The notes below the pieces were generated by a model. The model saw nothing but the letters and a program-made list of their open reading frames with translations. It was not told where the DNA came from and made no database searches. Positions 1 through 64,000 of a DNA stretch of 64,000 nt are shown one piece after another (within the stretch, counting starts at the first letter, position 1; each line of letters begins with the position of its first letter). A program made the position numbers and the translations under genes. This stretch comes from Candidatus Magasanikiibacteriota bacterium (GTDB taxonomy: Bacteria > Patescibacteriota > Patescibacteriia > Magasanikbacterales > GWA2-37-8), in assembly GCA_016182085.1 (NCBI GenBank), contig JACOYB010000004.1:339923-403922 (forward strand). Reading direction: 5' to 3'.

Positions 1-1
1 G

Positions 2-1102
2 CAAACTTTAGTATTTGATAAATCTAGAATTTTATACGGATTAAACAAGGCCAAAACCGAAATTAAGGCCAAGGATTTGGCCGTGCTGGTGGAAGGGCAG
101 ATGGATGTGATCGCTTGTCATCAAGCTGGCATGAAAAATGTTGTAGCTTCTTCGGGTACAGCCTTAACACTTGAGCAAATTAAATTATTAAAAAGGTATT
201 CCAACAATATTGCCATTGCCTTTGATGCGGATACAGCCGGACAAAATGCGGCTAAGCGCGGTATAGATATGGCGCTCGAACAGGGGATGAGTATAAAAAT
301 TATCCAAATTCCGGCTGGAGCGGGTAAGGATGCCGATGAATGCATAAAAAAGGATTTGCCTATTTGGTTTAAAGCTGTAGAAACCGCTAAAGAAGTAATG
401 GATTGGTATTTTGCCAGTGCGTTTAATGGAATAGATAAAAACGATCCTAAGCAGAAGCAGAAAGTGGCCGAGACTTTGCTAGCCGAGATCGGACGTTTAC
501 CGTACGCCGTAGAGAAGGATCATTGGCTAAAAAGATTGGCTGAGGAGTTAAACGTTGAGCGAGAGGTATTGGTTGCCGAACTTGGCAGAGTTGCCGCGCA
601 GGCAAAAAAATACACCGACAATAAACCAGATAAAGCGCCGGATGGACTAGTAAAAAAAGAAAATTGGGATGCCCCAGGGAAAATACCGGTGCTGGCAGAG
701 AACTTCTTTGCTTTACTGCTTAAATTTCCGCAGTTATTTTCCCAGTACGCAGACGGCTTAAAGTCGGAGTTTTTTCATAAAACCCGCTTTGCCGGCCTTT
801 ACGAATCCCTAAAAACACACTATAATACTAGCAATCTAGATATAAACGCGATTAGAGATAGTTTAAGCAAGGAAGATCAAGATTCCGTTGATATTTTAGT
901 GTTAAAAACAGATAAGGACTATAGCGCTTTTGGCGCGCCCGAAGCAAAAAAAGAATTGGATTTTTTGTTTAATAAAATTAAAGAAGAGTGGCAAAAAAAT
1001 AGACGCGAGCAGCTGTATGCGCAGCTAAAAGGATCAGAAAAAAATAATGATCTGGAAGCCGTGCAAAAAATCTTGAAAGAAATAGTGGAATTGGATAAGT
1101 AA
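2..1102 (+). CDS. dnaG: DNA primase DnaG, C-terminal part; the 5' end lies upstream of the window
   Basis: In-frame translation from the window edge reads ...YGLNKAKTEIKAKDLAVLVEGQMDVIACHQAGMKNVVASSGTALT..., a TOPRIM signature (EGxMDV...HQAG) followed by a primase C-terminal helical region. It sits directly upstream of rpoD, the classical dnaG-rpoD arrangement. The ORF tracker start at 77 is an internal TTG. Confidence 0.8.
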   Translation, partial: QTLVFDKSRILYGLNKAKTEIKAKDLAVLVEGQMDVIACHQAGMKNVVASSGTALTLEQIKLLKRYSNNIAIAFDADTAGQNAAKRGIDMALEQGMSIKIIQIPAGAGKDADECIKKDLPIWFKAVETAKEVMDWYFASAFNGIDKNDPKQKQKVAETLLAEIGRLPYAVEKDHWLKRLAEELNVEREVLVAELGRVAAQAKKYTDNKPDKAPDGLVKKENWDAPGKIPVLAENFFALLLKFPQLFSQYADGLKSEFFHKTRFAGLYESLKTHYNTSNLDINAIRDSLSKEDQDSVDILVLKTDKDYSAFGAPEAKKELDFLFNKIKEEWQKNRREQLYAQLKGSEKNNDLEAVQKILKEIVELDK

Positions 1103-1148
1103 ATATAAATTAAAATTTTAATCAGTAAGATTTAATATTAATCCCTCT

Positions 1149-2450
1149 ATGGCGGTCAAAAAAAAGGGGACAATTAAAAAATCTTCCAAGCCATTGCGCG
1201 TTAAACATACGCGTAAGCAAAAAGAGAAGAAAAAAGTTTTAGTAAAAAAATCACAAAAAAAATCGGTAAAAAAGTTTCTTCAACCTAAAAAAAACCAGCA
1301 CTTCAAGCAAAAAGGCAAGCATCATAAAAAAAATCAAGAAGAGGAGATTGTAGCCGAGCCTTCGCTTAAAGACATTTGGGCGCTTGTTGCCAAGGGGCGC
1401 ACTCGCGGTTTTATTACCCAAGTAGAAGCTGAGGGTGTTTTTTCTCGTCCGGAACGGTATCTGGATCTTTATGAGGGTTTTATGGATTTGTTAGATAAAA
1501 ATGGTGTAACTGTTGTAGAAACTGCCGGTAACTTGCTTGGCCGCAAAACCGAAAGCAAAAGTCTGCTGCAGCAATTCCAGGGCAAGCAGCCGGATATGGA
1601 CACGCCATTTGATTTGGGGCAAATTTCTTCTGATTCTATACAGATGTATTTGCGTGAAATTGGTAGAATACCGCTGCTTAAATCTGCGGAAGAGATCGCT
1701 CTGGCCAAACGCAAAGAAAGAGGTGATAAAGAAGCGGATAGAAAACTTATAGAAGCCAATTTAAGATTAGTCGTTTCTATTGCCAAAAAATTTGTAGGTA
1801 AATCTTTGTCATTGCTCGATTTAATCCAAGAAGGAAATATTGGCTTGTTTAGAGCCGTAAAAAAGTTTGATTACCGCAAAGGCTTTAAATTTTCTACTTA
1901 CGCTACTTGGTGGATACGCCAGGCTATTACTCGCGCCTTGGCCGACCAGTCGCGCACCATTCGTATTCCGGTGCATATGGTAGAAACTATTAACCGTTTC
2001 CAGCAGGTCCAGCGCCGACTGCTGCAAGATTTGGGCCGCGATCCAACCCCGGAAGAATTGGCCGCCGAAATGGGCGAGGAAGTAGAAAAAATCAATCATA
2101 TTATCAAAATTTCTCAAGACACCGTGTCTTTGGAAATGTCGGTGGGCGATGACGATGATGACGATTCTTCCTTGCAGGATTTTGTGGAAGATATCAAGAA
2201 CATGTCTCCGGATCGCGTGGCCGGTTTGCAAATTTTGCGCGATTATGTAAAAGACGCGATCAAAGATTTGTCGCCGCGCGAGCAAAAGATTTTGGAAATG
2301 AGATTTGGCCTTACCGACGGCGTTACGCACACTTTGGAAGAAGTAGGTAAGGAGTTTGATGTTACCCGCGAACGCATCCGCCAAATTGAAGCCAAAGCTC
2401 TGGAAAAAATCCAGCATATGGATATTATTGCCAAGCTTAAGGACTATTAG
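1149..2450 (+). CDS. rpoD: RNA polymerase primary sigma factor (sigma-70 family) with a Lys-rich basic N-terminal extension
   Basis: Region 2 motif [40 protein letters not shown], region 3, and region 4 [23 protein letters not shown] are all present. The N-terminal roughly 70 aa is extremely K/R-rich ([26 protein letters not shown]...) where acidic region 1.1 normally sits. Confidence 0.93.
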
Positions 2451-2468
2451 GTATAGTTTTATACCGGT

Positions 2469-3653
2469 ATGAGAATAGAACATTTTGCTCCGGAAATGAT
2501 TGTCCCCGAAGATCAAGATCTTGAACATAAAGTAATACATAACGAAGTTATCAGGCACGAAGACGTACAAAAATACGCCGATTTTATAATTAACCATCTT
2601 AAAATTTTTGAAAAAGCTTCGGAGCAGGAAAAAACAGCTTTTATCATAGATGCTCTTAATAACGATAATCTCGTGCAAGAAGTACGGGGTGATATGGAAG
2701 CTGGTCTTTTAGATGAGAGAGAAGTGCTTGACGTGACAAGCAGGGTCAGAAAAGCCCTTGTAGAAGAATTGAAAGGCAAAATTGATAGCGATATATATTT
2801 ACTTATTGAGGATATTAAAAACGCAACCGAATCACCCGATCCAAACCGTAAAAATATTGTGAGTTTGCTCATTGATAAGTATGGCCAGCAAAGAGTGTAT
2901 AAAGAGCAAGAAATACCGGAAAAGTATAAACAAGATCTTAAAGATGCTGTCCTGCTTTTTCAGCAATTAGATCCGCACCCCAACATTGCTCAGAATATTA
3001 AATATGACGAGAAGCAGCACAGTCTAATTTATGAAAAGTTAGATTTTATTTCGCTGGCTCAATATTTAGAAGATGGAAAAAAATCCAGTAGAGATAAATT
3101 TCTCACAGGCCTACAAGTGTTAAGAGATTGCGTAAGAGGGGCAAACTATTTGGCAGAACACGGCTTGGTGTTACAAGATATTGACCCGTTCAATCTTGGC
3201 GTGCAAGAAACAGATTCAGGCGCTAAGAAAGGAGTATTGTTTGATTTATTGTGGTTGGTAAAAAAAGGGGTGCATATGGATTTTCGCATGAGTAAGCCAG
3301 GCTATTTTAGTAGGATAATGTACGATTCTGATCAGCCTGATCCAGATTGTTTAAGTCCTTATGAAATGGTGTATCAATTTGGTCTTTGTTTAGACAAAAT
3401 AAAAGAGACATACTGCGATTCAACTTTTGCAAAGAGAAAATCAAGTCAGGTAGATGCTTTTGATCTTGATAGCCAAGAAGTAAAGATGGTAACCCGCGAT
3501 ATCAGAAATTTATCCACGGACATGCAGGCGCTTCGCAGTAATAAGGTAGGTAGATATAAAAGACGCATAGATTTGAAAGAGGCGGAGGAAAGATTAAATA
3601 AAATTATTGCTGAAACAGAAAAAGTTTTTAACTCTGTGCCTTTCCCTGTATGA
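2469..3653 (+). CDS. hypothetical protein (394 aa) with a weak kinase-like HGLVLQDIDPFNLGV motif
   Basis: Long ORF with host codon usage. Its stop overlaps the murG start (ATGA at 3650-3653). No family was confidently recognised. Confidence 0.6.
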   Translation: MRIEHFAPEMIVPEDQDLEHKVIHNEVIRHEDVQKYADFIINHLKIFEKASEQEKTAFIIDALNNDNLVQEVRGDMEAGLLDEREVLDVTSRVRKALVEELKGKIDSDIYLLIEDIKNATESPDPNRKNIVSLLIDKYGQQRVYKEQEIPEKYKQDLKDAVLLFQQLDPHPNIAQNIKYDEKQHSLIYEKLDFISLAQYLEDGKKSSRDKFLTGLQVLRDCVRGANYLAEHGLVLQDIDPFNLGVQETDSGAKKGVLFDLLWLVKKGVHMDFRMSKPGYFSRIMYDSDQPDPDCLSPYEMVYQFGLCLDKIKETYCDSTFAKRKSSQVDAFDLDSQEVKMVTRDIRNLSTDMQALRSNKVGRYKRRIDLKEAEERLNKIIAETEKVFNSVPFPV

Positions 3654-4723
3654 AAATACTATTTTCCGGCGGCGGAACACTTGGGCCGGTGGTGCCGCTG
3701 CTGGCTATATCCGAAATATACAAAAAACATAACCTCAAGGCGGAATTTTTTTGGGTGGGTACGCAAAACGGTCCGGAAAAAGAATTGATTTCTCAATATA
3801 ATATTCCTTTTTTCACCTTAACTTCCGGAAAATGGCGTCGGTATATTTCTTTGTGGAATATTTTTGATATCTTTAAAATAATCTTTGGTTTTTTTCAGTC
3901 TTTATTTTTATTATGGCAGAAAAAACCGGATATGGTGGTAACAGCCGGAGGATTTGTAAGCGTGCCGCTTCATGCCGCGGCTTTTGTGCTGGGGATACCG
4001 GCGTGGGTGCATCAGCAGGACGCGCAAGTTGGGCTGGCTAATAAAATTATGTCGCATACGGCCAAGAAAATTACCACGGCCTTACGCGACAGCCAGTCGT
4101 TTTTTTCGGAAAATAAAACCGAATGGATTGGTAATCCGGTACGCGATCTGTCTGTAAAAGATGTGTCTGAATCTAGGCAGAAGCTTGGCATACCACCCGG
4201 AGTGCATGTAATTTTGGCTATGGGCGGTGGGACCGGCTCTAGCAGTATAAATAAATTAGTAATGGAAGCATTGCCAGCTTGGCCTAGAGATTGGCATATT
4301 ATTCATTTGGTAGGACGCGAGCGGCCAAGGGCTTTACAAGAAAATGCGACAAAAGTATTTCCTAATTATCATGTGTTTCCATTTTTAAAAGAAGAAATGA
4401 AGGATGCTTATGCCATTGCCGAGGTTGTTATTACCCGAGCCGGTTTTGCCAGTATTACCGAATTGGCAGCCCTGGGCAAGGCGGCGATCCTACTCCCTAT
4501 GTCGCATACTCACCAAGAGGTAAACGCAAGGTTGCTTGCGGAAAATAAAGCAGCTATAGTCTTGGATGAAAGAACGGATAGCGGCTTGAAGCTGGCCAAA
4601 ATCGTAGCCGAACTCATAGAATTTAAAGAGACCAGAGATTACTTGGGTAAACGATTGCAGACGGTTTTACCTCCGGCCAAACCAGAAAAAATCATCCAAA
4701 TTGTGGACAGTCTAGCCTCTTGA
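3650..4723 (+). CDS. murG: undecaprenyldiphospho-muramoylpentapeptide beta-N-acetylglucosaminyltransferase (MurG-like GT28)
   Basis: N-terminus MKILFSGGGTLGPVVPLLAI (GGGTGGH-like motif); C-terminal domain with the ITRAGFASITELAALGKAAILLP donor-binding region typical of MurG/GT28. Confidence 0.7.
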   Translation: MKILFSGGGTLGPVVPLLAISEIYKKHNLKAEFFWVGTQNGPEKELISQYNIPFFTLTSGKWRRYISLWNIFDIFKIIFGFFQSLFLLWQKKPDMVVTAGGFVSVPLHAAAFVLGIPAWVHQQDAQVGLANKIMSHTAKKITTALRDSQSFFSENKTEWIGNPVRDLSVKDVSESRQKLGIPPGVHVILAMGGGTGSSSINKLVMEALPAWPRDWHIIHLVGRERPRALQENATKVFPNYHVFPFLKEEMKDAYAIAEVVITRAGFASITELAALGKAAILLPMSHTHQEVNARLLAENKAAIVLDERTDSGLKLAKIVAELIEFKETRDYLGKRLQTVLPPAKPEKIIQIVDSLAS

Positions 4724-4770
4724 TTTTTTTATTACATTAGTATAGAATAATTAACACTTAGTTAAAATTT

Positions 4771-4843
4771 GGGTCGGTAGCTCAGCTGGTAGAGCAATGC
4801 CCTTTTAAGGCAGTGGTCCTGGGTTCGATCCCCAGCCGACCCA
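4771..4843 (+). tRNA. tRNA-Lys (anticodon TTT)
   Basis: Cloverleaf readable: acceptor GGGTCGG/CCGACCC, D-arm GCTCAGCTGGTAGAGC, anticodon loop CTTTTAA, T-arm GGGTTCGATCCCC. No CCA is encoded. Confidence 0.85.
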
Positions 4844-4903
4844 CGACGCGATGCGTTGTGGTAAAAAGATAAATAGTCTTTATAACACAGTTATATATAA
4901 TTT

Positions 4904-4920
4904 GGGCGTTTAGCTCAGTT
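4904..4920 (+). repeat. 17-nt duplicate of the tRNA-Val 5' end (GGGCGTTTAGCTCAGTT), followed by two perfect mini-hairpins (TCCGCC-AGA-GGCGGA and CCAGCC-TTG-GGCTGG)
   Basis: Exact match to the first 17 nt of the tRNA-Val gene that starts 63 bp downstream. Confidence 0.7.
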
Positions 4921-4966
4921 TCCGCCAGAGGCGGACCAGCCTTGGGCTGGGGTTAGAAAATTAAAA

Positions 4967-5040
4967 GGGCGTTTAGCTCAGTTGGTTAGAGCGCCTCGTT
5001 TACACCGAGGAGGTCTAGGGTTCGAATCCCTAAGCGCCTA
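4967..5040 (+). tRNA. tRNA-Val (anticodon TAC)
   Basis: Acceptor GGGCGTT/AGCGCCT with G-U wobbles, D-arm GCTCAGTTGGTTAGAGC, anticodon stem CCTCG/CGAGG with loop TTTACAC, T-arm TAGGGTTCGAATCCCTA. Confidence 0.85.
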
Positions 5041-5046
5041 CAGTAA

Positions 5047-5086
5047 TAAAAATAACCCCCGATTATCGGGGGTTATTTTTATTACT
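5047..5086 (+). terminator. rho-independent terminator after the tRNA cluster
   Basis: AAAAATAACCCCCGATTATCGGGGGTTATTTTTATT: a 10-bp GC-cored stem followed by a T-run. Confidence 0.75.
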
Positions 5087-5211
5087 TATTTTTTTCTCCC
5101 GGTATCCATAATTTCAATAATTAAAGTTATGGATACGGCGGGAGGAATGGTGGCTGTTTTGTAACCACTCTCCGTATGGGGGTGTGGTTACTGGGTTGCG
5201 GCGTGTGGTCC

Positions 5212-5703
5212 CTAGGGTCGCAGGAAGACCTTCTCGAATTGGCACTTGGGGACGTTCATCCCGAAGCCCGTGATATCGTTGTTCATGAAGGCCTGTACGC
5301 CCTTGAGGCTGCAAAATCGATACCGCTTGCCACCTTCGCCCTGGTAGGTGATGATGGTTCGGCTTGGATTGGTCTTGGCCGTGATCGGGAAGATGCCGTA
5401 GTCGGTGGGCAAGATGCGCACCGTCTCGTCTTCGCCATCGCCATCGCCGTCGGGAAGGATCTCGAAGACCATGGGTTCGGGCAAGGACGGCACATGAATG
5501 GCGTACCTCGCGCCCCACCTGCCTTCGAGTTCCTCGATACCGGGAAGGTCGGAAACAATGATCCGATCGGGGTGAGTGGTCGTTGCGTCGACCGTGAAGG
5601 TGACCGGTGTCGAATCCACGGCGAGAGTGCGGTGGGTGCTCTGGCCGGCGCAGCCGACGAGAACGAGGATGAGAGCAGTGACAGAAACAATTCTGAGCAG
5701 CAT
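5212..5703 (-). CDS. predicted secreted lipoprotein (163 aa) on a roughly 60% GC island; function unknown
   Basis: N-terminus MLLRIVSVTALILVLVGCAGQ is a signal peptide with a lipobox LVGC. Codons are GC3-rich, unlike the host. A GGAG ribosome-binding site lies 9 nt upstream. The overlapping plus-strand and other-frame ORFs look like antisense artefacts. Confidence 0.6.
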   Translation of the reverse strand: MLLRIVSVTALILVLVGCAGQSTHRTLAVDSTPVTFTVDATTTHPDRIIVSDLPGIEELEGRWGARYAIHVPSLPEPMVFEILPDGDGDGEDETVRILPTDYGIFPITAKTNPSRTIITYQGEGGKRYRFCSLKGVQAFMNNDITGFGMNVPKCQFEKVFLRP

Positions 5704-5967
5704 AGCGTGGGCTCCTGTCGTTGACTTCTTGGTCTGCTGTATCCTCTCCCGGATACTGGGTTGCAGGGGATCCTGCCGAGAATTCTAGATAGAGAGACTA
5801 TCCACAATACTCGGCACTTCCCGATTTTAAAGGGCAAATAGGCTGTTTATATAAAATTTAACTTTTGTTTATCTGCTTTTAAGCAAACCATAAAATCCAA
5901 CTTTTGTCAAGTTTAGGCAGTTAATCCGTTTGTATGATATAATTTATAGTAAGCAATTAAAATTATT

Positions 5968-7149
5968 ATGTCCAGAGGTTTTGAAAATAAAAAAATCATT
6001 TTACATCAAGGAGTTTATAAAAGACCGGTATCGGTAGGCGACGCGATTTTTATGATTACGGGCATGAGTATTGGCGCCGGGATGTTGGGTATTCCCTATG
6101 TAGTGGCCCAAGTTGGTTTAAAAATCGGCATTGTCTATATTTTAGTACTGGGACTGGTGATGTTGTGTTTAAATTTAATGCTCGGAGATATAGCTGTGCG
6201 CACCAATGAACCTTTGCAAATTCCGGGACTGGTTGGCAGGTATTTAGGCAAGGGGCCAAAATATATTATCAATATTTTAGTTGTTTTCGGTTCATATAGC
6301 ACGCTGCTCGCCTATATATCGGGTGAGGGGCAGGCGCTAACAGCTTTATTTGGAGGGAGCCCAGTAGTTTGGAGTTTGGTATTTTGGACTATTGGGAGCG
6401 CTATAGTATGGCGAGGGCTGCAAACAATCAAAAGCGTAGAAAAGGTGTTGAGCCTTATCGTTATGAGTATAGTTATCGGAGTTTCTTTTTATATTCTACG
6501 GGATTTTGACATGACAGCCTGGGCCTATACCGATGTAAGTAAGATTTTCTTGCCGTACGGTGTGATTTTGTTCGCGTTAAACGCCACGCCAGCCATTATA
6601 GAAGCACATGCTTTATTGCCAAAAGATCAAAAAAGTTTTAAGAGAGCACTTATTATCGGCTCGCTTATACCCATGACCATTTATATTATTTTTGCTATAG
6701 CCGTAGTTGGGGCAACCGGACTGCAGACCACAGAGGTGGCAACTATTGGTTTGGGAGAGAAATTTGGCAAAGGGATCCTAGTTTTAAGTAATATTTTTGC
6801 GGTTCTGGCCATGAGCGCGGGTTTTATCGGTTCAGGAATTGCATTAAAACAAAATTTTGTTTGGGATAATAAAATACCTAAGATAATAGCAGAATTTTTA
6901 GTAATCTCGGTTCCTATTTTTTTGTTTTTACTGGGGCTGCGACACTTTATTGTAATTTTAAGCGTAGCTGGAGGATTGGTAATCGGCGTAGAAGCGGTGT
7001 TCCTTGTGTTAACCTGCTGGCAGGCTAGAAGAAAAGGCTATGTTAATGCCTCTGAATACGGCCTTCATCACTTTTGGCTTCTTGCCATTCCGGTTTTTTT
7101 GATTTTTAGCTGGGTAACGGTACAAAGCATGCTTAATTTTGTTAAATAA
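5968..7149 (+). CDS. amino-acid permease, HAAAP (Trp/Tyr permease Mtr/TnaB/TyrP-like) family
   Basis: About 11 predicted TM helices. The N-terminal ITGMSIGAGMLGIPY motif matches the GTAIGAGMLALP signature of aromatic amino-acid permeases. Confidence 0.6.
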   Translation: MSRGFENKKIILHQGVYKRPVSVGDAIFMITGMSIGAGMLGIPYVVAQVGLKIGIVYILVLGLVMLCLNLMLGDIAVRTNEPLQIPGLVGRYLGKGPKYIINILVVFGSYSTLLAYISGEGQALTALFGGSPVVWSLVFWTIGSAIVWRGLQTIKSVEKVLSLIVMSIVIGVSFYILRDFDMTAWAYTDVSKIFLPYGVILFALNATPAIIEAHALLPKDQKSFKRALIIGSLIPMTIYIIFAIAVVGATGLQTTEVATIGLGEKFGKGILVLSNIFAVLAMSAGFIGSGIALKQNFVWDNKIPKIIAEFLVISVPIFLFLLGLRHFIVILSVAGGLVIGVEAVFLVLTCWQARRKGYVNASEYGLHHFWLLAIPVFLIFSWVTVQSMLNFVK

Positions 7150-7170
7150 AAATCTCTAGTGAAGAAAAAA

Positions 7171-8910
7171 TTAAGGTACCACCTTTGAACCCAGAGAGAA
7201 GCCCCTATCATTTCTGTTTAGAATATTATTTATAGGAGTATGGGAAAGATTAAATTTCTTACCAACAAAGCTGTCTGTGGCTGAAAAGGATAGGGAGTTG
7301 GTTAATTGTATGTTTTTTCCTATCTGAGATGCGGTTGGTGTGACTGCCACTTCAAAATACAAACCAGTTTGGCTGTTGGCTGGTAATGAGTCATAGCTCC
7401 AAGAAATAGTTCGGCTAGAGTTGTTATATTTGAGCTGCGGGCCAATTGTGGTGCTTTGTTTTCCGCTAAATTCAACCCCGTCTGGGAGAGAAGTGGAAAA
7501 ACTTGGATTGTCCACGGCGTTAGTAGTATTGATTACCTTTACAAATATCCAGTATTTAGTCATTTTTCCGACTTGAGGCGGCAGGGATCCGCGACCAAGC
7601 TGGTCACCTTCGTTTGTATAATAACGGGCTTCAATACTATTAAAATTAAGCTCGGTTGCCAGCGGCAGGCTAACGCGGCTGCCCTCCTGGCTAAATGCTT
7701 GGTCGCTAATTTCAGGAGCCTCAGCTTTCATTATCGGAAATATTTCCAGTTTGGCATTTTCAGTTTGCGGTAAGTTAAATTTTGGAAGTAGATATATTTT
7801 TACTCCAAATACATCGTTACTCTCCGGGTTTCCATTGCTTAAGCTGGTTCTGGATTGTCCGTCAAAGAATACGCCATTTGCTTCGGTTTTAGCGTGGTTT
7901 TCTTGAGCAGTTTTTTTCCAGTCTACGATACCCTGTAGGTTTGAGGTTAAATGAAGAGAAAGGTTTTGCAGTTTAATACCGCTGTTATTTTTCCAGCTTG
8001 CCTCAACTGGGATGATTTGTCCCGGCTCAGCATAAGGGGGTGGGCTTATTAACTTGACCGCAGAATTTATTTGCGGTGAAAAAATTTGAAATTCCTGTAT
8101 GTTTTTGGTTTGGAAAATTTTTGAGTTTTGGTACGAAATAGCGGTGGCTATTTCAAAGGTGTGGTATCCTGTTTGGCTGGGCGCAGTAAATTGTCCTTCT
8201 ATGGTTTTTGAGCCATTTGGTGGAATAGAGACAAGGTCTTCGTTTAGCATAACTTCATCGCGTTTGCTGGTTAAGATATATATATCTTTAATTTCGCGAT
8301 TACCGGAATTTTTTATAGTATAGGAAAATTTAATGGGCGCGCGAGCAAAAGCAGATGATGGAAATTTCAAGTAGCCGGAAAGAACGCTTTCTGGAAGTTT
8401 GGTAATTAATGATGACAGTTTTTGTTCGCGGCTGCTTTTATTTTCCGGTCGATAGGATAAGTTGGCGATAATAAGGGCATCTTCATTTGGTTCGGTCCAA
8501 AATGATCCGTATACGCTTGCTTGGCCGGAAGCGCCGGCACCTAATTCCTTAACCGAGGTAAAAATTGATTGGTCAGAGAAAACGTCAGTTGGTGTTTTGT
8601 CGCGATTTATAATAAATCCTTCCGGTAAACGGAGGCCCAGCGACGCTTCTTTTAGGTTTATTTTACTGTGGTTGGTATAGCTTACGGTAACGATAACTTC
8701 CTCACCGCTTTTTATTCTTTCATTCCCCAAAGTCATTGATAGTTCAATGAGGCCGGTCAAGCTTGGTTTCCAAAAAAATAAAAATAAATTGCCGGCGATC
8801 ATTGCAAGTGTCAAGGAAAGCAAGGCTAAATCAAAAACAAATAGTTTTTTAGCGCTACGGTACACTCCGTGGTATCTGTTCAGATAGTGATGATGTAGAA
8901 ATTTTAACAT
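7171..8910 (-). CDS. hypothetical membrane-anchored protein with a large extracytoplasmic domain (579 aa)
   Basis: Single N-terminal TM helix (LALLSLTLAMIAGNLFLFFW), then a long Ser/Asn/Thr-rich beta-type region with host codon usage. Confidence 0.6.
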   Translation of the reverse strand: MLKFLHHHYLNRYHGVYRSAKKLFVFDLALLSLTLAMIAGNLFLFFWKPSLTGLIELSMTLGNERIKSGEEVIVTVSYTNHSKINLKEASLGLRLPEGFIINRDKTPTDVFSDQSIFTSVKELGAGASGQASVYGSFWTEPNEDALIIANLSYRPENKSSREQKLSSLITKLPESVLSGYLKFPSSAFARAPIKFSYTIKNSGNREIKDIYILTSKRDEVMLNEDLVSIPPNGSKTIEGQFTAPSQTGYHTFEIATAISYQNSKIFQTKNIQEFQIFSPQINSAVKLISPPPYAEPGQIIPVEASWKNNSGIKLQNLSLHLTSNLQGIVDWKKTAQENHAKTEANGVFFDGQSRTSLSNGNPESNDVFGVKIYLLPKFNLPQTENAKLEIFPIMKAEAPEISDQAFSQEGSRVSLPLATELNFNSIEARYYTNEGDQLGRGSLPPQVGKMTKYWIFVKVINTTNAVDNPSFSTSLPDGVEFSGKQSTTIGPQLKYNNSSRTISWSYDSLPANSQTGLYFEVAVTPTASQIGKNIQLTNSLSFSATDSFVGKKFNLSHTPINNILNRNDRGFSLGSKVVP

Positions 8911-9011
8911 ATATTGAGCGGTATTGTTGCATTATATTATATAACTTTTACTTTGTTTTAACAACTTTTTATGTTTTTATTAAACATAAAACCCTCTGTA
9001 GATCGAGGGTT

Positions 9012-9374
9012 TTAGGCTGTGTTTTTGTCTGAAGATTTTTCTCGGGTTTCTGTATTATTTTTTATTTCCTTGTCATGGTTGTTTACAATTTTAGGATTAG
9101 GGGAGTAAAGAGGGTTTTTTATTTTCCAGTTTCCGATAAATTGTCCGATGCCTTTATTTTCCAGTTTGTTTTTAATTGTCGTGTGTCTTTGAGACCATTT
9201 AACAAGGCTTTCAAAGTTTAGTTTATACCTACCCGCTACAACGATATAGATGATCTCCTTAGAAGTGATGGCTCGCCTGATTGTTTGGGCGTTTACGCCA
9301 AACAACTTAGCAGCCTCTGAAACTGAGACCCTAATTACTTCCTTTGGTTTTTCCGTGAGCAAGTTCTGATCCAT
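9012..9374 (-). CDS. helix-turn-helix DNA-binding protein (MerR/excisionase-like HTH)
   Basis: VSVSEAAKLFGVNAQTIRRAI helix-turn-helix near the N-terminus. The gene is divergent from an ECF sigma gene, and its upstream region holds three palindromic operator-like sites. Confidence 0.6.
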   Translation of the reverse strand: MDQNLLTEKPKEVIRVSVSEAAKLFGVNAQTIRRAITSKEIIYIVVAGRYKLNFESLVKWSQRHTTIKNKLENKGIGQFIGNWKIKNPLYSPNPKIVNNHDKEIKNNTETREKSSDKNTA

Positions 9375-9390
9375 AGAGCTGATTTAAGTT

Positions 9391-9412
9391 TTGTATATAC
9401 TTATGTATACAA
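9391..9412. promoter_or_regulatory. degenerate copy of the palindromic operator (TTGTATATACTTATGTATACAA)
   Basis: Imperfect version of the 22-bp palindrome found twice downstream; 17 bp upstream of the HTH gene start. Confidence 0.5.
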
Positions 9413-9478
9413 TCCTAGCATAAATTTACAATTTTGTCAATATTTAAGTTACATCCCCTGTACCTTTAAATAGCTAAT

Positions 9479-9500
9479 TTGTATACACTAGTGTATACAA
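9479..9500. promoter_or_regulatory. perfect 22-bp palindrome TTGTATACACTAGTGTATACAA (operator candidate)
   Basis: Exact dyad symmetry centred on ACTAGT; an identical copy lies 82 bp away. Confidence 0.6.
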
Positions 9501-9560
9501 ATTAAGTAAAAAAACCGCATGGTTAAGGCGCTTTGTGTAGTATTTCAGCATTATTTTATT

Positions 9561-9582
9561 TTGTATACACTAGTGTATACAA
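9561..9582. promoter_or_regulatory. second perfect copy of TTGTATACACTAGTGTATACAA, extended to ATTTTGTATACACTAGTGTATACAAAAT
   Basis: Identical to the 9479-9500 copy; lies in the HTH / ECF-sigma divergent intergenic region. Confidence 0.6.
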
Positions 9583-9734
9583 AATAATTAAATTTGTCAC
9601 AGCCTATCAGAGTCGGAGTTTTTTTTGAAATCAGCTCTTAAATATGTCTTAAAATTCAGGGTTTTTAATTTGACTTTTACCTATTATATTGTTATGATGT
9701 GTATCACTGAAATTATGGTAATAGAGGCAAAAGA

Positions 9735-10370
9735 TTGCAAAACTGTAACACTTTCCTTATTCCTACGTCTACTATAATGTCTAGAAGTAAAATCTCCGAA
9801 AAAATCCTCTTATTCAAGCTTCATACCCGGAAAGACCCGGAAGCTTTCGCAAAGTTATACGATATCTATGCTAGACGAATCTATAGCTTTATTTTTTTTA
9901 AAGTCGGTAACAGAGAAGAAGCGGAAGATATAACGTCAGAAGTTTTCTTAAAGGCCTGGCGTTACATAAATGAAAAAAAGAACATAGAAAGTTTCAGCGG
10001 ATTATTATATAAGCTGGCGCGCAATTCCATAATTGACCTTTACAGATCCAAAGCAAGCCAAAAAGAACTTTTGTCGGTAGATCAAGAAATTGAAGCTGAA
10101 CAAAAATTGGGAAGCACGGCCGTATGGGAAGCTGGCTTTGAAAAAAAGATTGGAGATAAAATTGAAGTGCAAAAAATAATTTTGGCGCTGCAGAAATTAA
10201 AACATGAATATAGAGAAGTGGTAACGCTCAGATATGTTGATGAGTTAGAGATAAGCGAGATAGCGGAAATTACCGGTAAAGGCCATATCTCAATCCGCGT
10301 TACATTGCACCGAGGTTTAAAAAAACTGAAACAAATTTTAGATCAAAATAAAAAATCCGAGAAACAATAA
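9735..10370 (+). CDS. ECF-type RNA polymerase sigma factor (sigma-70 regions 2 and 4)
   Basis: Region 2 EDITSEVFLKAWRYI...LARNSIIDLYR; region 4 EVVTLRYVDELEISEIAEITGKGHISIRVTLHRGLKKLK. The tracker start is a TTG at 9735; an alternative ATG at 9777 (MSRSKIS) directly follows a TATAAT box. Confidence 0.8.
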   Translation: MQNCNTFLIPTSTIMSRSKISEKILLFKLHTRKDPEAFAKLYDIYARRIYSFIFFKVGNREEAEDITSEVFLKAWRYINEKKNIESFSGLLYKLARNSIIDLYRSKASQKELLSVDQEIEAEQKLGSTAVWEAGFEKKIGDKIEVQKIILALQKLKHEYREVVTLRYVDELEISEIAEITGKGHISIRVTLHRGLKKLKQILDQNKKSEKQ

Positions 10371-10383
10371 GACTTAAGACTGT

Positions 10384-11724
10384 ATGTCAAAGGAAATAAT
10401 CAGACAATTAAAATCTTTGAAGCATACCGAAACTGGTCCGAGTGAAGCGTGGTTGAAAAAAAACCGCGAGCTTTTGTTGTCTCAAATTTCAAACACTATT
10501 TCGTCAAAAGAAAAAGAACATGTTAAATTAAATTCTGAAAATTTGTGGCAGGCCATGTCAATATTTCTGCCAAAGTCCGTTGTGTATACGGTAGTAAGAC
10601 CCGTCATGGTGGTGGTGCTTATTGCGGTGATGGGCGTAGGCAGTTGGGTTGCCACCGTAAGCGCGTCGTATGAATCATTGCCGGGTGAATGGCTGTATTC
10701 TGCCAAACGCGCTACGGAAAAAATTCAGGTAGCCGGGGCAGATGCGGTGGGAGACAAAAATAACGTGGCCAAGCTTCATTCCGAGTTTGCTTTAAAGAGA
10801 GCGGTGGAAATGAAAAAAATAATTTCTAAAGGCAGTCCAAACAATATAGAGGTAGCCGCTAAAACCGTAAATGATCTTAAAGATGAGATTAAAAGTATAA
10901 ATAATAACCTGGAAGAGTTGAAAGTAACGGCAGATTCCGGCGCGGAAGTGGTAAAAAATATCAATCAAAATGCCCAAGAAATAAAGGATGTTTTAAAAGA
11001 AGTAAAAGTAAATTTGCTGGTTAGTAACGATGATGTAAAGGCGAGCGATCTGTCTTCTCAGGTTTCAGAAGTAAAAAATTTAGTAAAGGATACGGCAGTT
11101 AAAGCGGTTGAAGTGATGGTAGAAAAGCATTTACAAGGCGACGCGAGCGTTTCCAAAGATGATGTTAAACAGGCTATTAACGACCAGTTGCAATCCGCTA
11201 TCAAAGACGCCGCCGATTCCAAACAAAGCATTGCTGAAGTAAATAAAGTAATCGGGGTGGTAAAAACAGAAGTTGCGGGGATTGCTCAAGATGCCAAGAC
11301 TGCGGCTGTGGTGAGCAGCACTCAGGCGTTGTCTGAAAAAGTAGAAGCTACCTCCAAGCAAACCCAAGCCGCTGTAAACACTTCGCAGCAATTTAATACG
11401 GAAACGGGAAAAACTGTAACCGAAGGACAAGAATTTCTATCTCAAGATAATTTAACGCAGGCAGTAAATAAAGTAAGAGAAGCAAATGCCGTAACCGCTC
11501 AAGCGGAAAAAATCACGGATGATACATTAAAGGCAGTGCAAAATATTTTACCGGTTGTAGCGGTTGCATCTGAAGGGGTGGCCATTACGAGCAGTAGTAT
11601 TATAATCGTAACTACTACTCCCATAACGAGCAGCTCAGGAAAAATTATTACTGTTTCCACAACTATAAAAGTAACTACATCCACTATTCCGGTAGTAATG
11701 CCAAAATCAACCAGTACGTTTTAG
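10384..11724 (+). CDS. membrane-anchored coiled-coil protein; candidate anti-sigma factor by position only
   Basis: Immediately downstream of the ECF sigma gene. About 60 aa cytoplasmic N-terminus, one TM helix (VVRPVMVVVLIAVMGVGSWVATV), a long coiled-coil-like extracytoplasmic region and a Thr/Ser/Ile-rich tail. Confidence 0.4.
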   Translation: MSKEIIRQLKSLKHTETGPSEAWLKKNRELLLSQISNTISSKEKEHVKLNSENLWQAMSIFLPKSVVYTVVRPVMVVVLIAVMGVGSWVATVSASYESLPGEWLYSAKRATEKIQVAGADAVGDKNNVAKLHSEFALKRAVEMKKIISKGSPNNIEVAAKTVNDLKDEIKSINNNLEELKVTADSGAEVVKNINQNAQEIKDVLKEVKVNLLVSNDDVKASDLSSQVSEVKNLVKDTAVKAVEVMVEKHLQGDASVSKDDVKQAINDQLQSAIKDAADSKQSIAEVNKVIGVVKTEVAGIAQDAKTAAVVSSTQALSEKVEATSKQTQAAVNTSQQFNTETGKTVTEGQEFLSQDNLTQAVNKVREANAVTAQAEKITDDTLKAVQNILPVVAVASEGVAITSSSIIIVTTTPITSSSGKIITVSTTIKVTTSTIPVVMPKSTSTF

Positions 11725-11758
11725 TACTTTAAAACCAAAACTATAAAAAATAATTCCT

Positions 11759-11812
11759 ATATCTCTTTCCTGCTTGAAATGAAAAGTTTCATGGCAGACA
11801 GGAGAGAGATAT
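11759..11812 (+). other. nested stem-loop in the long 5' leader of the surface-protein gene
   Basis: TATATCTCTTTCCTG...CAGGAGAGAGATAT forms a 14-bp arm with one mismatch, enclosing the inner palindrome ATGAAAAGTTTCAT. Confidence 0.4.
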
Positions 11813-12006
11813 GCCCGGTAATTACCTGAATTAATTTAGGAAAATGCCGAGCCTTAGGAAATCGTTAATCACGGTTTTTGCAAAAGGTCGAGGGCTTGTA
11901 AAAGCTCGCCAAACCATTGTATCCCGACCAATCGGGAAAAAGTTTAGTCCACTTACTTCTGACGTTAGTTGGATGCGCAGCGGGCTAAATAAATTTATTT
12001 TAATTT

Positions 12007-15000
12007 ATGACTGATGTATTAAAATCCGTAAAAAAAATCTTTACGGTTAGCGTTGTCGGCGCCACCATGTTGTGGTCCGTTGGCGTTTCGGCTTTGTTGC
12101 CATCTGTTGCTGACGCAGCAGTTTGTCCAACACTTGCCGCCGGTGACATGATCAAGGTATCTGGTAAACCAGCTATCTATTCTGTCGACAAAATGAGTAA
12201 AGTTCTATATTTCCCTTCCGGTGATGAATTCAAGAGCTGGAATGAAACTAACTCCTATGGTGGTTACGTAACTGTAACTCAGGAATGTTTTGATTCCTTG
12301 CCAGTTCCTAGCACATACCCAGGCGCAGTAAACTACCGCGCCGGTTCATACGTTGTAAAGAGACCTTCCTCTGATCAATTGTATGTTGTTGAGCCAGGAA
12401 ATAAATTAGCAAAAATTTCTACAACTGATGCTGCCGCTTTATATGGCGCTAGCTACAAAGTAATGACTGTTGCCGACGCTTTCTGGCCTCACTATGTAAA
12501 TAGAGGAGCCGATATTGCCGGTATGGTTCATGAAGGTATGCTCGTAAGTAAAGATGGTAAAACATGGCTTGTAGATGCCGGTAATGTACTTCGTGAAGTA
12601 ACAGCTACTGGTATGACCGCTAACAGATTCAAATCTGCTTTCGTTCATGCTGTACCTGCTTCCTACTTGACAGCTACTACCGTTGGTTCTCCAGTTACTG
12701 CCCTAGAATCTGTTCTGTCTAACAGAACTCAAGATGGTGCTATCACCACTCCAGGTCCAGTAGTTGGTGGCAACCTAAATGTTACTTTAGCCGCTGATAA
12801 TCCAGCTGCTGGTAACATTGCTGACGGTTCTGCTTACAACAGCGTCTTAAAATTAAACTTAAGCGCTAGCGCAGCTACTCAAGTTACCGGATTAACCTTA
12901 ACCAAGACTGGTCTTATTTCTAATACAAATATCTCCGGTGTTAGCGTTTGGGATTCTCAGGGTAACCGCAAAGGCGATGTAATGACTTCCTTAACTTCAG
13001 ATAATAAAATAACTGTAAGTTTTGGATCAAGTCCATTACTCGTAGGAGCTGGTAGCAGCGAATCTTTAACTGTTAAAGTTAATATCGCTCCTGCTGCTAA
13101 CTCTGGACTCGTAGGCTTTAGTCTAGCTGCCGCTGCTGATGTTGTAAGTAATGGTACTGTTGCCGGATCATTCCCAATCGTTGGTAACCAAATGGCTATC
13201 ATTGATGGTAATGCTTCCTTAGCTTCTACTACTATTTCTGGTCAATCAGTAGGTGGTTCCGCTTCTCAACCTGCTAGCACTGCTTCCGGTAACTTAAATA
13301 TTGGCGATCTACAAAAAGAAGTTGCCAAATTTAGATTCACCGAACAGACTGGCAATGAAGATGTGTCTATCTCTAGAATTACTTTCTACGTAGCTGGTAC
13401 TATTCAAGATACCGACCTAGCTAACTGGAGTGTTTACGCTCCAAGCGGAGAAAAACTTGGTATGACAGCCGCAATGAGCAATCGTTACGTAACTGTTAAC
13501 TTTACCACTCCTTATGTAGTACCTAAGAGCACAAACCGTGATCTTACTGTAAAAGTTGATGTTGTAAACGGTTCAACCCGCAACTTCAATGTTCATATTC
13601 AGAGTGATTACGATGTATTGATTAAAGGTGTTACTACCGGATTCTACATCTTGCCTGGTTCCTTCTCAGACACAACTAGTACAACTGGTTGGTTCAACAT
13701 GGGTTCAGGTACACTAACAGTTAACAAGGCCGTCACTTCTCCTTCTCTAAACATTTCTTCTGGCGCACAAAGTATTGTGTTAGCTAAATTTGATGTTAAA
13801 GCTGTAGGTGAGAACATGGAATTGCGCAAGATGGGTCTTGGTGTAAACCAGGCCGCCGGTTCCAAGACTAAATTAACTGGCAATGTAATTGTTCGTGACG
13901 CAACAGATGGAACTGTATACTTGACTATAGCTGCTTCCGGTGCTGCTGTGTACGGTAGTGCAACACAATATACCTTATCCAGTTACTTGAATCTTAACTC
14001 AAATCAGACAAAGACCCTTGAAGTAGTTGGTAGTGTTGATTCTACTGCAACTTCTGGTGTAAGCTATCAGGTACAAATTGGTAACTTCTATGGTAAGAGA
14101 CTTTCTACTTTAGACTTTGCTGACAACTTGCCAACTTCTGGCAACACCTCTACAGCTGCCAACCAATTAACAGTAAGCGCAACTTCGCTCACTTGTTACA
14201 AGGATACAGCTATGGGTAGTGTTACCCGTGCTCCAGGTGCTACTACCGTAATTGGTCAGTACATCTGTACAGCTGGTACATCTGAAGATGTTCGTTTGAC
14301 AAACGTTGGCGTAGCCTTTGGTCTTGTTTCCGGTATGGCTTCCAACATGTTCCAGAACTTAACACTTTGGAACGGATCTACTCAATTGGGCACATCTTTA
14401 AGCACTGTTGCAAGTACATCAAACAACTTCAACTTTGACTTAACTGTTCCAAAGAGTCAGACTGTAACCTTGCAACTCAAGGCACTCGTTGTAACCGGAG
14501 CTTCCGGAGTCGTAACCACATCTTTCTCCAGCTATAACTATACTGGTAAAGACAGCGGTACAAGCGGAACTGGAAGTATCGTAGCTGGTCAACAGATTAC
14601 TGTTGGCGCTGGTAACTTAAATGTTACTGCCGTATCCGATGCTACTACCCTTTCAAAGGTGTATGGTCCTAACCAGACTGGCGTACAATTAGGTAAATGG
14701 AAACTTGCAGCTGCTAATGATAATGTTACTTTGAGTAAATTAACATTACAGTCTGTATACTCCAACTTAAGTGGCGCTGTTACAACTCTTGGTACATATG
14801 GCAGCTTGTCATTGTATGATGGCTCAACCTTACTGGCCTCTGCTAGCTATGTAAATGGCGATGTAGTGTTCACTGGTTTCAGCTCCACAATTACAATGGA
14901 TAGTTATAAAGTTTACACTTTGAAAGGCACCACAAATGGTTCCGGTGTAATTACTAATAACACCTCCACTGCTTTCGTAGTAAAGAGCGACAGCAATACT

Positions 15001-15705
15001 GACATGGAAGCTAGATCCGACGCTGGTTCACTCCTTGGTACTGCAGATATCAACTACAACACTGCAAGTAACGCAGGTAGCGCTGAATCCAGAATTGGTA
15101 CATCTACAGCTTACTTGTTCCATGACGCATACCCAACTATGACTGCTGTGTCACTTGGAAGTGCATTACTTTTGGATAGCCAAGCTAAGATCCTCAAATA
15201 CACAGTAACCAACTCTGGTGCTCGTGACTTGAGATTGTCCAGCACAACTGTAAACCTAAGCGTTTCCGGTTTAACTGGTTCTGGTGCTAACCTTGGTAGT
15301 GTTTCTGACTTCAGATTGTATGAAGACAATGGTTCTGGTGGTTTGGGCACATACTTGGCCAACACTTCTACCATTTCTATCAGCAGTACAACTCCTAACG
15401 CAGTAGCTTTGATCTTCGGTGTAGGAAATGATCAGAATAGTCTCTTTGACAACCTTGTGGTTGCTCCAGGAGCTAGTCGAACATTTATCGTAACCGCAGA
15501 CACTACTGACATGCTTGACGGTAAGACTACCGGAAGTGTAACACTTTCCGCTAAGATTGCCGGTTCAACTGGTTGGAGCGGTACAGCCTGGAACACAGGT
15601 AACTTGTTATACTTCTACACTCCAGTCGCAGGAAGTGAACAAGGCGCCTTCTCCCACTCAGACTCCTATGATGTATCAGGTACTTCATTGACCTACACAT
15701 TATAA
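12007..15705 (+). CDS. giant secreted surface protein (1232 aa), Thr/Ser/Gly/Asn-rich beta-rich; putative S-layer or adhesin-like envelope protein
   Basis: Signal peptide MTDVLKSVKKIFTVSVVGATMLWSVGVSALLPSVADA. Low-complexity beta-strand-like composition throughout. A roughly 280-nt leader upstream and a strong terminator downstream. Confidence 0.7.
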   Translation: MTDVLKSVKKIFTVSVVGATMLWSVGVSALLPSVADAAVCPTLAAGDMIKVSGKPAIYSVDKMSKVLYFPSGDEFKSWNETNSYGGYVTVTQECFDSLPVPSTYPGAVNYRAGSYVVKRPSSDQLYVVEPGNKLAKISTTDAAALYGASYKVMTVADAFWPHYVNRGADIAGMVHEGMLVSKDGKTWLVDAGNVLREVTATGMTANRFKSAFVHAVPASYLTATTVGSPVTALESVLSNRTQDGAITTPGPVVGGNLNVTLAADNPAAGNIADGSAYNSVLKLNLSASAATQVTGLTLTKTGLISNTNISGVSVWDSQGNRKGDVMTSLTSDNKITVSFGSSPLLVGAGSSESLTVKVNIAPAANSGLVGFSLAAAADVVSNGTVAGSFPIVGNQMAIIDGNASLASTTISGQSVGGSASQPASTASGNLNIGDLQKEVAKFRFTEQTGNEDVSISRITFYVAGTIQDTDLANWSVYAPSGEKLGMTAAMSNRYVTVNFTTPYVVPKSTNRDLTVKVDVVNGSTRNFNVHIQSDYDVLIKGVTTGFYILPGSFSDTTSTTGWFNMGSGTLTVNKAVTSPSLNISSGAQSIVLAKFDVKAVGENMELRKMGLGVNQAAGSKTKLTGNVIVRDATDGTVYLTIAASGAAVYGSATQYTLSSYLNLNSNQTKTLEVVGSVDSTATSGVSYQVQIGNFYGKRLSTLDFADNLPTSGNTSTAANQLTVSATSLTCYKDTAMGSVTRAPGATTVIGQYICTAGTSEDVRLTNVGVAFGLVSGMASNMFQNLTLWNGSTQLGTSLSTVASTSNNFNFDLTVPKSQTVTLQLKALVVTGASGVVTTSFSSYNYTGKDSGTSGTGSIVAGQQITVGAGNLNVTAVSDATTLSKVYGPNQTGVQLGKWKLAAANDNVTLSKLTLQSVYSNLSGAVTTLGTYGSLSLYDGSTLLASASYVNGDVVFTGFSSTITMDSYKVYTLKGTTNGSGVITNNTSTAFVVKSDSNTDMEARSDAGSLLGTADINYNTASNAGSAESRIGTSTAYLFHDAYPTMTAVSLGSALLLDSQAKILKYTVTNSGARDLRLSSTTVNLSVSGLTGSGANLGSVSDFRLYEDNGSGGLGTYLANTSTISISSTTPNAVALIFGVGNDQNSLFDNLVVAPGASRTFIVTADTTDMLDGKTTGSVTLSAKIAGSTGWSGTAWNTGNLLYFYTPVAGSEQGAFSHSDSYDVSGTSLTYTL

Positions 15706-15746
15706 TCTGAGATAAAGGCATAAATCTGTAAAAAGTTTACAGAGCA

Positions 15747-15780
15747 AAACCCGCCCGCAAGGGCGGGTTTTTGTTTTTAA
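15747..15780 (+). terminator. rho-independent terminator after the surface-protein gene
   Basis: AAAACCCGCCCGCAAGGGCGGGTTTTTGTTTTT. Confidence 0.8.
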
Positions 15781-15855
15781 TTATTTTTTCTTTTTTTATT
15801 TTTAATCCTTTTCTCTTTGTAGTTGTTTTATTTAGTAAAAACATTTTCCCGTCTT

Positions 15856-16345
15856 TTATCACCCCATTTTGTCAGCAAAAACACACCTCCCTTACCCCCT
15901 TTCTTTTAAAAGAAAGGGGGTGGAAAGAAATCGCTCGCGGTGGAAAGATTCAGAAAATTTAGGATTCGTTATTCGTTAATTTTCAAAACTCGCCAGCTTA
16001 TTATAAAAGCTGTCTCAAACATTGAAAATTTACTTTGGCCGCCTTAAGGCGGCCAAAGCTAACACTCAAACTCATCTCTAAATTTAACTTCGTCCTTTCC
16101 AAAGCGAGCCCGGACAATCGACGGACACCGTTGTTGTCCAACGGTCGATAACCGAGCATATGGCGAGTGATGCTACTGGCCACGGTGAGGGTAAGCGGTG
16201 CCTTCTTTAAGGCACGGGCAGTCATAAGGTAGCTTGCTGATTGACTGCCCGAGTGAACCCTAAACCGATTGGCAGTAGCGAAATGAGACATCAGCGAGGC
16301 AGTTTTGGGGCATCACCCCGTTTTGCTGACAAAATGGGGTGATAA
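15856..16345. mobile_element. 490-bp element bounded by perfect 25-bp terminal inverted repeats (TTATCACCCCATTTTGTCAGCAAAA), with a GC-enriched, hairpin-dense interior; MITE-like or structured ncRNA locus
   Basis: Left repeat 15856-15880 and its exact reverse complement at 16321-16345. The interior holds perfect hairpins: CCCCCTTTCTTTTAAAAGAAAGGGGG (15895-15920), CTTTGGCCGCCTTAAGGCGGCCAAAG (16033-16058), GTGCCTTCTTTAAGGCAC, GGGCAGTCA...TGACTGCCC, and ATCGACGG...CCGTCGAT. Interior GC is about 50% against a 38% background. No target-site duplication was seen. Confidence 0.45.
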
Positions 16346-16420
16346 GGGTTGGCAAGTGGTTTTTTATTAAAGAAAGCGGCTATAGAAGTATTGCAAAAGA
16401 TGAAAAGGAAAGCTCTTAGC

Positions 16421-16449
16421 TTGACAAATGACCTATTTTATTGTATATT
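16421..16449 (+). promoter_or_regulatory. sigma-70-type promoter of typA (TTGACA, 17-nt spacer, TATATT)
   Basis: cTTGACAaatgacctattttattgTATATT, about 50 nt upstream of the typA ATG. Confidence 0.55.
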
Positions 16450-16499
16450 GCCTGCACATTCTGCCGCGATTGGCAGAATTTTAAATTAGAAATACTTGT

Positions 16500-18305
16500 A
16501 TGAACATCCGCAACGTTGCCATCATCGCCCACGTAGACCACGGAAAGACCACACTTGTGGATGCTTTGTTGCGTCAATCCAAAACTAAATTATCCAAAGA
16601 ACAAGATAGTCAGATTACAATCATGGATAGTAATGATTTGGAACGTGAACGCGGTATTACGATTTTTTCCAAAAATGCTTCCGTAGAATGGAAAGATACA
16701 AAAATAAATATCATTGATACCCCGGGACACGCTGACTTTGGCGGGGAAGTAGAAAGAGTTTTGAAATTAGCTGATGGTTGTTTGTTGCTTGTAGACGCCA
16801 AAGAAGGCCCAATGCCTCAGACCAGATTTGTGCTCAAAAAAGCTTTGCAAATGGGGCATAAAGTAATTGTAGTTATAAATAAAATTGATAAACCAGGCGC
16901 CAGACCAAATTGGGTGCTAGACAAAACTTTTGATTTGTTTGTGGAACTTGGAGCCAGCGACGAAGTGGCTGAATTCCCAGTTATTTATGCTTCCGCCAAA
17001 AATGGTAAGGCCGGTATGGCACCGGATCTAGAAGCAATGACCGACATTACTCCTGTTTTTGATACGGTGTTAAAATTTATTCCTGAACCAAAAGTAGATC
17101 CAAATGCGCCGTTGCAAATACTCATTACTACTATTACCGGCGATAATTTTAAAGGTAGAATTGCGACTGGCAGAATCTATAACGGCACAATCAAAACTGG
17201 CCAAGATATAATGCATATAAATAGAGAAGGCGTAATGAAAAAATGCCGCGTTATGGCGCTCATGACATTTTTTGGTTTAGAAAGAATAGAAGTTCAAGAA
17301 GCGTTTGCCGGAGATGTGGTGGCTATTGCCGGTATTGGAGATATAAACATCGGTGAAACTGTGGCTGATGTTGCCAGCCCGGTTGCTTTGCCGCTTCTTA
17401 CCATAGAAGAACCAACTGTTAAAATGACTTTTAGTGTAAATAATTCTCCGTTTGCCGGAAAAGAAGGGGAATTTACCACTTCCAGACAGATTCGCGATAG
17501 ATTATTTAAAGAACTAGAAACAGACATGGCTCTAAAGGTGGCCGATGGTACCGAAGGCAATTGGATTGTTTCTGGCCGCGGTGAATTGCATTTAGCAATA
17601 CTTATCGAACGTCTGCGCCGAGAAGGATTTGAATTCCAGATTTCTCGTCCGCAAGTTATTATTAAAGAAGTTGATGGTCAAAAAATGACTCCTTATGAAC
17701 AAGTGTTTGTGGAAGTTCCCGAAGCTCATTCTGGAGCGGTAATCCAAAAGTTGGGCAGCCGCCACGGAGAATTACGAGAAATGAGAACCGAAAATGGCAT
17801 AGTTTTCTTAGAGTTTATTATTCCAACCCGCGGGTTGTTTGGTTATCGTACCGAATTTTTGACCGACACCAGAGGTTTGGGAATTATCAATACAATTTTT
17901 TATCAGTACATGCCGGATCCGGCCAATTGGCGCGAACGCGATCAAGGATCGCTTGTGGCTCACGAAACTGGTGTTACCAATTTGTATGGACTTCTTAATG
18001 TGCAAGACAGAGGAGTTATGTTTATTGGCCCTGGTGTGCAGGTTTACAAAGGCCAGGTAGTGGGTCAAAATGCGCGCAGTGAAGATATATCTGTAAATGT
18101 ATGTAAAGAAAAACAACTCTCTAACATGCGTTCCAAAGGCGATGGCGTGAGCGAACATTTTAACGCGCCAAAAGTTATGGATTTGGAAGAAGCGATGGAA
18201 TATATCGGTGATGATGAACTTGTAGAAATTACTCCAAAAAGCATTCGCATCAGAAAAGTTATCTTGGATGAAAGCGAAGCCAAACGAAAAGCACGGGGAA
18301 TGTAA
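16500..18305 (+). CDS. typA: translational GTPase TypA/BipA
   Basis: N-terminus MNIRNVAIIAHVDHGKTTLVDALL with G1-G5 motifs, an EF-G-like domain architecture, and a length of 601 aa. Confidence 0.92.
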   Translation: MNIRNVAIIAHVDHGKTTLVDALLRQSKTKLSKEQDSQITIMDSNDLERERGITIFSKNASVEWKDTKINIIDTPGHADFGGEVERVLKLADGCLLLVDAKEGPMPQTRFVLKKALQMGHKVIVVINKIDKPGARPNWVLDKTFDLFVELGASDEVAEFPVIYASAKNGKAGMAPDLEAMTDITPVFDTVLKFIPEPKVDPNAPLQILITTITGDNFKGRIATGRIYNGTIKTGQDIMHINREGVMKKCRVMALMTFFGLERIEVQEAFAGDVVAIAGIGDINIGETVADVASPVALPLLTIEEPTVKMTFSVNNSPFAGKEGEFTTSRQIRDRLFKELETDMALKVADGTEGNWIVSGRGELHLAILIERLRREGFEFQISRPQVIIKEVDGQKMTPYEQVFVEVPEAHSGAVIQKLGSRHGELREMRTENGIVFLEFIIPTRGLFGYRTEFLTDTRGLGIINTIFYQYMPDPANWRERDQGSLVAHETGVTNLYGLLNVQDRGVMFIGPGVQVYKGQVVGQNARSEDISVNVCKEKQLSNMRSKGDGVSEHFNAPKVMDLEEAMEYIGDDELVEITPKSIRIRKVILDESEAKRKARGM

Positions 18306-18414
18306 GATCAGTCCTTAAAGTTTATAAAGTTACGGATATTTTGACGGACAATTATTTTTTTGTTAAAGTTTATTAACTTGTGACTTTATAGACTTTTGAC
18401 TTTTCAAACTTCAA

Positions 18415-18486
18415 TGGCCCCATCGTCTATCAGTTAGGACACGACCTTCTCAAGGTTGAGAGACGGGTGCGATTCCCGTTGGGGCT
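18415..18486 (+). tRNA. tRNA-Glu (anticodon CTC)
   Basis: Acceptor GGCCCCA/TGGGGCT. The D-arm TCGTCTA...AGGACAC resembles bacterial tRNA-Glu. Anticodon stem CGACC/GGTTG with loop TTCTCAA; T-arm ACGGG-TGCGATT-CCCGT. The T-loop is slightly non-canonical. Confidence 0.7.
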
Positions 18487-18487
18487 A

Positions 18488-18524
18488 CAAATATAAAAGA
18501 CACCGTTTTGGTGTCTTTTATATT
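18488..18524. terminator. perfect palindromic (bidirectional) terminator hairpin
   Basis: AAATATAAAAGACACCGTTTTGGTGTCTTTTATATTT. The flanks extend into an imperfect 35-bp inverted repeat that includes an inverted copy of the tRNA T-arm (CAACGGGAATCGCAG, 18536-18550). Confidence 0.7.
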
Positions 18525-18526
18525 TG

Positions 18527-18660
18527 TTAGGGTCCACAACGGGAATCGCAGGGAAAGGGTGAAAACGGAAGTTTTCACTTGCTGAGGAAAGTCCACGAAA
18601 ACCCGAAGGTTTTCGTGAGAGCCCGCTTGCGGGCGAGCGATGCCCTAGTTGGGGCTACAA
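18527..18660 (+). ncRNA. candidate structured RNA / integration-scar segment: three perfect tetraloop hairpins plus a GAGGAAAGUCC motif, ending in a degenerate copy of the tRNA-Glu T-arm and 3' acceptor
   Basis: Hairpins GTGAAAAC-GGAA-GTTTTCAC (18558-18577), CACGAAAACC-CGAA-GGTTTTCGTG (18593-18616) and GCCCGC-TT-GCGGGC (18620-18633); GAGGAAAGTCC at 18584-18594. GTTGGGGCTACAA at 18647-18659 directly repeats the tRNA 3' end at 18477-18489. Confidence 0.35.
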
Positions 18661-18704
18661 CTCCACAAACCGAACACTTCTGGTCGTTTCTGGAGATAAG
18701 TTGA

Positions 18705-18735
18705 TAAAAGCCATCTTAGATGAGATGGCTTTTAT
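18705..18735 (+). terminator. terminator-like hairpin AAAAGCCATCTTAGATGAGATGGCTTTT
   Basis: Perfect 10-bp stem, 8-nt loop, followed by a T-rich tract. Confidence 0.55.
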
Positions 18736-18772
18736 GATTTATCGAAGAACGTCAATTCTATTATATGGCGAT

Positions 18773-18801
18773 CTTGACAAAACGCTCATTTTATGGTATT
18801 A
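18773..18801 (+). promoter_or_regulatory. near-consensus sigma-70 promoter with extended -10 (TTGACA, 17 nt, TGgTATTAT) driving the GC-rich membrane-protein ORF
   Basis: cTTGACAaaacgctcattttaTGgTATTAT, then a CCTCAGC...GCTGAGG leader hairpin and a GGAGG ribosome-binding site 6 nt before the ATG at 18870. Confidence 0.6.
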
Positions 18802-18869
18802 TCGACTGTTTCCTCAGCCTAGCAGCTTTATGGCTTTTAAGCTGAGGAAATCAATCCTCGGAGGTTCCC

Positions 18870-19505
18870 ATGGAAAACGTCTGGGTCGGTATCGTTCTGT
18901 TCGCTCTCGCTGCCACCTGCCTCGCTCTCGTCGAGATCGAGTCGGAGGGCAAGCACGGGTGGGCAGAGAAGTTGCCCACCTGGTACCGCACCAAGGGCCG
19001 ACTGGCGCGGATCTACGCCATCATCATGGCGAAGAAGCCGCTCACCGGCTATCACCTCTGGATGTTCTTCTTCCCGATCTTCTTCTTCCACTTCCAGTTC
19101 GCCTTCGCGTCCTGGTCGCTGGAGAAGGAGCTGCTCACCTGGGCGGTCTATTTCGCCTGGTGTGTGCTGTGGGACTACCACTGGTTCGTCATGAACCCCG
19201 CCTATAAGGGCAGGTTCAAGAAGGACTACGTCTGGTGGCATGCGAAGAGCGCTTGGGTGTTCGACTGGTTTCCGGTCGACTACCTGGTGGGCACGGGCTT
19301 CTCGTTCGTGCTCGCAGCCGGAGCAGCCTTGGTCGCTGGCAACAGCGGCGTGTTGCTCAACCACTTCTATGTGGTGGCGGGTTGGTGGGGCTATACGGCG
19401 ATCCTCAAGATCATCGTGAGTCCATACTACCATCGCTGGCATATCAAGATGCATCATTGGTCGCGTGACCAACGCGACCAAGTCGACATCTTCCACCAGG
19501 ACTAA
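18870..19505 (+). CDS. Trp-rich polytopic membrane protein (211 aa) of unknown function on a roughly 60% GC island
   Basis: Strong GC3 codon bias unlike the host. Four to five hydrophobic segments, W-rich (WDYHWFVMNPAYKGRFKKDYVWWHAKSAWVFDWFPVDY), GGAGG ribosome-binding site. The overlapping antisense ORFs look spurious. Confidence 0.6.
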   Translation: MENVWVGIVLFALAATCLALVEIESEGKHGWAEKLPTWYRTKGRLARIYAIIMAKKPLTGYHLWMFFFPIFFFHFQFAFASWSLEKELLTWAVYFAWCVLWDYHWFVMNPAYKGRFKKDYVWWHAKSAWVFDWFPVDYLVGTGFSFVLAAGAALVAGNSGVLLNHFYVVAGWWGYTAILKIIVSPYYHRWHIKMHHWSRDQRDQVDIFHQD

Positions 19506-19575
19506 ACCCTCACGGACGCGCCACCGCAAGGCGTCTGATGGGACACAAAGAAAGGAGCAGTACTTGCGGTCTCAT

Positions 19576-19609
19576 CAAAAACAACTTTCACCCGAAGGTT
19601 GTTTTTGTT
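19576..19609 (+). terminator. rho-independent terminator after the GC-rich membrane-protein gene
   Basis: AAAAACAACTTTCACCCGAAGGTTGTTTTTGTTT. Confidence 0.65.
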
Positions 19610-19929
19610 TATGTTATATTTGAGAGGTGGTAAGTAAGTAGACAGTAGAGAGGAGTCGTGATATTATGGCGGTAATATTAGTTTTTTATTACTACTTAAT
19701 AACATAGGTCCAAACACCAGCCACCTCTCCTTTATCTCCTGAACTAAGGTGTGCCAGAAAAAAGACAAGTAGGCTACACCAAAAACTAAAAAACCGTTCG
19801 CAAATTCCTCCTGCTTTACCTCTAAGTTAATATTTAGAAATAAAGCAGATGGGCGAACGGTTTTTTGTTTCCCACCTATTTTTTAAAGGTGGGCCGCGAA
19901 TGTACATGGTTCCTCCTGTGAACGGTTGT

Positions 19930-21072
19930 TCAGCGAACGGCGAGGGTGTTCCCGCCGAACTCGATGCCCAGCGGACTGATCACGACCTTCTTCTCGCTGC
20001 TCGCCTCGATGTGGCCGGCGACGTAGGCCTGGAACGGCTGGCCCTGCGCTGCCTCGAGCACCTTGCTCACGTCCTCGGGGGCAACGTAGATCGCGAAGCC
20101 CGCACCCATGTTGAAGGTGCTATAGGCTTCCTTGTCGCTGACCGGTCCGTGCTGCTGGATGAAGCGGAAGATCGGCGACGGGTTGGGCGGCAGCTCGTCG
20201 ATCACGTAGGTGAAGTTGCCCTCCGCGCGCATGAGCTTGCGCCAGCCGTGCCCCGTCACGTTGACGGCGTAGTGGATGTCGATCCCAGTCATCTGGCACG
20301 AACGGATGAGCTCGACATAGATGTGCGTCGGGTCGAGCAGCATCTCGCCGTACGTCTGGCGCATGTTGACCTGGGTGAGGTAGCCGTCCGGAAGCTTCTT
20401 GGCGATCTTGCGCGCGAGCGTGTATCCGTTGGCGTGGACTCCCGAGCTCGTGAACATCACGATGACGTCGCCGTCCTTGATGCGGCCCGGGTTGATGACC
20501 TTCTCCTTGGGTGCGATGATGCCCGTGGCCGAACCCGAGAGGACGGCCGTGAGCGGCAGGACGATACCCTGGAGCGTCGGTGTCTCGCCTCCGCCCCAGA
20601 CGCAGCCGGCCTGGAGGCAGGCGCGCTTCGTCCCCTCAACCAAGTCATGGCAGCGACGGTCGTTCTTGAACCAGTCCGAGTCGCCGACAGCGAGGTGCTG
20701 GGCGTAGGAGACCGGCAGCGCGCCGAGCGTGATCATGTCATTGACTGCCATCGCCACGTTGCACTGGGCAACCTGGTCGTAGAAGGTTCTCGTGCGGCCA
20801 GCGAAGCTGATGCCGTCCACGAGCTGGAGCATGGCGTCGGCCACCAAGTTCTTGGTGCCGAGGCCTTCCTCGACGTGGGCGATGTAGCCCCAGGGCGTCT
20901 CGATGAGGAACGCGCTCTCACCACGGCTCCACCCGACCACCTTGAATCCGAACCGGTCGGCACACCGATCCGTATCCCGGGCGGCAAGCTGCGCCACCCG
21001 CTTGAACGGATCCATGGTGTCGTAGTTAACGCCGGTAGCGGCGTAGGTCAGACCCTTTTTGGAGTCACTCAT
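19930..21072 (-). CDS. purM: PurM-family protein (phosphoribosylformylglycinamidine cyclo-ligase / AIR synthase-like), divergent, about 62% GC
   Basis: Blocks alignable to E. coli PurM: GVNYDTMDPFKR (GVDIDAGNALVER), EGLGTK (DGVGTK), VAMAVNDMITLGALP (VAMCVNDLVVQGAEP), CLQAGCVWGGGET (CLQSGCSLVGGET), DGDVIVMFTSSGVHANGYTLARKI ([24 protein letters not shown]) and YSTFNMGAGFAIYV (YRTFNCGVGMIIAL). The start is taken at MSDSKKG (ATG 21070-21072) because the upstream in-frame extension is AT-rich host-like sequence. The gene is convergent with the membrane-protein ORF. Confidence 0.65.
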   Translation of the reverse strand: MSDSKKGLTYAATGVNYDTMDPFKRVAQLAARDTDRCADRFGFKVVGWSRGESAFLIETPWGYIAHVEEGLGTKNLVADAMLQLVDGISFAGRTRTFYDQVAQCNVAMAVNDMITLGALPVSYAQHLAVGDSDWFKNDRRCHDLVEGTKRACLQAGCVWGGGETPTLQGIVLPLTAVLSGSATGIIAPKEKVINPGRIKDGDVIVMFTSSGVHANGYTLARKIAKKLPDGYLTQVNMRQTYGEMLLDPTHIYVELIRSCQMTGIDIHYAVNVTGHGWRKLMRAEGNFTYVIDELPPNPSPIFRFIQQHGPVSDKEAYSTFNMGAGFAIYVAPEDVSKVLEAAQGQPFQAYVAGHIEASSEKKVVISPLGIEFGGNTLAVR

Positions 21073-21259
21073 TGATGTTTTCTCCCGAAAAGTTGTTGGG
21101 TTTCGTAAGCAAAAACTATCATAAAGGGAGAAATAATTCAAGGGTTTTTAGAAACTGCGTAGTTTGCAATTTTGAATATTTTATTTATTATTTTTGACAT
21201 CCTACAAAAAACCTGTCATTCTAATTTTATCAACAATTGTAGAAAGAAGTGGGGGAACC

Positions 21260-21727
21260 ATGAAACGCACACTGCTGTATCAAATATGGATTCTGTTTTT
21301 GATCTACACCGTGTGGTCTTTGGCCAGTGAGGCAGTGTTTACCGGGGTGGCAGATATAATCCGGGATTATCAGGCGGGTAGACCGTTCAACTCTCATCTG
21401 CCTTGTCGTACCAGTCTTTGGAGTATCCTGGTCTATGGCGTTCCGGCCAGCTTGGGTTTTACTTTCGTTGACAGGCTGGTACCTGGATTCTTCAAGTGGC
21501 ACTGGGCTAAGCGGGGATTCATCTATACCATCGGCACATTTGCCTCTGAATACGCTTGGGGTGATTTTCTGGAATGGCTCACAGGGAGTTGTCCGTGGCA
21601 ATACAGAGATTCGTCAATTGCCCTGCTGCGCTATATCAATCCCGAGTACTTTCTGTTGTGGTTCATGTTCGGCTTTTCTTTGGAGTGGATTAGGGTAAAA
21701 CTCCTTCCAAGGATAATCGGCATCTAG
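21260..21727 (+). CDS. hypothetical polytopic membrane protein (about 156 aa), intermediate GC (about 49%)
   Basis: MKRTLLYQIWILFLIYTVWSLA... with several hydrophobic segments. A GGGGGAA ribosome-binding site precedes the ATG at 21260. The tracker's 21194 start would cross AT-rich intergenic sequence. Confidence 0.5.
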   Translation: MKRTLLYQIWILFLIYTVWSLASEAVFTGVADIIRDYQAGRPFNSHLPCRTSLWSILVYGVPASLGFTFVDRLVPGFFKWHWAKRGFIYTIGTFASEYAWGDFLEWLTGSCPWQYRDSSIALLRYINPEYFLLWFMFGFSLEWIRVKLLPRIIGI

Positions 21728-21756
21728 GCCTAAATCTTGGAATGATAAGGAGCACC

Positions 21757-21793
21757 CCCGCGTATGTTAGTGATACGCGGGTTGTTGTTTTTA
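21757..21793 (+). terminator. rho-independent terminator
   Basis: CCCCCGCGTATGTTAGTGATACGCGGG followed by TTGTTGTTTTT. Confidence 0.7.
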
Positions 21794-21885
21794 TAATTAG
21801 ATTTTATTTTTTAAATAAAGTAATCCATTGACAATTACCTAAAAAATTGTTAGCCTAATTTTTACAAAACCACAAGGAGTTCCTA

Positions 21886-22827
21886 ATGGAAATGGAGCCG
21901 ATCAGCGACTGGGAAGGTCGCATCCTCGGCGGCCGTTACCAGCTCAAAGAGTGGATTCATAAAGGCAGTATGGGCCATGTGTTCAAGGCTTGGGACTGCC
22001 AAAACCAATTCTGGGTGGTAGTTAAGGCTATTGATAAAAAACACGAACTGGTCCAACGGCTAAAACGTGAAGCGGATACGCTCAGGCGTCTCAACGACCC
22101 GCGGATCGTGCGTCTGCTTGACTGTGGGATAGATAAGGATCTTTATTTTCTAGTGTTGGAATACCTGGAAGGTAAAGATTTGGGGATGTGTATTGATACG
22201 CACGATCTCGTCTTGACCCAAGAGTTTTGCATTTCCATAGGGGTGCAAATACTGGAAGGTGTTGAGCCAATGCACACCGCCGGAGTAGTGCATCGCGATA
22301 TCAAACCCGCAAATGTGTTCCTGGTTTCAGGTCAAGTAAAAATTCTTGACTTTGGTTTGGTCAAGCTTGTGAACCGCCCCGGTCCGCGCCGGAGAATGCT
22401 GACCAACTATCCGGTTGTGATTGGTACGCTGGGGTATCTTTCGCCGGAACAAATGCGAGGTGAAGAGGTTGATTGCCGTTCCGATTTGTATGCGTGCGGT
22501 ATTGTGCTCTACGAACTCCTTACGGGCGAGCTGCCTTTTTACAAAACCGGAGAGCTTGAGTATAAGGCGTGGAAAAAAGCTGCGGCGCGAGAATACTGGG
22601 AGCGGCCATTACGTCCGTTTCCAAGCATCTTTCGCGTTCCGAAGCGTGTTCAGGAAGTTGTCTGGAAAGCGCTGGCAGTTGATCCGGCCAATCGTTATCA
22701 GACAGCCCAAGAGATGCGCCTCGCGCTCTTGGCAGCGAGACCGTTCTCGTTTAAGCGGTTTGTGAAGGAGGCTGTTGGAACAATTGGAGGAAAAACCAGA
22801 AATGCTTGGAGGGCAATCTGGTCTTAG
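21886..22827 (+). CDS. Hanks-type Ser/Thr protein kinase (catalytic domain only, 313 aa), about 50% GC
   Basis: GSMGHVF glycine loop, VVVKAI, HRDIKPANVFL catalytic loop, DFGLVK, GTLGYLSPEQ activation segment. Confidence 0.8.
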   Translation: MEMEPISDWEGRILGGRYQLKEWIHKGSMGHVFKAWDCQNQFWVVVKAIDKKHELVQRLKREADTLRRLNDPRIVRLLDCGIDKDLYFLVLEYLEGKDLGMCIDTHDLVLTQEFCISIGVQILEGVEPMHTAGVVHRDIKPANVFLVSGQVKILDFGLVKLVNRPGPRRRMLTNYPVVIGTLGYLSPEQMRGEEVDCRSDLYACGIVLYELLTGELPFYKTGELEYKAWKKAAAREYWERPLRPFPSIFRVPKRVQEVVWKALAVDPANRYQTAQEMRLALLAARPFSFKRFVKEAVGTIGGKTRNAWRAIWS

Positions 22828-22925
22828 TCGTGGCCCCCTGTATCTGCAGGTGGCCTTTGCATTTTAGATTGACCAACAGTACTTTTTTTTGTATACTATT
22901 TTTTCAAAGTTACTACATTAAATCT

Positions 22926-23972
22926 ATGATTTCCGGATTCTGGAAACAACTGAAAAAACCCATTTTTGTACTCGCGCCGATGGCCAATGTGACCGACGCT
23001 GCTTTTCGGCAGATTATTGCCAAATACGGCAAACCCGATGTGATGTTTACCGAATTTGTTTCTTGCGACGGATTAGTATCCCGAGGCAAAGAAAAATTAT
23101 TGGTAGATTTTATGTATACCGAAGCCGAACGCCCGATCGTGGCCCAAATTTTTGGTTCCAAACCGGAAAATTTTTATAAAACAGCTCTCTTAATTCAAGA
23201 GCTTGGTTTTGACGGGATAGATATAAATATGGGTTGTCCGGATAGAAATGTAGAAAAACAAGGTGCCGGCGCTTGCTTGATGAAAAATCCGCTGTTGGCG
23301 CAAGAAATTATAAAAGCTACTCAGCGCGGCGCGGGAAAGCTGCCAGTCTCTGTAAAAACTCGTATCGGTTATAACAAAAATACATTGTCCGATTGGCTGC
23401 CGTATCTGCTTGAAACCGAACTAGCAGCAATTACGGTTCACGCCCGTACCCGAAAAGAAATGTCTCTAGTGCCAGCCAACTGGGAGACAGTGCGTGATGC
23501 CGTAGCAATTCGTGATAAATATGATAGTTCAGAAAACAGGACTTTAATTTTGGGAAACGGCGATGTAAAAAATTTCGCCGAAGCAAATGAAAGAGTAAAA
23601 GAAACAGGTGCTGACGGCGTAATGATCGGCCGCGGTATTTTTGGCAATCCATGGTTGTTCGCCAATTGTCATTCTGAGCGGAGCAAAGCGGAGTCGAAGA
23701 ATCCCTTACACTCGGGTTTAAGGGATCCCTCCATTACAGTCGGGATGACATCGAGTGTTGAAGAAAAATTACGAGTAATGGTAGAACATACATATCTGTT
23801 TGAAAAAATTTTGGGGGAGCATAAAAATTTTGATATCATGAAAAAACATTACAAGGCCTATGTGAATGGTTTTGACGGCGCTAAAGAATTGCGAATCAAG
23901 CTGATGGAAGGCGCGAAAACCGCGGCGGATGTAGAGAAAATTATAACGGAATTCTTACAAAATTTGGATTGA
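22926..23972 (+). CDS. dus: tRNA-dihydrouridine synthase (Dus family) carrying an in-frame palindromic-element insertion
   Basis: FVLAPMANVTDAAFRQII, GIDINMGCP and GRGIFGNPWLF motifs. Start taken at the ATG at 22926 (MISGFWKQ); the tracker's 22806 start is an upstream extension. Residues about 246-275 (ANCHSERSKAESKNPLHSGLRDPSITVGMT) are encoded by a repeat-family copy. Confidence 0.85.
   Translation: MISGFWKQLKKPIFVLAPMANVTDAAFRQIIAKYGKPDVMFTEFVSCDGLVSRGKEKLLVDFMYTEAERPIVAQIFGSKPENFYKTALLIQELGFDGIDINMGCPDRNVEKQGAGACLMKNPLLAQEIIKATQRGAGKLPVSVKTRIGYNKNTLSDWLPYLLETELAAITVHARTRKEMSLVPANWETVRDAVAIRDKYDSSENRTLILGNGDVKNFAEANERVKETGADGVMIGRGIFGNPWLFANCHSERSKAESKNPLHSGLRDPSITVGMTSSVEEKLRVMVEHTYLFEKILGEHKNFDIMKKHYKAYVNGFDGAKELRIKLMEGAKTAADVEKIITEFLQNLD
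23666..23750. repeat. palindromic TGTCATyCyGAG...GGGATGACA element, copy A, inside the dus coding sequence and in frame
   Basis: TTGTCATTCTGAGCGGAGCAAAGCGGAGTCGAAGAATCCCTTACACTCGGGTTTAAGGGATCCCTCCATTACAGTCGGGATGACA. Confidence 0.7.
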
Positions 23973-24013
23973 TTTTTTTGTTTGTTGAGACTACTATAGT
24001 GTATAGTGTCCAA

Positions 24014-24106
24014 TTGTCATTCCGACCAAAGTGGAGGAATCCCTTAAACATAGCTTATTGTAGTAATTAAGTGTAAGGGATCCCTCGGCTACGCTCGGGA
24101 TGACAA
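24014..24106. repeat. palindromic element, copy B (intergenic, overlaps the annotated start of the PLD-family gene)
   Basis: TTGTCATTCCGACCAAAGTGGAGGAATCCCTTAAAC...TAAGGGATCCCTCGGCTACGCTCGGGATGACAA. Confidence 0.7.
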
Positions 24107-25215
24107 ACCATATGGAATTCAGTCATAAATTTTACAACACAACCGCTTTGGCCTGGGAAGGAATGCGCCAAGCAATTTTGGATGCCAAAAGTTCTGTGTA
24201 TTGGGAGATTTTTGCCCTTGTGGATGATTTAGCCGGTAAGCCGTTTATAGACTTGTTGTGCGCCAAGGCTCAGGCTGGACTAGACGTAAAACTTATTACC
24301 GACGCGATCGGCAGTTTTTATTTATCCAAAGATGCTATAAACCGTCTCAAAAAATCCGGTGTTAAATTTTTTATGTTCAACAACCTTCGTCCGGAACTGG
24401 CGTTGCAAAATTGGCTGCGCCGTGTCTGGCATCGCACGCACCGTAAAGTGCTTATTATAGATAGAGAAGTTGTATTTATTGGCGGTGTAAACGTGGCGCA
24501 ATATGCCGCTCTTTGGCATGATTTGCATTTGCGCTTGACCGGTAAAATTGTAATACCAATTTTATTTAGTTTTGCCAAGTCATATATTAAAGCCGGCGGG
24601 GATAAAAAAGATGTGGCCGATTTGCTTCGTCCGAAAATTTTTCCCAACCTCGAAGAAATCAAAGAAAAAATAAATTTTATTTTTCATTCCCCCTGGCGCG
24701 ATACGGTACGCTCGCCGTTTAAAAATTTTTACAAACAAGCGCTGGGTACGGCCAAAGAAAAGTTTAATCTACTCACGCCATACTATGTGCCGGACCGTCA
24801 TTTTTTGGAGTTAGTATCTCAGGCCAAAAAACGAGGCGTGAATGTTAATATTATGATTCCTTGGAGAACCGACGAACGCGTCATGCGTTATTTTGCCTCT
24901 ATGCTGTATGGTGTTTCATCCAAAGCCGGAGCTGTATTTTATTTTTTAAAGAATATGAATCACGGCAAAGCCGTAAGCGTGGATAATAAATTAGGCATGG
25001 TTGGCAGCGCCAATTTAACGCCGCGCAGTTTTTATATTAATCACGAAGCAGGCGTTACATTTTCAGATGAGCACATGGTGGAAGAATTAAATAATATTTT
25101 GGATGATTGGAAAAAAGAAGCTATGCCGCTTTCGGAAATAAACATAGGAAAGAAAGTAGGATGGACAAAGAGATTTAAAGACTGGTGGATGAATAAAATA
25201 CGCGATTATGTCTAA
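24100..25215 (+). CDS. phospholipase D superfamily protein with two HKD motifs (cardiolipin synthase-like)
   Basis: HRKVLIIDREVVFIGGVNV and NHGKAVSVDNKLGMVGSANL fit HxKxxxxD...GSxN twice. The true start may be the ATG at 24112 (MEFSHKF), since 24100-24106 belongs to repeat copy B. Confidence 0.7.
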   Translation: MTNHMEFSHKFYNTTALAWEGMRQAILDAKSSVYWEIFALVDDLAGKPFIDLLCAKAQAGLDVKLITDAIGSFYLSKDAINRLKKSGVKFFMFNNLRPELALQNWLRRVWHRTHRKVLIIDREVVFIGGVNVAQYAALWHDLHLRLTGKIVIPILFSFAKSYIKAGGDKKDVADLLRPKIFPNLEEIKEKINFIFHSPWRDTVRSPFKNFYKQALGTAKEKFNLLTPYYVPDRHFLELVSQAKKRGVNVNIMIPWRTDERVMRYFASMLYGVSSKAGAVFYFLKNMNHGKAVSVDNKLGMVGSANLTPRSFYINHEAGVTFSDEHMVEELNNILDDWKKEAMPLSEINIGKKVGWTKRFKDWWMNKIRDYV

Positions 25216-26449
25216 AAACTTCGGAGCATTTAACATGCCGCTGGCCGAGCGAATGCGCCCTAAAAATTTTAATGAGTTTGTCGGGCAATCAGATATCGTC
25301 GGGCAGGGAAAATTACTAAGAAAGCTGATAGAAAATGATCAGCTTTCTTCTATTATTTTTTGGGGGCCGCCCGGAGTAGGCAAGACAACCCTGGCGCAGA
25401 TTATGGCCGCGCAAACCAAATCTCGGTTTGTTTTGCTCTCCGCGGTTTCAAGTGGTAAGGAAGAATTAATGAAAATAATCAAGGAAGCAAAGAAAGTTTT
25501 GGAAGAACAAAATCAAAAAACTATTTTATTTATAGACGAAATTCATAGGTGGAACAAAGCCCAGCAGGACGCGTTATTGCCAGTGGTAGAAAAGGGGATA
25601 GTAATTCTTATTGGCGCCACCACCGAAAATCCGTCTTTTGAAATTATTGGCGCGCTTCTGTCTCGCTCCCGGGTTTTTATTTTAAAATATTTAAGCGAAG
25701 AAGATGTTGTCGCGATTATTAAAAATGCGTTAAAAGATAAAGAAAACGGTTTAGGAAATTTGAAAATCAATATAGAAAAGAAAACGATTGAACTTCTGGC
25801 TGAACTTGCCGGAGGGGATGCTAGAACCGCTTTAAATGGTTTGGAGTTGGCTGTAAAGGCTAAAGGCAGCAATAAAATAATTACTATTTCAAACGAAGAT
25901 ATAAAAGAAGCGTTGCAGCGCACGCATTTGGTCTTTGATAAACAAGGCGAGGAATTTTATAATCTAATTTCCGCGCTGCATAAATCCATGCGGGGTTCCA
26001 ATGCCGACGCGGCTTTGTATTGGCTGGCGCGCATGCTGGAGGGTGGGGCGGATCCGTTATATATTGCCCGCCGCGTAGTGCGGTTTGCCAGTGAAGATAT
26101 TGGCATGGCCAACAGCGAAGCCTTGGTGCAGGCAAATGCTGCTTTTGAAGCGTGTGATAGGCTGGGAATGCCCGAATGCAGTGTGCATTTGGCTCAGGCG
26201 GTGGTCTATTGCGCCAAATCTACTAAATCTAATTTGTTGTATCGGGCCTATGGAGAGGCGGCTAAAGACGCGCGAAACACATCGCATTTGGGCGTGCCAA
26301 TTCACTTGCGCAATGCGCCAACCAAATTTATGAAAAGTATCGGCTATGGCAAAGATTATAAATATTCTCCGGATTTTGATTATAAAGAGAGTCAGGATTA
26401 TCTTCCGCCGGAGTTAAAAGAAAAGAAGTATTTAACCAAAAATTCATAG
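25208..26449 (+). CDS. rarA: replication-associated recombination protein A (AAA+ ATPase RarA/MgsA)
   Basis: FVGQSDIVGQGKLLRKLIENDQLSSIIFWGPPGVGKTTLA Walker A, the IDEIHRWNKAQQDALLP sensor region, and a C-terminal MgsA helical domain. Overlaps the upstream gene by 8 nt. Confidence 0.85.
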   Translation: MSKNFGAFNMPLAERMRPKNFNEFVGQSDIVGQGKLLRKLIENDQLSSIIFWGPPGVGKTTLAQIMAAQTKSRFVLLSAVSSGKEELMKIIKEAKKVLEEQNQKTILFIDEIHRWNKAQQDALLPVVEKGIVILIGATTENPSFEIIGALLSRSRVFILKYLSEEDVVAIIKNALKDKENGLGNLKINIEKKTIELLAELAGGDARTALNGLELAVKAKGSNKIITISNEDIKEALQRTHLVFDKQGEEFYNLISALHKSMRGSNADAALYWLARMLEGGADPLYIARRVVRFASEDIGMANSEALVQANAAFEACDRLGMPECSVHLAQAVVYCAKSTKSNLLYRAYGEAAKDARNTSHLGVPIHLRNAPTKFMKSIGYGKDYKYSPDFDYKESQDYLPPELKEKKYLTKNS

Positions 26450-26551
26450 CTATCTTGACAATAGTTTATTTAGTGTCATAGTATACTGCGTTGTCAGACA
26501 AAGCTCAGAGATCCACAGACCCGGGTTCAATCCGGGAGAAGAGAGTTTGTC

Positions 26552-26953
26552 ATGTTGAAAGTCAAATGGCGTTCTGATGATGGTCAGGGCGAAGTTTGCC
26601 CTGATTCTGGCGGTCCTGTCACCCCCGACATGGTTGAAGAAATGGTCAGGGCGGCCATTGCCTTCGTGGCCAACCTTCGGTTCGTGGCCAAGCCTCAGAA
26701 GGTTTCAAAGGTTTCAGCCGTCTTTTTCATGGTGAGCAAGCCTCAAGACGTCATGGAAAAGCAGCGTAAGGTACTGCGGCAAAACAAGAAGCTGGGTACA
26801 GCTGATCCAGAGCCTTACCCTGTCTACGGATGGATTGAAGTCGCCGCGGATTCCAACCTGGCGAACATCATGTCCAAGTTCGCCCATGAGAAGGATCGGG
26901 TTGAACGTAGCACGGTATTTACCACCTTTATGATCCAGGCCATGAAGGTGTAG
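26552..26953 (+). CDS. hypothetical protein (133 aa) on a roughly 52% GC segment
   Basis: ORF with GC3-rich codons, preceded by TTGACA / TAGTAT promoter-like boxes, a tRNA T-arm-like hairpin CCCGGGTTCAATCCGGG and a purine-rich ribosome-binding site. No family recognised. Confidence 0.45.
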   Translation: MLKVKWRSDDGQGEVCPDSGGPVTPDMVEEMVRAAIAFVANLRFVAKPQKVSKVSAVFFMVSKPQDVMEKQRKVLRQNKKLGTADPEPYPVYGWIEVAADSNLANIMSKFAHEKDRVERSTVFTTFMIQAMKV

Positions 26954-27098
26954 AAAATCCTGGATAAGCATAATTTGTGTAGGAGGTCTGCAGCGTGCGG
27001 GCCAGAGCGGTTGGGCACGCGTGTTGTCTGGGAACGGTATCGTGCCGTTCCCTATACTAACAATTATTTGTACCTTGTAAAAATAATTGAGGAATAAA

Positions 27099-27128
27099 AA
27101 ATCACCTAACTTAGGTGGTTTTTTATTG
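27099..27128. terminator. bidirectional terminator hairpin AAAAAATCACCTAACTTAGGTGGTTTTTT
   Basis: Stem flanked by an A-run and a T-run. Confidence 0.7.
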
Positions 27129-27198
27129 GCGGCAATTTACTGGACTTTTTTGATGCGGGTGATAGAATTTATAGATAACTATTTTACCGTTAATTATT

Positions 27199-28434
27199 AT
27201 GAGTCATAATGATCCGTTTGTTGGAGCTTTAAAGCAGCTAGAAAAACTAAAAAATTTAATAAATTTGGAGGAAAATATCTATCAGCAATTACAATCGCCG
27301 CAAAAATTTTTGGAAGTATCTATTCCCGTAAAAATGGATAATGGGCAGATACGAGTTTTTAAAGGCTTTCGTTCTCAGTACAGCAACGCGCGCGGACCGT
27401 ATAAAGGCGGTATCCGTTTCCACCCGCAAGTAAATGAATCCGAAGTAAAAGCGCTTAGTATGTGGATGGCTCTAAAAACGGCCGTGGTGGGTATCCCGCT
27501 TGGCGGCGGTAAAGGCGGGGTAATTGTAAATCCAAAAGAGTTATCGGCAAGTGAGTTAGAAAAATTATCTAGGGGCTATATTCAAGCGATTCATAAACTA
27601 ATCGGCCCGAATGTGGATGTGCCGGCACCGGACGTGTATACAGATCCCAAAATAATGGGCTGGATGCTTGACGAGTATGAAAAATTAACCGGCGGGGGCA
27701 ATCCTGGGGTAATTACCGGCAAACCGCTTAGTATTGGCGGTTCCAAAGCGCGCAGCTATTCCACGGCCCAGGGCGGTTTTTATGTGCTGCAAGAGGCGGT
27801 GAAAAAAATGAGTTTGCATAATGTGCGCGTAGCGGTTCAGGGTTTTGGCAATGCTGGCGCTACCATGGCAAATATTCTGGCAAAAAATGGCTATAAAGTT
27901 GTAGCGGTTTCAGATTCTAAAGGCGGAATATATAATAGTGAAGGCTTGGACATGACAACGCTTTCGGTTCATAAAGAAAAAACCGGTTCGGTGGCTAGCT
28001 TTTTTGGTGCGCAAAACATTGATGGAAATATTTTATTCCAGGAAGTTGATATTTTGGTTTTGGCGGCATTGGAAAACAGCGTAACCCTAGAAAACGCCGA
28101 ACAAATTAAGGCCCAATTGATTATAGAGTTAGCCAACGGTCCGATAACCCACGAGGCGGATGAAATTCTGGATAAAGCTGGAAAAGTTGTAGTGCCTGAT
28201 ATTTTAGCCAATGCCGGCGGGGTGGTCGTGAGTTATTTTGAGCAAGTGCAAAACGCCTATAATTATTATTGGGAAGAAAAAGATGTTTTGGAAAAATTGG
28301 CAAAAATTATGACCCAGTCTTTTGACGAGGTTTGGAGAAAGAAAGAAAAATATAATACGAATATGCGTACCGGCGCGTATGCGCTCGCAGTAGAACGAAT
28401 TGGGCAGGCAATGAAAGATAGGGGTTGGATATAA
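27199..28434 (+). CDS. gdhA: glutamate dehydrogenase (Glu/Leu/Phe/Val dehydrogenase family)
   Basis: KGGIRFHP, GGGKGGV catalytic glycine-rich region, and a Rossmann motif VAVQGFGNAGA. Confidence 0.88.
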   Translation: MSHNDPFVGALKQLEKLKNLINLEENIYQQLQSPQKFLEVSIPVKMDNGQIRVFKGFRSQYSNARGPYKGGIRFHPQVNESEVKALSMWMALKTAVVGIPLGGGKGGVIVNPKELSASELEKLSRGYIQAIHKLIGPNVDVPAPDVYTDPKIMGWMLDEYEKLTGGGNPGVITGKPLSIGGSKARSYSTAQGGFYVLQEAVKKMSLHNVRVAVQGFGNAGATMANILAKNGYKVVAVSDSKGGIYNSEGLDMTTLSVHKEKTGSVASFFGAQNIDGNILFQEVDILVLAALENSVTLENAEQIKAQLIIELANGPITHEADEILDKAGKVVVPDILANAGGVVVSYFEQVQNAYNYYWEEKDVLEKLAKIMTQSFDEVWRKKEKYNTNMRTGAYALAVERIGQAMKDRGWI

Positions 28435-28477
28435 ATAACTTGTGGCTAAAAAGTAGCTATGCTATAATTTAACCTAT

Positions 28478-29206
28478 ATGTTAAGCTATTTTTGGGCGAC
28501 TTATTTGTATCAACCGTTATTTAACGCCCTGATTTGGATTTATTTAAATATTGCCGAGCGGAATATGGGGTGGGCTGTAGTGTGGCTCACTATTTTTTTG
28601 CGTATCATTCTGTTGCCGCTTACCATCATTTCCGAACGTGACGCGGCTAAACAAAAAGACGTGGAAGCGCAAGCAATTCAAGCGGCCAAAGCCTTTAAAA
28701 ATGATCTGGTAGCCCAAAAAGAAGAAATCAGGAAAATAATGAAAAAGCACCATGTGTCTCCCTGGGCAAAAGTGGTGGTATTAGGTTTTCAAGTGCTCGT
28801 TTTTTTGCTTTTGTACCAGGTCTTTATCCGCGGCATAACTGGCGAAAGAATTATCAAACTATTGTATCCGTGGATTGATTTCCCGGGGAAGATTAACGTG
28901 GATTTTTACGGATTTAATATCGGCAATTATCACGATACATTTTGGGCGGGAATTGTGGCCATTTATCTTTTCTTTTCTATTTATTTGGGAGAATTTTCCA
29001 GTCGCGGCAAGAAAGATCAGTCAAGAATTACGTTTTTATTCCTATTTCCCTTGTTTACCTTTATAGTGCTGTGGTTTTTGCCGATGGTAAAATCATTATT
29101 TATTTTGACAACCATGATATTTTCTGATATAATTTCTATTATCAGAAGAATGATTTTTCCGGAGAAAAAGGCGGAAGCGCCGGCCAAAACAGCTGCTAAA
29201 AAGTAA
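28478..29206 (+). CDS. yidC: membrane protein insertase YidC/Oxa1 family (short form)
   Basis: LYQPLFNAL...MGWAVVWLTIFLRIILLPLTI and MKKHHVSPWAKVVVLGFQVLVFLLLYQVF match the conserved YidC TM2/TM3 blocks. Confidence 0.75.
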   Translation: MLSYFWATYLYQPLFNALIWIYLNIAERNMGWAVVWLTIFLRIILLPLTIISERDAAKQKDVEAQAIQAAKAFKNDLVAQKEEIRKIMKKHHVSPWAKVVVLGFQVLVFLLLYQVFIRGITGERIIKLLYPWIDFPGKINVDFYGFNIGNYHDTFWAGIVAIYLFFSIYLGEFSSRGKKDQSRITFLFLFPLFTFIVLWFLPMVKSLFILTTMIFSDIISIIRRMIFPEKKAEAPAKTAAKK

Positions 29207-29220
29207 AATTAAAATAACCA

Positions 29221-29278
29221 ATGTCATCCTGAACAAGTTTTCGGGATCTAGATGCCGAAAACTTGTTCGGCATGACAA
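29221..29278. repeat. palindromic element, copy C
   Basis: ATGTCATCCTGAACAAGTTTTCGGGATCTAGATGCCGAAAACTTGTTCGGCATGACAA; arms are near-perfect reverse complements. Confidence 0.7.
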
Positions 29279-29293
29279 TTAACAGTAAAATCT

Positions 29294-29860
29294 ATGTCCG
29301 GAGATTCAATGGATAAATTAATGTATTCCTTTGTAATGGACGATGTTTTGAAAGGCCTGTTTATCAGTGTTCCGCCCGGATACGTGGCTTGTGTGTATGA
29401 TTTAGGCAGGGGAGTCTTAAAAAAAGTATTAACACCGGGACTTCATCTTAAAATTCCTTTTTGGCAAAAAGCAAAATTATTTAATACCCAGACGCTAGAA
29501 TATAGCATTTCCAGACAATTCAACGCTGAGCATGAAAGAGCGTTGGGTGATATTCCAATTGCGGCCGGTACAAAAGACGGCCAGCGAGTAGGGGTAGAAG
29601 GCACAATTCTGTTGCGTTTAGATGTTCATCAAGTACCTTCTATTTGGCAAACCATTGGTGAGGATTTTGTGGCCAAAATTGTCCGCCCGACTATTCGCAG
29701 CCGTGTACGTATGGTATTTAGCAAGTTTGATTATCAAGAAATAGTGGGAGCAAAAAGAGACGCGGTGGAAATGGAGCTTAAAAACGAGTTGGAACGCATA
29801 TTTTATGCCCGCGGTATTTATGTGGAAAATGTACTCTTAAGCGAGATAGGTAAGATTTAA
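29294..29860 (+). CDS. SPFH/band-7 domain protein (stomatin/HflC-like)
   Basis: PGYVACVYDLGRGVLKKVLTPGLHLKIPFWQKAKLFNTQ followed by an SPFH core. Confidence 0.65.
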   Translation: MSGDSMDKLMYSFVMDDVLKGLFISVPPGYVACVYDLGRGVLKKVLTPGLHLKIPFWQKAKLFNTQTLEYSISRQFNAEHERALGDIPIAAGTKDGQRVGVEGTILLRLDVHQVPSIWQTIGEDFVAKIVRPTIRSRVRMVFSKFDYQEIVGAKRDAVEMELKNELERIFYARGIYVENVLLSEIGKI

Positions 29861-29946
29861 TTTAGTGAAGAAATGCGGGAAAATATAAAATAATAGATGT
29901 AAAAAAGGCCCTTGACGGGGCTTTTTTGGTATGTTATTATCACTCA

Positions 29947-29973
29947 TAAGGAAAGAGTGATAAACATCAATTG
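29947..29973 (+). promoter_or_regulatory. CIRCE-like HrcA operator variant TTATCACTC-N9-GAGTGATAA
   Basis: Perfect 9-bp inverted repeat with a 9-nt spacer, 6 bp upstream of the hrcA ATG. The consensus is TTAGCACTC-N9-GAGTGCTAA. Confidence 0.7.
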
Positions 29974-29978
29974 TCTAT

Positions 29979-30659
29979 ATGGATAACCGCAAAGATAAAT
30001 TACTGACTTTGGTTATAGAAAGCTATATTAAAAATGCCGAACCAATCGGCTCAAAATTTTTAGTTTCGTTCGGTGATTTGGATTTTAGCGAAGCCACCGT
30101 ACGCAATGAACTGCGCGCTTTAGAAGAAGAAGGATACCTTACGCATCCGCATACCTCGGCCGGCAGAATTCCAACCGAAAAAGGTTATCGTCATTACGTA
30201 AATCAATTAAATTTGGAAAAAAGCAGCATTCCAAGAAATGATTATAAAACCCTAGCCGACTCTTTTTCTGAAAATCAAGATTATGAATTGTCTGTAAAAA
30301 ATTTGGCCAAAGCCGCTGTGGAACTCTCCAACGAAACAGTTATTATCGCTTTTTCCTCGGAAAAAGTGTATTATACCGGCTTGTCAAACTTATTTAATAA
30401 ATCAGAATTCGGTGATTTAAATGCCGTAACAAACATTTCGGAAGTTTTTGATAATTGCGAACAGTATCTGGAGAATTTTTTGGATAAAGTGGAAAATTCT
30501 CCGCGGTATTTCATTGGCAGCGAGAACCCGTTTGATGAAATGTTAAGCGTGATATCGGCTCGATTTGGCAAGGAAGGCATGGTCGCGCTACTCGGTCCAA
30601 AAAGAATGGATTATAGATATAATTTCGGTTTGATTAAAAAATTGCTAGAGATAATCTAG
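29979..30659 (+). CDS. hrcA: heat-inducible transcription repressor HrcA
   Basis: N-terminal winged helix KFLVSFGDLDFSEATVRNELRALEEEGYLTHPHTSAGRIPTEKGYRHYV. Confidence 0.85.
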   Translation: MDNRKDKLLTLVIESYIKNAEPIGSKFLVSFGDLDFSEATVRNELRALEEEGYLTHPHTSAGRIPTEKGYRHYVNQLNLEKSSIPRNDYKTLADSFSENQDYELSVKNLAKAAVELSNETVIIAFSSEKVYYTGLSNLFNKSEFGDLNAVTNISEVFDNCEQYLENFLDKVENSPRYFIGSENPFDEMLSVISARFGKEGMVALLGPKRMDYRYNFGLIKKLLEII

Positions 30660-30704
30660 GGAGTAGGGCATAGTGAGTGATGAATAGTCAATAACTAAAA
30701 ATAT

Positions 30705-31220
30705 ATGGACGAAGATAATAAAACACAAAACGAAAACCAAGAAGGTGCTGGCAATCCCGCTTGCGAAAATTGCGAAAAGCTAAAAGCCGAAGTGGAAGAG
30801 TATAAGGCTGGTTGGCAGCGAGCGCTCGCGGACTACAAAAATTTACAGAAAGAGACGGTTGATATGCGCGGCGTGTGGGCCAAAGCCAGCGAGCAATATA
30901 TTTTGGAAGAATTTATACCGGTATACGAAAATTTTAAAAAGGCCTTTGCTCATCGGGATGCCATGACTGATGAAAATGGTTGGAAACAATGGGCCGAGGG
31001 TATAGGTTTTATCAAAAAACAATTTGGAGATATATTGAAAAACTATCAAGTTGAAGAAATAAAAACGGTTGGCGAGAAGTTTGATCCTCGTGTCCATGAA
31101 GCAATTGGCGAAGAGTCCAGTGAAGGCGAGTCAAATTTAGTGCTTAAAGAAGTAGAAGGCGGTTATAAAAGAGGGGATAAGATAATTAAAGCGGCACGAG
31201 TAATTATAAGCAAAGCTTGA
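30705..31220 (+). CDS. grpE: nucleotide exchange factor GrpE
   Basis: Coiled-coil N-terminus and the RALADYKNLQKE...GDKIIKAARVIISKA C-terminal beta domain; positioned between hrcA and dnaK. Confidence 0.75.
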   Translation: MDEDNKTQNENQEGAGNPACENCEKLKAEVEEYKAGWQRALADYKNLQKETVDMRGVWAKASEQYILEEFIPVYENFKKAFAHRDAMTDENGWKQWAEGIGFIKKQFGDILKNYQVEEIKTVGEKFDPRVHEAIGEESSEGESNLVLKEVEGGYKRGDKIIKAARVIISKA

Positions 31221-31441
31221 AATTACGCCCGCCCGCAACGCTATGCTTGCATTAGCGGGTAGGTCGGGCTTCAAAAAAGAAAATTCTTTTCTTTTTATTC
31301 ACCTCGGGGGATATCACCGATGTTGTTAGTACGTTTTTTGGCGGGGATGAAAAGGGAAGCCTGGTTCTTTCAGCCCCTCTTTTTGAAGCGGATAGCCATT
31401 ATGAAGAGTATAAAAAAGTTCTGCAGAAAGCCGAAGATATA

Positions 31442-32035
31442 GTGAATCAGGTTGGTCCGGAAGATTTGGTAGGTTTGGTTAAACACGGCACGGTTGATAT
31501 TACGGTGCTGGCTCGTTTATTTGAAAAGTATATTAAAGAAAATAAATTTGAAAATAATTTTAAAAAATTAGTTGAAGCCTTAACCGAATTAAAGCATTTT
31601 GATTCTGATGATTTTGATTTAAGCAACGAACTGACGGCTGAAACCAAACCCATCAAAGTGTATCCGGTTCTCATGAAATTTAAATCGCTCTTACAAAATA
31701 AAACAATTGAATCTTTGATTGACAAATCCAGTATCCACACTTCGGTGATTCAAGAATTTTTGCGGGCTGCGATTAGAGGTGATATTACGGTGAGCCAGCA
31801 GCTGCAAAATAAGGCCAAGGAAACGCTGGCGAAATTGCCGGATCGCGACATATTGTCTGAAACAGAGTTAATTATTATGGAAGTAAAAGATTATAAAGGC
31901 CTTCAATCTTTAATTGAAAGCGAAATGTTAGATATATATCAATTAAGATCGCTGGCGATGCTGTACCAAGAGGGTAAAAGAAAAGACCCCGGTGGCTGCT
32001 TTACTAAGATTACTCAAGCTCTAAAATTCAGATAA
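31442..32035 (+). CDS. hypothetical protein (197 aa) inserted between grpE and dnaK
   Basis: GTG-initiated ORF with host codon usage and charged helical character; no family recognised. Confidence 0.5.
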   Translation: MNQVGPEDLVGLVKHGTVDITVLARLFEKYIKENKFENNFKKLVEALTELKHFDSDDFDLSNELTAETKPIKVYPVLMKFKSLLQNKTIESLIDKSSIHTSVIQEFLRAAIRGDITVSQQLQNKAKETLAKLPDRDILSETELIIMEVKDYKGLQSLIESEMLDIYQLRSLAMLYQEGKRKDPGGCFTKITQALKFR

Positions 32036-32069
32036 TGCATAATTCAATTAATAATTTACATTTATTTAT

Positions 32070-33971
32070 ATGTCAAAAGTACTCGGAATTGATCTTGGAA
32101 CTACCAATAGCTGCGTGGCCATCATTGAAGGCGGTCAGCCAAAGGTTTTAGAAAATAAAGAAGGAAATCGCACCACTCCATCGATTGTGGCAATTTCCAA
32201 AACCGGTGAACGCTTGGTTGGGCAGTTGGCCAAACGCCAATCTGTTACCAATCCGCAAAATACATTATATTCCGTAAAGCGTCTGATTGGCCGCCGTTTT
32301 GAAGATACCGAAGTGCAGCGGGATCTGTCTTTACTTCCATATAAAATTGTAAAAAGCGAAGACAAGGTAAAAATAGAAATGCAGGGTAAAGAATATACGC
32401 CGCAGGAAATTTCGGCTATGGTACTGCAAAAATTAAAAGCAGATGCCGAAGAAAAATTAGGCACAACAATTACCGAAGCCGTAATTACCGTGCCGGCCTA
32501 TTTTGATGATTCACAGCGCCAGGCTACCAAAGATGCAGGCACAATTGCCGGTTTAAATGTTTTGCGTATTATCAACGAGCCAACTGCCGCTGCTTTGGCC
32601 TACGGATTTGATAAGAAAAAAGATCAAAAAATCGCTGTCTATGACTTGGGTGGCGGCACATTTGATATTTCTATTTTGGAAGTAAGCGCCGATACGGTAC
32701 AGGTGTTGTCTACTAACGGTGATACTCATCTAGGCGGTGACGATTTTGATCAGGTTGTTATTTCTTGGATTCTGGAAGAATTCAAGAAAGATCAAGGTAT
32801 AAATTTAAGCAAAGACCCGTTAGCTTTGCAGCGTATTAAGGAGGCCGCGGAAAAAGCAAAAATAGAACTTTCTACAGCTCAAGAAACCGAAATCAACCAG
32901 CCTTTTATTACCTCTGATTCTTCGGGTCCAAAACATTTGGTAATGAAATTGACACGAGCCAAGTTGGAAGAATTGGTCGGGGATTTGATAGATAAAACCC
33001 TAGCGCCAGTACGCAAAGCCCTGGAAGATGCGAAGTTAAAACCGGAAGATTTACACGAAATAGTTATGGTTGGGGGTATGACTCGCATGCCGCTTGTGCT
33101 GCAAACCGTAGAAAAGTTTTTTGGCAAAAAACCGAATATCAGCGTTAATCCGGATGAAGTAGTGGCAATTGGCGCGGCGGTGCAAGCCGGTGTCTTAAAG
33201 GGCGAGGTGCATGACGTGTTGCTTTTGGATGTTATCCCGTTGTCATTTGGGCTTGAAACTATGGGTGGAGTGATGACCAAGCTTATTGAACGCAATACCA
33301 CGATTCCTACGTCTAAAAGCCAGGTGTTTTCAACTGCCGCCGACAACCAGCCAGCCGTAGAAATAAATGTTTTGCAAGGTGAACGTCCAATGGCTGCGGA
33401 TAACAAAACTTTGGGCAGATTTATTCTTGACGGCATTCCGCCGGCTCCGCGCGGCGTACCGCAAGTTGAAGTGACTTTTGATATTGACGCCAACGGCATT
33501 TTAAATGTTAAGGCAAAAGACAAAGCTACGAATAAAGAACAGTCAATTCGCATTGAAGCTTCTACCGGCTTATCTAAAGAAGAAATAGAAAAAATGAAAC
33601 AAGATGCCGAAGTGCATGCGGTTGAAGATAAAAAGAAGCAAGAACTTATTGAGGCAAAAAATATTGCCGATACGATGGTGTATACCACCGAAAAAATGAT
33701 GAAAGAAGTGGAAGAAAAGAAAGTTGCCATAACCGAAGATGAAAAAAATAAAGTAAACGAAGCTCTAAAAGCGCTTAAAGAAGTGAAAGATAAAGACGAT
33801 GTTGATTTGATTAAAAAAGCATCGGAAGAATTATCCAAGGCAGCGCAAGTTGTTGGCACCAAAATGTACTCCGCCCAAGGCGGACAGGCAAGCGGACAAG
33901 CTGCTCCGGATACGGAAGAGAAAAAGGATAGCGGTGAACAGGGGCCGATTGAAGGTGAAGTCGTAAAATAG
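32070..33971 (+). CDS. dnaK: molecular chaperone DnaK (Hsp70)
   Basis: [38 protein letters not shown], and a 633-aa length. Confidence 0.97.
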
Positions 33972-34028
33972 TATAATATGATAATCCACGGGCGCAAGTC
34001 CGTGGTGTTATCTTAATTTGTTTTTTGT

Positions 34029-34493
34029 ATGCCGGAAGATTTAAACATGGAATCAGCGGTGTTGGAGGAAGAAAATAAGCAAAAGCTAAAACTGTTTAAA
34101 GAGGAAATTAAAAAGATAAAAGAATTTAACGACACTCTTCGAGAGGTAAAAGATGTTGAAAATCTACAATTGGAGGAACGCGAGATTTGGGAAAATTATA
34201 AAAAATCCTTTATGGAGATGGATGTGTTTTTTTCAACTTTTACGCTTGAACTGTATGAAGAAAAAAAAGATGAGTTAGAAAATATTTTTACAAACCTAAA
34301 AAACGCCGGCTATATAAGAAAAAATCGCGGTCAAAAGGATAGGGATGAATTTATAGCATGGGTAAGAAATCGCGTCGGAGGGTTTAATATGTATTTAGAA
34401 AATCTTTTAACATCGGATGATGCATATAGATCGGAAGATTTAGCAGCAATTAAAAATAATATTTTAGAAGAAAAGAAAAAAATTTCGTTATAG
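34029..34493 (+). CDS. hypothetical highly charged coiled-coil protein (154 aa) between dnaK and dnaJ
   Basis: E/K-rich ORF; no family recognised. Confidence 0.5.
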   Translation: MPEDLNMESAVLEEENKQKLKLFKEEIKKIKEFNDTLREVKDVENLQLEEREIWENYKKSFMEMDVFFSTFTLELYEEKKDELENIFTNLKNAGYIRKNRGQKDRDEFIAWVRNRVGGFNMYLENLLTSDDAYRSEDLAAIKNNILEEKKKISL

Positions 34494-34499
34494 CGACCT

Positions 34500-35582
34500 A
34501 TGTCCAAAGACTATTATAAAATTCTCGGCATTGAAAAAAATGCTTCAGCTGATGAGATAAAAAAAGCCTTTAAAAAAGCGGCCATGCAACACCACCCGGA
34601 TAGGCCGGGCGGGAATGAAGCCAAATTTAAAGAAGTAAATGAAGCCTATCAAGTGCTCAGCGATGCCCAGAAACGCCAGCGTTATGATCAATTTGGCGCT
34701 GATTTTGAGCAACAGGGCGGTTTTGGGCAGGGCACGAATTGGGAGGATGTGATGAGCGCATTTAGAGGCGGAGGTTTTTCCCAAGGCGGTTTCTCTGGCG
34801 GAGATTTCGGAGATATTTTTGGCGATTTATTTGGCGGAGGGCGAAGCCGAGGTCCCGCCAGAGGCCATGATATACAGGTAGATGTGGAAATAGATTTTAA
34901 AGAAGCCGCATTCGGCGTGGAAAAGGAAATCAACTTACGGAAGCAAAATAAATGTGATGTTTGTAAGGGTAGCGGCGGTGAACCTGGCAGTAAAATGGAA
35001 ACTTGCACAACCTGCAATGGCCGAGGACAAGTAACGCAAACTCAGCGCACTTTTTTGGGTGCCATGCAAACGGTGGCAACTTGCGGAGATTGTCATGGTT
35101 TAGGCAAAAAACCTTCTAAAAAATGCAAGCATTGCGGCGGTTCGGGAGTAGTGCAGAGCAGCTCAGCTATTAAAATTAAAATTCCCGGGGGCATTGATGA
35201 TGGCCAGTCAATTAGGCTTGATGGCCAAGGTGAAACGGCCCCGCATGGCGGAAGCGCTGGAAGTTTATATGTGCGCGTGCGAGTTAAGCCTTTAAAAGGT
35301 TTCACGCGTGACGGGTATGACGTATATACCGAAGAAGAAATCAGCTATCCACAGGCAGTTTTAGGTGATAAGATTGATGTGGAAACCCTAGACGGCAGGG
35401 TAACGCTGGTTGTGCCTGAAGGCGTGGAATCCGGGCAGCTTATCAGAATAAAGCATAAGGGTGTACAATACTTGGAAAGAAACGCCCGCGGCGATCAGTA
35501 TGTAAAAATAAAAATACGGGTGCCAAAAAAATTAAGTAAAGAAGCCAAAAAGAAGCTGGAAGAATTGAAAGAAGAGTTATAA
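34500..35582 (+). CDS. dnaJ: molecular chaperone DnaJ
   Basis: J-domain [31 protein letters not shown], a G/F-rich linker, and four CxxCxGxG zinc-finger repeats. Confidence 0.93.
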
Positions 35583-35603
35583 TATTCGCAGCAATTCTTA
35601 TTT

Positions 35604-36116
35604 TTGCTTATGAGTAGAAAAAAAACAAAAAAAGAATTTGAAGATTTCTATAACTCCCATATTGACAAAGTATACCGCTTTGTTTTTTTTCGCGTAAATT
35701 GCGACAAAGATCTGGCGCAAGATTTGGTGTCAGAAATATTTATTAAAGCCGTGGAGCATTTTGCGGATTACGACCCAGCCATAAGTAAGACGGCCTGGAT
35801 TATGACCATAACCAGAAATCACTTGGCCAATCATTGGCGGGATAGAAAGCCTACCCTAGCTATCCCCGAGGATGAAACCGGTTTGGCCGAGGGCTTTTGG
35901 CTGCACTCGGCAATTGGGCTGTTTAAGAAGGAGGAGGCCAAACAGGAGCTGAATAGCCTTCTAGAGGGGCTGGATAAGGATAGCCGGGAAATTGTAACCT
36001 TTCACTATATTTTAGGGTATAGTTATGCAGAGATAGCGGAAATGAAGAATATGACCGAAACTGCGGTAAAAGTCGCTGCTCACCGTATTATTAAAAAACT
36101 TTACGCGAATATATAG
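35604..36116 (+). CDS. ECF-type RNA polymerase sigma factor
   Basis: Region 2 VYRFVFFRVN...DLVSEIFIKAVEHF...ITRNHLANHWRD; region 4 SREIVTFHYILGYSYAEIAEMKNMTETAVKVAAHRIIKKL. Confidence 0.8.
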   Translation: MLMSRKKTKKEFEDFYNSHIDKVYRFVFFRVNCDKDLAQDLVSEIFIKAVEHFADYDPAISKTAWIMTITRNHLANHWRDRKPTLAIPEDETGLAEGFWLHSAIGLFKKEEAKQELNSLLEGLDKDSREIVTFHYILGYSYAEIAEMKNMTETAVKVAAHRIIKKLYANI

Positions 36117-36144
36117 CAGCCCGGCATATTCGCCTGAACTCAAT

Positions 36145-36969
36145 ATGAAATTTAAAACTAGGTATAATCTTTGGAAATTGAAACGAAGCGCCAGTCCCAG
36201 CTTTGTTTTTAAAGCTGTGTTACGAAAAGATTTGCGTAAAGCCTGGGATGCCGCGCATGGCTCTCCCCATTGGTATGAGTTCCCGTTAATTCATAAAGCC
36301 GTATCAATGGCGGTGGTGGCGCTGCTTTTAACTGGCGCGGGCGGAGCTTACGCGTATAATAGTCCTGAAGTTACGGAAGGTACGCCCCTTTATTCCATTA
36401 AAGAAGCTTTGGAAAATGTGGAAGAAATAACCAGGATTACTCCCGAAGCCAAAGCAAAATTTTATCTGAAGAAAATAGAACGTCGTGAAGCCGAGCGGGA
36501 AGTGATCAAAGAGCGCTTATTGCCGGAAATACAATCTGAAATTGAAAGAATAGAGGTTGAGATCGCGTCAGGTACAAAATCTGAAATAGAAGTAGAAGTG
36601 CAGGAAAAAACAAAAATTAAGGCCGCGGAACGCAAAATTCGCAAGACTGAAAAATCCATAGAAAAAGCTGAGGCACAGTTGGAGAAGACGCAAAAAATAT
36701 TTGAAAAATCCAAATCAAAAAATGTTAAATTACTTCAAGAAGTAAGAAGCAGAATAGAACGAAGTCAGCAGCGCCGAAGGATGCAGGCGGAAATAAAAGC
36801 CGAAACCAAGTTTGAATCTAATATTGAAGAAGGCGTGGTGCCGCCCGAAGAGTCAGAAGTAAGCGGCACAGAGCGTATTGAGCTGCAACCAGCAACACAG
36901 ACAGAGGCAAACACTCAAGAATCCCAACAAGAACAAAGGTCGTTAAAAAGCACTTTTAATTTAAATTAA
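36145..36969 (+). CDS. membrane-anchored coiled-coil protein; candidate anti-sigma factor by position
   Basis: TM helix AVSMAVVALLLTGAGGAYA followed by an E/K/R-rich coiled coil; directly downstream of the ECF sigma gene. Confidence 0.4.
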   Translation: MKFKTRYNLWKLKRSASPSFVFKAVLRKDLRKAWDAAHGSPHWYEFPLIHKAVSMAVVALLLTGAGGAYAYNSPEVTEGTPLYSIKEALENVEEITRITPEAKAKFYLKKIERREAEREVIKERLLPEIQSEIERIEVEIASGTKSEIEVEVQEKTKIKAAERKIRKTEKSIEKAEAQLEKTQKIFEKSKSKNVKLLQEVRSRIERSQQRRRMQAEIKAETKFESNIEEGVVPPEESEVSGTERIELQPATQTEANTQESQQEQRSLKSTFNLN

Positions 36970-36988
36970 TTATAAATATATAATTAGT

Positions 36989-37864
36989 ATGCAAAAAAAT
37001 CTTATAGTATCTTTAGTCGCGGTAATGGCTCTGGTATCTTTTGCTCCGGCCCTAACCTTGGCTCGTGAAGACAATGGTGGCAGGGGAGAAGATAAAAAAG
37101 AGCTGGTGGAAATAAAAAAGGAACTTAAAGCAGAAGTAAAATTAGAAAGAGAAGACCTTAAGGCACGCCTAAAAGAGTTAGCCCGATCCCTCAGGTTTGC
37201 TCCTCGAGCGCTTACCATTACCGGTACGCTTGTAGCTATGAGTTCCACCACCCCAACCTCAACCGAAATCACCCTTGATGTTACAAGAGTAACACCGGTT
37301 AGATCTAAAAAAATTCCTACCTCAACGCTGCCATATCCGGAAAAGGGTACAAGAATCGTATTAAAACTTAATGAGAAAACTACTTTGGTAAGAGCTTATG
37401 GCGGGAAGATGAAACTATCAGAAATGAATGTAGGCGATAAGCTTCATATCGTAGCGAAGTTTAAACAGGATGGCACCTTGGACGTAAAAATCGTAAAAGA
37501 TAATTCTCTCCATGTTTTACGTAATAAGAAAGGCATGGTAGAAAGCGTCAATGCGTCCAACTCCTCATTTGTTCTAAAACAGGAAAAGAGAACAGTTACC
37601 GTATATGCAAATAGTCAGACTAAATTTTATATGAAAGGCGCGGCTACCCCGCCAACCTTTGCTAATCTGCAAGTTGGTGACAAGGTAAGCGTGGGAGGTA
37701 TTATAAATATTGATCTTAAGACTGTTGCCGCCAGTTCGGTAACGATACAAAAAAGACCGGTAGTTGTGCCTGCTCCAGGACCAACTTCTACGCCTCCATC
37801 ACCAACTAGTACGCCTACTCCAACTACTACCCCCACCCCGACCACTACTCCTTCATCAACCTAA
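36989..37864 (+). CDS. secreted protein with a C-terminal Thr/Pro-rich tail
   Basis: Signal peptide MQKNLIVSLVAVMALVSFAPALTLA; C-terminus PGPTSTPPSPTSTPTPTTTPTPTTTPSST. Confidence 0.55.
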   Translation: MQKNLIVSLVAVMALVSFAPALTLAREDNGGRGEDKKELVEIKKELKAEVKLEREDLKARLKELARSLRFAPRALTITGTLVAMSSTTPTSTEITLDVTRVTPVRSKKIPTSTLPYPEKGTRIVLKLNEKTTLVRAYGGKMKLSEMNVGDKLHIVAKFKQDGTLDVKIVKDNSLHVLRNKKGMVESVNASNSSFVLKQEKRTVTVYANSQTKFYMKGAATPPTFANLQVGDKVSVGGIINIDLKTVAASSVTIQKRPVVVPAPGPTSTPPSPTSTPTPTTTPTPTTTPSST

Positions 37865-37877
37865 ATAACTTCAGAAC

Positions 37878-37908
37878 AAAAACATCCCGACTTAGTCGGG
37901 ATGTTTTT
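37878..37908. terminator. bidirectional terminator AAAAACATCCCGACTTAGTCGGGATGTTTTT (near-identical copy at 61699-61727)
   Basis: 9-bp stem flanked by A- and T-runs, lying between convergent genes. Confidence 0.8.
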
Positions 37909-37918
37909 TTAATTTAAT

Positions 37919-38320
37919 TTACAACCTGTCATCCAAAGCCTTGTTTACCCATCTATCGGCTTCCTTGTTATTCTCACGTCTGGTATGTTTGAAGGTTGTT
38001 TTTTTAAAACCGCTGGCCAGATTAAAAGCCATAATAAATAATTTTTGCAGGCCCGGCTCCCGGACTTTGTATTGTCTGTTCATTTGTTTGGTTACGAGTT
38101 CGCTGTCTAAAATACATTCAACTTCAGTCGCGCCCAATTCCTTGGCTTTTTGCAGCGCGGAAATTAAAGCCGAATACTCAGCGTAGTTATTGGTTTGTTT
38201 TCCCAGCTATTGGCCATAGCCGGCAATAGTGTTGCCACTTGTGTCTTTTATGACCACGCCGAGAGCTGCCGGTCCGGGATTGCCTCTTGCGCCTCCGTCT
38301 GTGTATGATATAAGTTTCAT
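37919..38320 (-). pseudogene. rnhA: ribonuclease HI interrupted by a single in-frame TAG
   Basis: The minus strand translates as MKLISYTDGGARGNPGPAALGVVIKDTSGNTIAGYGQ, then TAG at 38207-38209, then LGKQTNNYAEYSALISALQKAKELGATEVECILDSELVTKQ...KHTRRENNKEADRWVNKALDD. This is a full-length RNase H fold (DGG...GNPGP, TNNxAEY, D...ADxLA). The tracker only reports the 72-aa C-terminal fragment. Confidence 0.7.
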
Positions 38321-38407
38321 ATTTGAAATGAGTGAATGAAGTAGACAGTGAAATATTTATAGATCGCTGCGAATGAGAATATATGCGGCGTAGCTCCTAT
38401 ATAATAT

Positions 38408-39826
38408 TTAGTAGTTTAGTTTCCAAATGCCCGGTTTATTTTTATCTTCAGGTATGAAATAAAATATTTTATTTTCAGAATCAGCCGCTGATTTTTTTAT
38501 TTTTTCATTTATGATTTCATGGCCAACGAGGTAGTAAGGAAATAAAGCCGCGGTCTTATCAGCCCAAGTAAGTCCCAAGGTGTTATGCTCATCGAGCGGC
38601 ACGACTTGTTCCAGATGCTCTCCAGATCGGCTGAGAAGGTATGGTTCCTCGTTTTGGCTATAGCTCCACAGTTCTAGCGGCGACCATAATAGCCACCAGT
38701 TGTTAAATTTTGATATAAAAAATTTATCAGCTTGAATTTTATATTTATAATTTCTACCCGTCAAAATCATTTTTGAATTTTTTTCTGTTTTTATCAGCGC
38801 CGTTTCTTGTCGAGCAATTAAAATGTGTACCTTGGTTTCTGAAGTTATGTCGCCACCCGCAACATCTAAATCCTCGGGAGTTAAGCGATTAAATTCGGAG
38901 CTAAACCCAAGGGTATTTTTAATAATCACATACTCTTGTTTTGATATGTCGTTTTGGATTGTCCATAACTGGCCATTTTCCATATGCCAATCCACATATT
39001 TATTTTCGGTTATTACCTGAGATTTACTCGTAATAGGCGAGTAGGCATATATATTTTCGCCAGTGCCATAGTAGAGCTGCGGTTCAATGGTATTAGACCA
39101 CTGGACTTTTTTAATGCCGGATAGTATTTGCGTCAAATCAGTCAGCCGAGATGGGTTGGATGCGTTAACAACCAACAGGCTGGCATAGCCGTTTTCCGCG
39201 GCGGCAGTTATGAGGGCGTAATTATTCTTTTCCGCCCAAATTATATCCAGAGGTTTGCGGGTATTGATTGTAGATATTAATATATTTTGTCCCAGGTTAT
39301 TATTTCGCAACCAAATTTCCGTGTCGTTTCCTTTTATCAGGGAATACAATATGAACTGGCCATTGTAAGAAAGGAAAAAATTATCTATTTTTTCGTTAAC
39401 TAATAATTGGGGTTTGTTTTTTTTAAGCAGGCGTATGTCTTTTATGTAGTAGGTCTGCTTGTTTTTTACTTCAATTTCCTTGGTCCAGTCCAGATATCCC
39501 GAAGCGGCAATGCGTAAGTTATATTTTGCCGGAACGATGTTGTTTAATCTGATGGGTAATTTTTCCTGTAGCCGTATGCCGTTTAAGTAGACCTCGGTGT
39601 CTTCGGGTTCTATATCAATATTTATAGACCCGGTTTCTTTAAGCAGTCCGTTATGCCAATCATAGCGGTATCCGGCCGTATAGAGGATGATGGTCGGGGA
39701 AATAATAAAAAATAATACGACACATAGAACAAGCAAGGTTAAACGTATCGGACGGGTAAATTTTGTGCCGGGATATTCCATGTAATTATATAATAATTGA
39801 ATCTTGCCACTTTTGACTTGAAGCAA
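38408..39826 (-). CDS. hypothetical membrane-anchored protein (472 aa)
   Basis: N-terminal TM helix LTLLVLCVVLFFIISPTIILYTAGY, then a large beta-rich extracytoplasmic region; host composition. Confidence 0.6.
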   Translation of the reverse strand: MLQVKSGKIQLLYNYMEYPGTKFTRPIRLTLLVLCVVLFFIISPTIILYTAGYRYDWHNGLLKETGSINIDIEPEDTEVYLNGIRLQEKLPIRLNNIVPAKYNLRIAASGYLDWTKEIEVKNKQTYYIKDIRLLKKNKPQLLVNEKIDNFFLSYNGQFILYSLIKGNDTEIWLRNNNLGQNILISTINTRKPLDIIWAEKNNYALITAAAENGYASLLVVNASNPSRLTDLTQILSGIKKVQWSNTIEPQLYYGTGENIYAYSPITSKSQVITENKYVDWHMENGQLWTIQNDISKQEYVIIKNTLGFSSEFNRLTPEDLDVAGGDITSETKVHILIARQETALIKTEKNSKMILTGRNYKYKIQADKFFISKFNNWWLLWSPLELWSYSQNEEPYLLSRSGEHLEQVVPLDEHNTLGLTWADKTAALFPYYLVGHEIINEKIKKSAADSENKIFYFIPEDKNKPGIWKLNY

Positions 39827-39946
39827 AATTTATACTATAATTAGTAATCATTACGAAGCGAGTAGAATGGCTTTTTACAGTCATTTTTGAGCCAGTGCTG
39901 AATTATATCCTAGATATACTAACAAAAAACATGGAATAGTCAAAGT

Positions 39947-41242
39947 ATGTCCTATTTGCTTATAAACGGCGGTAAAAAACTCCACGGAGAAATTATCAAC
40001 CAATCATCTAAGAATTCAGCCGTGGCGATTTTATGCGCCTCACTTTTGATACGAGGTAAAACCGTATTATCAGATGTTCCTCAAATTGAAGAAGTGAACC
40101 GTATCTTAGAATTACTTGCCAGTTTGGGGGTTAAGATAGAGCAGCCAGAACCCGGTAAGGTAATTTTGGATACAAGCGCTAAACTAATATTTGGCCATAT
40201 AGACAGACACGCTTCCGAGGTTACCAGATCATCACTATTGCTTTTAGGCGCGCTCGCTTCTTATCCGGTTAGTTATAATTTATATAAATCAGGCGGATGC
40301 CGTTTGGGAGAACGCACCGTTCGCCCTCATTTATACGCGTTGCAAAATTTCGGGGTAGCCGTTAGTTCTAAAGAAAAATTTTATTTGGTAAAAAATAGCG
40401 GTTTGCGCGCCGGAGAAATAGTTATGTATGAATCAGGCGATACGCCAACTGAAAATGCGATTATGGCCGCGGTCCTGGCTCCGGGCACTACCACTATTCG
40501 TATGGCATCGGCAAATTATATGGTACAGGATTTGTGTCATTTTTTGGTTGCCGCCGGCGCTAAAATAAAAGGTATTGGCACGACCACGCTCGTTATTGAA
40601 GGCGTGCCGTCCTTAAAATCAAAAGTTGCCTATTCTATCATGCCAGATCCGATTGCGGCTATGACCTTTATTAGCACGGCCATAGTTACCGGTTCAAATC
40701 TTACGATCAAACATTGTCCGATGGATTTTTTGGATCTAGAATTATACAAGTTGGCCACCATGGGGCAGAAATTTGTCATTAAAAATGAATCGCACAGTAA
40801 ATTTCGCATGGCTTCCATAGAAATAATTCCATCCAAACTCAAAGCGCTGCCCGATAAAATCTATGGCCGTCCGTTTCCCGGATTAAATTTAGACAACCTG
40901 CCGCTGTTTGTGCCAATTTTGGCAAAAGCCAAAGGCAAGACCTTGGTGCATGATTGGGCGTATGAGAATAGATCGGTATATTATTTGGAATTACAGAAAT
41001 TAGGAGTTAAAATAAACTCATTGGATCTGCATCGTGTTTGGGTGGAGGGGCCGACAATTTTTAAACCCAATGACGTGATGGCTCCGCCAGCGCTGAGGCC
41101 CGCCGTATGCATCCTTATAGGAATGTTGGCTGCCAAGGGAAAATCAAAACTTAGAAATACGTATGTTATTGATCGCGGATACGAAAATTTATACGAAGTT
41201 TTAAATAAGGTTGGCGCTGACATTAAAGTAATTACATCATAA
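39947..41242 (+). CDS. murA: UDP-N-acetylglucosamine 1-carboxyvinyltransferase (EPT family)
   Basis: EPSP-synthase/MurA fold motifs MSYLLINGGKKLHGEI, NSAVAILCASLL, and the catalytic Cys context GGCRLGERTVRPH. Confidence 0.85.
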   Translation: MSYLLINGGKKLHGEIINQSSKNSAVAILCASLLIRGKTVLSDVPQIEEVNRILELLASLGVKIEQPEPGKVILDTSAKLIFGHIDRHASEVTRSSLLLLGALASYPVSYNLYKSGGCRLGERTVRPHLYALQNFGVAVSSKEKFYLVKNSGLRAGEIVMYESGDTPTENAIMAAVLAPGTTTIRMASANYMVQDLCHFLVAAGAKIKGIGTTTLVIEGVPSLKSKVAYSIMPDPIAAMTFISTAIVTGSNLTIKHCPMDFLDLELYKLATMGQKFVIKNESHSKFRMASIEIIPSKLKALPDKIYGRPFPGLNLDNLPLFVPILAKAKGKTLVHDWAYENRSVYYLELQKLGVKINSLDLHRVWVEGPTIFKPNDVMAPPALRPAVCILIGMLAAKGKSKLRNTYVIDRGYENLYEVLNKVGADIKVITS

Positions 41243-41247
41243 TTTTT

Positions 41248-42510
41248 ATGCCAGATATTTCTCCAGTCAAAATGAGAGCTCAAAAATACGCAGGCGTCTA
41301 TTTATCGGTAATACTTTTTATTATCTCTTTTGGCATGGGCGTGATTGTGGGAAAGACGTGGTATATACAAAAACAAATAACGGATGCGGACGGCAATGTG
41401 CGAGTGGATAAAGTGCTTAACTTAAACAGAACGACAAATAAATCAGCGGTTGAATTTGATCAGTTTTGGGATGTTTGGGATGCGATTAAAACAAAATACG
41501 TAAAACAACCGGTAACGGACACGGAAATGTTTTATGGCGCGATCCAAGGGCTGGTAACATCATTAGGCGATCCATATTCGTTATATTTCCCTCCTCAGCA
41601 GGCCGAAGAATTTGCCAAAGATTTATCCGGAGAGCTAGAAGGCATTGGCGCGGAAATAGGCATAAAGAATAATGAGCTCGTAGTAGTTTCACCCTTACCG
41701 GATTCTCCCGCGCAAAAAGCCGGGCTGCGACCGGGGGATAAGATTTTAGAGATAGATAAAGAAAGCACGTTTGGCATGGATGTAAATACCGCCGTAAGCA
41801 AAATACGGGGTAAGGCAAATACCAAAGTAGTTCTGACAATTACCAGAAACGGCTTAAGCAAAGCGAAAGAGGTGGAGATTACGAGAATGAAAATAATCAT
41901 TCCTTCAGTTTTATTTTCATTTAAACCGAATGACATTGCTTATTTGCGCATCATGCAATTTAATGATGATACAACGCGTGAATTAAATAAATATATAAAA
42001 CAAATAAAATTCCGTTCAGCTAAGGGCATAGTATTGGATTTGCGAAATAACCCCGGCGGATATTTGAATACTTCAATTGAAATGGCTAGTCAATGGATAG
42101 AAGACGGTTTGGTCGTAAGTGAAAAGGGCAGGGACGGGTTAAACAACGAACATGAGACCGTGGGGCCGCATTTATTGTCCGAAATAAAGACCGTAGTTCT
42201 GGTAAATAAAGGTTCGGCCTCAGCTTCAGAAATTGTTGCCGGCGCGCTCCAGGATACCAAAAAAGCTGTTTTAGTGGGCGAACAAACGTACGGTAAAGGT
42301 TCGGTTCAAGATTTTGAAACGTTCTCGGATGGTTCGGCTTTGAAATTAACTGTGGCCGAATGGTTTACCCCAAACGGAAAAAATATAAACAAAGAAGGAA
42401 TTAAACCCGATATAGAAATTAAAGAAGATTGGGAAAAGGAAGCGGTAGGCGAAGACAAAGTATTAGATTTTGCTCTGGATCTTTTTGCTTCCTCTACGTT
42501 TAAATGGTAA
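41248..42510 (+). CDS. ctpA: C-terminal processing (tail-specific) peptidase, S41 family, with PDZ domain
   Basis: N-terminal TM helix, PDZ GIGAEIGIKNNELVVVSPLPDSPAQKAGLRPGDKILEID, and S41 core LRNNPGGYLN...GSASASEIVAGALQD. Confidence 0.82.
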   Translation: MPDISPVKMRAQKYAGVYLSVILFIISFGMGVIVGKTWYIQKQITDADGNVRVDKVLNLNRTTNKSAVEFDQFWDVWDAIKTKYVKQPVTDTEMFYGAIQGLVTSLGDPYSLYFPPQQAEEFAKDLSGELEGIGAEIGIKNNELVVVSPLPDSPAQKAGLRPGDKILEIDKESTFGMDVNTAVSKIRGKANTKVVLTITRNGLSKAKEVEITRMKIIIPSVLFSFKPNDIAYLRIMQFNDDTTRELNKYIKQIKFRSAKGIVLDLRNNPGGYLNTSIEMASQWIEDGLVVSEKGRDGLNNEHETVGPHLLSEIKTVVLVNKGSASASEIVAGALQDTKKAVLVGEQTYGKGSVQDFETFSDGSALKLTVAEWFTPNGKNINKEGIKPDIEIKEDWEKEAVGEDKVLDFALDLFASSTFKW

Positions 42511-42579
42511 GGAATTTAATTTTACTTCTTCTCAGTTAAGAAAAGGCGTTTTTAACTTTTTTAGGTCCTATATATACCC

Positions 42580-42608
42580 TTGACAAAAGGGTGATTTTAT
42601 GATATATT
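42580..42608 (+). promoter_or_regulatory. near-consensus sigma-70 promoter with extended -10 (TTGACA, 17 nt, TGaTATATT) upstream of the GC-rich ORF
   Basis: cTTGACAaaagggtgattttaTGaTATATT, followed by a roughly 100-nt AT-rich leader and an AGGAGG ribosome-binding site 7 nt before the ATG at 42719. Confidence 0.55.
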
Positions 42609-42718
42609 TATCTGTTATTTTTATCTAAAAATACATTCAGTGGCCTGTCGATTAACTGTAGTAAATTCTTACTATAGATAACCGGCACACCAACCAACAA
42701 AGCCGGAAGGAGGCCCTC

Positions 42719-43366
42719 ATGGGCAGAACGAACCAAACGATCAAGATTCTGGGCACCACGGGCTTCCTGAGCTGCAGCTACGGCCGAGATCCTCAGTGGA
42801 GCACCATGATCGAGATCGATGACCCCGAGGAGCTCGACTGGCAGGACATTCCGCCCGAGCTGAAGTTCGAGGGCAAGAAGCTCATCGTGTGCGTCAAGAT
42901 CGGTAGCCGTAGCAACCATGCGTTCACGAGCGCGGAGCTGCGCCAGATCGGACAGGAGCTCCGCTGGACGAAGAACAACCCGCTCGGCGCCCAGCTCAAG
43001 GAGCTTCGCGAGCGTCGTGATTTCCTCAAGCAGCAGTACGACCAGGACAAGGCTGGCAACTCCAGTCGTCTCCTGCTCACCTTCCGCAAGGGAGGGCCGC
43101 GGAACGAGCTCCAGGCGTCGGATGAGACCGAACCCGGTCGCCGATTCCATCGAGTGTTCGTCCTCGATCGCTACACCCTCGAGCGTGGCAACGTCAAGGA
43201 GGGCGCGACCTACTCCTGCTCCATTAAGCAGGTACTGAAGCAGAACGATCCGCAGGGCAATTTCCAGGGCTTCATGCTCCTCCTCGTCTCGGTCGGGCAC
43301 GAACACTTCGATCCCGACCAGCGGATCCAGAAGTTCGAGGCTGCCATCGCCGCGGGTGCCAAGTAG
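42719..43366 (+). CDS. hypothetical soluble protein (215 aa) on a roughly 62% GC island
   Basis: Strong GC3 bias and AGGAGG ribosome-binding site; no TM segment; no family recognised. The overlapping 278-aa minus-strand ORF looks antisense. Confidence 0.55.
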   Translation: MGRTNQTIKILGTTGFLSCSYGRDPQWSTMIEIDDPEELDWQDIPPELKFEGKKLIVCVKIGSRSNHAFTSAELRQIGQELRWTKNNPLGAQLKELRERRDFLKQQYDQDKAGNSSRLLLTFRKGGPRNELQASDETEPGRRFHRVFVLDRYTLERGNVKEGATYSCSIKQVLKQNDPQGNFQGFMLLLVSVGHEHFDPDQRIQKFEAAIAAGAK

Positions 43367-43502
43367 TTCGTGCGTCACTGAGCAACTCGGTCGCACCATG
43401 CGACCCGAGCGACTCAGACAACTACATCCGAGCCGCTCACACAATCTAATAACTATTTGTTACATTGTGTGAGCTCGGATGTATAGAGAAAACAAAATAT
43501 TT

Positions 43503-43537
43503 AAAAAGCCCTCCAACGTTACGTCGGAGGGCTTTTT
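43503..43537. terminator. bidirectional terminator AAAAAGCCCTCCAACGTTACGTCGGAGGGCTTTTT
   Basis: Serves the GC-rich ORF (+) and era (-). Preceded by two long imperfect inverted repeats (43374-43417 and 43426-43481). Confidence 0.75.
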
Positions 43538-43558
43538 AGTTGGCTATTATACAGTCAG

Positions 43559-44443
43559 CTAAATTTTTTCTTCCCAGCGCCTGTCGGTTTCTACTTCCAG
43601 TTCCAAGAAAACTTTTTTATTGAGCGCGGCTTCCAGTTCTTTGCGTGCGGCAATGCCGATTTCTTTTATAGAGCGCCCGCCAGTGCCGATGATCATTTTT
43701 TTGTAGCGGCTGTCATAAGTATAGACTATTGCTTTGATTACATATACATCGGGTTTTTCTTCTATTTCCGGCACTTCTACATGAGTGGAATATGGCACTT
43801 CTTGGCGCAGAGCTTTAAATATTTTTTCTCGGATTATTTCCGCCACCCAGAACTTTCTGTTTATATTGGTAAGCTGATCCGAAGGGTAAGTTGGCTGTCC
43901 TTCGGGCAAGAGTTCAAAGACTTTATCTTTTAGAGGCTGGATATGTCGGTTTTCTTCGGCCGATACTTCAAATACAGCCGTAAATTGATCGCCAAGAGCC
44001 AAATAATCATCAAGATATAATTTTTCGTGTTTGGGTAAATCGGCTTTGTTAATTACGAGCAGTTTTGGTATATCCAAATTTCGTACCATGGCGAGCGTGG
44101 CGCGCTCTTCTACACCCAAAGATTTACTGGGATCGGCTACATACATTACGATGTCTATCCCTTCCAAGGCTTCGTGGGCGCGTTGGATCAGTTTGCCCGA
44201 CAGCGGATTGCCTTTATCTTTAAAAATTCCCGGCGTATCCACAAAAACGGCTTGGCCTTGCGCGGTATTTAAAACTCCATGTATAATGTCTCTGGTGGTT
44301 TGTGGTTTGTCTGTGACGGCGGCAATTTTGGTCCCGACCAGGGTATTGAGCAGGGCAGATTTACCCACGTTAGAACGGCCGATCAAGGTAACAAAACCGG
44401 ATTTAAAAACAGGCGCGGAAGGTTGGTTTTTTTCTTTTGCCAT
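43559..44443 (-). CDS. era: GTPase Era
   Basis: SGFVTLIGRSNVGKSALLNTLVGTKIAAVTDKPQTTR (G1), DTPG, NKAD, and a C-terminal KH domain. Confidence 0.9.
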   Translation of the reverse strand: MAKEKNQPSAPVFKSGFVTLIGRSNVGKSALLNTLVGTKIAAVTDKPQTTRDIIHGVLNTAQGQAVFVDTPGIFKDKGNPLSGKLIQRAHEALEGIDIVMYVADPSKSLGVEERATLAMVRNLDIPKLLVINKADLPKHEKLYLDDYLALGDQFTAVFEVSAEENRHIQPLKDKVFELLPEGQPTYPSDQLTNINRKFWVAEIIREKIFKALRQEVPYSTHVEVPEIEEKPDVYVIKAIVYTYDSRYKKMIIGTGGRSIKEIGIAARKELEAALNKKVFLELEVETDRRWEEKI

Positions 44444-44622
44444 AAGTTGCAGAATTAATGAATTTTGTTATTATATAGCAAATCACGCTTAAAATCAAGG
44501 TTGGTTTATATGGGCTAAAGCCGCATATAAACTCATTCGCTCGGAAATATCCAGTATAAATATTTTTAGCTCGCAAGCGATCAAAAATATTTTCCTGTCT
44601 ATCTCACTCACTCATTTCGTTT

Positions 44623-45063
44623 ATGAAAGTAATTTTGATTCAAAATGTGCCAAATTTTGGCAAGATTGATGATATAAAAGAAGTATCCGAAGGGTATGCT
44701 CGGAATTTTTTGTTTGCCAAAAATTTGGCTGTAGCCGCCTCGCCAAATATTTTAAAAGAAATAGAGGCGCGCCGAAATCGCAAGTTGAAAAATACGGAAA
44801 ACGAATTGCGCGAGCAGCAAGCGATTGCCCAGCGGCTGGACGGCCGAGAATTTACGCTTAAAGAAAAAACCAGTGCCGCCGGCGCGTTATATGCGGCAGT
44901 TGGTCCGCAAAAAATTTTGGAAATACTCAAAAAATCAGGATTTACCATAGATAAAGATAAAATAGCGATGAAACCGATAAAAGAAGCGGGGGAGTACAAG
45001 GCTAAAATTAAATTTTCCTACGGCCTGGAAGCGGAAATAATTGTTAATGTTATTAAGCTTTGA
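44623..45063 (+). CDS. rplI: 50S ribosomal protein L9
   Basis: MKVILIQNVPNFGKIDDIKEVSEGYARNFLFAKNLA, and a 146-aa length. Confidence 0.88.
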   Translation: MKVILIQNVPNFGKIDDIKEVSEGYARNFLFAKNLAVAASPNILKEIEARRNRKLKNTENELREQQAIAQRLDGREFTLKEKTSAAGALYAAVGPQKILEILKKSGFTIDKDKIAMKPIKEAGEYKAKIKFSYGLEAEIIVNVIKL

Positions 45064-45089
45064 TTCAGAACCTGCGTGAAATTTTTTGT

Positions 45090-45175
45090 TTGTCATTCTG
45101 AGCAAAGCGAAGAATCTCTGTCCAGCTGATCAAGATAGTACTGATAGAGATCCTTCATTTCATTCAGGATGACAA
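45090..45175. repeat. palindromic element, copy D
   Basis: TTGTCATTCTGAGCAAAGCGAAGAATCTCTGTCC...GAGATCCTTCATTTCATTCAGGATGACAA; about 29-nt arms are imperfect reverse complements. Confidence 0.7.
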
Positions 45176-45212
45176 ATGTGTTTATAAAACAGTATTAAAC
45201 AAGTTATAAATT

Positions 45213-46844
45213 ATGCAAAAAACAAAGTATATTTTTGTAATTGGGGGCGTGTTAAGCGGTGTCGGAAAAGGTGTAACAACTGCGTCTATTGGCCGCATTT
45301 TTAAAAATAGAGGTTTTAAAGTTTCCGCGATTAAAATTGATCCGTATATCAATGTGGATGCCGGCACTATGAACCCGGTAGAACACGGCGAGGTGTTTGT
45401 GACCGAAGACGGAGATGAAACCGACCAAGACCTGGGAAACTATGAACGATTTTTGGAAACTGATATTTATTCCTATAATTACATGACTACCGGACGGGTA
45501 TATTTAAGCGTGATTGAGAAAGAAAGAGGCATGCAGTATAAAGGCAAATGCGTGGAAGTGGTGCCGCATATTCCCATGGAAGTCATACATCGTATAAAAA
45601 ATGCCGCGGCTAAAACCAAAGCCGAAATAATGGTAATTGAGATCGGAGGCACGGCCGGGGAATATCAAAACATCCTCTTTTTGGAAGCGGCGCGCATGAT
45701 GAAGCTGGAAAACCCTGGTGATGTGGCTTTTGTACTCGTAAGTTATTTGCCAGTGCCCGGACACTTGGGAGAAATGAAAACCAAACCAACTCAGTATGCC
45801 TCTAGAACTTTAAACGCAAGCGGTATCCAAGCTGATTTTATTGTAGCTCGCGGTCCGGCCGCGCTGGATAAGCCCAGACGAGAAAAATTAGCAGTGCTGT
45901 GCGGGTTGCGCAACGAAGATGATGTGATTGCTGCGCCAGATGTTAAAAGTATTTATGAAATACCGCAGGTACTGGAAAAACAAAAGTTTGCCGAGTCAAT
46001 AATGAAACGGTTAAATATAAAATCACGCAAGGTAGTTGAAAAAAATTGGGATAAATTTGTAAATAAAATAGACAAAATTACGACTTCAGTAAAAATTGCC
46101 GTGATTGGCAAGTATTTTGCCACTGGTGATTATACCTTGGCCGATTCCTATATTTCGGTAATTAACGCCATTAAGCACGCGGCCTGGCACAATGGCGTAA
46201 ACGCGGAAATGACTTGGATTGATTCGGAAGAGTATGAGAAACACCCTGAGAAAATTAAAGAATTGGGTAATTACGATGCGGTGATTGTTCCGGGTGGATT
46301 TGGCACAAGAGGCATAGAGGGTATAATTTCAACAATTAAGTATGCTCGTGAACACAATCTGCCATATTTAGGTTTGTGTTATGGTATGCAGCTCGCAACT
46401 ATAGAATTTTCCCGTAATGTATTGGGTTATAAAGACGCGCACACCGTGGAATGCAATCCAAAAAGCAAGAATTTGATTATAAATATTAATTTAACTCAAG
46501 CGGAAAATATAAAAAATAATCGGTATGGCGGCACGATGCGTCTCGGCGCCTATGATTGCGTGCTAAAACAAGGAAGCATTTCCCGTAATTTATATGGCGC
46601 GGAAAAGATCAGCGAACGCCATCGTCATCGTTATGAATTTGATAACAAATATAGAGATGAGATGGAACAAAAAGGCATGATCGTAACAGGTGTCAATCCG
46701 CAATCAAATTTAGTGGAAATTATTGAAATAAAAAATCATCCATATTTTGTCGGAGTGCAATTTCATCCTGAGTTTAAATCAAGATTTTTAGAGCCACACC
46801 CATTGTTTGTTGGGTTGGTGAAAGCAGCTTTGAAGAATAAATAA
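45213..46844 (+). CDS. pyrG: CTP synthase
   Basis: MQKTKYIFVIGGVLSGVGKGVTTASIG, and a C-terminal glutamine amidotransferase domain with GLCYGMQ and HPEF. Confidence 0.95.
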   Translation: MQKTKYIFVIGGVLSGVGKGVTTASIGRIFKNRGFKVSAIKIDPYINVDAGTMNPVEHGEVFVTEDGDETDQDLGNYERFLETDIYSYNYMTTGRVYLSVIEKERGMQYKGKCVEVVPHIPMEVIHRIKNAAAKTKAEIMVIEIGGTAGEYQNILFLEAARMMKLENPGDVAFVLVSYLPVPGHLGEMKTKPTQYASRTLNASGIQADFIVARGPAALDKPRREKLAVLCGLRNEDDVIAAPDVKSIYEIPQVLEKQKFAESIMKRLNIKSRKVVEKNWDKFVNKIDKITTSVKIAVIGKYFATGDYTLADSYISVINAIKHAAWHNGVNAEMTWIDSEEYEKHPEKIKELGNYDAVIVPGGFGTRGIEGIISTIKYAREHNLPYLGLCYGMQLATIEFSRNVLGYKDAHTVECNPKSKNLIININLTQAENIKNNRYGGTMRLGAYDCVLKQGSISRNLYGAEKISERHRHRYEFDNKYRDEMEQKGMIVTGVNPQSNLVEIIEIKNHPYFVGVQFHPEFKSRFLEPHPLFVGLVKAALKNK

Positions 46845-46851
46845 ACTGACT

Positions 46852-48261
46852 TTATCTTCCAGCCATTCTCAAAATCGTGTTTATCGTCCGCATGAGAATA
46901 GATATATCCAATGTGAAGTTGCGATTTTTAATATAATATAAATCGTATTCAAGTTTGCGCAAATTCTCTTCTATAGTTCCGTAGTAAGAATTGTTTATCT
47001 GGGCCCAGCCGGTAAGTCCGGGTTTTATTAAATGACGCAGTGTATAAAAAGGCATCTCTTTAGTAATTTGGGTTACAAATTCCGGACGTTCAGGCCGCGG
47101 CCCGATAAAGGACATTTGGCCTTTTAAAATATTAAAAAATTGGGGGATTTCATCCAGGCGAGTAAGTCGTAAAAATTTTCCTACGGCCGTAATGCGCGGG
47201 TCTTTATTAGATGCAAACTGCGGGCCGTTCGTTTCCGCGCTGCCATCGCTAGAGAGCGCTTTCATCGTGCGATATTTATATACTTTAAAGATCGTGCCGC
47301 CTCTGCCAACTCTATTTTGGGAAAAGAATACAGGGCCTTTGGAGTTGAGTTTTATGGCCAAGGCCAAAAGTGGCAACGTAGCAGCAAAAAATATGCCAAC
47401 TACTATTGCTAACAGATAATCCGTTAAAATTCGGAAGCGATCATAAATTTTTTTCTGTTGTTCCTGCAGATGAGATACGAACCAGCCTTCGGAAAAAGTA
47501 AACGGAGGAATACGGTGCATGACAGATTCGTAAAACGCGGAAAGGCTAACAATGCTGATTTGTTGAAAGAGACTCTGGTACAATTCTTGCAGGAGTTTGT
47601 GATTAGTGCTCATTTGGGGTGATAAAACAATGATATGCAAGCCCCCTTTTGTTTGTTGGTTTATTTCCGCGATTGTTTTGCCAAAAATTATGTTTTTTTC
47701 CTTTAACTCAGAAATAAATTCCTGATTTGCATTTATTTCAGGTTCGGAAATTATGCCAGCTACCGAATATCCTAGCTGAGGTTCTTTCTGAATGTGTTTT
47801 ACGAGCTCTATTACTTCGTTGGTTATGCCGGCAAAAACTATATTATATTTTAAATTAACGATAATAAATCCGTTATAAAAAAATCGCCATGCGGCAATAA
47901 GTCCAAAACCAACAAGAGAAGTAAGAGCCAGAATGGTTTTTGGCGCGACTGACTGATTTGGGTTTATGTAAAAATAAATAATGCCAAACACAATCCAAAC
48001 TAAAGCGCTGACAATGATTTTTTGATAGAAAACCCAAGAATTTTTAGCTTTGGTTGCGTCGTATAAGCCGGCAATAAACATAATTATCGCGGCCAAAAGA
48101 AATAACAAGGTCATGGGGGAGACAAGTTCGGTAAAATTGTGTCCGGGAGTTGTCCGGTATCTTAAAAATATGGCCATGTAGAGGCCAGTATATAGGCCTA
48201 CTAGATCGCCAAATAAGAGCACAACTTGCTTTAAACGATACATATATCGTGATATAATCAA
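46852..48261 (-). CDS. polyprenyl-phosphate glycosyl-1-phosphate transferase (WbaP/bacterial sugar transferase family)
   Basis: N-terminal TM helices; C-terminal RLDEIPQFFNILKGQMSFIGPRPERPEF signature. Confidence 0.82.
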   Translation of the reverse strand: MIISRYMYRLKQVVLLFGDLVGLYTGLYMAIFLRYRTTPGHNFTELVSPMTLLFLLAAIIMFIAGLYDATKAKNSWVFYQKIIVSALVWIVFGIIYFYINPNQSVAPKTILALTSLVGFGLIAAWRFFYNGFIIVNLKYNIVFAGITNEVIELVKHIQKEPQLGYSVAGIISEPEINANQEFISELKEKNIIFGKTIAEINQQTKGGLHIIVLSPQMSTNHKLLQELYQSLFQQISIVSLSAFYESVMHRIPPFTFSEGWFVSHLQEQQKKIYDRFRILTDYLLAIVVGIFFAATLPLLALAIKLNSKGPVFFSQNRVGRGGTIFKVYKYRTMKALSSDGSAETNGPQFASNKDPRITAVGKFLRLTRLDEIPQFFNILKGQMSFIGPRPERPEFVTQITKEMPFYTLRHLIKPGLTGWAQINNSYYGTIEENLRKLEYDLYYIKNRNFTLDISILMRTINTILRMAGR

Positions 48262-48266
48262 TCAAT

Positions 48267-49778
48267 ATGTTTAAATCTTACCTTAGATTAGGCAAAAAAT
48301 CAATAGGATTAGGGCTCATAGCCCTAATTTTTAGCTTGAGTTTTACGAGCGGAGTTTTGGCTAAAATTCCCAACGATCCCAAGTTTCCCTTGCAGTCTGA
48401 CTTTTATGGCCAAATTGGCGCGCCTGAAGCTTGGGAATATACCACCGGAACCAGCAGTGTGGTAGTGGCGGTCATAGATGTTGGTGTAGATATTACGCAC
48501 GAGGATTTAAAAAATAATATTTGGAAAAACTCAAAGGAGCTACCCGGGAACGGTATCGATGACGACAATAATGGTTATGTGGATGATATTCATGGTTGGA
48601 ACTTCGTAGAAAATAATAATGATATTTCGCTTTCGGTTATCAAGGAAGTAGATGATTCCGGGGCCGTAAATCATGGTACCGTGCTTGCGGGGCTTATCGG
48701 GGCCCAAGGGAATAATGAAATATTAGGCGCCGGTTTGAATTGGGATGTAACCATAATGCCAGTGCGTGCTATAGATAATGCTGGCGGCGGAGTGCTTGCA
48801 AATGTGGCCAAGGCTGTGGATTATGCCGTAAATAATGGCGCTTCTATTATTAGTATAAGTTTTGTCGGTTTTGTTACCTATCCGGATTTAACCGATGCGT
48901 TATATAGAGCTTATCAAAAAGGTGTGCTGCCTGTAGTGGCCGCAGGCAATAGCCGTAATGACAGTAGCGGCAATGAAAATCTAACCAAAGTTAAACAATA
49001 TCCTGTTTGCTTGGATTCAGACTCTTCCGAAAATTGGATTTTGGGGGTAGCGTCCGTGGATTTGCAGGATAGGTTAAGCGATTTTGCTGATTATGGGAGT
49101 TGTATAGATATATCCGCTCCAGGAGAGAAGATTTTTAGTACGCAAAAATATGCGCCGCAATATGGATACACCAAAGATTTTGATGGAGCTTGGTATGGCA
49201 CTTCTTTTTCCGCGCCGTTGGTGGCTGGGGCGGCTGCGCTCGTAAAGTCTGTTCGTCCGGATTGGAAGGCAAAAGAATTAATGTCTGCCTTGCTTCGCAG
49301 CGCCGATGATGTTGATGGCTTAAATCCGGGGTTTGCCGGCCAAATGGGCTATGGTCGTTTAAATGTAGGCAAAGCCGTGGTCTTGGCTGTGGAATCAAAA
49401 AATATTCCGCCAATTACTTTTGAAACTAAATTGATAAATCAAAAAAAATCATACGCAATGCGAATTTCGGCAAATGGCAAAGTATTGCAAGATTTTCCCT
49501 TGTTCGGATATTCATCAAAATTTTCAAAATGGATGCTCAAAGATGATTTGTTTGTTTACGCGCGGTTTAGCAATAATAAAATAATTGTGGATGTCTGGGA
49601 TCTATCGGGGAATAAGAAGCTGTCCAACTTTGTGTTGCCGGGTATGACCGGCTTATCTGGCATAGAGGTAGATACGGTCTGGGGAGATAGCCCCAATGCA
49701 ATTTTATTTGCAAAGAAAGGAAAAGTAAATCAAAAAATTATTATAGATATTCCGAGCAAGAGCTGGAAGGTTGAGTAA
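48267..49778 (+). CDS. secreted subtilisin-like serine protease (peptidase S8)
   Basis: Signal peptide; catalytic triad contexts VAVIDVGVD (Asp), HGTVLAGLIGA (His), GTSFSAPLVAGAAAL (Ser). Confidence 0.85.
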   Translation: MFKSYLRLGKKSIGLGLIALIFSLSFTSGVLAKIPNDPKFPLQSDFYGQIGAPEAWEYTTGTSSVVVAVIDVGVDITHEDLKNNIWKNSKELPGNGIDDDNNGYVDDIHGWNFVENNNDISLSVIKEVDDSGAVNHGTVLAGLIGAQGNNEILGAGLNWDVTIMPVRAIDNAGGGVLANVAKAVDYAVNNGASIISISFVGFVTYPDLTDALYRAYQKGVLPVVAAGNSRNDSSGNENLTKVKQYPVCLDSDSSENWILGVASVDLQDRLSDFADYGSCIDISAPGEKIFSTQKYAPQYGYTKDFDGAWYGTSFSAPLVAGAAALVKSVRPDWKAKELMSALLRSADDVDGLNPGFAGQMGYGRLNVGKAVVLAVESKNIPPITFETKLINQKKSYAMRISANGKVLQDFPLFGYSSKFSKWMLKDDLFVYARFSNNKIIVDVWDLSGNKKLSNFVLPGMTGLSGIEVDTVWGDSPNAILFAKKGKVNQKIIIDIPSKSWKVE

Positions 49779-49887
49779 TTAAATACACTATCTATGTAAG
49801 CTGCCTTCCACCGCTCGTTTTGTTTTTAATCTTGCGTGTTGTAAATGGGGGAGGAGAATGCTATAATTTATATATAATTTTCTATTC

Positions 49888-50925
49888 TTGAACAGTATGG
49901 ATACCCCTATTTTTGAGAAAAAAAACGTATTGGTAACCGGCGGCGCCGGATTTATTGGTTCTCATCTTTGCGAACGGCTTTTAAAAGAAGCCAAGGTAAT
50001 TTGTTTAGACGATTTTTCCAATTCAACGCCCGCCAATATCAAACATCTGTTGCAGTATCCGGATTTTGAATTTATAAAATACGATGTCAATCAGCCGATA
50101 AATTTGGATCAATTTGACGAGCTGGATAAATTTAAAGTTAAATTTCAAGGTATTCAGGAAATATATCACTTAGCTTGCCCAACCAGCCCCAATGATTTTG
50201 AAAAGTTAAAAATGAAATCTTTATGGGCCAATTCTTCGTCAATGATTAGTACCTTGGATTTGGCGGTAAAATATAAAGCCAAATATGTTTTTACTTCAAG
50301 TTCGGTAGTCTATGGCAACGCTACCAATGAAAAATACATGTTTAAAGAAACCGATCAGGGTGTGGTGAATCATTTGTCGCCGCGCGCTTGTTATGACGAA
50401 GGCAAGCGTTTTGCCGAAACATGCGTAGCTACATATCGCCAAGTATATGGCATAGATGCAAAAATTGCCCGGATATTTACCACATACGGCCCTCACATGA
50501 AAATTTTTGAAGGTCAAATGATACCCGACTTTATTATCAGCGCCTTGGAAGGAAAAAATCTTACTATAAATGGCGACGAATCGTTTTCCACCTCGCTTTG
50601 TTATGTGACCGATATGGTGGATGGGCTCGTGCGTCTTATGGCCAGCGCGCCGGACGTACAGATTGTAAATTTGGGAGACGATAAGATCGTTAAAATTGCG
50701 GATGTCGCGAGTGCGGTAATTCAAGCTACGAATTCATCTTCTCAAATTGTATTTGAAAAACCGCTGCTATTTTTAACCAGAAAAGGCGCCCCTGATTTGG
50801 CCTACACCAAAGAAAGTTTAGGCTGGCTGCCGCTGGTGCGTCTGCAAGATGGTTTAGGAAAAACCATTGATTATACGATTGCCAATAAAGAAGCGCTCAT
50901 GTTTGATCGCGGTTATCAAGTCTAG
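49888..50925 (+). CDS. NAD-dependent epimerase/dehydratase (UDP-glucuronate decarboxylase / UDP-xylose synthase-like SDR)
   Basis: VLVTGGAGFIGSHLCERLL Rossmann motif; a YxxxK context around CYDEGKRFAE. Confidence 0.8.
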   Translation: MNSMDTPIFEKKNVLVTGGAGFIGSHLCERLLKEAKVICLDDFSNSTPANIKHLLQYPDFEFIKYDVNQPINLDQFDELDKFKVKFQGIQEIYHLACPTSPNDFEKLKMKSLWANSSSMISTLDLAVKYKAKYVFTSSSVVYGNATNEKYMFKETDQGVVNHLSPRACYDEGKRFAETCVATYRQVYGIDAKIARIFTTYGPHMKIFEGQMIPDFIISALEGKNLTINGDESFSTSLCYVTDMVDGLVRLMASAPDVQIVNLGDDKIVKIADVASAVIQATNSSSQIVFEKPLLFLTRKGAPDLAYTKESLGWLPLVRLQDGLGKTIDYTIANKEALMFDRGYQV

Positions 50926-50937
50926 ATAACGTGCAGT

Positions 50938-51621
50938 ATGATTTTTGTGATAGTGCCAGCTTATAATGAAGAAAAAAGTATCGGTCGCGTTTTGGGCGGT
51001 TTTTTTGAAACACAGTTTAAAGACGAAAGTTTAAAAAATATGAAAGTAGTCGTAGTAGATGACGGGTCGATAGATAATACCGTGCAGATTGCAAGTCAGG
51101 CCGGAGCGACAGTGTTGCGGCATGAAATAAATAGAGGGCAGGGCGCGGCGTTGCAAACCGGCAATGAATACGCGCTTGAACAGGGAGCGAGTATTGTAGT
51201 GCATTTTGACGCGGATGGACAGTTTAATCCGGTAGATATAGAATCGGGTTTAATGACTATGAAAAACAAGGGTGTGGATGTGGTGCTTGGCTCTCGTTTT
51301 TTGGACAATCGTTCAAAGATGCCGTGGTCAAAGAAATATCTGCTTTTGCCAATAAGCAGATTTGTTAATCGGTTGCTCACCGGTTTAAAACTAACCGACG
51401 CGCATAATGGATTTAGAATTTTATCGCGTAAGGCGCTCCAAAAAATTAATATTTCCCAAGACAGAATGGCGCATAATTCCGAGATTGTAAAACAGATCAA
51501 GCAACATAATCTGTTGTTTGCCGAACATCCGGTAGAAGTTGTGTATGCCGAATATGGCCAGGGAGTTGGCGGGGGGTTGAAAATTTTACAGGATTTACTA
51601 GCAGCTAAATTTTTGAGGTAA
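50938..51621 (+). CDS. family 2 glycosyltransferase (dolichyl/polyprenyl-phosphate sugar transferase-like)
   Basis: MIFVIVPAYNEEKSIGRVL...VVVDDGSIDNT...FDADGQ (DXD). Confidence 0.8.
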   Translation: MIFVIVPAYNEEKSIGRVLGGFFETQFKDESLKNMKVVVVDDGSIDNTVQIASQAGATVLRHEINRGQGAALQTGNEYALEQGASIVVHFDADGQFNPVDIESGLMTMKNKGVDVVLGSRFLDNRSKMPWSKKYLLLPISRFVNRLLTGLKLTDAHNGFRILSRKALQKINISQDRMAHNSEIVKQIKQHNLLFAEHPVEVVYAEYGQGVGGGLKILQDLLAAKFLR

Positions 51622-51622
51622 T

Positions 51623-51964
51623 ATGTTTGTGATTCAGATAATACTTTTCATCTTTTTTCTCTTTGCTTTTGTAAAGGTGGTTGGTCGTTTTAAGGCCGGA
51701 GAAATTGGAAAAATGACTGCTTTAGGCTGGTGTTTGTTTTGGGTGGCAGCGATGCTCGTGGTGATTTTGCCAAATTCCACTGCTCAGGTGGCAAAACTAG
51801 TCGGTATTGGAAGAGGCGCTGATCTAGTGGTGTATCTAGCCTTGGCAGCTTTATTTTTTATCATGTTCAGGATGATGGTAAAAATTGAGCGATTCGGCAA
51901 AGAAATTACCGCACTCACTAGAAAAATTTCTCTACAAGAAAAAGATAAGCCAACAGCCAAGTAG
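51623..51964 (+). CDS. small two-TM membrane protein commonly paired with GT2 polyprenyl-phosphate transferases (DUF2304-like by context)
   Basis: 113 aa with two hydrophobic helices; start is 2 nt after the GT2 stop. Confidence 0.45.
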   Translation: MFVIQIILFIFFLFAFVKVVGRFKAGEIGKMTALGWCLFWVAAMLVVILPNSTAQVAKLVGIGRGADLVVYLALAALFFIMFRMMVKIERFGKEITALTRKISLQEKDKPTAK

Positions 51965-51965
51965 T

Positions 51966-53147
51966 ATGCGTATAGCTCATGTAGTTTCCACGTTTCCGCC
52001 GCATTTAGGCGGAATGGGCAGTGTTTGCGAGAGCGAAGCCAAGGCGCTGGCTGAACAAGGATATGACGTAACAATTTTTACTTTAAAATACCCGGGTAAA
52101 ATTAATTCTGAAGCAGATAAAAGATTTCCTTTCAAAGTAGTCAGGCTGCGGCCGCTTATTGGATTTGGCGATGCCGGACTGGTTCCTCAACTACTTTGGA
52201 AAATAGGCAAAAATTTCGACCTTGTTCATTTGCATTATCCTTTTTATGGCGGGGCCGAGTGGTTGTCTTTTTTACAGATACCATTAATTATTACGTATCA
52301 CATGGATGCGCAGACAGCCAGTTTAAAGTTTCTGATCCAGAAACTATACGATGCAGTTTGGCCAAAGCGGTTATTTGCTAAAGCTAAAAAAATAATTACG
52401 GTTGACGCGGCATTTAGAAATTCAAAGTTTTTACAAAATGTATCTTCTGGAAAAATCACGGAAATTCGCAATGGCGTTGATACAGGTATTTTTAAGCCGC
52501 AATCGGCAGATTTGGATAAGTTGGGCCTATCTGATTTAAAAGATAAGCAGAGCTTGAAATTACGTCGAGCTTCGAAAGAAGAAAATGAATTTTCTTCTTT
52601 GCTCACCTCTAGTAATTATAAAAAAATAATTTTATTTGTTGGCAATTTATTGCCCTTGAAACGTCTAGATTTATTGATTAGCGCGGTTAAATTATTAAAT
52701 AACCCGGAGGCAGTATTGGTAGTGGTGGGCGGGGGAGATAGCCTGAAAAAATATAAACAAATGGCCAAGGATTTGGGTGTTGGTTCTCAGGTAGTTTTTG
52801 CCGGCGCTTGTGACAATAAGGAAAAATTGGTTCAATATTATAATGCCGCATATTGTGTGGCCGTACCTTCGGATTATGAATCTTTTTCACTAGTAGCTGC
52901 CGAAGCTATGGCTTGCGGCAAGCCGCTTATTTTGAGTGATTTGCCGGTGTTTAAAAATAATTTTAACCAAGCAGTTTTTTTTCAGAAGGGTTCGGTTGAT
53001 AGTTTGAAAGACGCTTTAACGCGAGCATTATCTTTATCAAGCGAAGAAAGAAAGAAAATGGGTGAATGGGGGATAGCCAAAGCAAATACGGATTTTTCTT
53101 GGGATAATCATATTAATAAATTAAAAGCAGTGTATGGGCAAGTTTGA
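51966..53147 (+). CDS. family 4 (GT-B) glycosyltransferase
   Basis: MRIAHVVSTFPPHLGGMGSV N-terminus and the C-terminal EAMACGKPLILSD motif. Start taken at the ATG at 51966 (MRIAHV) rather than the tracker's 51885, which would overlap the preceding gene. Confidence 0.8.
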   Translation: MRIAHVVSTFPPHLGGMGSVCESEAKALAEQGYDVTIFTLKYPGKINSEADKRFPFKVVRLRPLIGFGDAGLVPQLLWKIGKNFDLVHLHYPFYGGAEWLSFLQIPLIITYHMDAQTASLKFLIQKLYDAVWPKRLFAKAKKIITVDAAFRNSKFLQNVSSGKITEIRNGVDTGIFKPQSADLDKLGLSDLKDKQSLKLRRASKEENEFSSLLTSSNYKKIILFVGNLLPLKRLDLLISAVKLLNNPEAVLVVVGGGDSLKKYKQMAKDLGVGSQVVFAGACDNKEKLVQYYNAAYCVAVPSDYESFSLVAAEAMACGKPLILSDLPVFKNNFNQAVFFQKGSVDSLKDALTRALSLSSEERKKMGEWGIAKANTDFSWDNHINKLKAVYGQV

Positions 53148-53955
53148 TTACGAAAAATCAATTTGGGGTCATGGTCGGGCAAGCATCAAGTTAAGCTCGC
53201 CGACCAGTTTTAGGTTGCGCCAAAGTTTGAGTTCAATTAAAGCTCTCGCCGGCGGCGCCAAAGTTATGGAACTTGGCAGTGGCGCGGGGCAGTTTATACG
53301 TGAAATTAAGGCCATCAGACCGGACTTAGAGTGTTATGGGTCTGATATTAGCGAACACGCTATTAACTTAGCCAAACAGGCAAATGACGGCGTGCAATAT
53401 GACTTAAGCGCTGAAAAGAAATTGCCATACGCGGATAATTTTTTTGATGCTATTTTGATTTTTGACGTCTTGGAACATGTGGAAAATCCGGGCGCGATTT
53501 TTTCCGAAGTGCACAGAACTTTAAAAAGCGGAGGGGTCTTTTATGCCTTTGTGCCGTGTGAAGGGGATTTTTTGTCTTTTTGGAATTTACTGCGAAAATT
53601 CGGGGTGGGAGCAAACCTTACAAAAATGTATGCTGGGCATATTAACCGATTTTCCCGCGAAGAATTGGTGGCCACGGTAAAAGCTTTCGGGTTTGAAATT
53701 AAAAAAATTAGATATAGCGAACATATATTAGGACAGTTTTTAGGCCTGGCTTCATTTTTTTCCATGGATAGATTTGCCAAGAAGAATAATCTGCAACAGG
53801 TAAATAATGAGCAGTATTTTTACGATTTAAGCCAAAAGGGCGGAGGAGTGTTGCGGCTGGTAAAAAATTTGGTAAATACGGCGGTGGCGTTAGAGTCTAT
53901 GCTTTTTTCCAGGCTGCCATCGCCAAATGTGCATTTAACAGTTATTAAGAAATAG
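53134..53955 (+). CDS. class I SAM-dependent methyltransferase
   Basis: VMELGSGAGQF (motif I), CYGSDIS, DAILIFDVLEHVENP. Confidence 0.75.
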   Translation: MGKFDYEKSIWGHGRASIKLSSPTSFRLRQSLSSIKALAGGAKVMELGSGAGQFIREIKAIRPDLECYGSDISEHAINLAKQANDGVQYDLSAEKKLPYADNFFDAILIFDVLEHVENPGAIFSEVHRTLKSGGVFYAFVPCEGDFLSFWNLLRKFGVGANLTKMYAGHINRFSREELVATVKAFGFEIKKIRYSEHILGQFLGLASFFSMDRFAKKNNLQQVNNEQYFYDLSQKGGGVLRLVKNLVNTAVALESMLFSRLPSPNVHLTVIKK

Positions 53956-53965
53956 CCAACTAAAC

Positions 53966-54114
53966 TGTCATCCCGAGCGAGCCTCGCGGCGACGCCCGCC
54001 CGTACCGAACGTGTACGTTCGGGCGGGAGGGATCTCTGTCTGTCATTCCCATCGCAATGGGAATCCAGTATCCGGTCAGATTGTGTGGATTCCCGCTTTC
54101 GGCGGGAATGACAA
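53966..54114. repeat. palindromic elements, tandem copies E1 and E2
   Basis: CTGTCATCCCGAGCGAGCCTCGCGG...GGGAGGGATCTCTGTC, then TGTCATTCCCATCGCAATGGGAATCC...GGATTCCCGCTTTCGGCGGGAATGACAA; both are GC-rich hairpin-formers. Confidence 0.65.
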
Positions 54115-54126
54115 ATAAATTTTAAT

Positions 54127-54732
54127 ATGCGCATCATTCATATAATTCCTTCGGCTTTTGAATACTTTAATGATATACGGTCTCAAGCTTTTAAATTATT
54201 AGGCGGCTTGCATAAATTGGGAGTGGAAACAGAAGCGTTTACCTTGCAATATAACCAGCCAAGTAAATCCATGAAAGCCGAAGTTACCGAAGATTCATCT
54301 TCAGTTCATAACTACGCGGGAAATATTAATCTTGATAATTTGGCAGAACATTTTTCTGGTTTTGATATTGCGCATCTCCATTGTCCATTTTTAGGAATGG
54401 CTAGAAAGATAATTGATTGGAAAAAATTACATCCTAATTTTCCTTTGGTTGTAACATATTACCGAGATGTGCGCTTTGAAGATATATTTAGTATTTTTAT
54501 TAAACTATACAATGCTTATTATTTACCAAAAATTTTTACCCTGGCGAGCGTGGTGGTTTGCTATAATTTTGAGTCTTTTAGAAAGACCGCGGGCCTTAGA
54601 TCGTTACATGATAAAAGTAGTTTAGCAATTTTAGATGAGATAGAGCTGGGTGAAGAGGGGGAAAGCTTAAAACCAACAGAGTTGGTTGCGGCAAAAACGC
54701 TTGCGGTGTATAATAGTATCCTTAGAGCTTAA
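54127..54732 (+). CDS. hypothetical protein (201 aa), possibly a degenerate GT-B N-terminal domain
   Basis: MRIIHIIPSAFEYFNDIRSQAFKLLGGLHKLGVE resembles GT4 N-termini; otherwise unrecognised. Confidence 0.45.
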   Translation: MRIIHIIPSAFEYFNDIRSQAFKLLGGLHKLGVETEAFTLQYNQPSKSMKAEVTEDSSSVHNYAGNINLDNLAEHFSGFDIAHLHCPFLGMARKIIDWKKLHPNFPLVVTYYRDVRFEDIFSIFIKLYNAYYLPKIFTLASVVVCYNFESFRKTAGLRSLHDKSSLAILDEIELGEEGESLKPTELVAAKTLAVYNSILRA

Positions 54733-54819
54733 CCTTAATATATATAGTTACACATATATATACTCATTCGCTCGGAAGAAATTAAATGCATTTAATTTCT
54801 TCTCTCACTTATTTCGTAT

Positions 54820-55128
54820 ATGGGAAGATTTAAAAAAGGACTATTTTTAGGAAGTTTAGTTGGCGCGGCGCTTATGTGGTTGAATGCTACCCCAAAGGGG
54901 AAAGAAATGCGAGAAAAAATGATGTCTCAGGCCAATGATTTGTATGGCCAGCTTAAGGAAAGCCTAAAAAAATTAGATGGACCTACCAGAGAAATGTATG
55001 ATGCTTTGGTAGAAAGAGCCGTAGAGGAATACGCAGCCAAAAAAGAGATGGCCATGGAAATAAAAAATCAATTGGTGCGAGAATTAAAGAAACGATGGAA
55101 AGAATTGGAAAAAGAAATTAAAAAATGA
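54820..55128 (+). CDS. small membrane-anchored protein, YtxH-like (DUF948-like)
   Basis: MGRFKKGLFLGSLVGAALMWL TM helix followed by a charged helical tail. Confidence 0.5.
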   Translation: MGRFKKGLFLGSLVGAALMWLNATPKGKEMREKMMSQANDLYGQLKESLKKLDGPTREMYDALVERAVEEYAAKKEMAMEIKNQLVRELKKRWKELEKEIKK

Positions 55129-55141
55129 CCTGCAACAGCGG

Positions 55142-55176
55142 AGTCATCCTGAGCTGGCGTGAAGGATCTTCGTCAA
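55142..55176. repeat. palindromic element, partial copy F
   Basis: AGTCATCCTGAGCTGGCGTGAAGGATCTTCGTCAA; a terminator hairpin ATAGCCTCGAACTAATCGGGGCTATTTTTTTT follows. Confidence 0.5.
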
Positions 55177-55214
55177 ATAAAAAAATAGCCTCGAACTAAT
55201 CGGGGCTATTTTTT

Positions 55215-56993
55215 TTAAATCTTTTTAATATCCTCAATAGTTAGTTGCAGTTCACGATTTCCATTCCATTCATTAACTCCAATAGAAAAAACCATATCAA
55301 TTTTATCGCCGGGTTTTAAGCATTGTTTCCAATCTTCGCCGCAGCGTTTTATATCGCCCAAACCAAAGCCGATCGTTTTTTTAACTAAATGGGAGTTGTG
55401 TTTAACCGTTAGCCGCAAATGTTTGCCGTCCTTTCCTACCGGATCAATATTTAATACGGTTACGGCCTTGGCTAGGTATTTTGGTTCTTCATTGGCTTGG
55501 CCAAATGGCTCAAATTTTTGCAGCAGATCATATAGTTTCCAATTTACTTCATCCAGGTCAACTTCCGCATCCACGGTAATTTGGGGTGTCATATCTACTT
55601 CTGTGGTTTGGGTAGCGGCTTTCTCACTTAGTTTTGTCTTAAATTCTTCCAAAATACTCTTATCCTTTAAGGTAAAGCCGCAAGCTTGCGGGTGCCCGCC
55701 AAATTTGGCAAATACTTCGGGCATACTCTGGAGGGCCAAAATTAAATTAAATTCGCGAATGCTGCGCCCGGACCCAACAATTTCTTTTTCCGTTTCCCCC
55801 ATGACAATAGATGGTCGGTAGTATTCATCTTTTATTTTTCCGGAAATAAGTCCCAAAATACCGGTGGGCCAGCCAGCCCCGAGCACGAACAAGACAGGGT
55901 TATCTTGTTGCGCGCTTTCTTTTATTTGTCTTCTGGCTTCGCTCACATACTGTTCGGTGATTTTTTGGCGGTCTGAATTATTTTTGTTTAGTTGCGCGGC
56001 TAAATCCTCAGCTTCTTTTTCATCCCTAGCCATAAGCAGTGCAAAAGCAAAATTGGCATGATCCATGCGTCCGGCAGCGTTAATTCGGGGAATAAGCTGG
56101 AAACTCATAGTAAATGAATCATAGATTCCACGTTTTGAGTTGCCGTTTTCATCGGCCAAACCAGAAGCAATCAGCAGTTTTTTTAAGCCAATGTTTTTAG
56201 TTTTATTTATTACGGTTAAGCCGTAACGGGTGAGAGTTCTAGATTCGCCCAGCAGCGGTACCATATCGCCGATAGAGGCAATAGCCACCAAATCTAACAT
56301 CCATTTTTCAAATCCTTCAAATGTTTGTCCGTCCGGCAACATCTGATGAGATCGCGCGTATTTGCGCAGTAGTCCTTGAACTAGTTTAAAACCCACAGCT
56401 GCGCCACAAAGCCCTTTGTCCGGGTAAGGTTCGCCTGGCACAAGCGGATGGATGATGGCGTCAGCTTTAGGGGCTTTTTTTGGCACCACATGGTGGTCGG
56501 TAATAATAACTTTCATTTTTTTCTTTTTGGCTTGTGCCACTTCGTTATAATTGCTTATGCCGCAGTCGCAAGTAATAATTAAATTTGTTTTTTTATCGGC
56601 CAAAAATTCTACAGTTCTCGGGTTAAGACCATAACCGTCTGTTTCGCGGTGGGGGATAAACACTTCCACATGCTCCGCCCCTAATTTTTTTAGACAGTTA
56701 ATAATTATGGCTGAAGCGCAGACACCGTCAGCGTCATAATCTCCGTGTACCACAATATTTTCTTGATTTTTTATTGATTTAAAAATTATATCCGTAGCAC
56801 GTTCCATGTCTTGGAATAAAAAAGGATCGTGAATATCTTGGGAATAATCAGGGTTTAAGAATTCGTCAATTTTTTTCTGGTCGCGCAGGTTTCTGTTCCA
56901 AAGCAACCGTGTAATTGTGTTTGGCAGTTCCGGGTGAGCGTTTATGAATTCTTCAGGCGGCGGCGGCAGGACATTCCATTTTTTTACGGACAT
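55215..56993 (-). CDS. recJ: single-stranded-DNA-specific exonuclease RecJ
   Basis: DHH motifs HGDYDADGV and ITDHHV, a DHHA1 domain and a C-terminal OB fold; length 592 aa. Confidence 0.88.
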   Translation of the reverse strand: MSVKKWNVLPPPPEEFINAHPELPNTITRLLWNRNLRDQKKIDEFLNPDYSQDIHDPFLFQDMERATDIIFKSIKNQENIVVHGDYDADGVCASAIIINCLKKLGAEHVEVFIPHRETDGYGLNPRTVEFLADKKTNLIITCDCGISNYNEVAQAKKKKMKVIITDHHVVPKKAPKADAIIHPLVPGEPYPDKGLCGAAVGFKLVQGLLRKYARSHQMLPDGQTFEGFEKWMLDLVAIASIGDMVPLLGESRTLTRYGLTVINKTKNIGLKKLLIASGLADENGNSKRGIYDSFTMSFQLIPRINAAGRMDHANFAFALLMARDEKEAEDLAAQLNKNNSDRQKITEQYVSEARRQIKESAQQDNPVLFVLGAGWPTGILGLISGKIKDEYYRPSIVMGETEKEIVGSGRSIREFNLILALQSMPEVFAKFGGHPQACGFTLKDKSILEEFKTKLSEKAATQTTEVDMTPQITVDAEVDLDEVNWKLYDLLQKFEPFGQANEEPKYLAKAVTVLNIDPVGKDGKHLRLTVKHNSHLVKKTIGFGLGDIKRCGEDWKQCLKPGDKIDMVFSIGVNEWNGNRELQLTIEDIKKI

Positions 56994-56997
56994 ATGA

Positions 56998-57438
56998 TTA
57001 TTTTTCTTTTCTATCTATAAAACTTTTCATGCTGATTTTTTTAAAATCCCAATATGAATCCGCTAAAAACAGGGTAAATAGGATAAATAAGACGTTTAAA
57101 CTTAAGTATTCTTTGGCGGGAATAGGTTGGTCAAAAATTGCGAAAAGTCCAATGCCGAGCAAGATCCATAACGTGAGTGTCTTATTGGTTAAACAGCGTC
57201 TTTCGGAAATGTTAATTTTATTTCTTATTTCCCATATATATACGGCATATAAAATTAAGAGCGGTCCAGCCACATACCACTGAAATTTATGGGGATCCTG
57301 GCCAAAATAGGCGATAAAATAAAAAAATAGCATGATAAAAATCAGCAGAGCCACAAATAGAAAAATTATATCCAACTGATATTTACGAAGAATTAGCATA
57401 CCTAGTTTATTGCAGTATTGGCATGAAACTAAAGGCAA
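56998..57438 (-). CDS. hypothetical polytopic membrane protein (146 aa)
   Basis: Four hydrophobic helices; host composition. Confidence 0.5.
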   Translation of the reverse strand: MPLVSCQYCNKLGMLILRKYQLDIIFLFVALLIFIMLFFYFIAYFGQDPHKFQWYVAGPLLILYAVYIWEIRNKINISERRCLTNKTLTLWILLGIGLFAIFDQPIPAKEYLSLNVLFILFTLFLADSYWDFKKISMKSFIDRKEK

Positions 57439-57507
57439 GCATGGCCAAAATTGCTACAAAGGAAATTACGATCCAGATTCGTTTAATAGTTTTTTGTTTT
57501 ATCATAA

Positions 57508-59310
57508 TTATCTTTTTAATACCGCCAAATAAGTCTCCGGCGGGATATCTATTTTTCCGTGCGCTAACATGCGTTTCTTGCCTTTTTTCTGTTTCTGTAA
57601 TAGTTTTTGTTTGCGAGTATAGTCGCCGCCGCTCATGGTTTCAATTACATCTTTGCGTAAAGCGGACAATCTATCTGCGGCAATTACCTTGCCGCCAATG
57701 GCGGCCTGGATTTTAAGGACAAATTGTTGTCTGGGCAATGACTCCTTTAGGGACTCCACAATTTTTTTGCCTACTTTGTACGCGTAATCTCGCCATACAA
57801 GCGTGGACAGAGCCTCTACCTGTTCTTCTGCCACAATAATATCTAGTCTTACCACATCCGTAGTTTGGTAATCTATAAATTCATAATTCATGGATGCGTA
57901 ACCGGAGGTAACGGTCTTTAGTTTATCATAAAAGTCGGTAATAAGCGATGCGAGCGGTATTTCGTAATGCAGCATGGCGCGCTGGTCGCTGCCGGTGCTT
58001 AAGTACTCGGTATTTATATATTTACCCTTGCGCTCGGAAACGAGTCCCATCACATTACCTACAAAATCTTTTGGAGTAATCACATCAAGTTTCATCCATG
58101 GTTCCAAAATTTCCGTTATGTGTGTTGGGTCCGGCATTTCTTGCGGGCTATGAATAATTTTTTCTTGTCCCGTGTTATTAATAATACGATAAGCCACGCT
58201 CGGTACCGTAATTATTATTTCTAAATTATACTCTCGACTTAATCGTTCTTGGAAAATATCTAGGTGTAATAATCCGAGGAAGCCGCAGCGGAAACCAAAG
58301 CCCAGAGCTAGGGAGTGTTCGGGCTCATAAAAAAGCGAAGCGTCGTTTAGCTTAAGTCTTTCAATCGCATCACGCAATGTTTGGTAATCGTCACCCTCTT
58401 TAGGGAATATCCCGGCATACACCACGGGTTTTACTTCTTTGTAGCCGGGCAGAGCCAGGGTATGAATATTTTTTTCTTCCTCATCTTTTTTGTAAGTGGT
58501 AATTGTGTCACCAACGCGACAGTCGCGCAGTTCTTTTAGTCCGGTAATACAATAGCCAATTTCACCGGTATTTATTTTTTCAGCAGACTGAAATTTTGGT
58601 TTGTAATATCCGACTTCCAAAACTTCGGCCGGAGTTCTGGTGCCGATAAGAAATATTTTGTCTCCTTTTTTTAATTCACCGTCCATAACTCTAACAGAAG
58701 CGATTACGCCTTTATAGTCGTTGTACACAGAATCAAAAATCAAAGCCCTGGTAGGGTTGTTGGTGTCGTATGTTGGCGGTGGAATTCTCTCTATGACTGC
58801 TTCCAGAATTTTATCTACACCCTGGCCAGTTTTACCGGATGCCAAAATAATTTCTTCGGGTTTGCAGCCAAGCAAATGCAAAATCTCATCTCTGGTTTTT
58901 TCCACATTGGCATTTGGCATGTCAATTTTGTTGATTACCGGAATGATAGTGAGGTTTTGCTCAATCGCTAAATATAAATTACCGATAGTTTGCGCCTGCA
59001 CACCCTGGCTCGCGTCAACCAAAAGGATGGCTCCCTCCACGGCCGCGAGTGACCGAGAAACTTCATAGTTAAAATCCACATGCCCTGGGGTATCAATTAA
59101 ATTGATCACATAATCTTTATACGACATTCGCACCGGTGTCAGTTTAATGGTAATACCGCGTTCACGCTCCAGCTCCATGGAGTCTAGCAATTGAGCTTGC
59201 ATGTCCCGTTTTTGGACAGTGCCGGTAAATTCTAAGAGACGATCTGCCAGAGTGCTCTTGCCGTGATCAATGTGAGCTATGATACAAAAATTACGTATAT
59301 GTTGAGTCAT
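57508..59310 (-). CDS. lepA: translation elongation factor 4 (LepA)
   Basis: MTQHIRNFCIIAHIDHGKSTLADRLL, and the LepA-specific C-terminal domain. Confidence 0.95.
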   Translation of the reverse strand: MTQHIRNFCIIAHIDHGKSTLADRLLEFTGTVQKRDMQAQLLDSMELERERGITIKLTPVRMSYKDYVINLIDTPGHVDFNYEVSRSLAAVEGAILLVDASQGVQAQTIGNLYLAIEQNLTIIPVINKIDMPNANVEKTRDEILHLLGCKPEEIILASGKTGQGVDKILEAVIERIPPPTYDTNNPTRALIFDSVYNDYKGVIASVRVMDGELKKGDKIFLIGTRTPAEVLEVGYYKPKFQSAEKINTGEIGYCITGLKELRDCRVGDTITTYKKDEEEKNIHTLALPGYKEVKPVVYAGIFPKEGDDYQTLRDAIERLKLNDASLFYEPEHSLALGFGFRCGFLGLLHLDIFQERLSREYNLEIIITVPSVAYRIINNTGQEKIIHSPQEMPDPTHITEILEPWMKLDVITPKDFVGNVMGLVSERKGKYINTEYLSTGSDQRAMLHYEIPLASLITDFYDKLKTVTSGYASMNYEFIDYQTTDVVRLDIIVAEEQVEALSTLVWRDYAYKVGKKIVESLKESLPRQQFVLKIQAAIGGKVIAADRLSALRKDVIETMSGGDYTRKQKLLQKQKKGKKRMLAHGKIDIPPETYLAVLKR

Positions 59311-59330
59311 AAATAACTGGTGCGGGGGCT

Positions 59331-60953
59331 TTAAGCGTTAGTTTCAATAGATTCTTCCGTTTGAACTTGTTTGGTTTTAAGTAATAAGAAGCGACTGCTA
59401 AGGCCATCTCTAATTTGGAGAAGTTCCGGCACCTTCAAAAGGTAACATATTACAATATAAATTGCCAGGCCAGCCAGGGCAGCTACCAACCCTTGTCCAA
59501 AAATACCCAAAAAATAATCCTGGTTGAAGACGCTAGCCAAAGGTTTTTTGGCATATTGAATCGTAATCGCCATGGCCATAGCCGCGATTATGATGCGATA
59601 CAAAGATGAGAAGATTTTTTCTCCGTCTATTTTTTTCAATATATTTCTCAGCGATATGGTTAAAATAATTAGATTTACCGTAGAACCGACTGAAAAAGCT
59701 AAAGCGAGGCCGGCAACGCCAAATGGCTTCATTAAAATTAAGGCGGCGATAATACTCGTAAGTTCGGAAATTACGCCAACTACAAAAGGAGTTTTAGTAT
59801 TAGATAAGGCATAAAATGCTCTGGCAAGCAGGGGGATAAGCGCTTGGGCAAACAAACTCAAGGCAAATAGCGCCAGCGTATCGGCAGTATGTACGGTCGC
59901 TTCCCAATCAAATTTTCCAGTTCCCAAAACCACCCGCACAATTTGCGCTCTAACCAAAAGAATGATAATCGCGCAGGGAATGATCAAAAATAAAATTTGT
60001 CTGATAGTGGAGGAGAGATTTTTTACAAATTCTTCCATATCATTTTTGGCCGCCGACATTGACAGCACCGGAAAAACGGCCAAAGCAAAGGGGATGCCAA
60101 TTATGCCGATCGGTACAGCCTGTAAATTATTGGCAAAATTAAAAATAGCCACGCTGCCCACGGGCAGCAAAGATGCCAGTACCGTAATGATAACCAAATT
60201 GAGCTGGCTGATAGCCAGGCCCAAAGTTCGTGGCATCATTAGCTTGCCCACTAGTCTGGCATTTTTGTCTTTTAAATTAAAATACCATTGCCATTTGTAA
60301 CCATTGGCGTAGGCGCTGTATGTTTGCAAAGATAAATGCATAAAAGCGCCCAGCACCACGCCCCATGCCAGACCGCTGGTTCCAAGCAAGGGAACAAGCA
60401 TAATCGCGCCAATAATAATTCCCAGGTTATAGAAAATTGGAGCTAGAGAATAGAGAAAGAAAGCCCGCAGGGATTGCAAAATACCGCCAATAACCATGGA
60501 AAGACCGAGCAGGATAGTGGAGCCAAACATGATGCGAGTAAGGGTGATAACCAGCGCTTTGGAGGTGTCGTTAAATCCGGGAGCGATAATTGGCGCGAGT
60601 ATCGGAGTAAAGATAATGCCAAAAAAACTTACAATGAGCAAAGCGATAGCGGTGATATTTAAAATATTATTTGCCAATTTCCAGGCCGGCGATTTGTCTT
60701 CGTTTTGGTTGAATAGTTTGCTAAATGTCGGAATAAAACCTGCGCTTAACGCTCCGATAATCAGTAAATTATAAATCAAATCGGGAATTTTAAACGCGGC
60801 ATAATAGGAATCCATAATCGGACCCGCGCCAAAATAATGAGCAAAGATTCTATCGCGCGCCAGTCCCATAATGCGGCTAATCAAAGTAGCGCCGGAAATA
60901 ATAATAGCGGCCCCAGTGATGGATTTCGATTGACTGTTAAAAACCCTAAGCAT
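59331..60953 (-). CDS. murJ: lipid II flippase MurJ (MviN)
   Basis: ISRIMGLARDRIFAHYFGAGPIMDSYYAAFKIPDLIYNLL, a conserved MurJ N-terminal block; 14 TM helices. Confidence 0.85.
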   Translation of the reverse strand: MLRVFNSQSKSITGAAIIISGATLISRIMGLARDRIFAHYFGAGPIMDSYYAAFKIPDLIYNLLIIGALSAGFIPTFSKLFNQNEDKSPAWKLANNILNITAIALLIVSFFGIIFTPILAPIIAPGFNDTSKALVITLTRIMFGSTILLGLSMVIGGILQSLRAFFLYSLAPIFYNLGIIIGAIMLVPLLGTSGLAWGVVLGAFMHLSLQTYSAYANGYKWQWYFNLKDKNARLVGKLMMPRTLGLAISQLNLVIITVLASLLPVGSVAIFNFANNLQAVPIGIIGIPFALAVFPVLSMSAAKNDMEEFVKNLSSTIRQILFLIIPCAIIILLVRAQIVRVVLGTGKFDWEATVHTADTLALFALSLFAQALIPLLARAFYALSNTKTPFVVGVISELTSIIAALILMKPFGVAGLALAFSVGSTVNLIILTISLRNILKKIDGEKIFSSLYRIIIAAMAMAITIQYAKKPLASVFNQDYFLGIFGQGLVAALAGLAIYIVICYLLKVPELLQIRDGLSSRFLLLKTKQVQTEESIETNA

Positions 60954-60957
60954 ACAT

Positions 60958-61638
60958 TTAGGTGCTGCTAGAAATATCTGTGTTTAAATTTACCGTAAGT
61001 ACCGCGTACTCTGCCCCTTGTCCGGGAGTTCCCTGCACATACATGGATCCGGTAATGTCGTCTTTACTAAAGGAAAATTGTTGTACATTTTTGCCTTCAC
61101 TTTCCACGTCTATTTTATATGATTCTTTTTTTAATTCAGTTTTATAGTAACCAACGATAAAAAACGGATCGGCGTTTAGCCGTCTCCATTCTATCTGCAC
61201 GGTATCACGATGATCGCTCACCGGTGTGCTGATTATTTTCCATAAATTTGTTACGGAAGTGAGTTTGTTCGGATCGGCAGGATTTTGCGAGTCTTTGTCC
61301 AGGCTAATAAGCAGAGGCGATAAAATTATTTTTGGGAAAAAAGCGGCAATTTCTATGCCTCGGTTTTTATATTTTCCGGAAATAAAGGTAATTTTTTCTA
61401 TGCTGTCCGTGTCATAAACCGGAATATCTTTAGGGAAATTTTGCGGAACAGTGTTTAATGTTTCCGGACCGCTGCCCATGGCCAGGCGGATAAAGATTAT
61501 AATTCCGATAATAAGGAATACCAAACAACCGCAACCGGTGAGGCAAGCGCGTTTAATGGCGGAAAAAGCGGAATATTTTTTAGTTAGTTCGCCAATTGGC
61601 GGCTCTACAATCTCAACACTGTTTAAATCACGGCGCAT
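60958..61638 (-). CDS. hypothetical membrane-anchored protein (226 aa)
   Basis: N-terminal TM helix CLVFLIIGIIIFIRLAMG; host composition. Confidence 0.55.
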   Translation of the reverse strand: MRRDLNSVEIVEPPIGELTKKYSAFSAIKRACLTGCGCLVFLIIGIIIFIRLAMGSGPETLNTVPQNFPKDIPVYDTDSIEKITFISGKYKNRGIEIAAFFPKIILSPLLISLDKDSQNPADPNKLTSVTNLWKIISTPVSDHRDTVQIEWRRLNADPFFIVGYYKTELKKESYKIDVESEGKNVQQFSFSKDDITGSMYVQGTPGQGAEYAVLTVNLNTDISSST

Positions 61639-61698
61639 AGAATTTTTCTAAACACTATTGTAACAGAAAAAGTTTAGTTTGGGTAGCCTTTTAAATAC

Positions 61699-61727
61699 AA
61701 AACATCCCGATTTAGTCGGGATGTTTT
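61699..61727. terminator. bidirectional terminator AAAACATCCCGATTTAGTCGGGATGTTTT (near-identical to 37878-37908)
   Basis: One loop substitution relative to the other copy. Confidence 0.8.
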
Positions 61728-61893
61728 AATATAGAGCAAATGGCTCTCGCTATAGTTACAAGATTTATAACGATAGCGAGTAGGAGCCATTTGCGTGCGT
61801 GCCCCTGCCCGCGCCCGCGTGTATGCGACAGGGACTGGAGCACCAGAGCGCCGACGGGGGGTGGTCTAGTAGGCCCGCCCATGCTGCGGAGGT

Positions 61894-62463
61894 TCAGGGC
61901 TGATTTTGCCAGTAACCGTAACAGGATGTCTCCAGCGTCGGCTTGCGGACAGTCTTGGCCGTGTCCGGACAGCTCTGGTGGAACGTCCACAGCGGCGAGG
62001 CTGCGTCGGCTGCCTGGATATCACTTTCAAGATCCAGGTTCGGTAACCACGCTCCGTAGAGGTAGCAGATGCCGGGCTTGTCGTCCGGGCACACGAACTG
62101 CGTCCCGGGAACTTTGGGCGGGTACTTCTCCTCCGTGGCCCGGAGCATGCGGTTGAGCTCATCGATGAGGGCCTTCTGCTTCCGCATGACATGCAGCAGG
62201 TCGGCTTCGAGCGCGTCCTTCTCGTTGATGAGATTGTTCTTCAGATTGATGACATCGTCCTTCGCCTCGACGATCTCGTTCTTCTGCTCGACCGTGTGCA
62301 CCCATAAGAAGGTGGTAACGGTAAAGAGGAAGAAGTTCAAGACGGTGGCCGCAATCATGATGCGCCTCCATTCCTTGAGCCGGCCGTTTTCGGCCGTGAG
62401 ATCCTGGATTTGCTCCTGGGGGGAGCTGGTCGTCGTTTCGCGTGAGGATTCCATGATAGTCAC
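61894..62463 (-). CDS. hypothetical single-pass membrane protein with a coiled coil and Cys-containing C-terminal domain (189 aa) on a roughly 60% GC island
   Basis: TM helix IMIAATVLNFFLFTVTTFLWV; coiled coil LKNNLINEKDALEADLLHVMRKQKALIDELNRML; C-terminal region with 4 Cys. GC3-rich codons. A host-type promoter TTGACAaaacctcatttttatgcAATCAT lies upstream on the minus strand. The plus-strand ORFs over the same DNA are Arg/Pro-rich antisense artefacts. Confidence 0.55.
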   Translation of the reverse strand: MTIMESSRETTTSSPQEQIQDLTAENGRLKEWRRIMIAATVLNFFLFTVTTFLWVHTVEQKNEIVEAKDDVINLKNNLINEKDALEADLLHVMRKQKALIDELNRMLRATEEKYPPKVPGTQFVCPDDKPGICYLYGAWLPNLDLESDIQAADAASPLWTFHQSCPDTAKTVRKPTLETSCYGYWQNQP

Positions 62464-62735
62464 CAGCCTTGTGAGGGTTTCTACTCTAGCGTTTCGGAAT
62501 ACGCCTGAGCATACTTGTGAAAAGAAACCAAAGCAGTTTTTCCGATACCTGCTCTGATAACTAAATGTGCTATATAATAGTTAGCACGCTTAGTTATTAA
62601 AGCAATAATATATGATTGCATAAAAATGAGGTTTTGTCAACAGGTAGACGCCCGTTTTATGTTTGGAAAATTCTTTGTTTCTTTGCTATACTATGTTCAT
62701 ATTTTAGTAGCTTAATAGTTTATTGTTTATCCGTT

Positions 62736-64000
62736 ATGAAGTTGTCTTTTTACGGAGCCGCGGGAGAGGTAACCGGTTCGTGTAACATGTTTACGGTTGA
62801 GGGGAAGAAATTTTTGGTTGACTGCGGCATGTTTCAGGGCGCTCAATTTAATGAAGAAAAAAATAGAGAACCGTTTCCATTTAACCCGGCCGAACTTTCC
62901 GGAGTTATCGTTACCCATGCTCATTTGGATCATGTTGGCAGGTTGCCGTTACTTGTAAAAAATGGATACGAGGGCAGTTTTTTTGCCACGCCACCCACTG
63001 CAGAGCTTACGGAATTACTTTTACAAGACGCGCTGCATATCATGCTGTACAACCATAGCCATGGCGGCGCGCCAGTCTTATATGACTCTACCGATATCGC
63101 CAAAGTGATGGAGCGTTTTAAGACCGTGGATTATAAAGAAAAAACAAAATTATCTCCGGAAGTTTTTTTTACCTTGCATGATGTCGGGCATATTTTTGGT
63201 TCGGCATTTGTTGAAGTAGAAGCGGGGGGAAAAAAGATTGTATTTTCCGGCGATGTGGGCAACGCCAATGTGCCAATTTTAAAAGACACCGAATCATTGC
63301 CCAAAGATATCGATGCGTTAGTTTGCGAATCAACCTATGGCAACCGGTTGCACGAAACAGTAACTAAGCGTTCGGAAATACTGTTAGAGTTAATTTCTAA
63401 AGCTATCGCCCGCGGCGGTACGCTGATGGTTCCGTCTTTTTCTTTTGAGCGCACGCAAGAATTAATTTATGAATTAAATAATTTGGTTGATCGCAAGAAA
63501 TTATTACCTCGCGTGCCGATTTTTTTGGACAGTCCGCTGGCAATTAAAGCCACCAGAGTGTATTTAAAGTATCCGGAGTATTATGACAGAGAAGCAGAGG
63601 TTCTTCGTAAAAGCGGAGATGATTTGTTTGATTTTCCCGGACTTGTTATAACCGAAACGCCGGAAGAATCTAAAAAAATAAATCATACTCCCGGCCCAAA
63701 AATCGTGGTTGCCGGTTCAGGCATGATGAATGGCGGGCGTATTTTGCACCATGCGTTGCGATATCTGTCGGATGAAAAAAGTACGCTGCTCATAATTGGC
63801 TTTCAAGCTGAAGGCACGCTCGGAAGAAAAATTTTAGATGGTCAAACGCCAGTAGATGTAATGGGAGAAAAAGTCCGGGTAAATTGCCAGGTTAAATCCA
63901 TTGGCGCGTTGTCCGCGCACGCGGATCAGGAAAAATTACTTAGTTGGATCGGAAAAGCCAAGCCTAAAAAAGTTTTACTTAATCACGGCGAAAAAAGCGT
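62736..64000 (+). CDS. MBL-fold beta-CASP ribonuclease (RNase J-like), 3' end beyond the window
   Basis: MKLSFYGAAGEVTGSCNMFTVEGKKFLVDCGMFQG, VTHAHLDHVGRLP (HxHxDH), and beta-CASP motifs (CESTYGNRLH, ...SAHADQ). No stop codon before the window edge. Confidence 0.8.
   Translation, partial: MKLSFYGAAGEVTGSCNMFTVEGKKFLVDCGMFQGAQFNEEKNREPFPFNPAELSGVIVTHAHLDHVGRLPLLVKNGYEGSFFATPPTAELTELLLQDALHIMLYNHSHGGAPVLYDSTDIAKVMERFKTVDYKEKTKLSPEVFFTLHDVGHIFGSAFVEVEAGGKKIVFSGDVGNANVPILKDTESLPKDIDALVCESTYGNRLHETVTKRSEILLELISKAIARGGTLMVPSFSFERTQELIYELNNLVDRKKLLPRVPIFLDSPLAIKATRVYLKYPEYYDREAEVLRKSGDDLFDFPGLVITETPEESKKINHTPGPKIVVAGSGMMNGGRILHHALRYLSDEKSTLLIIGFQAEGTLGRKILDGQTPVDVMGEKVRVNCQVKSIGALSAHADQEKLLSWIGKAKPKKVLLNHGEKS

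Follow-up and report, generated by a model that had tools for sequence, protein, structure and literature searches.

We conclude that the GC-rich islands in the 64,000-nucleotide stretch of DNA analysed here (the window) are probably horizontally acquired accessory genes in a Candidatus Magasanikbacteria chromosome, organized as moron-like autonomous cassettes that come from high-GC donors and are slowly ameliorating. This is ordinary gene transfer with unusually tidy packaging, rather than assembly error. TypA of the window is 95–97% identical to TypA of Magasanikbacteria MAGs, and database entries for the island proteins, located on a 410-kb contig, carry the name Candidatus Magasanikbacteria HYT15_*. 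The source organism is an ultra-small groundwater bacterium with an AT-rich genome (Patescibacteria/CPR).

Five GC-rich segments were delimited by maximum likelihood (5135-5779, 18855-19544, 19889-21055, 42683-43438 and 61783-62442), each with 59–64% GC (61.4% pooled), compared to 41.0% in the remaining window. Relative to non-island 400-bp windows (mean 0.411, sd 0.038), the islands lie at z = 5.1–6.5. The preliminary description of GC-rich islands in an AT-rich chromosome is thus upheld, but its backbone value of 38% GC has to be replaced by the measured 41%. A milder GC content was found for island 3 (52%) and for the region encoding a membrane protein and a kinase (21.2–22.8 kb, 47–51%). 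The strong GC3 bias claimed for the island ORFs is confirmed (0.54–0.89, versus 0.33–0.44 in 19 host genes), with 0.77–0.89 in the five strong ORFs (islands 1, 2a, PurM, 4, 5) and 0.54–0.63 in the island 3 ORF, the membrane protein and the kinase; the long antisense ORFs mentioned for the islands are present, too. Relative synonymous codon usage (RSCU) correlates among the five cores (0.62–0.87) and between these and the genes of a 65%-GC contig (L090; 0.75–0.92), in contrast to host genes (−0.26 to −0.41). By GC, GC3 and RSCU, the islands deviate from the host genome as horizontally acquired genomic islets do. The region 18.87–22.83 kb, initially taken for one island, consists of three units of differing age, namely 2a, PurM, and the membrane protein with the kinase (Table 1).

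Table 1. Positions of the islands, their signals and adjoining elements in the window (promoters and terminators are predicted).
Feature	Position	Strand	Description
tRNA-Lys	4771-4844		
tRNA-Val(TAC)	4967-5041	+	abuts island 1
Island 1 cassette	5042-5912	-	promoter, lipoprotein ORF, terminator
Island 1 terminator	5042-5086		bidirectional, 20-bp stem; common to convergent tRNA-Val
Island 1 GC-rich core	5135-5779	-	defined by composition
Island 1 ORF	5212-5703	-	lipoprotein, 163 aa, signal LVGC; SD AGGAG 8 nt before ATG
Island 1 promoter	5910-5905	-	-35 TTGACA, followed by long 5′ UTR
tRNA-Glu(CTC)	18416-18488	+	left border of variable 4.4-kb block 18489-22925
Conserved element	18533-18662	+	structured-RNA-like; ends with copy of tRNA-Glu 3′ end
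Island 2a insertion	18660-19778	+	1119 bp; missing from L005
2a promoter	18774-18802	+	followed by hairpin 5′ UTR, SD GGAGG
2a ORF	18870-19505	+	211-aa Trp-rich helical membrane protein
2a terminator	19576-19607	+	
PurM-like cassette	19785-21145	-	promoter -35 TTGAAT at 21141; SD GGGAG
PurM-like terminator	~19785-19868	-	long hairpin; preceded by GC-rich 3′ UTR
PurM-like ORF	19930-21072	-	380 aa; AIRS/AIRS_C
Membrane protein and kinase	21194-22827	+	older, mildly GC-enriched pair
Membrane protein ORF	21260-21727	+	promoter-like site at 21194
Kinase ORF	21886-22827	+	Hanks-type Ser/Thr kinase; SD AGGAG
Island 3	26455-27168	+	promoter 26455-26484, homologous to ancestral gdh promoter
Island 3 ORF	26552-26953	+	133 aa
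Island 3 terminator	~27093-27125	+	
Second promoter-like site	27141-27168	+	now serves gdh (predicted)
Island 4 insertion	42511-43558	+	1.05 kb; between convergent S41 peptidase and era genes
Island 4 promoter	42580-42608	+	SD AGGAGG
Island 4 ORF	42719-43366	+	215 aa, near-orphan
Island 4 terminator	43502-43538	+	preceded by GC-rich 3′ UTR
Island 5 cassette	61699-62640	-	promoter 62640-62612
Island 5 ORF	61894-62358	-	154 aa; TM helix, coiled coil, Cys-rich C-terminus; SD GGAGG 6 nt before ATG
Island 5 3′ UTR		-	GC-rich, ~110 nt
Island 5 terminator	61699-61727	-	hairpin; twin of host terminator at 37879-37907

All eight island ORFs have a Shine-Dalgarno (SD) sequence (GGAG, GAGG or GGGGG) at most 20 nt from the start, counted with three corrected starts (PurM, ATG 21072; membrane protein, ATG 21260; island 5, ATG 62358), whereas such a motif precedes no more than 5 of 46 host ORFs, each time as a weak 4-mer (Fisher P = 1.2e-6). 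The predicted island promoters fit the consensus of the lineage itself. The architecture cTTGACAaaa-N-aTTTTATGnTAtnaT occurs at 5910(-), 18774(+), 26455(+), 42580(+) and 62640(-), and the same cTTGACAaaa type is present at the host promoters 16421 (typA), 9440(-), 29105 and 39813. Both the contrast in ribosome-binding sites and the host-type promoters had been pointed out before and are corroborated.

Phage morons, a concept of Hendrix and Juhala, are additions in comparison to related genomes, differ in GC and consist of a single gene with its own promoter and terminator (PMC3594210), the latter two making an independent transcription unit. Predicted hairpin/T-run terminators were found in a terminator scan at the ends of cassettes 1, 2a, 3 and 4; the hairpin of island 5 was identified by direct reading of the sequence. 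Accordingly equipped with predicted promoter and terminator around a single gene are all five strong islands and, judged by these signals, each strongly GC-rich island is a putative autonomous one-gene expression cassette. Its order is AT-rich sigma-70-type promoter, 5′ UTR, GC-rich core and AT-rich hairpin/T-run terminator, the core covering the ORF, 15–76 nt upstream including the strong SD, and 40–110 nt downstream. An mRNA-mediated transfer, for which the GC-rich stretch should equal the transcript, was considered and rejected: the core begins well 3′ of the predicted transcription start sites (~100 nt downstream in island 1) and stops before the terminators. As core boundaries and transcript ends differ, there is no specific support for this route. 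In a whole-window repeat search, no repeat family common to the cassettes was found, the sole shared element being one terminator twin.

Annotation agrees with the heterogeneous cargo reported previously (a lipoprotein, membrane proteins, a PurM-family enzyme, a Hanks kinase and soluble orphans). Most are envelope or surface proteins by prediction, which suggests niche or host-interaction functions. Islands 1, 2a, 3, 4 and 5 had no matches in Pfam, NCBIfam, PADLOC and PHROGs, and Rfam recognized only three tRNAs in the window, so that none of the islands is a known RNA gene. For the island-4 protein, AlphaFold gave a low-confidence model (pLDDT 40). The PD-T4-6/MADS6 matches of the kinase reflect a generic kinase domain and do not count as a sign of a defence system.

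Syntenic close relatives differ in the presence of 2a, the tRNA-Glu block, island 3 and island 4; relative to these genomes, the islands are extra DNA of different GC. In four relatives, dus follows ~10–170 nt after tRNA-Glu and the block 18489-22925 is missing, while L007, L009 and L012 have other inserts at this site. The PurM cassette was detected at this locus in the window and the sister MAG L005 only; L007 and L012 share the membrane protein and the kinase at this position, and L013 shares the membrane protein. At 18649-18660, 12 nt of the tRNA-Glu 3′ end (GTTGGGGCTACA) recur without mismatch. The 7-nt sequence GGCTACA, a short repeat, delimits inserts at 18483, 18653 and 19772, bordering the 2a insertion at 18653-18659 and 19772-19778. 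A tRNA-Val 3′ repeat beyond island 1 was not found. Island 3 is missing in four relatives with flanking synteny kept, and L007 carries an unrelated 252-aa GC-rich ORF within the same AT-rich frame. The island-4 site measures only 12–53 bp in five relatives. The island-1 promoter is kept at the same position in three relatives (the promoter alone was compared). Intergenic sites have gained, lost and exchanged cassettes, and two of the five loci abut tRNA genes. Composition, SD and sporadic distribution support the initial reading as scattered, mostly single-gene acquisitions of foreign composition with foreign-type ribosome-binding sites. Insertion into promoter-proximal sites, also proposed, applies to island 3 (ancestral gdh promoter), and the island-1 promoter is ancestral as well; it fails as a general rule, since promoter and terminator belong to the inserted or transferred unit in 2a, PurM and 4. 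At least one core (island 3) was placed just 3′ of a resident promoter, bringing a predicted terminator and replacement promoter. GC-rich SD-led ORFs occur at seven other Patescibacteria loci, so the islands are not as unusual for the lineage as had been stated. Abundant horizontal transfer, mostly within the phylum, is described for Patescibacteria, with hundreds of genomic islands and individual transfers (PMC12455944).

The families of the Trp-rich membrane protein 2a and of PurM are Patescibacteria-wide. A homologue of 2a is native to the uniformly 65%-GC contig L090; L086 harbours a 2a-type cassette in a different context, where homology to the window extends from the −35 box to the terminator. 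The PurM homology to L094 likewise starts with the −35 box and stops beyond the terminator, with an identity of 0.7–0.95 at the ends and 0.5–0.7 in the middle of the ORF, and includes one recombination (gene-conversion-like) patch. Thus, some cassettes (2a, PurM) move whole, from promoter to terminator, between distant AT-rich genomes. A 212-aa ORF beside the L094 PurM cassette was tested as a 2a homologue, which would indicate functional linkage, and is none. No homologues of the island-3 protein were found beyond L005, the metagenome scan gave no relatives of the island-1 lipoprotein, and no donor genome was found for islands 1, 4 and 5, whose proteins are orphans or near-orphans among 1.8–5.8 billion proteins.

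An assembly chimera or contamination, i.e., GC-rich fragments of another organism spliced into an AT-rich contig by assembler or binner, was raised in the preliminary description and is highly improbable. The abrupt composition switch would fit, and position 43451, in the 3′ region of island 4, is a break point in the Logan contigs L001 and L002 alike. However, the junctions recur, 100% identical, in Logan assemblies of two independent read sets, where one contig of 4.95 kb stretches from typA through to the kinase. Further, PurM, the membrane protein, the kinase and island 3 occupy the same sites in L005 (three islands in common); these genes are 78–93% identical at the nucleotide level, and their dS resembles that of host genes. 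Analogous cassettes are found in AT-rich contigs from other studies and continents, and the GC-rich cores continue without interruption into AT-rich promoters and terminators. Purifying selection acts on the shared island genes (dN/dS 0.32, 0.18 and 0.38, compared to 0.03–0.17 in host genes, at similar dS).

We also regard it as unlikely that the islands are remnants or cargo of integrative elements or prophages, that is, true morons or mini-islands from a recombinase-bearing element since lost. The tRNA-Val and tRNA-Glu neighbours, the 12-nt copy and the GGCTACA repeats would be in line with it, as would the L086 cassette, which lies behind a tRNA and next to genes for a large serine recombinase and a DNA methyltransferase, and the L094 PurM cassette, whose block borders tRNA-Ser and contains methyltransferase and helicase genes. 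PHROGs matches were limited to generic kinase and PurM hits, with PurM-like proteins filed under “moron/auxiliary metabolic gene.” Against this, each island is filled by its cargo ORF, and neither an integrase, transposase or shared recombination site nor any phage gene was found in or beside the islands of the window. A tblastn search with the L086 recombinase found no match in the window and no remnant beside 2a, and the possible 8-nt att repeat in L086 has a mismatch. In IMG/VR, neither the three proteins searched (2a, PurM, island 4) nor the 2a leader had relatives (one weak 33% partial match was ignored). Islands 3, 4 and 5 are not beside tRNAs, and the flanking genes are all housekeeping (murG, tRNAs, typA, dus, rarA, gdh, murA, ctpA-like, era). 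There is, finally, little to recommend native or long-resident genes whose GC is actively maintained by mRNA structure, SD-dependent translation or GC-biased gene conversion among cassette alleles. Such maintenance could explain why the families are GC-enriched relative to their own genomes (2a in L086 and L087; PurM in L094, L120 and L121) and the conversion-like patch. Also, the PurM-like copies in two AT-rich genomes are 63% identical, both have GC3 >0.8, and their AT-rich ends are homologous; a single recent transfer with decay therefore fails here without repeated entry from a GC-rich reservoir. Nevertheless, the GC-rich stretch includes non-coding UTR and hence is no codon-level effect, empty sites in close relatives indicate recent gain, the uniformly 65%-GC genome with homologues is a plausible reservoir, and the PurM-like gene of L095 lacks GC enrichment. 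The constancy of GC3 (0.89 versus 0.87 after dS 0.41) was considered as proof of active maintenance, but 43 S↔W synonymous differences in PurM between window and L005 match the ~42 that the clock of the adjacent host genes predicts (unpolarised) and fit neutral decay; the claim was dropped.

For horizontally acquired, ameliorating cassettes, the cores would derive from high-GC donors, most likely high-GC Patescibacteria or a phylum-wide shared gene pool, as the two families with homologues are Patescibacteria-wide and core codon usage matches the 65%-GC contig. They would then decay toward host composition at about the neutral rate; 2a and island 4 have more A/T third positions in the window than their counterparts in L086 and L085. 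The host presumably starts translation otherwise on AT-rich SD-less leaders; an SD would be required, and GC-rich, structure-prone foreign mRNA may therefore be retained only with a strong one. Candidate routes of integration are site-specific insertion at tRNA 3′ ends, mediated in trans by a recombinase, or, alternatively, DNA uptake followed by illegitimate or short-homology recombination. A bolder proposal, which we consider doubtful, is that Patescibacteria have in common a stock of one-gene cassettes ready for expression, which are exchanged at preferred intergenic landing pads through a dedicated mechanism with the conserved AT-rich ends as recombination or recognition handles. If true, a phylum of ultra-small genomes would have its own counterpart of integron cassettes, dispersed and equipped with promoters, and the GC-rich SD-dependent design could be maintained, marking cassette transcripts off from SD-less host mRNAs.

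Given the tiny genomes of Patescibacteria and their dependence on other cells, their gain of surface and metabolic functions is an active question. The islands provide a dated series of acquisitions, with one gain after the sister-strain split, two before and one older, and empty sites in relatives make the steps of domestication directly readable. A SD-poor host in which every acquired gene is SD-led represents a natural experiment on translation of foreign mRNA in a SD-independent bacterium, and SD presence is a simple marker of acquired genes in such genomes. Whole-cassette transfer and unrelated cores in one regulatory frame hint at how compact genomes add genes without disturbing neighbours. 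For genome curation, GC-rich patches in CPR MAGs should not be cut as contamination.

In comparison to known systems, the passages used here from the catalogue of transfers in groundwater Patescibacteria (PMC12455944) match our case in phylum, habitat, and islands and individually transferred genes mostly within the phylum; they describe no cassette anatomy, contrast of SD-bearing islands with a SD-less host, promoter-to-terminator conservation or core replacement within a conserved frame, and “promoter” occurs 0 times in that text. Integron gene cassettes are similarly small, interchangeable single-ORF units, and one locus here has unrelated ORFs in one frame 3′ of a resident promoter. In contrast to integrons, the whole-window repeat search gave no attC-like shared site, there is no IntI, and the islands are dispersed instead of arrayed, most with their own predicted promoter and terminator. 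In the amelioration model of Lawrence and Ochman, classical genomic islets and islands next to tRNAs have atypical composition, sporadic distribution and gradual decay toward the host. The islands resemble them in atypical codon usage, sporadic occurrence in close relatives, two of five loci being tRNA-adjacent with possible tRNA-end repeats, and a composition apparently drifting gradually toward that of the host; they differ in being 0.7–1.2 kb units of one gene without integrase or mobility genes, with host-like regulatory ends that in two cases travel with the gene. Unlike phage morons, they are situated between housekeeping genes of a cellular chromosome with no nearby phage genes, in a Patescibacterium otherwise without SD sequences, and three of their proteins (2a, PurM, island 4) and the 2a leader have no IMG/VR relatives. 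Nevertheless, the islands share with morons the extra DNA, the GC contrast, a promoter and terminator of their own (here predicted), the heterogeneous single-gene cargo and the spread by horizontal transfer.

A two-state likelihood segmentation bounded five GC-rich stretches in the window (see table). Their pooled GC content is 61.4%, compared to 41.0% elsewhere in the window, and each lies 5.1–6.5 standard deviations above the non-island 400-bp windows (mean 0.411, SD 0.038). In the chosen frames, third-codon-position GC (GC3) is 0.77–0.89 in the five strong ORFs and 0.33–0.44 in 19 host genes. The observation in the preliminary description of GC-rich segments with strong GC3 bias is therefore confirmed, but its reading holds only in part. 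The 38% GC assumed for the backbone is slightly too low, and island 3 (52%) and the membrane-protein/kinase pair (47–51%) are much milder, falling far below the other five.

After correction of three start codons (the one of island 5 agrees with a 154-aa database entry), GGAG, GAGG or GGGGG is located at most 20 nt from the start in 8/8 island ORFs, while a Shine-Dalgarno (SD) motif is essentially absent upstream of about 46 host ORFs (Fisher P = 1.2e-6). The predicted promoter architecture cTTGACAaaa-N-aTTTTATGnTAtnaT is common to the islands and the host promoters of typA and at 9440(-), 29105 and 39813, and is the lineage's own consensus. Both claims made from the sequence alone, strong SD motifs of non-host type on island genes and promoters of host type, are corroborated. 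Predicted hairpin/T-run terminators end each cassette. Across the whole window, the native leaders of the approximately 46 host ORFs are AT-rich with almost no SD motifs, implying that this lineage of Magasanikbacteria starts translation independently of an SD. A GC-rich foreign mRNA would be more structured at its start codon and would probably be expressed, and hence retained, only with a strong SD of its own. In L087, a further AT-rich genome with a 2a homologue, this homologue has GGAGG and most neighbors lack a strong SD; the coupling of SD and GC is seen likewise at other related loci. As a separate observation, the intergenic region between divergent genes beside the 9440(-) promoter contains a perfect palindrome twice, in an operator-like arrangement.

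Positions of the features discussed, in window coordinates
Feature	Coordinates	Remarks
Copy of tRNA-Val 5′ end (GGGCGTTTAGCTCAGTT)	4904-4920	exact, 17 nt; 63 nt upstream of tRNA-Val
tRNA-Val	4967-5041	
Island 1, GC-rich stretch	5135-5779	lipoprotein, LVGC lipobox
Perfect palindrome TTTGTATACACTAGTGTATACAAA	9475-9510; 9557-9592	82 bp apart
typA	16500-18305	
Island-2 block	18489-22925	2a, PurM-like gene, membrane protein, Hanks kinase
Multi-stem element	18533-18662	approx. 130 nt, directly after tRNA-Glu
Island 2a cassette	18660-19778	
Island 2a, GC-rich stretch	18855-19544	helical membrane protein; confident model (pLDDT 88)
PurM-like gene, GC-rich stretch	19889-21055	PurM-family enzyme; corrected start ATG 21072
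Membrane-protein/kinase pair	21.2-22.8 kb	small membrane protein with Hanks kinase; corrected start of membrane protein ATG 21260
Palindromic repeats (TGTCATCC...GGGATGACA)	23687-23750; 24070-24105; 29222-29277; 45163-45187; 53951-53973	
Host terminator hairpin	37879-37907	3′ of a host gene
Island 4, GC-rich stretch	42683-43438	
Island-5 terminator hairpin	61699-61727	end of island-5 cassette
Island 5, GC-rich stretch	61783-62442	single-pass coiled-coil protein, Cys-rich ectodomain; corrected start ATG 62358

Assembly chimerism or contamination had been considered as a source of the islands. TypA is 95–97% identical to TypA of three MAGs, two of them labelled Candidatus Magasanikbacteria or Magasanikiibacteriota, and the next 30 matches are all Patescibacteria. 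The island proteins are on deposit as 'Candidatus Magasanikbacteria bacterium HYT15_*' from a 410,459-bp contig. Consequently, the window is a segment of a CPR/Patescibacteria chromosome; its housekeeping genes are murG, tRNAs, typA, dus, rarA, gdh, dnaK, murA, an S41 peptidase and era. The junctions were checked with Logan contigs assembled independently from runs SRR12113430 and SRR12113420, and border-crossing contigs from both runs match the window with 100% identity. A single 4,950-bp contig extends from typA into the kinase and covers tRNA-Glu, island 2a, the PurM-like gene and the membrane protein on the way. Further, the PurM/membrane/kinase block and island 3 are found at matching positions in the sister MAG L005, whose nucleotide identity to the window is approx. 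86–97% across backbone segments and genes. At the level of assemblies, a chimera is therefore rejected, and we conclude that the islands are no artefact but ordinary horizontal transfer into the genome of a Patescibacterium.

As backbone synteny is kept in many relatives, empty sites are visible. L005 lacks exactly the 2a cassette including promoter and terminator. In L006, L008, L011 and L014, dus follows almost directly after tRNA-Glu and the entire 4.4-kb island-2 block is gone, while L007, L009 and L012 carry different inserts at this site. At the tRNA-Glu locus, the PurM-like unit is confined to the window and L005; homologs of the membrane protein and kinase (38–49% identity) are both present in L007 and L012, and the membrane protein also in L013. 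What had been described as one island 2 thus resolves into three units of different age, the pair being older. Island 3 is not present in L006, L009, L011 and L014. In five relatives, just 12–53 bp separate the convergent peptidase gene from era at the site of island 4, further relatives have unrelated small AT-rich ORFs, and the island-4 gene was found there in none of the relatives examined. Islands 2a, 3 and 4 and the tRNA-Glu block are accessory.

The GC-rich core comprises the ORF, 15–76 nt upstream including the SD, and 40–110 nt downstream; promoter, distal leader and terminator are AT-rich. For 2a, contig L086 has a copy (protein 82% identical, GC 0.61 within flanks of 0.40) whose homology to the window runs from the -35 hexamer to the terminator end, with nothing beyond. 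For PurM, homology to L094 (a 270-kb contig with 39% GC; protein 63% identical) starts at the -35 box and stops past the long-hairpin terminator; the non-coding ends are 0.7–0.95 identical and the ORF middle just 0.5–0.7. Over 60 nt the window matches L094 whereas L005 does not, a trace of recombination. In these two cases, the whole cassette travels. At island 3, the core landed behind a resident promoter: the island promoter is alignable with that of gdh in relatives without the island, and the insert contributes a terminator along with a second promoter-like site serving gdh. In L007 this locus is occupied by an unrelated ORF of 252 aa, GC-rich and SD-led, which is bounded by the homologous promoter and the homologous terminator-plus-gdh-promoter; cores are replaced inside one frame here. 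Island 1 may likewise be a core behind a resident promoter, its promoter being conserved at the corresponding place in L008, L011 and L014. Since the empty sites at island 4 are so short, both its promoter and its terminator came with the insert or arose later. The island-5 terminator hairpin is nearly a twin of a host terminator (AAAACATCCCGAyTTAGTCGGGATGTTTT; chance expectation 0). In L042, a more distant Patescibacteria genome, four GC-rich (57–64%) ORFs, 3/4 with a clear SD, follow typA in a row with AT-rich spacers (9600-12850 and 16400-18400 of L042), which is the same phenomenon in the same neighborhood.

Serial site-specific integration at tRNA ends is a candidate mechanism of insertion. 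Two loci border on tRNA genes, tRNA-Val in the case of island 1 and tRNA-Glu in that of the island-2 block. The 3′ end of tRNA-Glu is repeated exactly over 12 nt (GTTGGGGCTACA) 170 nt downstream of this tRNA, and the 7-nt core of the repeat, GGCTACA, is found once more, without mismatch, where the 2a insert ends on its right side, the pattern expected from such integration. A search of the 64-kb window with the L086 serine recombinase found no recombinase or remnant, the whole-window repeat search gave no repeat common to the cassettes, a candidate repeat seen in L086 contains a mismatch, and islands 3–5 have no adjoining tRNA. Equally compatible with the data is DNA uptake followed by illegitimate or short-homology recombination. 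In L086 (1232-4511), the closest 2a copy has a tRNA 3′ end on one side and, on the other, a large serine recombinase with an N6/N4 DNA methyltransferase; it may form a minimal integrative element with them. Other features were noted at these borders. The multi-stem element after tRNA-Glu contains GAGGAAAGUCC- and AGGGUGAAA-like motifs, terminates in the tRNA-Glu 12-mer and matched no Rfam family; it is kept in L005 and L007, the L007 copy having an extra 32-nt hairpin, and compensatory changes preserve three of its base pairs. The tRNA-Val 5′-end copy may be a rearrangement or integration relic. A small palindromic repeat family may be MITE/REP-like; one copy is located inside the 3′ portion of dus, at a point at which the gene is approximately 66 bp shorter in relatives.

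Between the window and L005, the PurM-like gene, the membrane protein and island 3 have dN/dS values of 0.32, 0.18 and 0.38, respectively, against 0.03–0.17 for host genes; the shared island genes are constrained yet faster-evolving than core genes. Their dS (0.2–0.5) is similar to that of host genes, which places all three in the common ancestor of both strains. Between 6000 and 29000, dS of adjacent host genes spans 0.09–0.75, indicating a mosaic from inter-strain recombination. The PurM-like gene has a GC3 of 0.89 in the window versus 0.87 in L005, though dS is 0.41. However, 43 synonymous third-position strong/weak differences (an unpolarised count) compare to about 42 predicted under neutral decay at the rate of neighboring rarA and gdh. 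The window copies exceed their partners in A/T third positions, with 16 versus 5 for 2a (partner in L086) and 20 versus 6 for island 4 (partner in L085). These comparisons favor a foreign origin with ongoing decay toward host composition. Since several AT-rich genomes (L087, L094, L120, L121) contain the same families as SD-led units enriched in GC and the count is unpolarised, there is room for repeated re-entry of cassettes from a GC-rich reservoir or for active maintenance of high GC. Maintenance is less likely; the GC-rich stretch takes in the UTR, so the GC effect is not codon-level.

For a foreign origin, the most economical donor would be a high-GC reservoir within the phylum, as the two families with many homologs (2a and PurM) are Patescibacteria-wide and codon usage resembles that of L090, a uniformly 65%-GC contig with a native 2a homolog and T4SS-pilin-like genes. 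The five strong cores correlate in codon usage with each other (r = 0.62–0.87) and with L090 genes (0.75–0.92), and negatively with host genes. The family of the Trp-rich 2a membrane protein has at least 178 clusters, all named members being Patescibacteria. The PurM-like protein has thousands of homologs; named top matches (approx. 60% identity) are nearly all CPR, except one short contig labelled Methylococcales, and its best solved relatives are PurM enzymes (E = 1e-33). Among 5.8 billion clusters there is a single relative of the island-4 protein; the island-5 protein has two besides itself in 1.84 billion representatives, and the island-1 protein none in the metagenome collection. Homolog searches yielded no specific donor. 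An intra-phylum donor agrees with a published groundwater Patescibacteria survey, which reports hundreds of islands and single-gene transfers, mostly intra-phylum (PMC12455944).

The cargo, which includes two soluble orphans, is envelope-heavy and suggests possible surface or niche functions; the 2a model matched no solved structure. Three points are worth recording: the SD on acquired genes against its near-absence in native genes, promoter-to-terminator cassettes common to distant AT-rich genomes, and unrelated cores swapped within a single regulatory frame. Integron cassettes were rejected as an explanation, as attC and IntI are absent and the cassettes are dispersed and promoter-bearing. 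In composition and distribution the cassettes match classical acquired islets, although mobility genes are missing. They come nearest to the phage moron, a piece of DNA that related genomes lack, that differs in GC content and that is equipped with a promoter and a terminator of its own (PMC3594210). The cassettes share the extra DNA, the different GC and an own predicted promoter and terminator; however, the defining phage context is missing around them and we therefore call them moron-like chromosomal cassettes rather than morons.

Follow-up and report, generated by a model that had tools for sequence, protein, structure and literature searches.

REPINs, pairs of REP sequences that form hairpins and are mobilised by RAYT transposases, are non-coding and extragenic, and what replicates in them is a palindromic unit present twice in inverted arrangement (PMC3116915, PMC3337134). 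They are predicted to fold as single-stranded DNA (ssDNA), show compensatory changes and can be drawn either as a 'clover' of two local hairpins or as one long hairpin; their singlets are decayed remnants, target-site duplications (TSDs) are absent and inheritance is largely vertical and lineage-specific (PMC3116915, PMC3337134). The bacterial MITEs and mosaic repeats (Correia, RUP, BOX, ERIC, bcr1 and QMITE) are small, ORF-less and intergenic, with terminal inverted repeats (TIRs) and stable predicted structures; they can be modular (BOX), are present or absent between strains and promote rearrangements (PMC10969869, PMC3049150, PMC3184786). The element that we describe here resembles this second group in being small, ORF-less, intergenic and mosaic, in its TIRs, in its presence or absence among relatives and in its association with rearrangement, but it differs from them in the lack of a TSD, in its covarying termini, in its complex and covarying interior fold, in being a doublet of homologous units and in its CPR host.

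Other systems act as folded ssDNA with end hairpins and without TSD, namely the derivatives of IS200/IS605 (PATEs), the attC sites of integrons and the attP site of CTX phage. They have no need of sequence-identical TIRs, and their stems are conserved by structure and not by sequence. The ends of IS200/IS605 stand in direct arrangement and insertion takes place 3' of a fixed tetra- or pentanucleotide, whereas the ends of our element are inverted, no fixed target motif is visible and no TnpA, TnpB or IntI lies near it. With HEARO/omega RNA, ROOL and GOLLD the element shares a length of several hundred nucleotides, strong covariation and a patchy multi-copy distribution; unlike them it has no Rfam match, no IscB/TnpB ORF, no prophage context, no strand asymmetry and no match in phages, plasmids or viral contigs. 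The genomes of CPR/Patescibacteria are tiny and streamlined and are thought to be repeat-poor, and in a literature search we found no published report of a MITE, a REPIN-like element or a large structured non-coding element in this group.

Results

The window, the whole stretch of 64,000 nucleotides (64 kb) analysed here, belongs to a member of Candidatus Magasanikbacteria (CPR/Patescibacteria), as identified through its TypA (16500-18305). The element is intergenic. Upstream of it lies a gene for a 1232-aa protein without Pfam domain (12007-15705; a surface-protein gene, hereafter surf) with its intrinsic terminator (15746-15778, plus strand), which is conserved in loci L001-L010 and forms the left boundary of the insertion site; downstream lies the typA promoter (TTGACA-17-TATATT, 16421-16449, plus strand). 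This promoter is found outside the element and is present with or without it, so no effect of the element on typA is expected.

The segment is bounded by the perfect 25-bp TIRs that a preliminary description had reported: TTATCACCCCATTTTGTCAGCAAAA at 15856-15880 (plus strand) recurs as its exact reverse complement at 16321-16345 (25/25 positions), with no further match at up to three mismatches within the 64 kb and none in any of 100 shuffles. The 26-bp palindrome and the 11-bp-stem hairpin with a TTAA loop that it had listed are likewise in place, the former as the perfect palindrome ACCCCCTTTCTTTTAAAAGAAAGGGGGT at 15894-15921, the latter as CTTTGGCCGCC-TTAA-GGCGGCCAAAG at 16033-16058, an extra palindromic hairpin specific to the window. 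At least four more stems (16215-16251, 16196-16214, about 16119-16148 and 16312-16343) bear out the density of hairpins, and the folding energy lies far below that of shuffled controls with RNA parameters (z = -12.6 for the plus and -14.1 for the minus strand) as well as with DNA parameters (z = -14.8). The interior GC content had been put too high, at about 50%; the measured value is 0.46 for the element and 0.475 for its interior, while the left and right flanks have 0.19 and 0.35.

Comparison with the closest relative gave an empty site. In L001, whose TypA is 97% identical, the terminator directly adjoins the typA promoter: window positions 15600-15778 align at 98.9% identity, the match restarts at 16420, and just 'GT' stands between the two in L001. 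The bounds of 490 bp therefore hold for the TIRs but not for the unit gained or lost with respect to this nearest relative, which is larger and spans 15779-16419. No duplicated bases were detected at the junctions of this surf-typA site between the filled window and the empty L001. The site is also without the element in L002, L098 and L100-L105, and TypA look-ups of four distant relatives (P0009, P0010, P0015 and P0020) led to empty sites only.

The window contains one member of a lineage-specific family of non-coding repeats, not described before, in a clade of Candidatus Magasanikbacteria. Homologues were collected by a pattern scan with a conserved 22-mer, by synteny look-ups that started from relatives of TypA and by look-ups of spurious ORFs called on the element; of the 11 loci that a pattern scan of metagenomes returned, six (L081, L082, L084, L086, L087 and L090) proved to be chance hits within coding sequence of high GC. 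Among about 110 fetched loci and the window we count some 15 homologous copies in at least seven genomic contexts, the doublets being about 450-550 bp long, and the family is thus multi-copy, so that the reading as a mobile element survives the check on copy number that had been suggested for it. Further copies occupy the surf-typA site (L009, L088b, L092-L094 and L099) and the interval between a permease and a DUF11 gene (L088a and L109); others adjoin RNase J (L106/L107 and L093) or FtsW (L085), lie upstream of a TPR gene (L083) or in a context of their own (L091), and one contig of 1.3 kb holds two copies (L108). The number of copies seen is low, at 1-2 per about 60-400 kb: the two copies of L088 are 9 kb apart, and L085 and L093 derive from the same contig. 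The permease-DUF11 junction of the window itself (7141-7176) is an empty site, filled in L088a and L109, and here too the comparison of filled (L088) and empty (window) states revealed no duplicated bases. The motif CTTYR recurs beside the termini across copies; considered as a target-site motif, it is more likely a part of the element's own end.

What is the internal organization of a copy? We built a covariance model (R1) from the second domain of six copies. It scores 150-207 bits on the second domain across copies; searched against the opposite strand, it recovers the first domain as well, scoring 52-68 bits (E-values of 1e-10 to 1e-14) in every copy other than the window's; nhmmer likewise matches both strands of the copies. 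In the window the model recognizes unit II (15892-16115, minus strand, about 220 nt) with 186 bits (E 1.5e-43) and, on the opposite strand, unit I (16144-16345, plus strand) with 25.5 bits (E 4.7e-6 in a 2-kb search). That a model of one half matches the other half in reverse indicates that two homologous units of about 200-230 nt are joined head to head as an inverted doublet, and that the 25-bp TIR is the terminal sequence common to both units. The model-based alignment places a series of blocks in both halves (GAGCAU-UGG, GGUGA, GAACGGUU, UGUUUGAG, GAGUUCAGG, then CCGC-G followed by the terminal hairpin). The two units are consistently of different types and only about half identical.

Read on the minus strand of the window, which we use as reference orientation, a copy comprises a terminal hairpin, the first domain, a short central hairpin, the second domain with its nested helices, a second terminal hairpin and a tail. 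The first domain (unit I) is closed by CCGAGC/GCUCGG and ACUGCC-GG/CCGUGGCCAGU, encloses variable hairpins and includes those blocks that are best conserved in the family (ACTGGCCACGGTG and CGGTCGATAACCGAGCATATGG). The second domain (unit II) consists of nested helices closed by GCTCGC/GCGAGC and GGAAAGG/CTTTCC; the palindrome at 15894-15921 lies at its end and the TTAA hairpin within it. The central hairpin, CGACGGACACCGTTG / TTGTCCAACGGTCG at 16119-16148, marks the head-to-head junction of the two units and differs in sequence and length from copy to copy. At the end of unit I stands a terminal hairpin, ATCACCCCGTTTTG-CTGA-CAAAATGGGGTGAT (16312-16343, plus strand), with a 14-bp stem that includes one G.T pair; variants with fully changed stems occur in L009, L092, L091, L099 and L109. 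The final tail repeats one arm of this first hairpin and, paired with its outer arm, makes up the 'TIR'. The left TIR of the window is thus the outer tail of unit II in minus-strand reading; L088a and the left fragment of L093 have this tail too, made up of terminal hairpin, spacer and TTTTGCTGACAAAATGGGGTGA. Since the 3' arm of the hairpin at 16312-16343 doubles as the right TIR, pairing can be local or long-range, and two partners are available to the left arm, a point that the preliminary description had missed.

Three derivatives fit the picture of a doublet. L091 is a single unit with a terminal inverted repeat of 12/13 matches, L085 consists of two type-I units joined, and the window contains at 49750-49835 (plus strand) a possible collapsed relic of a unit, a weak candidate (R1 22.7 bits, E 0.0044 over 431 kb) of which only the outer stems CCGAGC..TGGAAGG / CCTTCCACCGCTCG are left, followed by TTTTGTTTTT. 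The chimeric copies L085, L109 and L110 are symmetrical about the central hairpin.

The copies at the surf-typA site differ in orientation. Against L092, L093 and L009 the flanks of the window are collinear and its core is inverted; against L099 flanks and core are all collinear. The left flank (15779-15855, plus strand) is AT-rich and aligns collinearly with the 5' flank in those relatives whose copy is oppositely oriented (window 15600-15811 aligns to L092 1687-1891 and 15741-15807 to L009, both in plus orientation), and the right flank of the indel (16346-16419, plus strand) aligns in the same way with the 3' end of copies in (+) orientation (82.6% identity of window 16361-16599 to L092/L093 2360-2600, plus orientation). 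Both flanks keep relics of hairpins, on the left a decayed terminal hairpin (GTTTTATTTAGTAAAAAC, 15825-15842) and on the right the second arm and tail of a terminal hairpin in the 'old' plus orientation (TTATTAAAGAAAGCGGCTATAGAAGTATTGCAAAAGATG, 16361-16405), which indicates that the core was inverted in place through hairpin-type inverted repeats, in an event either common to L099 or repeated there.

The element also recombines. The first half of the window copy is like L099 and its second half like L088a and L083; terminal hairpin types are exchanged among copies, and additional half-hairpins pile up at the tails. In the assemblies with identical TypA protein the upstream gene is the 1232-aa gene in L092 and L094 and RNase J in L093, a difference that is due to a rearrangement with its breakpoint inside the element. 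Comparison of the copies thus shows a family that is dispersed over intergenic sites, is gained and lost cleanly, inverts in place, recombines into mosaics and chimeras, leaves single-unit or collapsed derivatives and mediates the rearrangement of flanking genes.

The preliminary description had called the element structured, and the alignment of homologues provides strong evidence for this. The alignments contain 6-12 distinct sequences per unit type. In the second domain (unit II type) 35 of the 62 pairs are changed on both sides, and 93.9% of the cells are paired, whereas sliding the partners by 1-3 columns lowers this to 37-51%; the observed values were reached by 0 of 500 shuffles. In the first domain (unit I type) 13 of the 29 pairs covary across 12 copies. 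The terminal closing helix covaries as a whole, with 25/25 pairs in the window, 26/27 in L099, where the sequence is unrelated, and 22/22 in L088a; in L092, L009, L083 and L106 the terminal repeats are decayed. These changes show that the fold is maintained by compensatory change and is thus under selection.

Which nucleic acid is folded? With helices predicted under a strand-symmetric scheme, in which G.U is forbidden and neither strand is favoured, one unit type gave 236 Watson-Crick, 4 G.U and 2 A.C pairs and the other 266, 7 and 6. G.U thus makes up about 1.5-2.5% of pairs, about as much as A.C, with no strand bias. When G.U is allowed, each folding run favours the strand on which it is made. 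With G.U allowed, RNAalifold scores unit II better on the window-minus strand (-39.1 versus -30.3 kcal/mol), and a few invariant U.G pairs are found on the unit-sense strand. Conserved unpaired motifs include UGUUUGAG, GCGAGUU, GUGGCCAGU and GCUCGG-UAUCGACC. Because the helices are almost purely Watson-Crick on both strands, we infer that the fold under selection is that of ssDNA.

Searches for known genes and RNAs gave little. Rfam returned no match at gathering threshold in the region of the element or in five other copies and, at E-values up to 10, only low-complexity or terminator-type chance matches; ARAGORN found no tmRNA. The earlier failure to match RNase P, tmRNA, SRP or 6S RNA by motif is in accordance with this; the known families compared also included HEARO, ROOL, GOLLD, group I and II introns and riboswitches. 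A likeness to RNase P seen by eye (CAUAAGGUA and GUCCGGGC in common) is unsupported by Rfam. A DGR template, a retron and a group II intron were each rejected, there being no reverse transcriptase, no repeat of the upstream gene and no Rfam match. Across copies there is no conserved promoter or intrinsic terminator of the element. A Pfam scan of essentially every ORF in the window yielded housekeeping genes only, and no transposase, RAYT/Y1 protein, integrase, invertase, recombinase or reverse transcriptase was found in the 64 kb or beside any copy. No parent insertion sequence with the element's termini was present in the window or in the 110 loci, and neither phage and plasmid collections (blastn) nor viral contigs (pattern scans) contained a match. 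As for coding, the single 96-aa minus-strand frame (16001-16291) that had been noted as lacking protein-like features is present and was judged spurious: in L009 it is broken into ORFs of at most 64 aa, and among 5.8 billion proteins it matched only itself (hypothetical protein HYT15_02010). No conserved small ORF or hydrophobic peptide was found in any frame across copies. The frame is not conserved, which answers the proposed check on coding constraint, and it therefore does not represent a protein gene.

Discussion

The reading that we favour, with a probability of about 0.5, is that of a lineage-specific, non-autonomous REPIN/MITE-like repeat whose fold is that of ssDNA and whose movement or maintenance depends on a hairpin-recognising enzyme supplied in trans. 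In its behaviour the family largely agrees with the MITE-like option of the preliminary description, being multi-copy, present or absent at orthologous sites, found in both orientations and ORF-less, with truncated derivatives that keep their TIRs. Such an enzyme, REPIN/RAYT-like or IS200/IS605-like, would recognise the hairpin ends on ssDNA, and the pairing of the terminal arms, as local hairpin or as long-range closure, may switch the element between a recognisable and a locked form. A switch between alternative folds has been proposed for REPINs (PMC3116915). The absence of TSDs would be explained by an enzyme of this kind acting on ssDNA hairpins, and the REPIN-like reading also accounts for the inverted arrangement of two units, for hairpins at the ends, for pairing that can be local or long-range, for compensatory changes and for singlets in decay. 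Each of these features has been reported of REPINs, as has the lack of TSDs (PMC3116915). There are differences from these systems too. The units are multi-helix structures of 200-230 nt, about ten times longer than REPs, which measure about 20-40 nt and have a conserved 5' motif, the doublet measures about 450-550 bp against about 70-110 bp for a REPIN, the two units are of different types, 1-2 copies are seen per 64-390 kb where REPs number tens to hundreds, and no RAYT gene, in such systems a single-copy gene for a Y1 HUH transposase with repeats on its flanks, was found within the 64-kb window.

Several observations speak against the ssDNA element. No transposase, recombinase or reverse transcriptase is encoded in the window or beside the copies, the copy number seen is low, no intermediate of excision or insertion was seen, and the patchy distribution could have arisen without movement, through repeated losses of an old element. 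The fold of about 200 nt has many helices and conserved unpaired motifs, and we know of no hairpin needed by HUH transposases that is nearly as elaborate. The few invariant U.G pairs on the unit-sense strand, in RNAalifold runs with G.U allowed, also weigh against it, as does the small number of distinct sequences in the alignments (6-12 per unit type).

It is on account of this interior fold, far more elaborate than known transposase substrates, that we keep open a second reading, which we regard as possible if doubtful: a family of transcribed, structured non-coding RNAs dispersed as paralogous RNA genes. The RNA would be either the doublet of about 450-490 nt closed by the 25-bp helix or the unit of about 200 nt as an RNA of its own, and its role might be regulatory, that of a scaffold or ribozyme-like. 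The extensive covariation in nested long-range helices, the conserved unpaired motifs, the covarying terminal closing helix and the very low folding energy would all suit an RNA, as would the preference of RNAalifold with G.U for the window-minus strand of unit II and the invariant U.G pairs. Natural RNAs usually contain about 5-15% G.U pairs, however, a proportion well above that of the strand-symmetric helices here, in which G.U equals A.C. The perfect palindromes of 26-28 bp, the lack of a conserved promoter or intrinsic terminator, the occurrence in both orientations relative to neighbour genes and the fact that on either strand only one of the two units is in sense, its partner being antisense, argue against an RNA gene and for an ssDNA fold; the closest relatives also do without the element, and Rfam is silent even at E-values up to 10. 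The structured RNA gene that the preliminary description had offered as one option fares poorly on the same grounds, with its variable orientation and its Watson-Crick helices without strand bias.

A bolder reading, to which we give still less credence and which we think unlikely, takes the unit of about 200 nt as a functional module of CPR bacteria, a folded nucleic acid of a new class, spread as inverted doublets and aided in this by an enzyme system. The unit could then be a structured RNA (a guide, scaffold or ribozyme) or an ssDNA recognition fold, and the whole would be an RNA- or ssDNA-centred mobile element of a new kind and not a decayed transposon end.

Could the element be a classical cut-and-paste MITE, that is, the diverged ends of an internally deleted DDE insertion sequence whose parent transposase binds the 22-25-bp termini? 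Several copies have perfect TIRs of 22-27 bp, retained in a deletion derivative, and the size, the AT-rich intergenic sites, the lack of an ORF and the stable predicted structure fit the general description of such elements (PMC10969869). The reading is weakened because there is no TSD at either of the two sites with an empty ortholog and because the termini covary instead of being conserved. Indeed the TIR sequence of the window is wholly different from that of the orthologous L099 with complementarity kept, which is unexpected for a transposase-binding site, and matching termini are missing in many copies. The TIR is moreover the common end of two inverted units and no simple transposase site, the interior helices covary although cut-and-paste transposition has no need of this, and neither a parent transposase nor a parent insertion sequence was seen in the material searched. 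We consider a classical MITE improbable.

More improbable by far is an inverton, in which a site-specific recombinase would flip the segment at the 25-bp repeats and thereby switch either typA or surf in a phase-variable manner. Related lineages do have the locus in both orientations, between flanks that are collinear, and the core that is flipped has perfect inverted repeats on either side in the window and in L099. But typA has its conserved promoter beyond the segment, whether or not a genome contains the element, no conserved promoter-like site is found inside, no invertase or integrase is encoded in the 64 kb, and the same element resides at unrelated loci. Assemblies from different samples with identical TypA protein (L092, L093 and L094 and the cut L095-L097) all have the (+) orientation, the opposite one being found only between lineages, so that rapid flipping is not indicated.

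That the 96-aa frame is the gene of a small protein, or that the element is a type I toxin-antitoxin locus with an mRNA locked by 5'-3' pairing, is hardly credible: the ORF exists and is annotated as a hypothetical protein in the source MAG, and the alternative 5'/3' pairing resembles the fold-back inhibition of hok-type mRNAs, but the frame is interrupted in homologues, no homologue appears among 5.8 billion proteins, no conserved or hydrophobic peptide is seen in any frame, and substitutions track helices and not codons.

Whatever its mode of spread, the family shows that streamlined CPR genomes retain a half-kilobase non-coding element whose fold is kept by compensatory change. The element reshuffles neighbouring genes, as upstream of typA, where either the 1232-aa surface-protein gene or RNase J is found. 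It is at present annotated as a hypothetical protein, and it disrupts metagenome assemblies. If the folded molecule were RNA, the family would be a new large RNA class. If instead it is ssDNA, the idea derived from REPINs, that an inverted doublet is the replicating unit, would extend to a distant phylum and to units of ten times the size, and a cognate hairpin-recognising enzyme would be predicted.

Results and Discussion

The element (15856-16345), a head-to-head doublet of two folded units, lies in the window between the 1232-aa protein gene (12007-15705) and typA. Immediately 3' of the typA promoter (16421-16449), at window positions 16458-16488, we found a hairpin, ATTCTGCCGCGATTGGCAGAAT, followed by TTTAAATTA. 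It is kept upstream of typA in relatives both with and without the element (homologous loci L001-L015), and in four of these loci (L004-L006 and L013) the typA leader holds an additional insert, structured and about 120-150 nt long. The region after the promoter may represent a typA leader or attenuator. On the other side of the element, the 1232-aa protein has a signal-like segment at its N-terminus and matched no Pfam domain; in all relatives its gene stays syntenic with those for an ECF sigma factor and for a DUF5667 protein. Two copies of the element, that of the window and that of L088a (between a permease gene and a DUF11 gene), adjoin genes for putative surface proteins at their 3' ends.

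A covariance model built from six copies of one unit of the element gave a match at 49750-49835 (22.7 bits, E 0.0044), right behind a subtilase gene (48267-49778). The sequence, CCGAGCAAGAGCTGGAAGG...CCTTCCACCGCTCG and then TTTTGTTTTT, is reminiscent of a repeat unit reduced to its outer closing stems and collapsed into a terminator-like hairpin.

Two further features of the window were noted. Two perfect and nearly identical palindromes of about 30 bp each (9474-9505 and 9555-9588; core TTTGTATACACTAGTGTATACAAA) are spaced by 80 bp and flanked by a divergent HTH_17 gene (9012-9374, minus strand) and an ECF-type sigma-factor gene (9735-10370, plus strand); they look like paired operator sites. 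A GC-rich island at 19000-21100 (GC 0.51-0.65 vs about 0.42 for the genome) contains an AIR-synthase-like ORF (19930-21141, minus strand) with the Pfam domains AIRS and AIRS_C; an antisense ORF of 408 aa overlaps it. The island may be foreign DNA, or mis-binned or chimeric sequence.

In metagenomes the element behaves as an assembly-breaking repeat: contigs L108 (1301 bp) and L110 (562 bp), as well as the contig ends of L003 and L095-L097, start or end inside it. Gene callers have annotated it with spurious ORFs, 45-132 aa in length (protein entries P0001 and P0122-P0126). Among three assemblies in which the TypA protein is identical, two (L092 and L094) have the 1232-aa surface-protein gene upstream of the element, and the third (L093) has RNase J there. 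The breakpoint between the two arrangements falls within the element, so the repeats drive rearrangements of the chromosome or, alternatively, give rise to chimeric assemblies.

Follow-up and report, generated by a model that had tools for sequence, protein, structure and literature searches.

A 64-kb stretch of DNA from a Candidatus Magasanikiibacteriota bacterium (hereafter the window, with positions counted from its first letter) contains, directly after a tRNA-Glu gene, a segment at 18487–18660 that we interpret as a gene-less, miniature insertion at a tRNA end carrying a functional hairpin module, most likely a plus-strand small RNA; judged from sequence, we consider this moderately probable. 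The interpretation starts from features that we observed directly, namely repeats of the tRNA end, conservation, covariation, a tRNA-specific tail and nested insertions. An earlier, sequence-only reading had offered either an attL/attR-type scar or a small structured RNA, and the best-supported account combines the two, with att-type repeats that would enclose a functional structured element. In outline, 18487–18660 would be the tRNA-proximal unit of an integration hot spot at tRNA-Glu, bounded in the manner of attL/attR by the tRNA 3' end and a partial copy of it, and it would contain a replacement terminator for the tRNA followed by a module of about 90 nt made of three hairpins and purine-rich linkers. 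The tail, which is the segment shared with the target, would represent the recombination core. For the versions at tRNA-Glu, the prediction is that an inverted copy of the tRNA end and the tail close a four-way junction whose base imitates the tRNA acceptor/T helix, and the end of the tail appears to have been used later as the insertion point for gene cassettes. We infer that site-specific recombination by an enzyme encoded elsewhere made the insertion and that the module is transcribed, and our best guess is that its role lies in targeting or maintaining the element itself at the tRNA end, not in a pathway of the host.

The gene upstream of the tRNA in the window is bipA/typA, whose closest relatives are found in CPR genomes (MAGs) labelled Magasanikbacteria or Parcubacteria, with 95–97% amino acid identity, and the order bipA–tRNA-Glu(CTC) is retained in 15 of those relatives. 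A look-up for strain variants with the exact bipA product of the window returned no record in the assembly collection. The tRNA-Glu(CTC) gene, with the T-loop UGCGAUU, was placed on the plus strand at 18416–18488 by ARAGORN and at 18416–18487 by Rfam (51.9 bits), that is, shifted by 1–2 nt from the 18415–18486 given in the sequence-only reading. It is one of three tRNAs in the whole window (ARAGORN, and Rfam at gathering thresholds) and is 100% conserved in two related loci, L001 and L003, and its 3' part on the plus strand (18466–18490) constitutes the first repeat copy, DR1.

Immediately downstream lies a palindromic (bidirectional) intrinsic terminator, term1 (18487–18527), consisting of an A-tract, a GACACC/GGTGTC hairpin and a T-tract. 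Its arms at 18487–18504 and 18510–18527 are complementary in 18/18 positions, which bears out the perfect palindrome claimed beforehand. A simple terminator scan missed term1. The structure is kept in L001 and L003, with a different sequence in each genome. The tRNA-proximal terminator of L001 is of the 'ancestral' AAAATCCGC type, which a simple Campbell insertion would have put after the tail. Next comes an inverted copy of the T-loop, T-stem and acceptor 3' strand of tRNA-Glu (18531–18550, plus strand), which provides the 5' strand of the closing helix and pairs with 18637–18656 in the minimum-free-energy fold. Compared with 18468–18484 it is complementary in 16/17 positions over 18534–18550, so that the inverted T-arm copy described earlier is present, although at these coordinates and not at 18536–18550. 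It is kept in L001 and L003, weak or not evident in L094, and has lost its outer part in L085.

The second direct repeat, DR2 or the tail (18637–18660, plus strand), consists of a degenerate T-loop/T-stem followed by an exact copy of the tRNA-Glu acceptor 3' strand and provides the 3' strand of the closing helix. The exact repeat is 13 nt long (GTTGGGGCTACAA, at 18478–18490 and 18648–18660, the latter having been assigned to 18647–18659 before), and degenerate similarity reaches back to the T-loop, giving about 25 nt in total (GCGATTCCC-GTTGGGG versus GCGATGCCCTAGTTGGGG). By our own arithmetic, the chance expectation for an exact 13-mer to recur within 170 nt is about 1e-5, and on this estimate the tRNA-end direct repeat exceeds chance. 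The same layout is kept in L001, in L003/L082 and in L085/L087, and likewise in L094, the exact repeat being 11 nt long in L001 and L003 and 20 nt in L094. When 48 tRNAs in about 1 Mb of related loci were searched for downstream copies of their own ends of at least 11 nt, only the loci with the module were found, together with L033, whose 11-nt match 1.5 kb downstream is inside an ORF and probably due to chance. All four Glu-type tails have the derived GATGCCC in common; this sharing fits vertical descent of one old insertion as well as it fits mobility.

Between the two strands of the closing helix lies the three-hairpin core (18551–18640, plus strand), which reads, in order, the linker GGGAAAGG, hairpin H1, a linker with UGAGGAAAG, H2, AGA, H3 and GAGCGA. 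All three hairpins are perfect and on the plus strand: H1 (18557–18580) has the loop GGAA, H2 (18594–18617) the loop CGAA, and H3 (18621–18634) is GCCCG-CUUG-CGGGC. Thus, every listed feature of the GNRA-hairpin cluster that had been proposed to follow tRNA-Glu was found, with coordinates off by 1–2 nt; the three perfect hairpins and the GGAA and CGAA loops stand, and the supposed TT loop is replaced by the CUUG loop of H3. H1 and H2 contain four alternating GAAAAC/GTTTTC hexamers, which are invariant, as are the unpaired purine-rich linkers of the core, and in L003 a 32-nt insertion sits at the tip of H2. Folding of the 138-nt stretch gave a z score of −4.5, and in the predicted fold the inverted copy and the direct copy pair with each other and close a four-way junction around H1–H3. 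At its base, the closing helix reproduces the acceptor stem of tRNA-Glu (G-U, G-C, then C-G pairs), and like the tRNA gene it ends in ACAA; the helix has bulges and is bounded by CCACAAC/GTTGGGG in the window and by CCCCAAC/GTTGGGG in L003. A long closing helix formed from an inverted tRNA copy is confined to the tRNA-Glu versions: about 3 pairs are left in L094, where GAA/UUC replaces GGG/CCC, and in L085 the outer strand is gone.

Conservation of the element has sharp limits at 18531–18658, beyond which the flanks are unalignable among L001, L003 and the window. In L001 and in L003 (identical to L082) the element sits directly after tRNA-Glu, and a fourth variant, L085/L087, came from a metagenome pattern scan. 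Pairwise identity of the core among the window, L001, L003 and L085 is 91–94%, compared with 59–61% at four-fold degenerate sites of bipA. RNAalifold and direct pair counts showed H1, H2 and H3 to be 100% paired in 5 sequences, with four compensatory pairs, one in H1, one in H2 and two in H3; the covariation sample comprises 5 distinct sequences, 3 of them from one clade, and the pairs were counted on a model-fitted alignment. None of 500 shuffles reached the observed pairing or covariation score, and 94.8% of the cells were paired as opposed to 36–49% in controls in which the partner was slid by 1–3 columns. Single-sided changes (in H2 of L001 and in the inner closing stem of L003) all give G-U pairs, and do so on the plus-strand reading only. 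From these alignments we conclude that purifying selection acts strongly on the sequence of the module as well as on its base pairing, and since it does, the module would be a working structured nucleic acid. A protein-coding module was rejected: the reading frame is broken in L003, which argues that the module is non-coding.

A further copy came from a protein-database search with the translated frame of the module, whose one match led to L094, a contig of 734 nt. There, tRNA-Ala(CGC) is followed by a terminator, the module, a tail of 20 nt that exactly repeats the end of tRNA-Ala, and a second terminator; the tail, at 393–412, is identical to the tRNA-Ala 3' end at 215–234. L094 scored 87.6 bits with a covariance model built without it, and it adds further compensatory changes in H1 and H3. 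In both the Glu and the Ala type, the constant module gives way to the tRNA-specific tail within the T-loop (..GAGYGA|). Because the module recurs behind tRNA-Ala with the tail of that tRNA, the module and its tRNA-matching tail appear to move together. Searches for additional copies gave nothing more: pattern scans of viral contigs found none, blastn gave no match in phages or plasmids, a concatenated multi-frame module query had no match in the protein database, and the covariance model run over 48 + 9 loci returned the known copies only, with one module copy in the window. An 18-bit match of the model inside the AIRS gene, at 20790–20947 on the minus strand, was taken as chance. Distribution of the module among relatives is patchy, with absence from L002, L008 and L013.

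We then compared the related loci for the interval between tRNA-Glu and dus, which ranges from about 0 to 4.3 kb among relatives: it is about 0–180 nt in L004, L007, L010 and L002, 0.6–1.4 kb in four genomes, 3.2–3.6 kb in another four genomes and 4.3 kb in the window. The comparison of tRNA-Glu loci proposed in the sequence-only reading therefore revealed both a hot spot and empty sites, the empty-site state being represented by the four relatives with dus near tRNA-Glu. L013 and L008 likewise show an empty site, tRNA-Glu being followed there by a pilin gene, the gene that follows the module in L087. As far as these genomes indicate, the DNA between tRNA-Glu and dus is hypervariable and a hot spot for insertions.

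In the window, a specific cassette of 1.1 kb (18661–19778, plus strand) is inserted exactly at the end of DR2; it is absent from L001, where DR2 directly joins the orthologue of window position 19779 onward. The cassette contains a terminator-like hairpin (18704–18740), a promoter-like site (18774–18802) followed by a GGAGG ribosome-binding site, a GC-rich ORF of 211 amino acids (18870–19505, plus strand) with no Pfam hit and no relative in any fetched locus, a hairpin (19576–19607) and a long imperfect hairpin (19604–19747) just before the third repeat. This third, degenerate tRNA-Glu end, DR3 (GTAGGCTACAC, 19769–19779, plus strand), has its orthologue in L001 in the DR2 junction. The position after the tail is occupied in L003 by another cassette, 2 kb long and with GNAT/ASCH genes, at whose end lie a third partial tRNA end, CTTGGGCTACAAAATAAAA, and a terminator (together 4372–4420). 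Three nested partial tRNA ends are thus present in the window and in L003; in L003 every one of them has a terminator behind it, and the second of these terminators resembles the tRNA-Glu terminators of L007 and L010. Further on in the window, and outside the repeat-bounded units, is a GC-rich gene related to AIR synthase (19930–21141, minus strand; Pfam AIRS and AIRS_C), found only in the window and in L001, where its counterpart at 8344–9555 (minus strand) is 78% identical; a plus-strand ORF over it is a shadow ORF, broken in L001. The GC-rich genes had been regarded as cargo of the repeat pair, which did not hold: the repeats enclose only about 160–170 bp (terminator plus module), the first GC-rich ORF is in the separate 1.1-kb cassette between DR2 and DR3, and the large gene lies on the minus strand outside the units. 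As for the repeats at tRNA-Glu themselves, their proposed att-type (attL/attR) nature is supported in kind by the hot spot, by the nested ends and by the tail matching tRNA-Ala in L094; the enclosed cargo is the part of that proposal that fell away.

No integrase, recombinase or transposase domain was found in ORFs of at least 100 amino acids in the 64-kb window, and no IS110 recombinase, TnpB or IscB near any of the five module copies. The only linked recombinase is found in L085, where a 53-amino-acid piece from the N-terminus of a serine recombinase precedes the module by about 45 nt; CPR genomes contain very many recombinase fragments next to tRNAs, and no full-length relatives of the L085 fragment were detected in viral contigs or fetched loci. 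An upstream 1232-amino-acid protein without Pfam domains was dismissed as a partner, being present in relatives with and without the module and looking like a secreted surface protein. Scanning upstream of the module for a sigma-70-like promoter revealed none in L001, L003 and L094 and only a weak one in the window, where a strong terminator lies directly upstream of the module; terminator-like hairpins follow the tail in L094, in L003 and in the window. A plus-strand RNA is nevertheless favoured, because the changes are G-U-compatible, the unpaired purine-rich linkers are invariant and the hairpins are capped by tetraloops, and also because an insertion is tolerated at a hairpin tip and terminators follow the tail. 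Of the small structured RNA suggested by the sequence-only reading, the structure is supported by conservation well above neutral and by compensatory changes, and a transcript would be its predicted product.

The similarity to known RNAs that had been suspected was not substantiated. The string GAGGAAAGTCC, likened to the CR-I element of RNase P RNA, is indeed present at 18584–18594 as the sole copy in the window, but the RNase P resemblances fail, since the string varies in the homologues, with GAGGAAAGCCC in L001, GAGGAAAGCCU in L085 and GAGGAAAGCUC in L094 at this position (variants including ..GCCU and ..GCUC), and since Rfam gives no match. Scanning the window at gathering thresholds and 18300–18950 with E up to 10 assigned no Rfam family to the element; over 18528–18660 there was no match even at the permissive setting, IS605 and HEARO included. 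The only RNaseP_bact_a match, at 8.8 bits where the family's gathering score is 100, falls on the terminator (18493–18525), and neither ARAGORN nor Rfam detected a tmRNA. The module shares with bacterial RNase P RNA (Rfam RF00010/RF00011) the 11-nt CR-I string GAGGAAAGUCC and hairpins with GNRA-type caps; in contrast, it has no covariance match, no P4 partner strand, a variable string and a 90-nt core of one quarter the length, in agreement with the earlier remark that it is too short for a canonical RNase P RNA. A hammerhead ribozyme was rejected as well: CUGAGGA occurs, but stem II is not followed by the GAAA that such a ribozyme requires, and no Rfam hammerhead match was obtained. TIGR arrays consist of arrayed 9-nt dual spacers (PMC12045711), with which the module is not comparable.

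Several alternative explanations have to be weighed against a mobile, transcribed module. A ribozyme gene of miniature size, be it an RNase P RNA or tmRNA-like, could draw on the string at 18584–18594 and the tRNA-like 3' end, but it has practically no chance of being correct: no Rfam model matches, ARAGORN reports no tmRNA, the string is not conserved, and the core measures 90 nt. A non-functional integration scar, that is, an attL/attR remnant with the ends of a deleted element drifting neutrally, would account for the direct repeats of the tRNA end, the hot-spot locus and the lack of genes between the repeats, yet we judge it very improbable. Core identity of 91–94% against about 60% at neutral sites is far too high, and compensatory changes have kept the hairpin pairs with none broken, which together argue that the module is not a decaying scar; moreover, the same minimal architecture is found at tRNA-Ala. 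A non-mobile host chromosomal sRNA gene whose tail and helix arose by local duplication of the tRNA end deserves more weight, although we regard it as unlikely. The tail could then let RNase P, 3' trimming and CCA addition free the RNA from a tRNA read-through transcript, and it is in keeping with this that the module follows the tRNA directly and on the same strand in every intact case, that the acceptor stem of tRNA-Glu recurs in the base of the closing helix, with ACAA at its end, that purifying selection is strong and that no mobility gene is nearby. However, a strong terminator separates tRNA and module, the acceptor-like helix is not kept in L094 and L085, a switch of the tail to a different tRNA needs insertion or recombination anyway, and the element is patchy among close relatives, with nested insertions at the same point.

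Function could also reside in folded DNA, the module being a recombination site similar to integron attC or filamentous-phage attP and a cassette platform for a recombinase, with no RNA involved. Its single strand would then fold into a hairpin with a base resembling the duplex of the tRNA end. The inverse core of attC has the consensus RYYYAAC and its core GTTRRRY, to which the CCNCAAC/GTTGGGG that bounds the bulged closing helix comes near, deviating at the first and last positions; these heptamers do not occur in L094 or L085. Like attC, the element forms a bulged, imperfect hairpin of about 125 nt with heptamers resembling inverse core and core, its variable tip tolerates insertions, and the next cassette starts at its 3' end; cassettes in two lineages were inserted exactly at the 3' end of the closing helix, the module adjoins the repeat core, and in the window a long imperfect hairpin likewise closes the second cassette, just before the third repeat. 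A DNA site would need no promoter, and none was found, and the four invariant GAAAAC/GTTTTC hexamers of H1 and H2 could be protein-binding sites. Against this, the window has neither an integron integrase nor any other recombinase, tyrosine recombinases included; unlike an integron, the locus has no IntI or attI, a single copy of the module and an anchor in a tRNA; the tRNA-Ala version has no GTT core, and neither L094 nor L085 has the long closing helix. In addition, attC sites keep their structure and not 90% of their sequence, whereas here about 90% of the internal sequence is conserved with the unpaired linkers invariant, and the G-U-compatible substitutions suit RNA better than DNA, so that we hold a purely DNA-based site to be rather improbable. 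A different possibility is that the module is an RNA guide for insertion, a constant scaffold with the tRNA-matching tail as a programmable guide for a recombinase or nuclease, in which the inverted copy of the Glu type would address the other DNA strand. IS110 bridge RNA and the omega RNA of IS200/IS605 offer the comparison, as they too combine a constant structured scaffold with a segment identical or complementary to the insertion-site DNA and are encoded at the end of the inserted unit, reading outward. A near-identical scaffold carries two unrelated tails, each equal to the adjacent tRNA end; a guide is easily retargeted with its scaffold unchanged, a core recognised by a protein only with difficulty; the Glu type holds complementary and identical copies of the same 17–20 bp target; and the many tRNA-adjacent recombinase fragments of CPR genomes include the one about 45 nt upstream of the module in L085. 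On the other hand, none of the loci has an effector gene linked to the module, neither a recombinase nor TnpB, there is no sequence or Rfam similarity to these RNAs (IS605 and HEARO among them), L094 has no evident inverted copy, the search for a promoter was negative, and the matching segment is exactly a displaced tRNA end, ending where the tRNA ends and followed by a terminator as a displaced end would be; the RNA itself, unlike those of the known systems, is a predicted one. We therefore consider the guide decidedly improbable. Put more broadly, the module might be the scaffold of a programmable, tRNA-end-directed insertion system in CPR in which the tail, together with the inverted copy in the Glu type, specifies the target tRNA end; this is a speculative proposal to which we assign little likelihood. 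Targeting would then proceed by base pairing or by mimicry of a folded tRNA minihelix, and the enzyme would be encoded elsewhere, possibly by the serine recombinase family whose N-terminal fragments are scattered near tRNAs in these genomes. If so, the system would represent a new form of site selection, guided by nucleic acid, for capturing gene cassettes at tRNA genes.

For the preferred reading, a miniature tRNA-end insertion with a functional module, the closest known counterparts are islands and prophages that integrate into tRNA genes. As in these, a direct repeat of the 3' part of the tRNA, from the T-loop to the 3' end, flanks the insert, and the insert restores the tRNA end and supplies a terminator. 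In tycheposon islands of Prochlorococcus, successive integrations at a single tRNA are described as leaving behind partial tRNAs and pieces of integrase genes (doi 10.1101/2020.12.28.424599), and the locus resembles such serial islands in its several partial tRNAs, its variable cargo and the fragments of recombinase genes. The differences are that the unit described here is about 160 bp long and is without a gene or integrase, its content being a conserved, covarying hairpin module, that one module occurs with two tRNA-specific tails, and that later cassettes apparently entered at the partial copy and not at the tRNA. Islands next to tRNAs with partial tRNA repeats are already known, and we see a modest chance that the module represents something more unusual; a gene-less unit with a covarying module and varying tRNA-specific tails that marks the entry point of cassettes is not described in Rfam or in the literature that we searched.

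In CPR bacteria, genomes are tiny and, to our knowledge, mobile elements have seldom been recognised. Here, in such a bacterium, foreign GC-rich cassettes have been captured repeatedly at the end of one tRNA, and a conserved structured element at the point of capture, with a tail matching the tRNA, provides a handle on how capture is targeted. Even a conservative reading corrects the supposed boundaries of the island and exposes the RNase P resemblance as spurious. If the module is an RNA, it would constitute a new family absent from Rfam, whereas a folded attachment site or a guide would point to a tRNA-anchored, integron-like or RNA-directed route of gene acquisition in this large and little-understood branch of the bacteria.

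The tRNA-Glu(CTC) gene of the window carries an unusual T-arm (18464-18476), in which the T-loop reads UGCGAUU with a G in place of U55, the pseudouridine position that is near-universal in tRNA T-loops. The same G was found in the related loci L001-L003, L005, L008, L009, L011, L013, L015 and L017, and the usual loop UUCGAUU/C was found in L004, L006, L007 and L010. Together with the intrinsic terminator that follows it and the inverted partial copy of the tRNA, the 3' half of the tRNA forms a single near-perfect palindrome (18468-18550) whose arms measure 37-41 nt. When a read-through transcript is folded to its minimum free energy, this long hairpin displaces the pairing of the tRNA T-arm and acceptor, so that read-through would be predicted to misfold tRNA-Glu unless the downstream tail, the partial copy of the tRNA 3' end, competes for the inverted copy.

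Truncated N-termini of a serine recombinase recur next to tRNAs, and they fall into 229 protein clusters spread over many CPR phyla; in all 120 clusters listed of the 229, the fragments were no longer than 93 aa. Among the fetched loci they lie at L085:231-392(-), L088:4001-4207, L089:115-336, L091:4001-4210, L093:4001-4210, L095:2442-2669 and L096:3001-3150, with recurrent breakpoints after codon 40, after codon ~52 and after codon ~77. Nearly all of them lie about 140 nt 3' of a gene for tRNA-Gly, tRNA-Leu, tRNA-Arg or another tRNA; 5' of each fragment there is a conserved sequence, termed X, that begins directly after the tRNA CCA, and 3' of each there is a tail resembling a degenerate tRNA 3' half (..GTTCGAAC..AGAGCACCA). 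Read intact, the recombinase gene has a palindrome at codons 41-46 (GCTTCCTTTCAGGAAGC); the sequence immediately 3' of this palindrome is similar to the start of X. No C-terminal part of the recombinase was present near the fragments, and searches of the viral contigs and the fetched loci gave no full-length gene. The archaeal virus SSV1 has its attachment site within a gene, and by analogy the fragments may reflect such an intragenic attachment site or, alternatively, self-deletion. At L096:2755-3301 a plus-strand tRNA-Leu(TAG) and a minus-strand tRNA-Arg(GCG) converge; each is followed by X, in mirror orientation, with a 40-codon recombinase fragment between them.

We also observed GAGCCCGCTTGCGGGCGAGC at L089:235-275, within the tail 3' of the recombinase fragment. 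This sequence has 20 nt identical to the third hairpin (18621-18634), with the hairpin's flanks, of the three-hairpin module behind tRNA-Glu. Because of the GCGGC/GCCGC that encloses it and the ACCA that comes next, it forms a tRNA-minihelix-like fold. The arrangement of this hairpin and the tail may be a 'unit end' common to several element types.

Repeats were also seen on the 5' side of tRNAs. The window's tRNA-Val gene begins with 17 nt (GGGCGTTTAGCTCAGTT) that also occur 63 nt further upstream (4904-4920 vs 4967-4983), and the 46 nt between the repeats hold two GC hairpins (TCCGCCAGAGGCGGA, CCAGCCTTGGGCTGG); 4904-4966 looks like a small insert bounded by repeats. Upstream of tRNA-Glu in L001 (7850-7880), a partial copy of the tRNA 5' end (GGCCCCATCG) precedes a masked N run and may represent a second, incomplete tRNA.

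Turning to the protein-coding genes of the window, an ORF of 1232 aa (12007-15705(+)) lacks Pfam domains and has an N-terminus that resembles a signal peptide; it is 70-97% conserved in relatives with and without the module. A long plus-strand ORF in a 65% GC stretch (19849-21075(+)) was rejected as a shadow ORF, and its frame is split in L001; the true gene there, 19930-21141(-), encodes an AIR-synthase-related (PurM-like) protein found among the fetched relatives only in the window and L001 (8344-9555(-)). Five GC-rich ORFs (52-58% GC), at 5283-5837(-), 18870-19505(+), 26552-26953(+), 42608-43444(-) and 61894-62463(-), had no Pfam matches. The first, immediately downstream of tRNA-Lys/tRNA-Val, resembles a lipoprotein, with a putative signal peptide ending in ..LVGCAGQ. 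The GC-rich ORFs are dispersed over a genome whose GC content is about 41%, and they suggest that foreign cassettes have been acquired repeatedly, some of them next to tRNAs.
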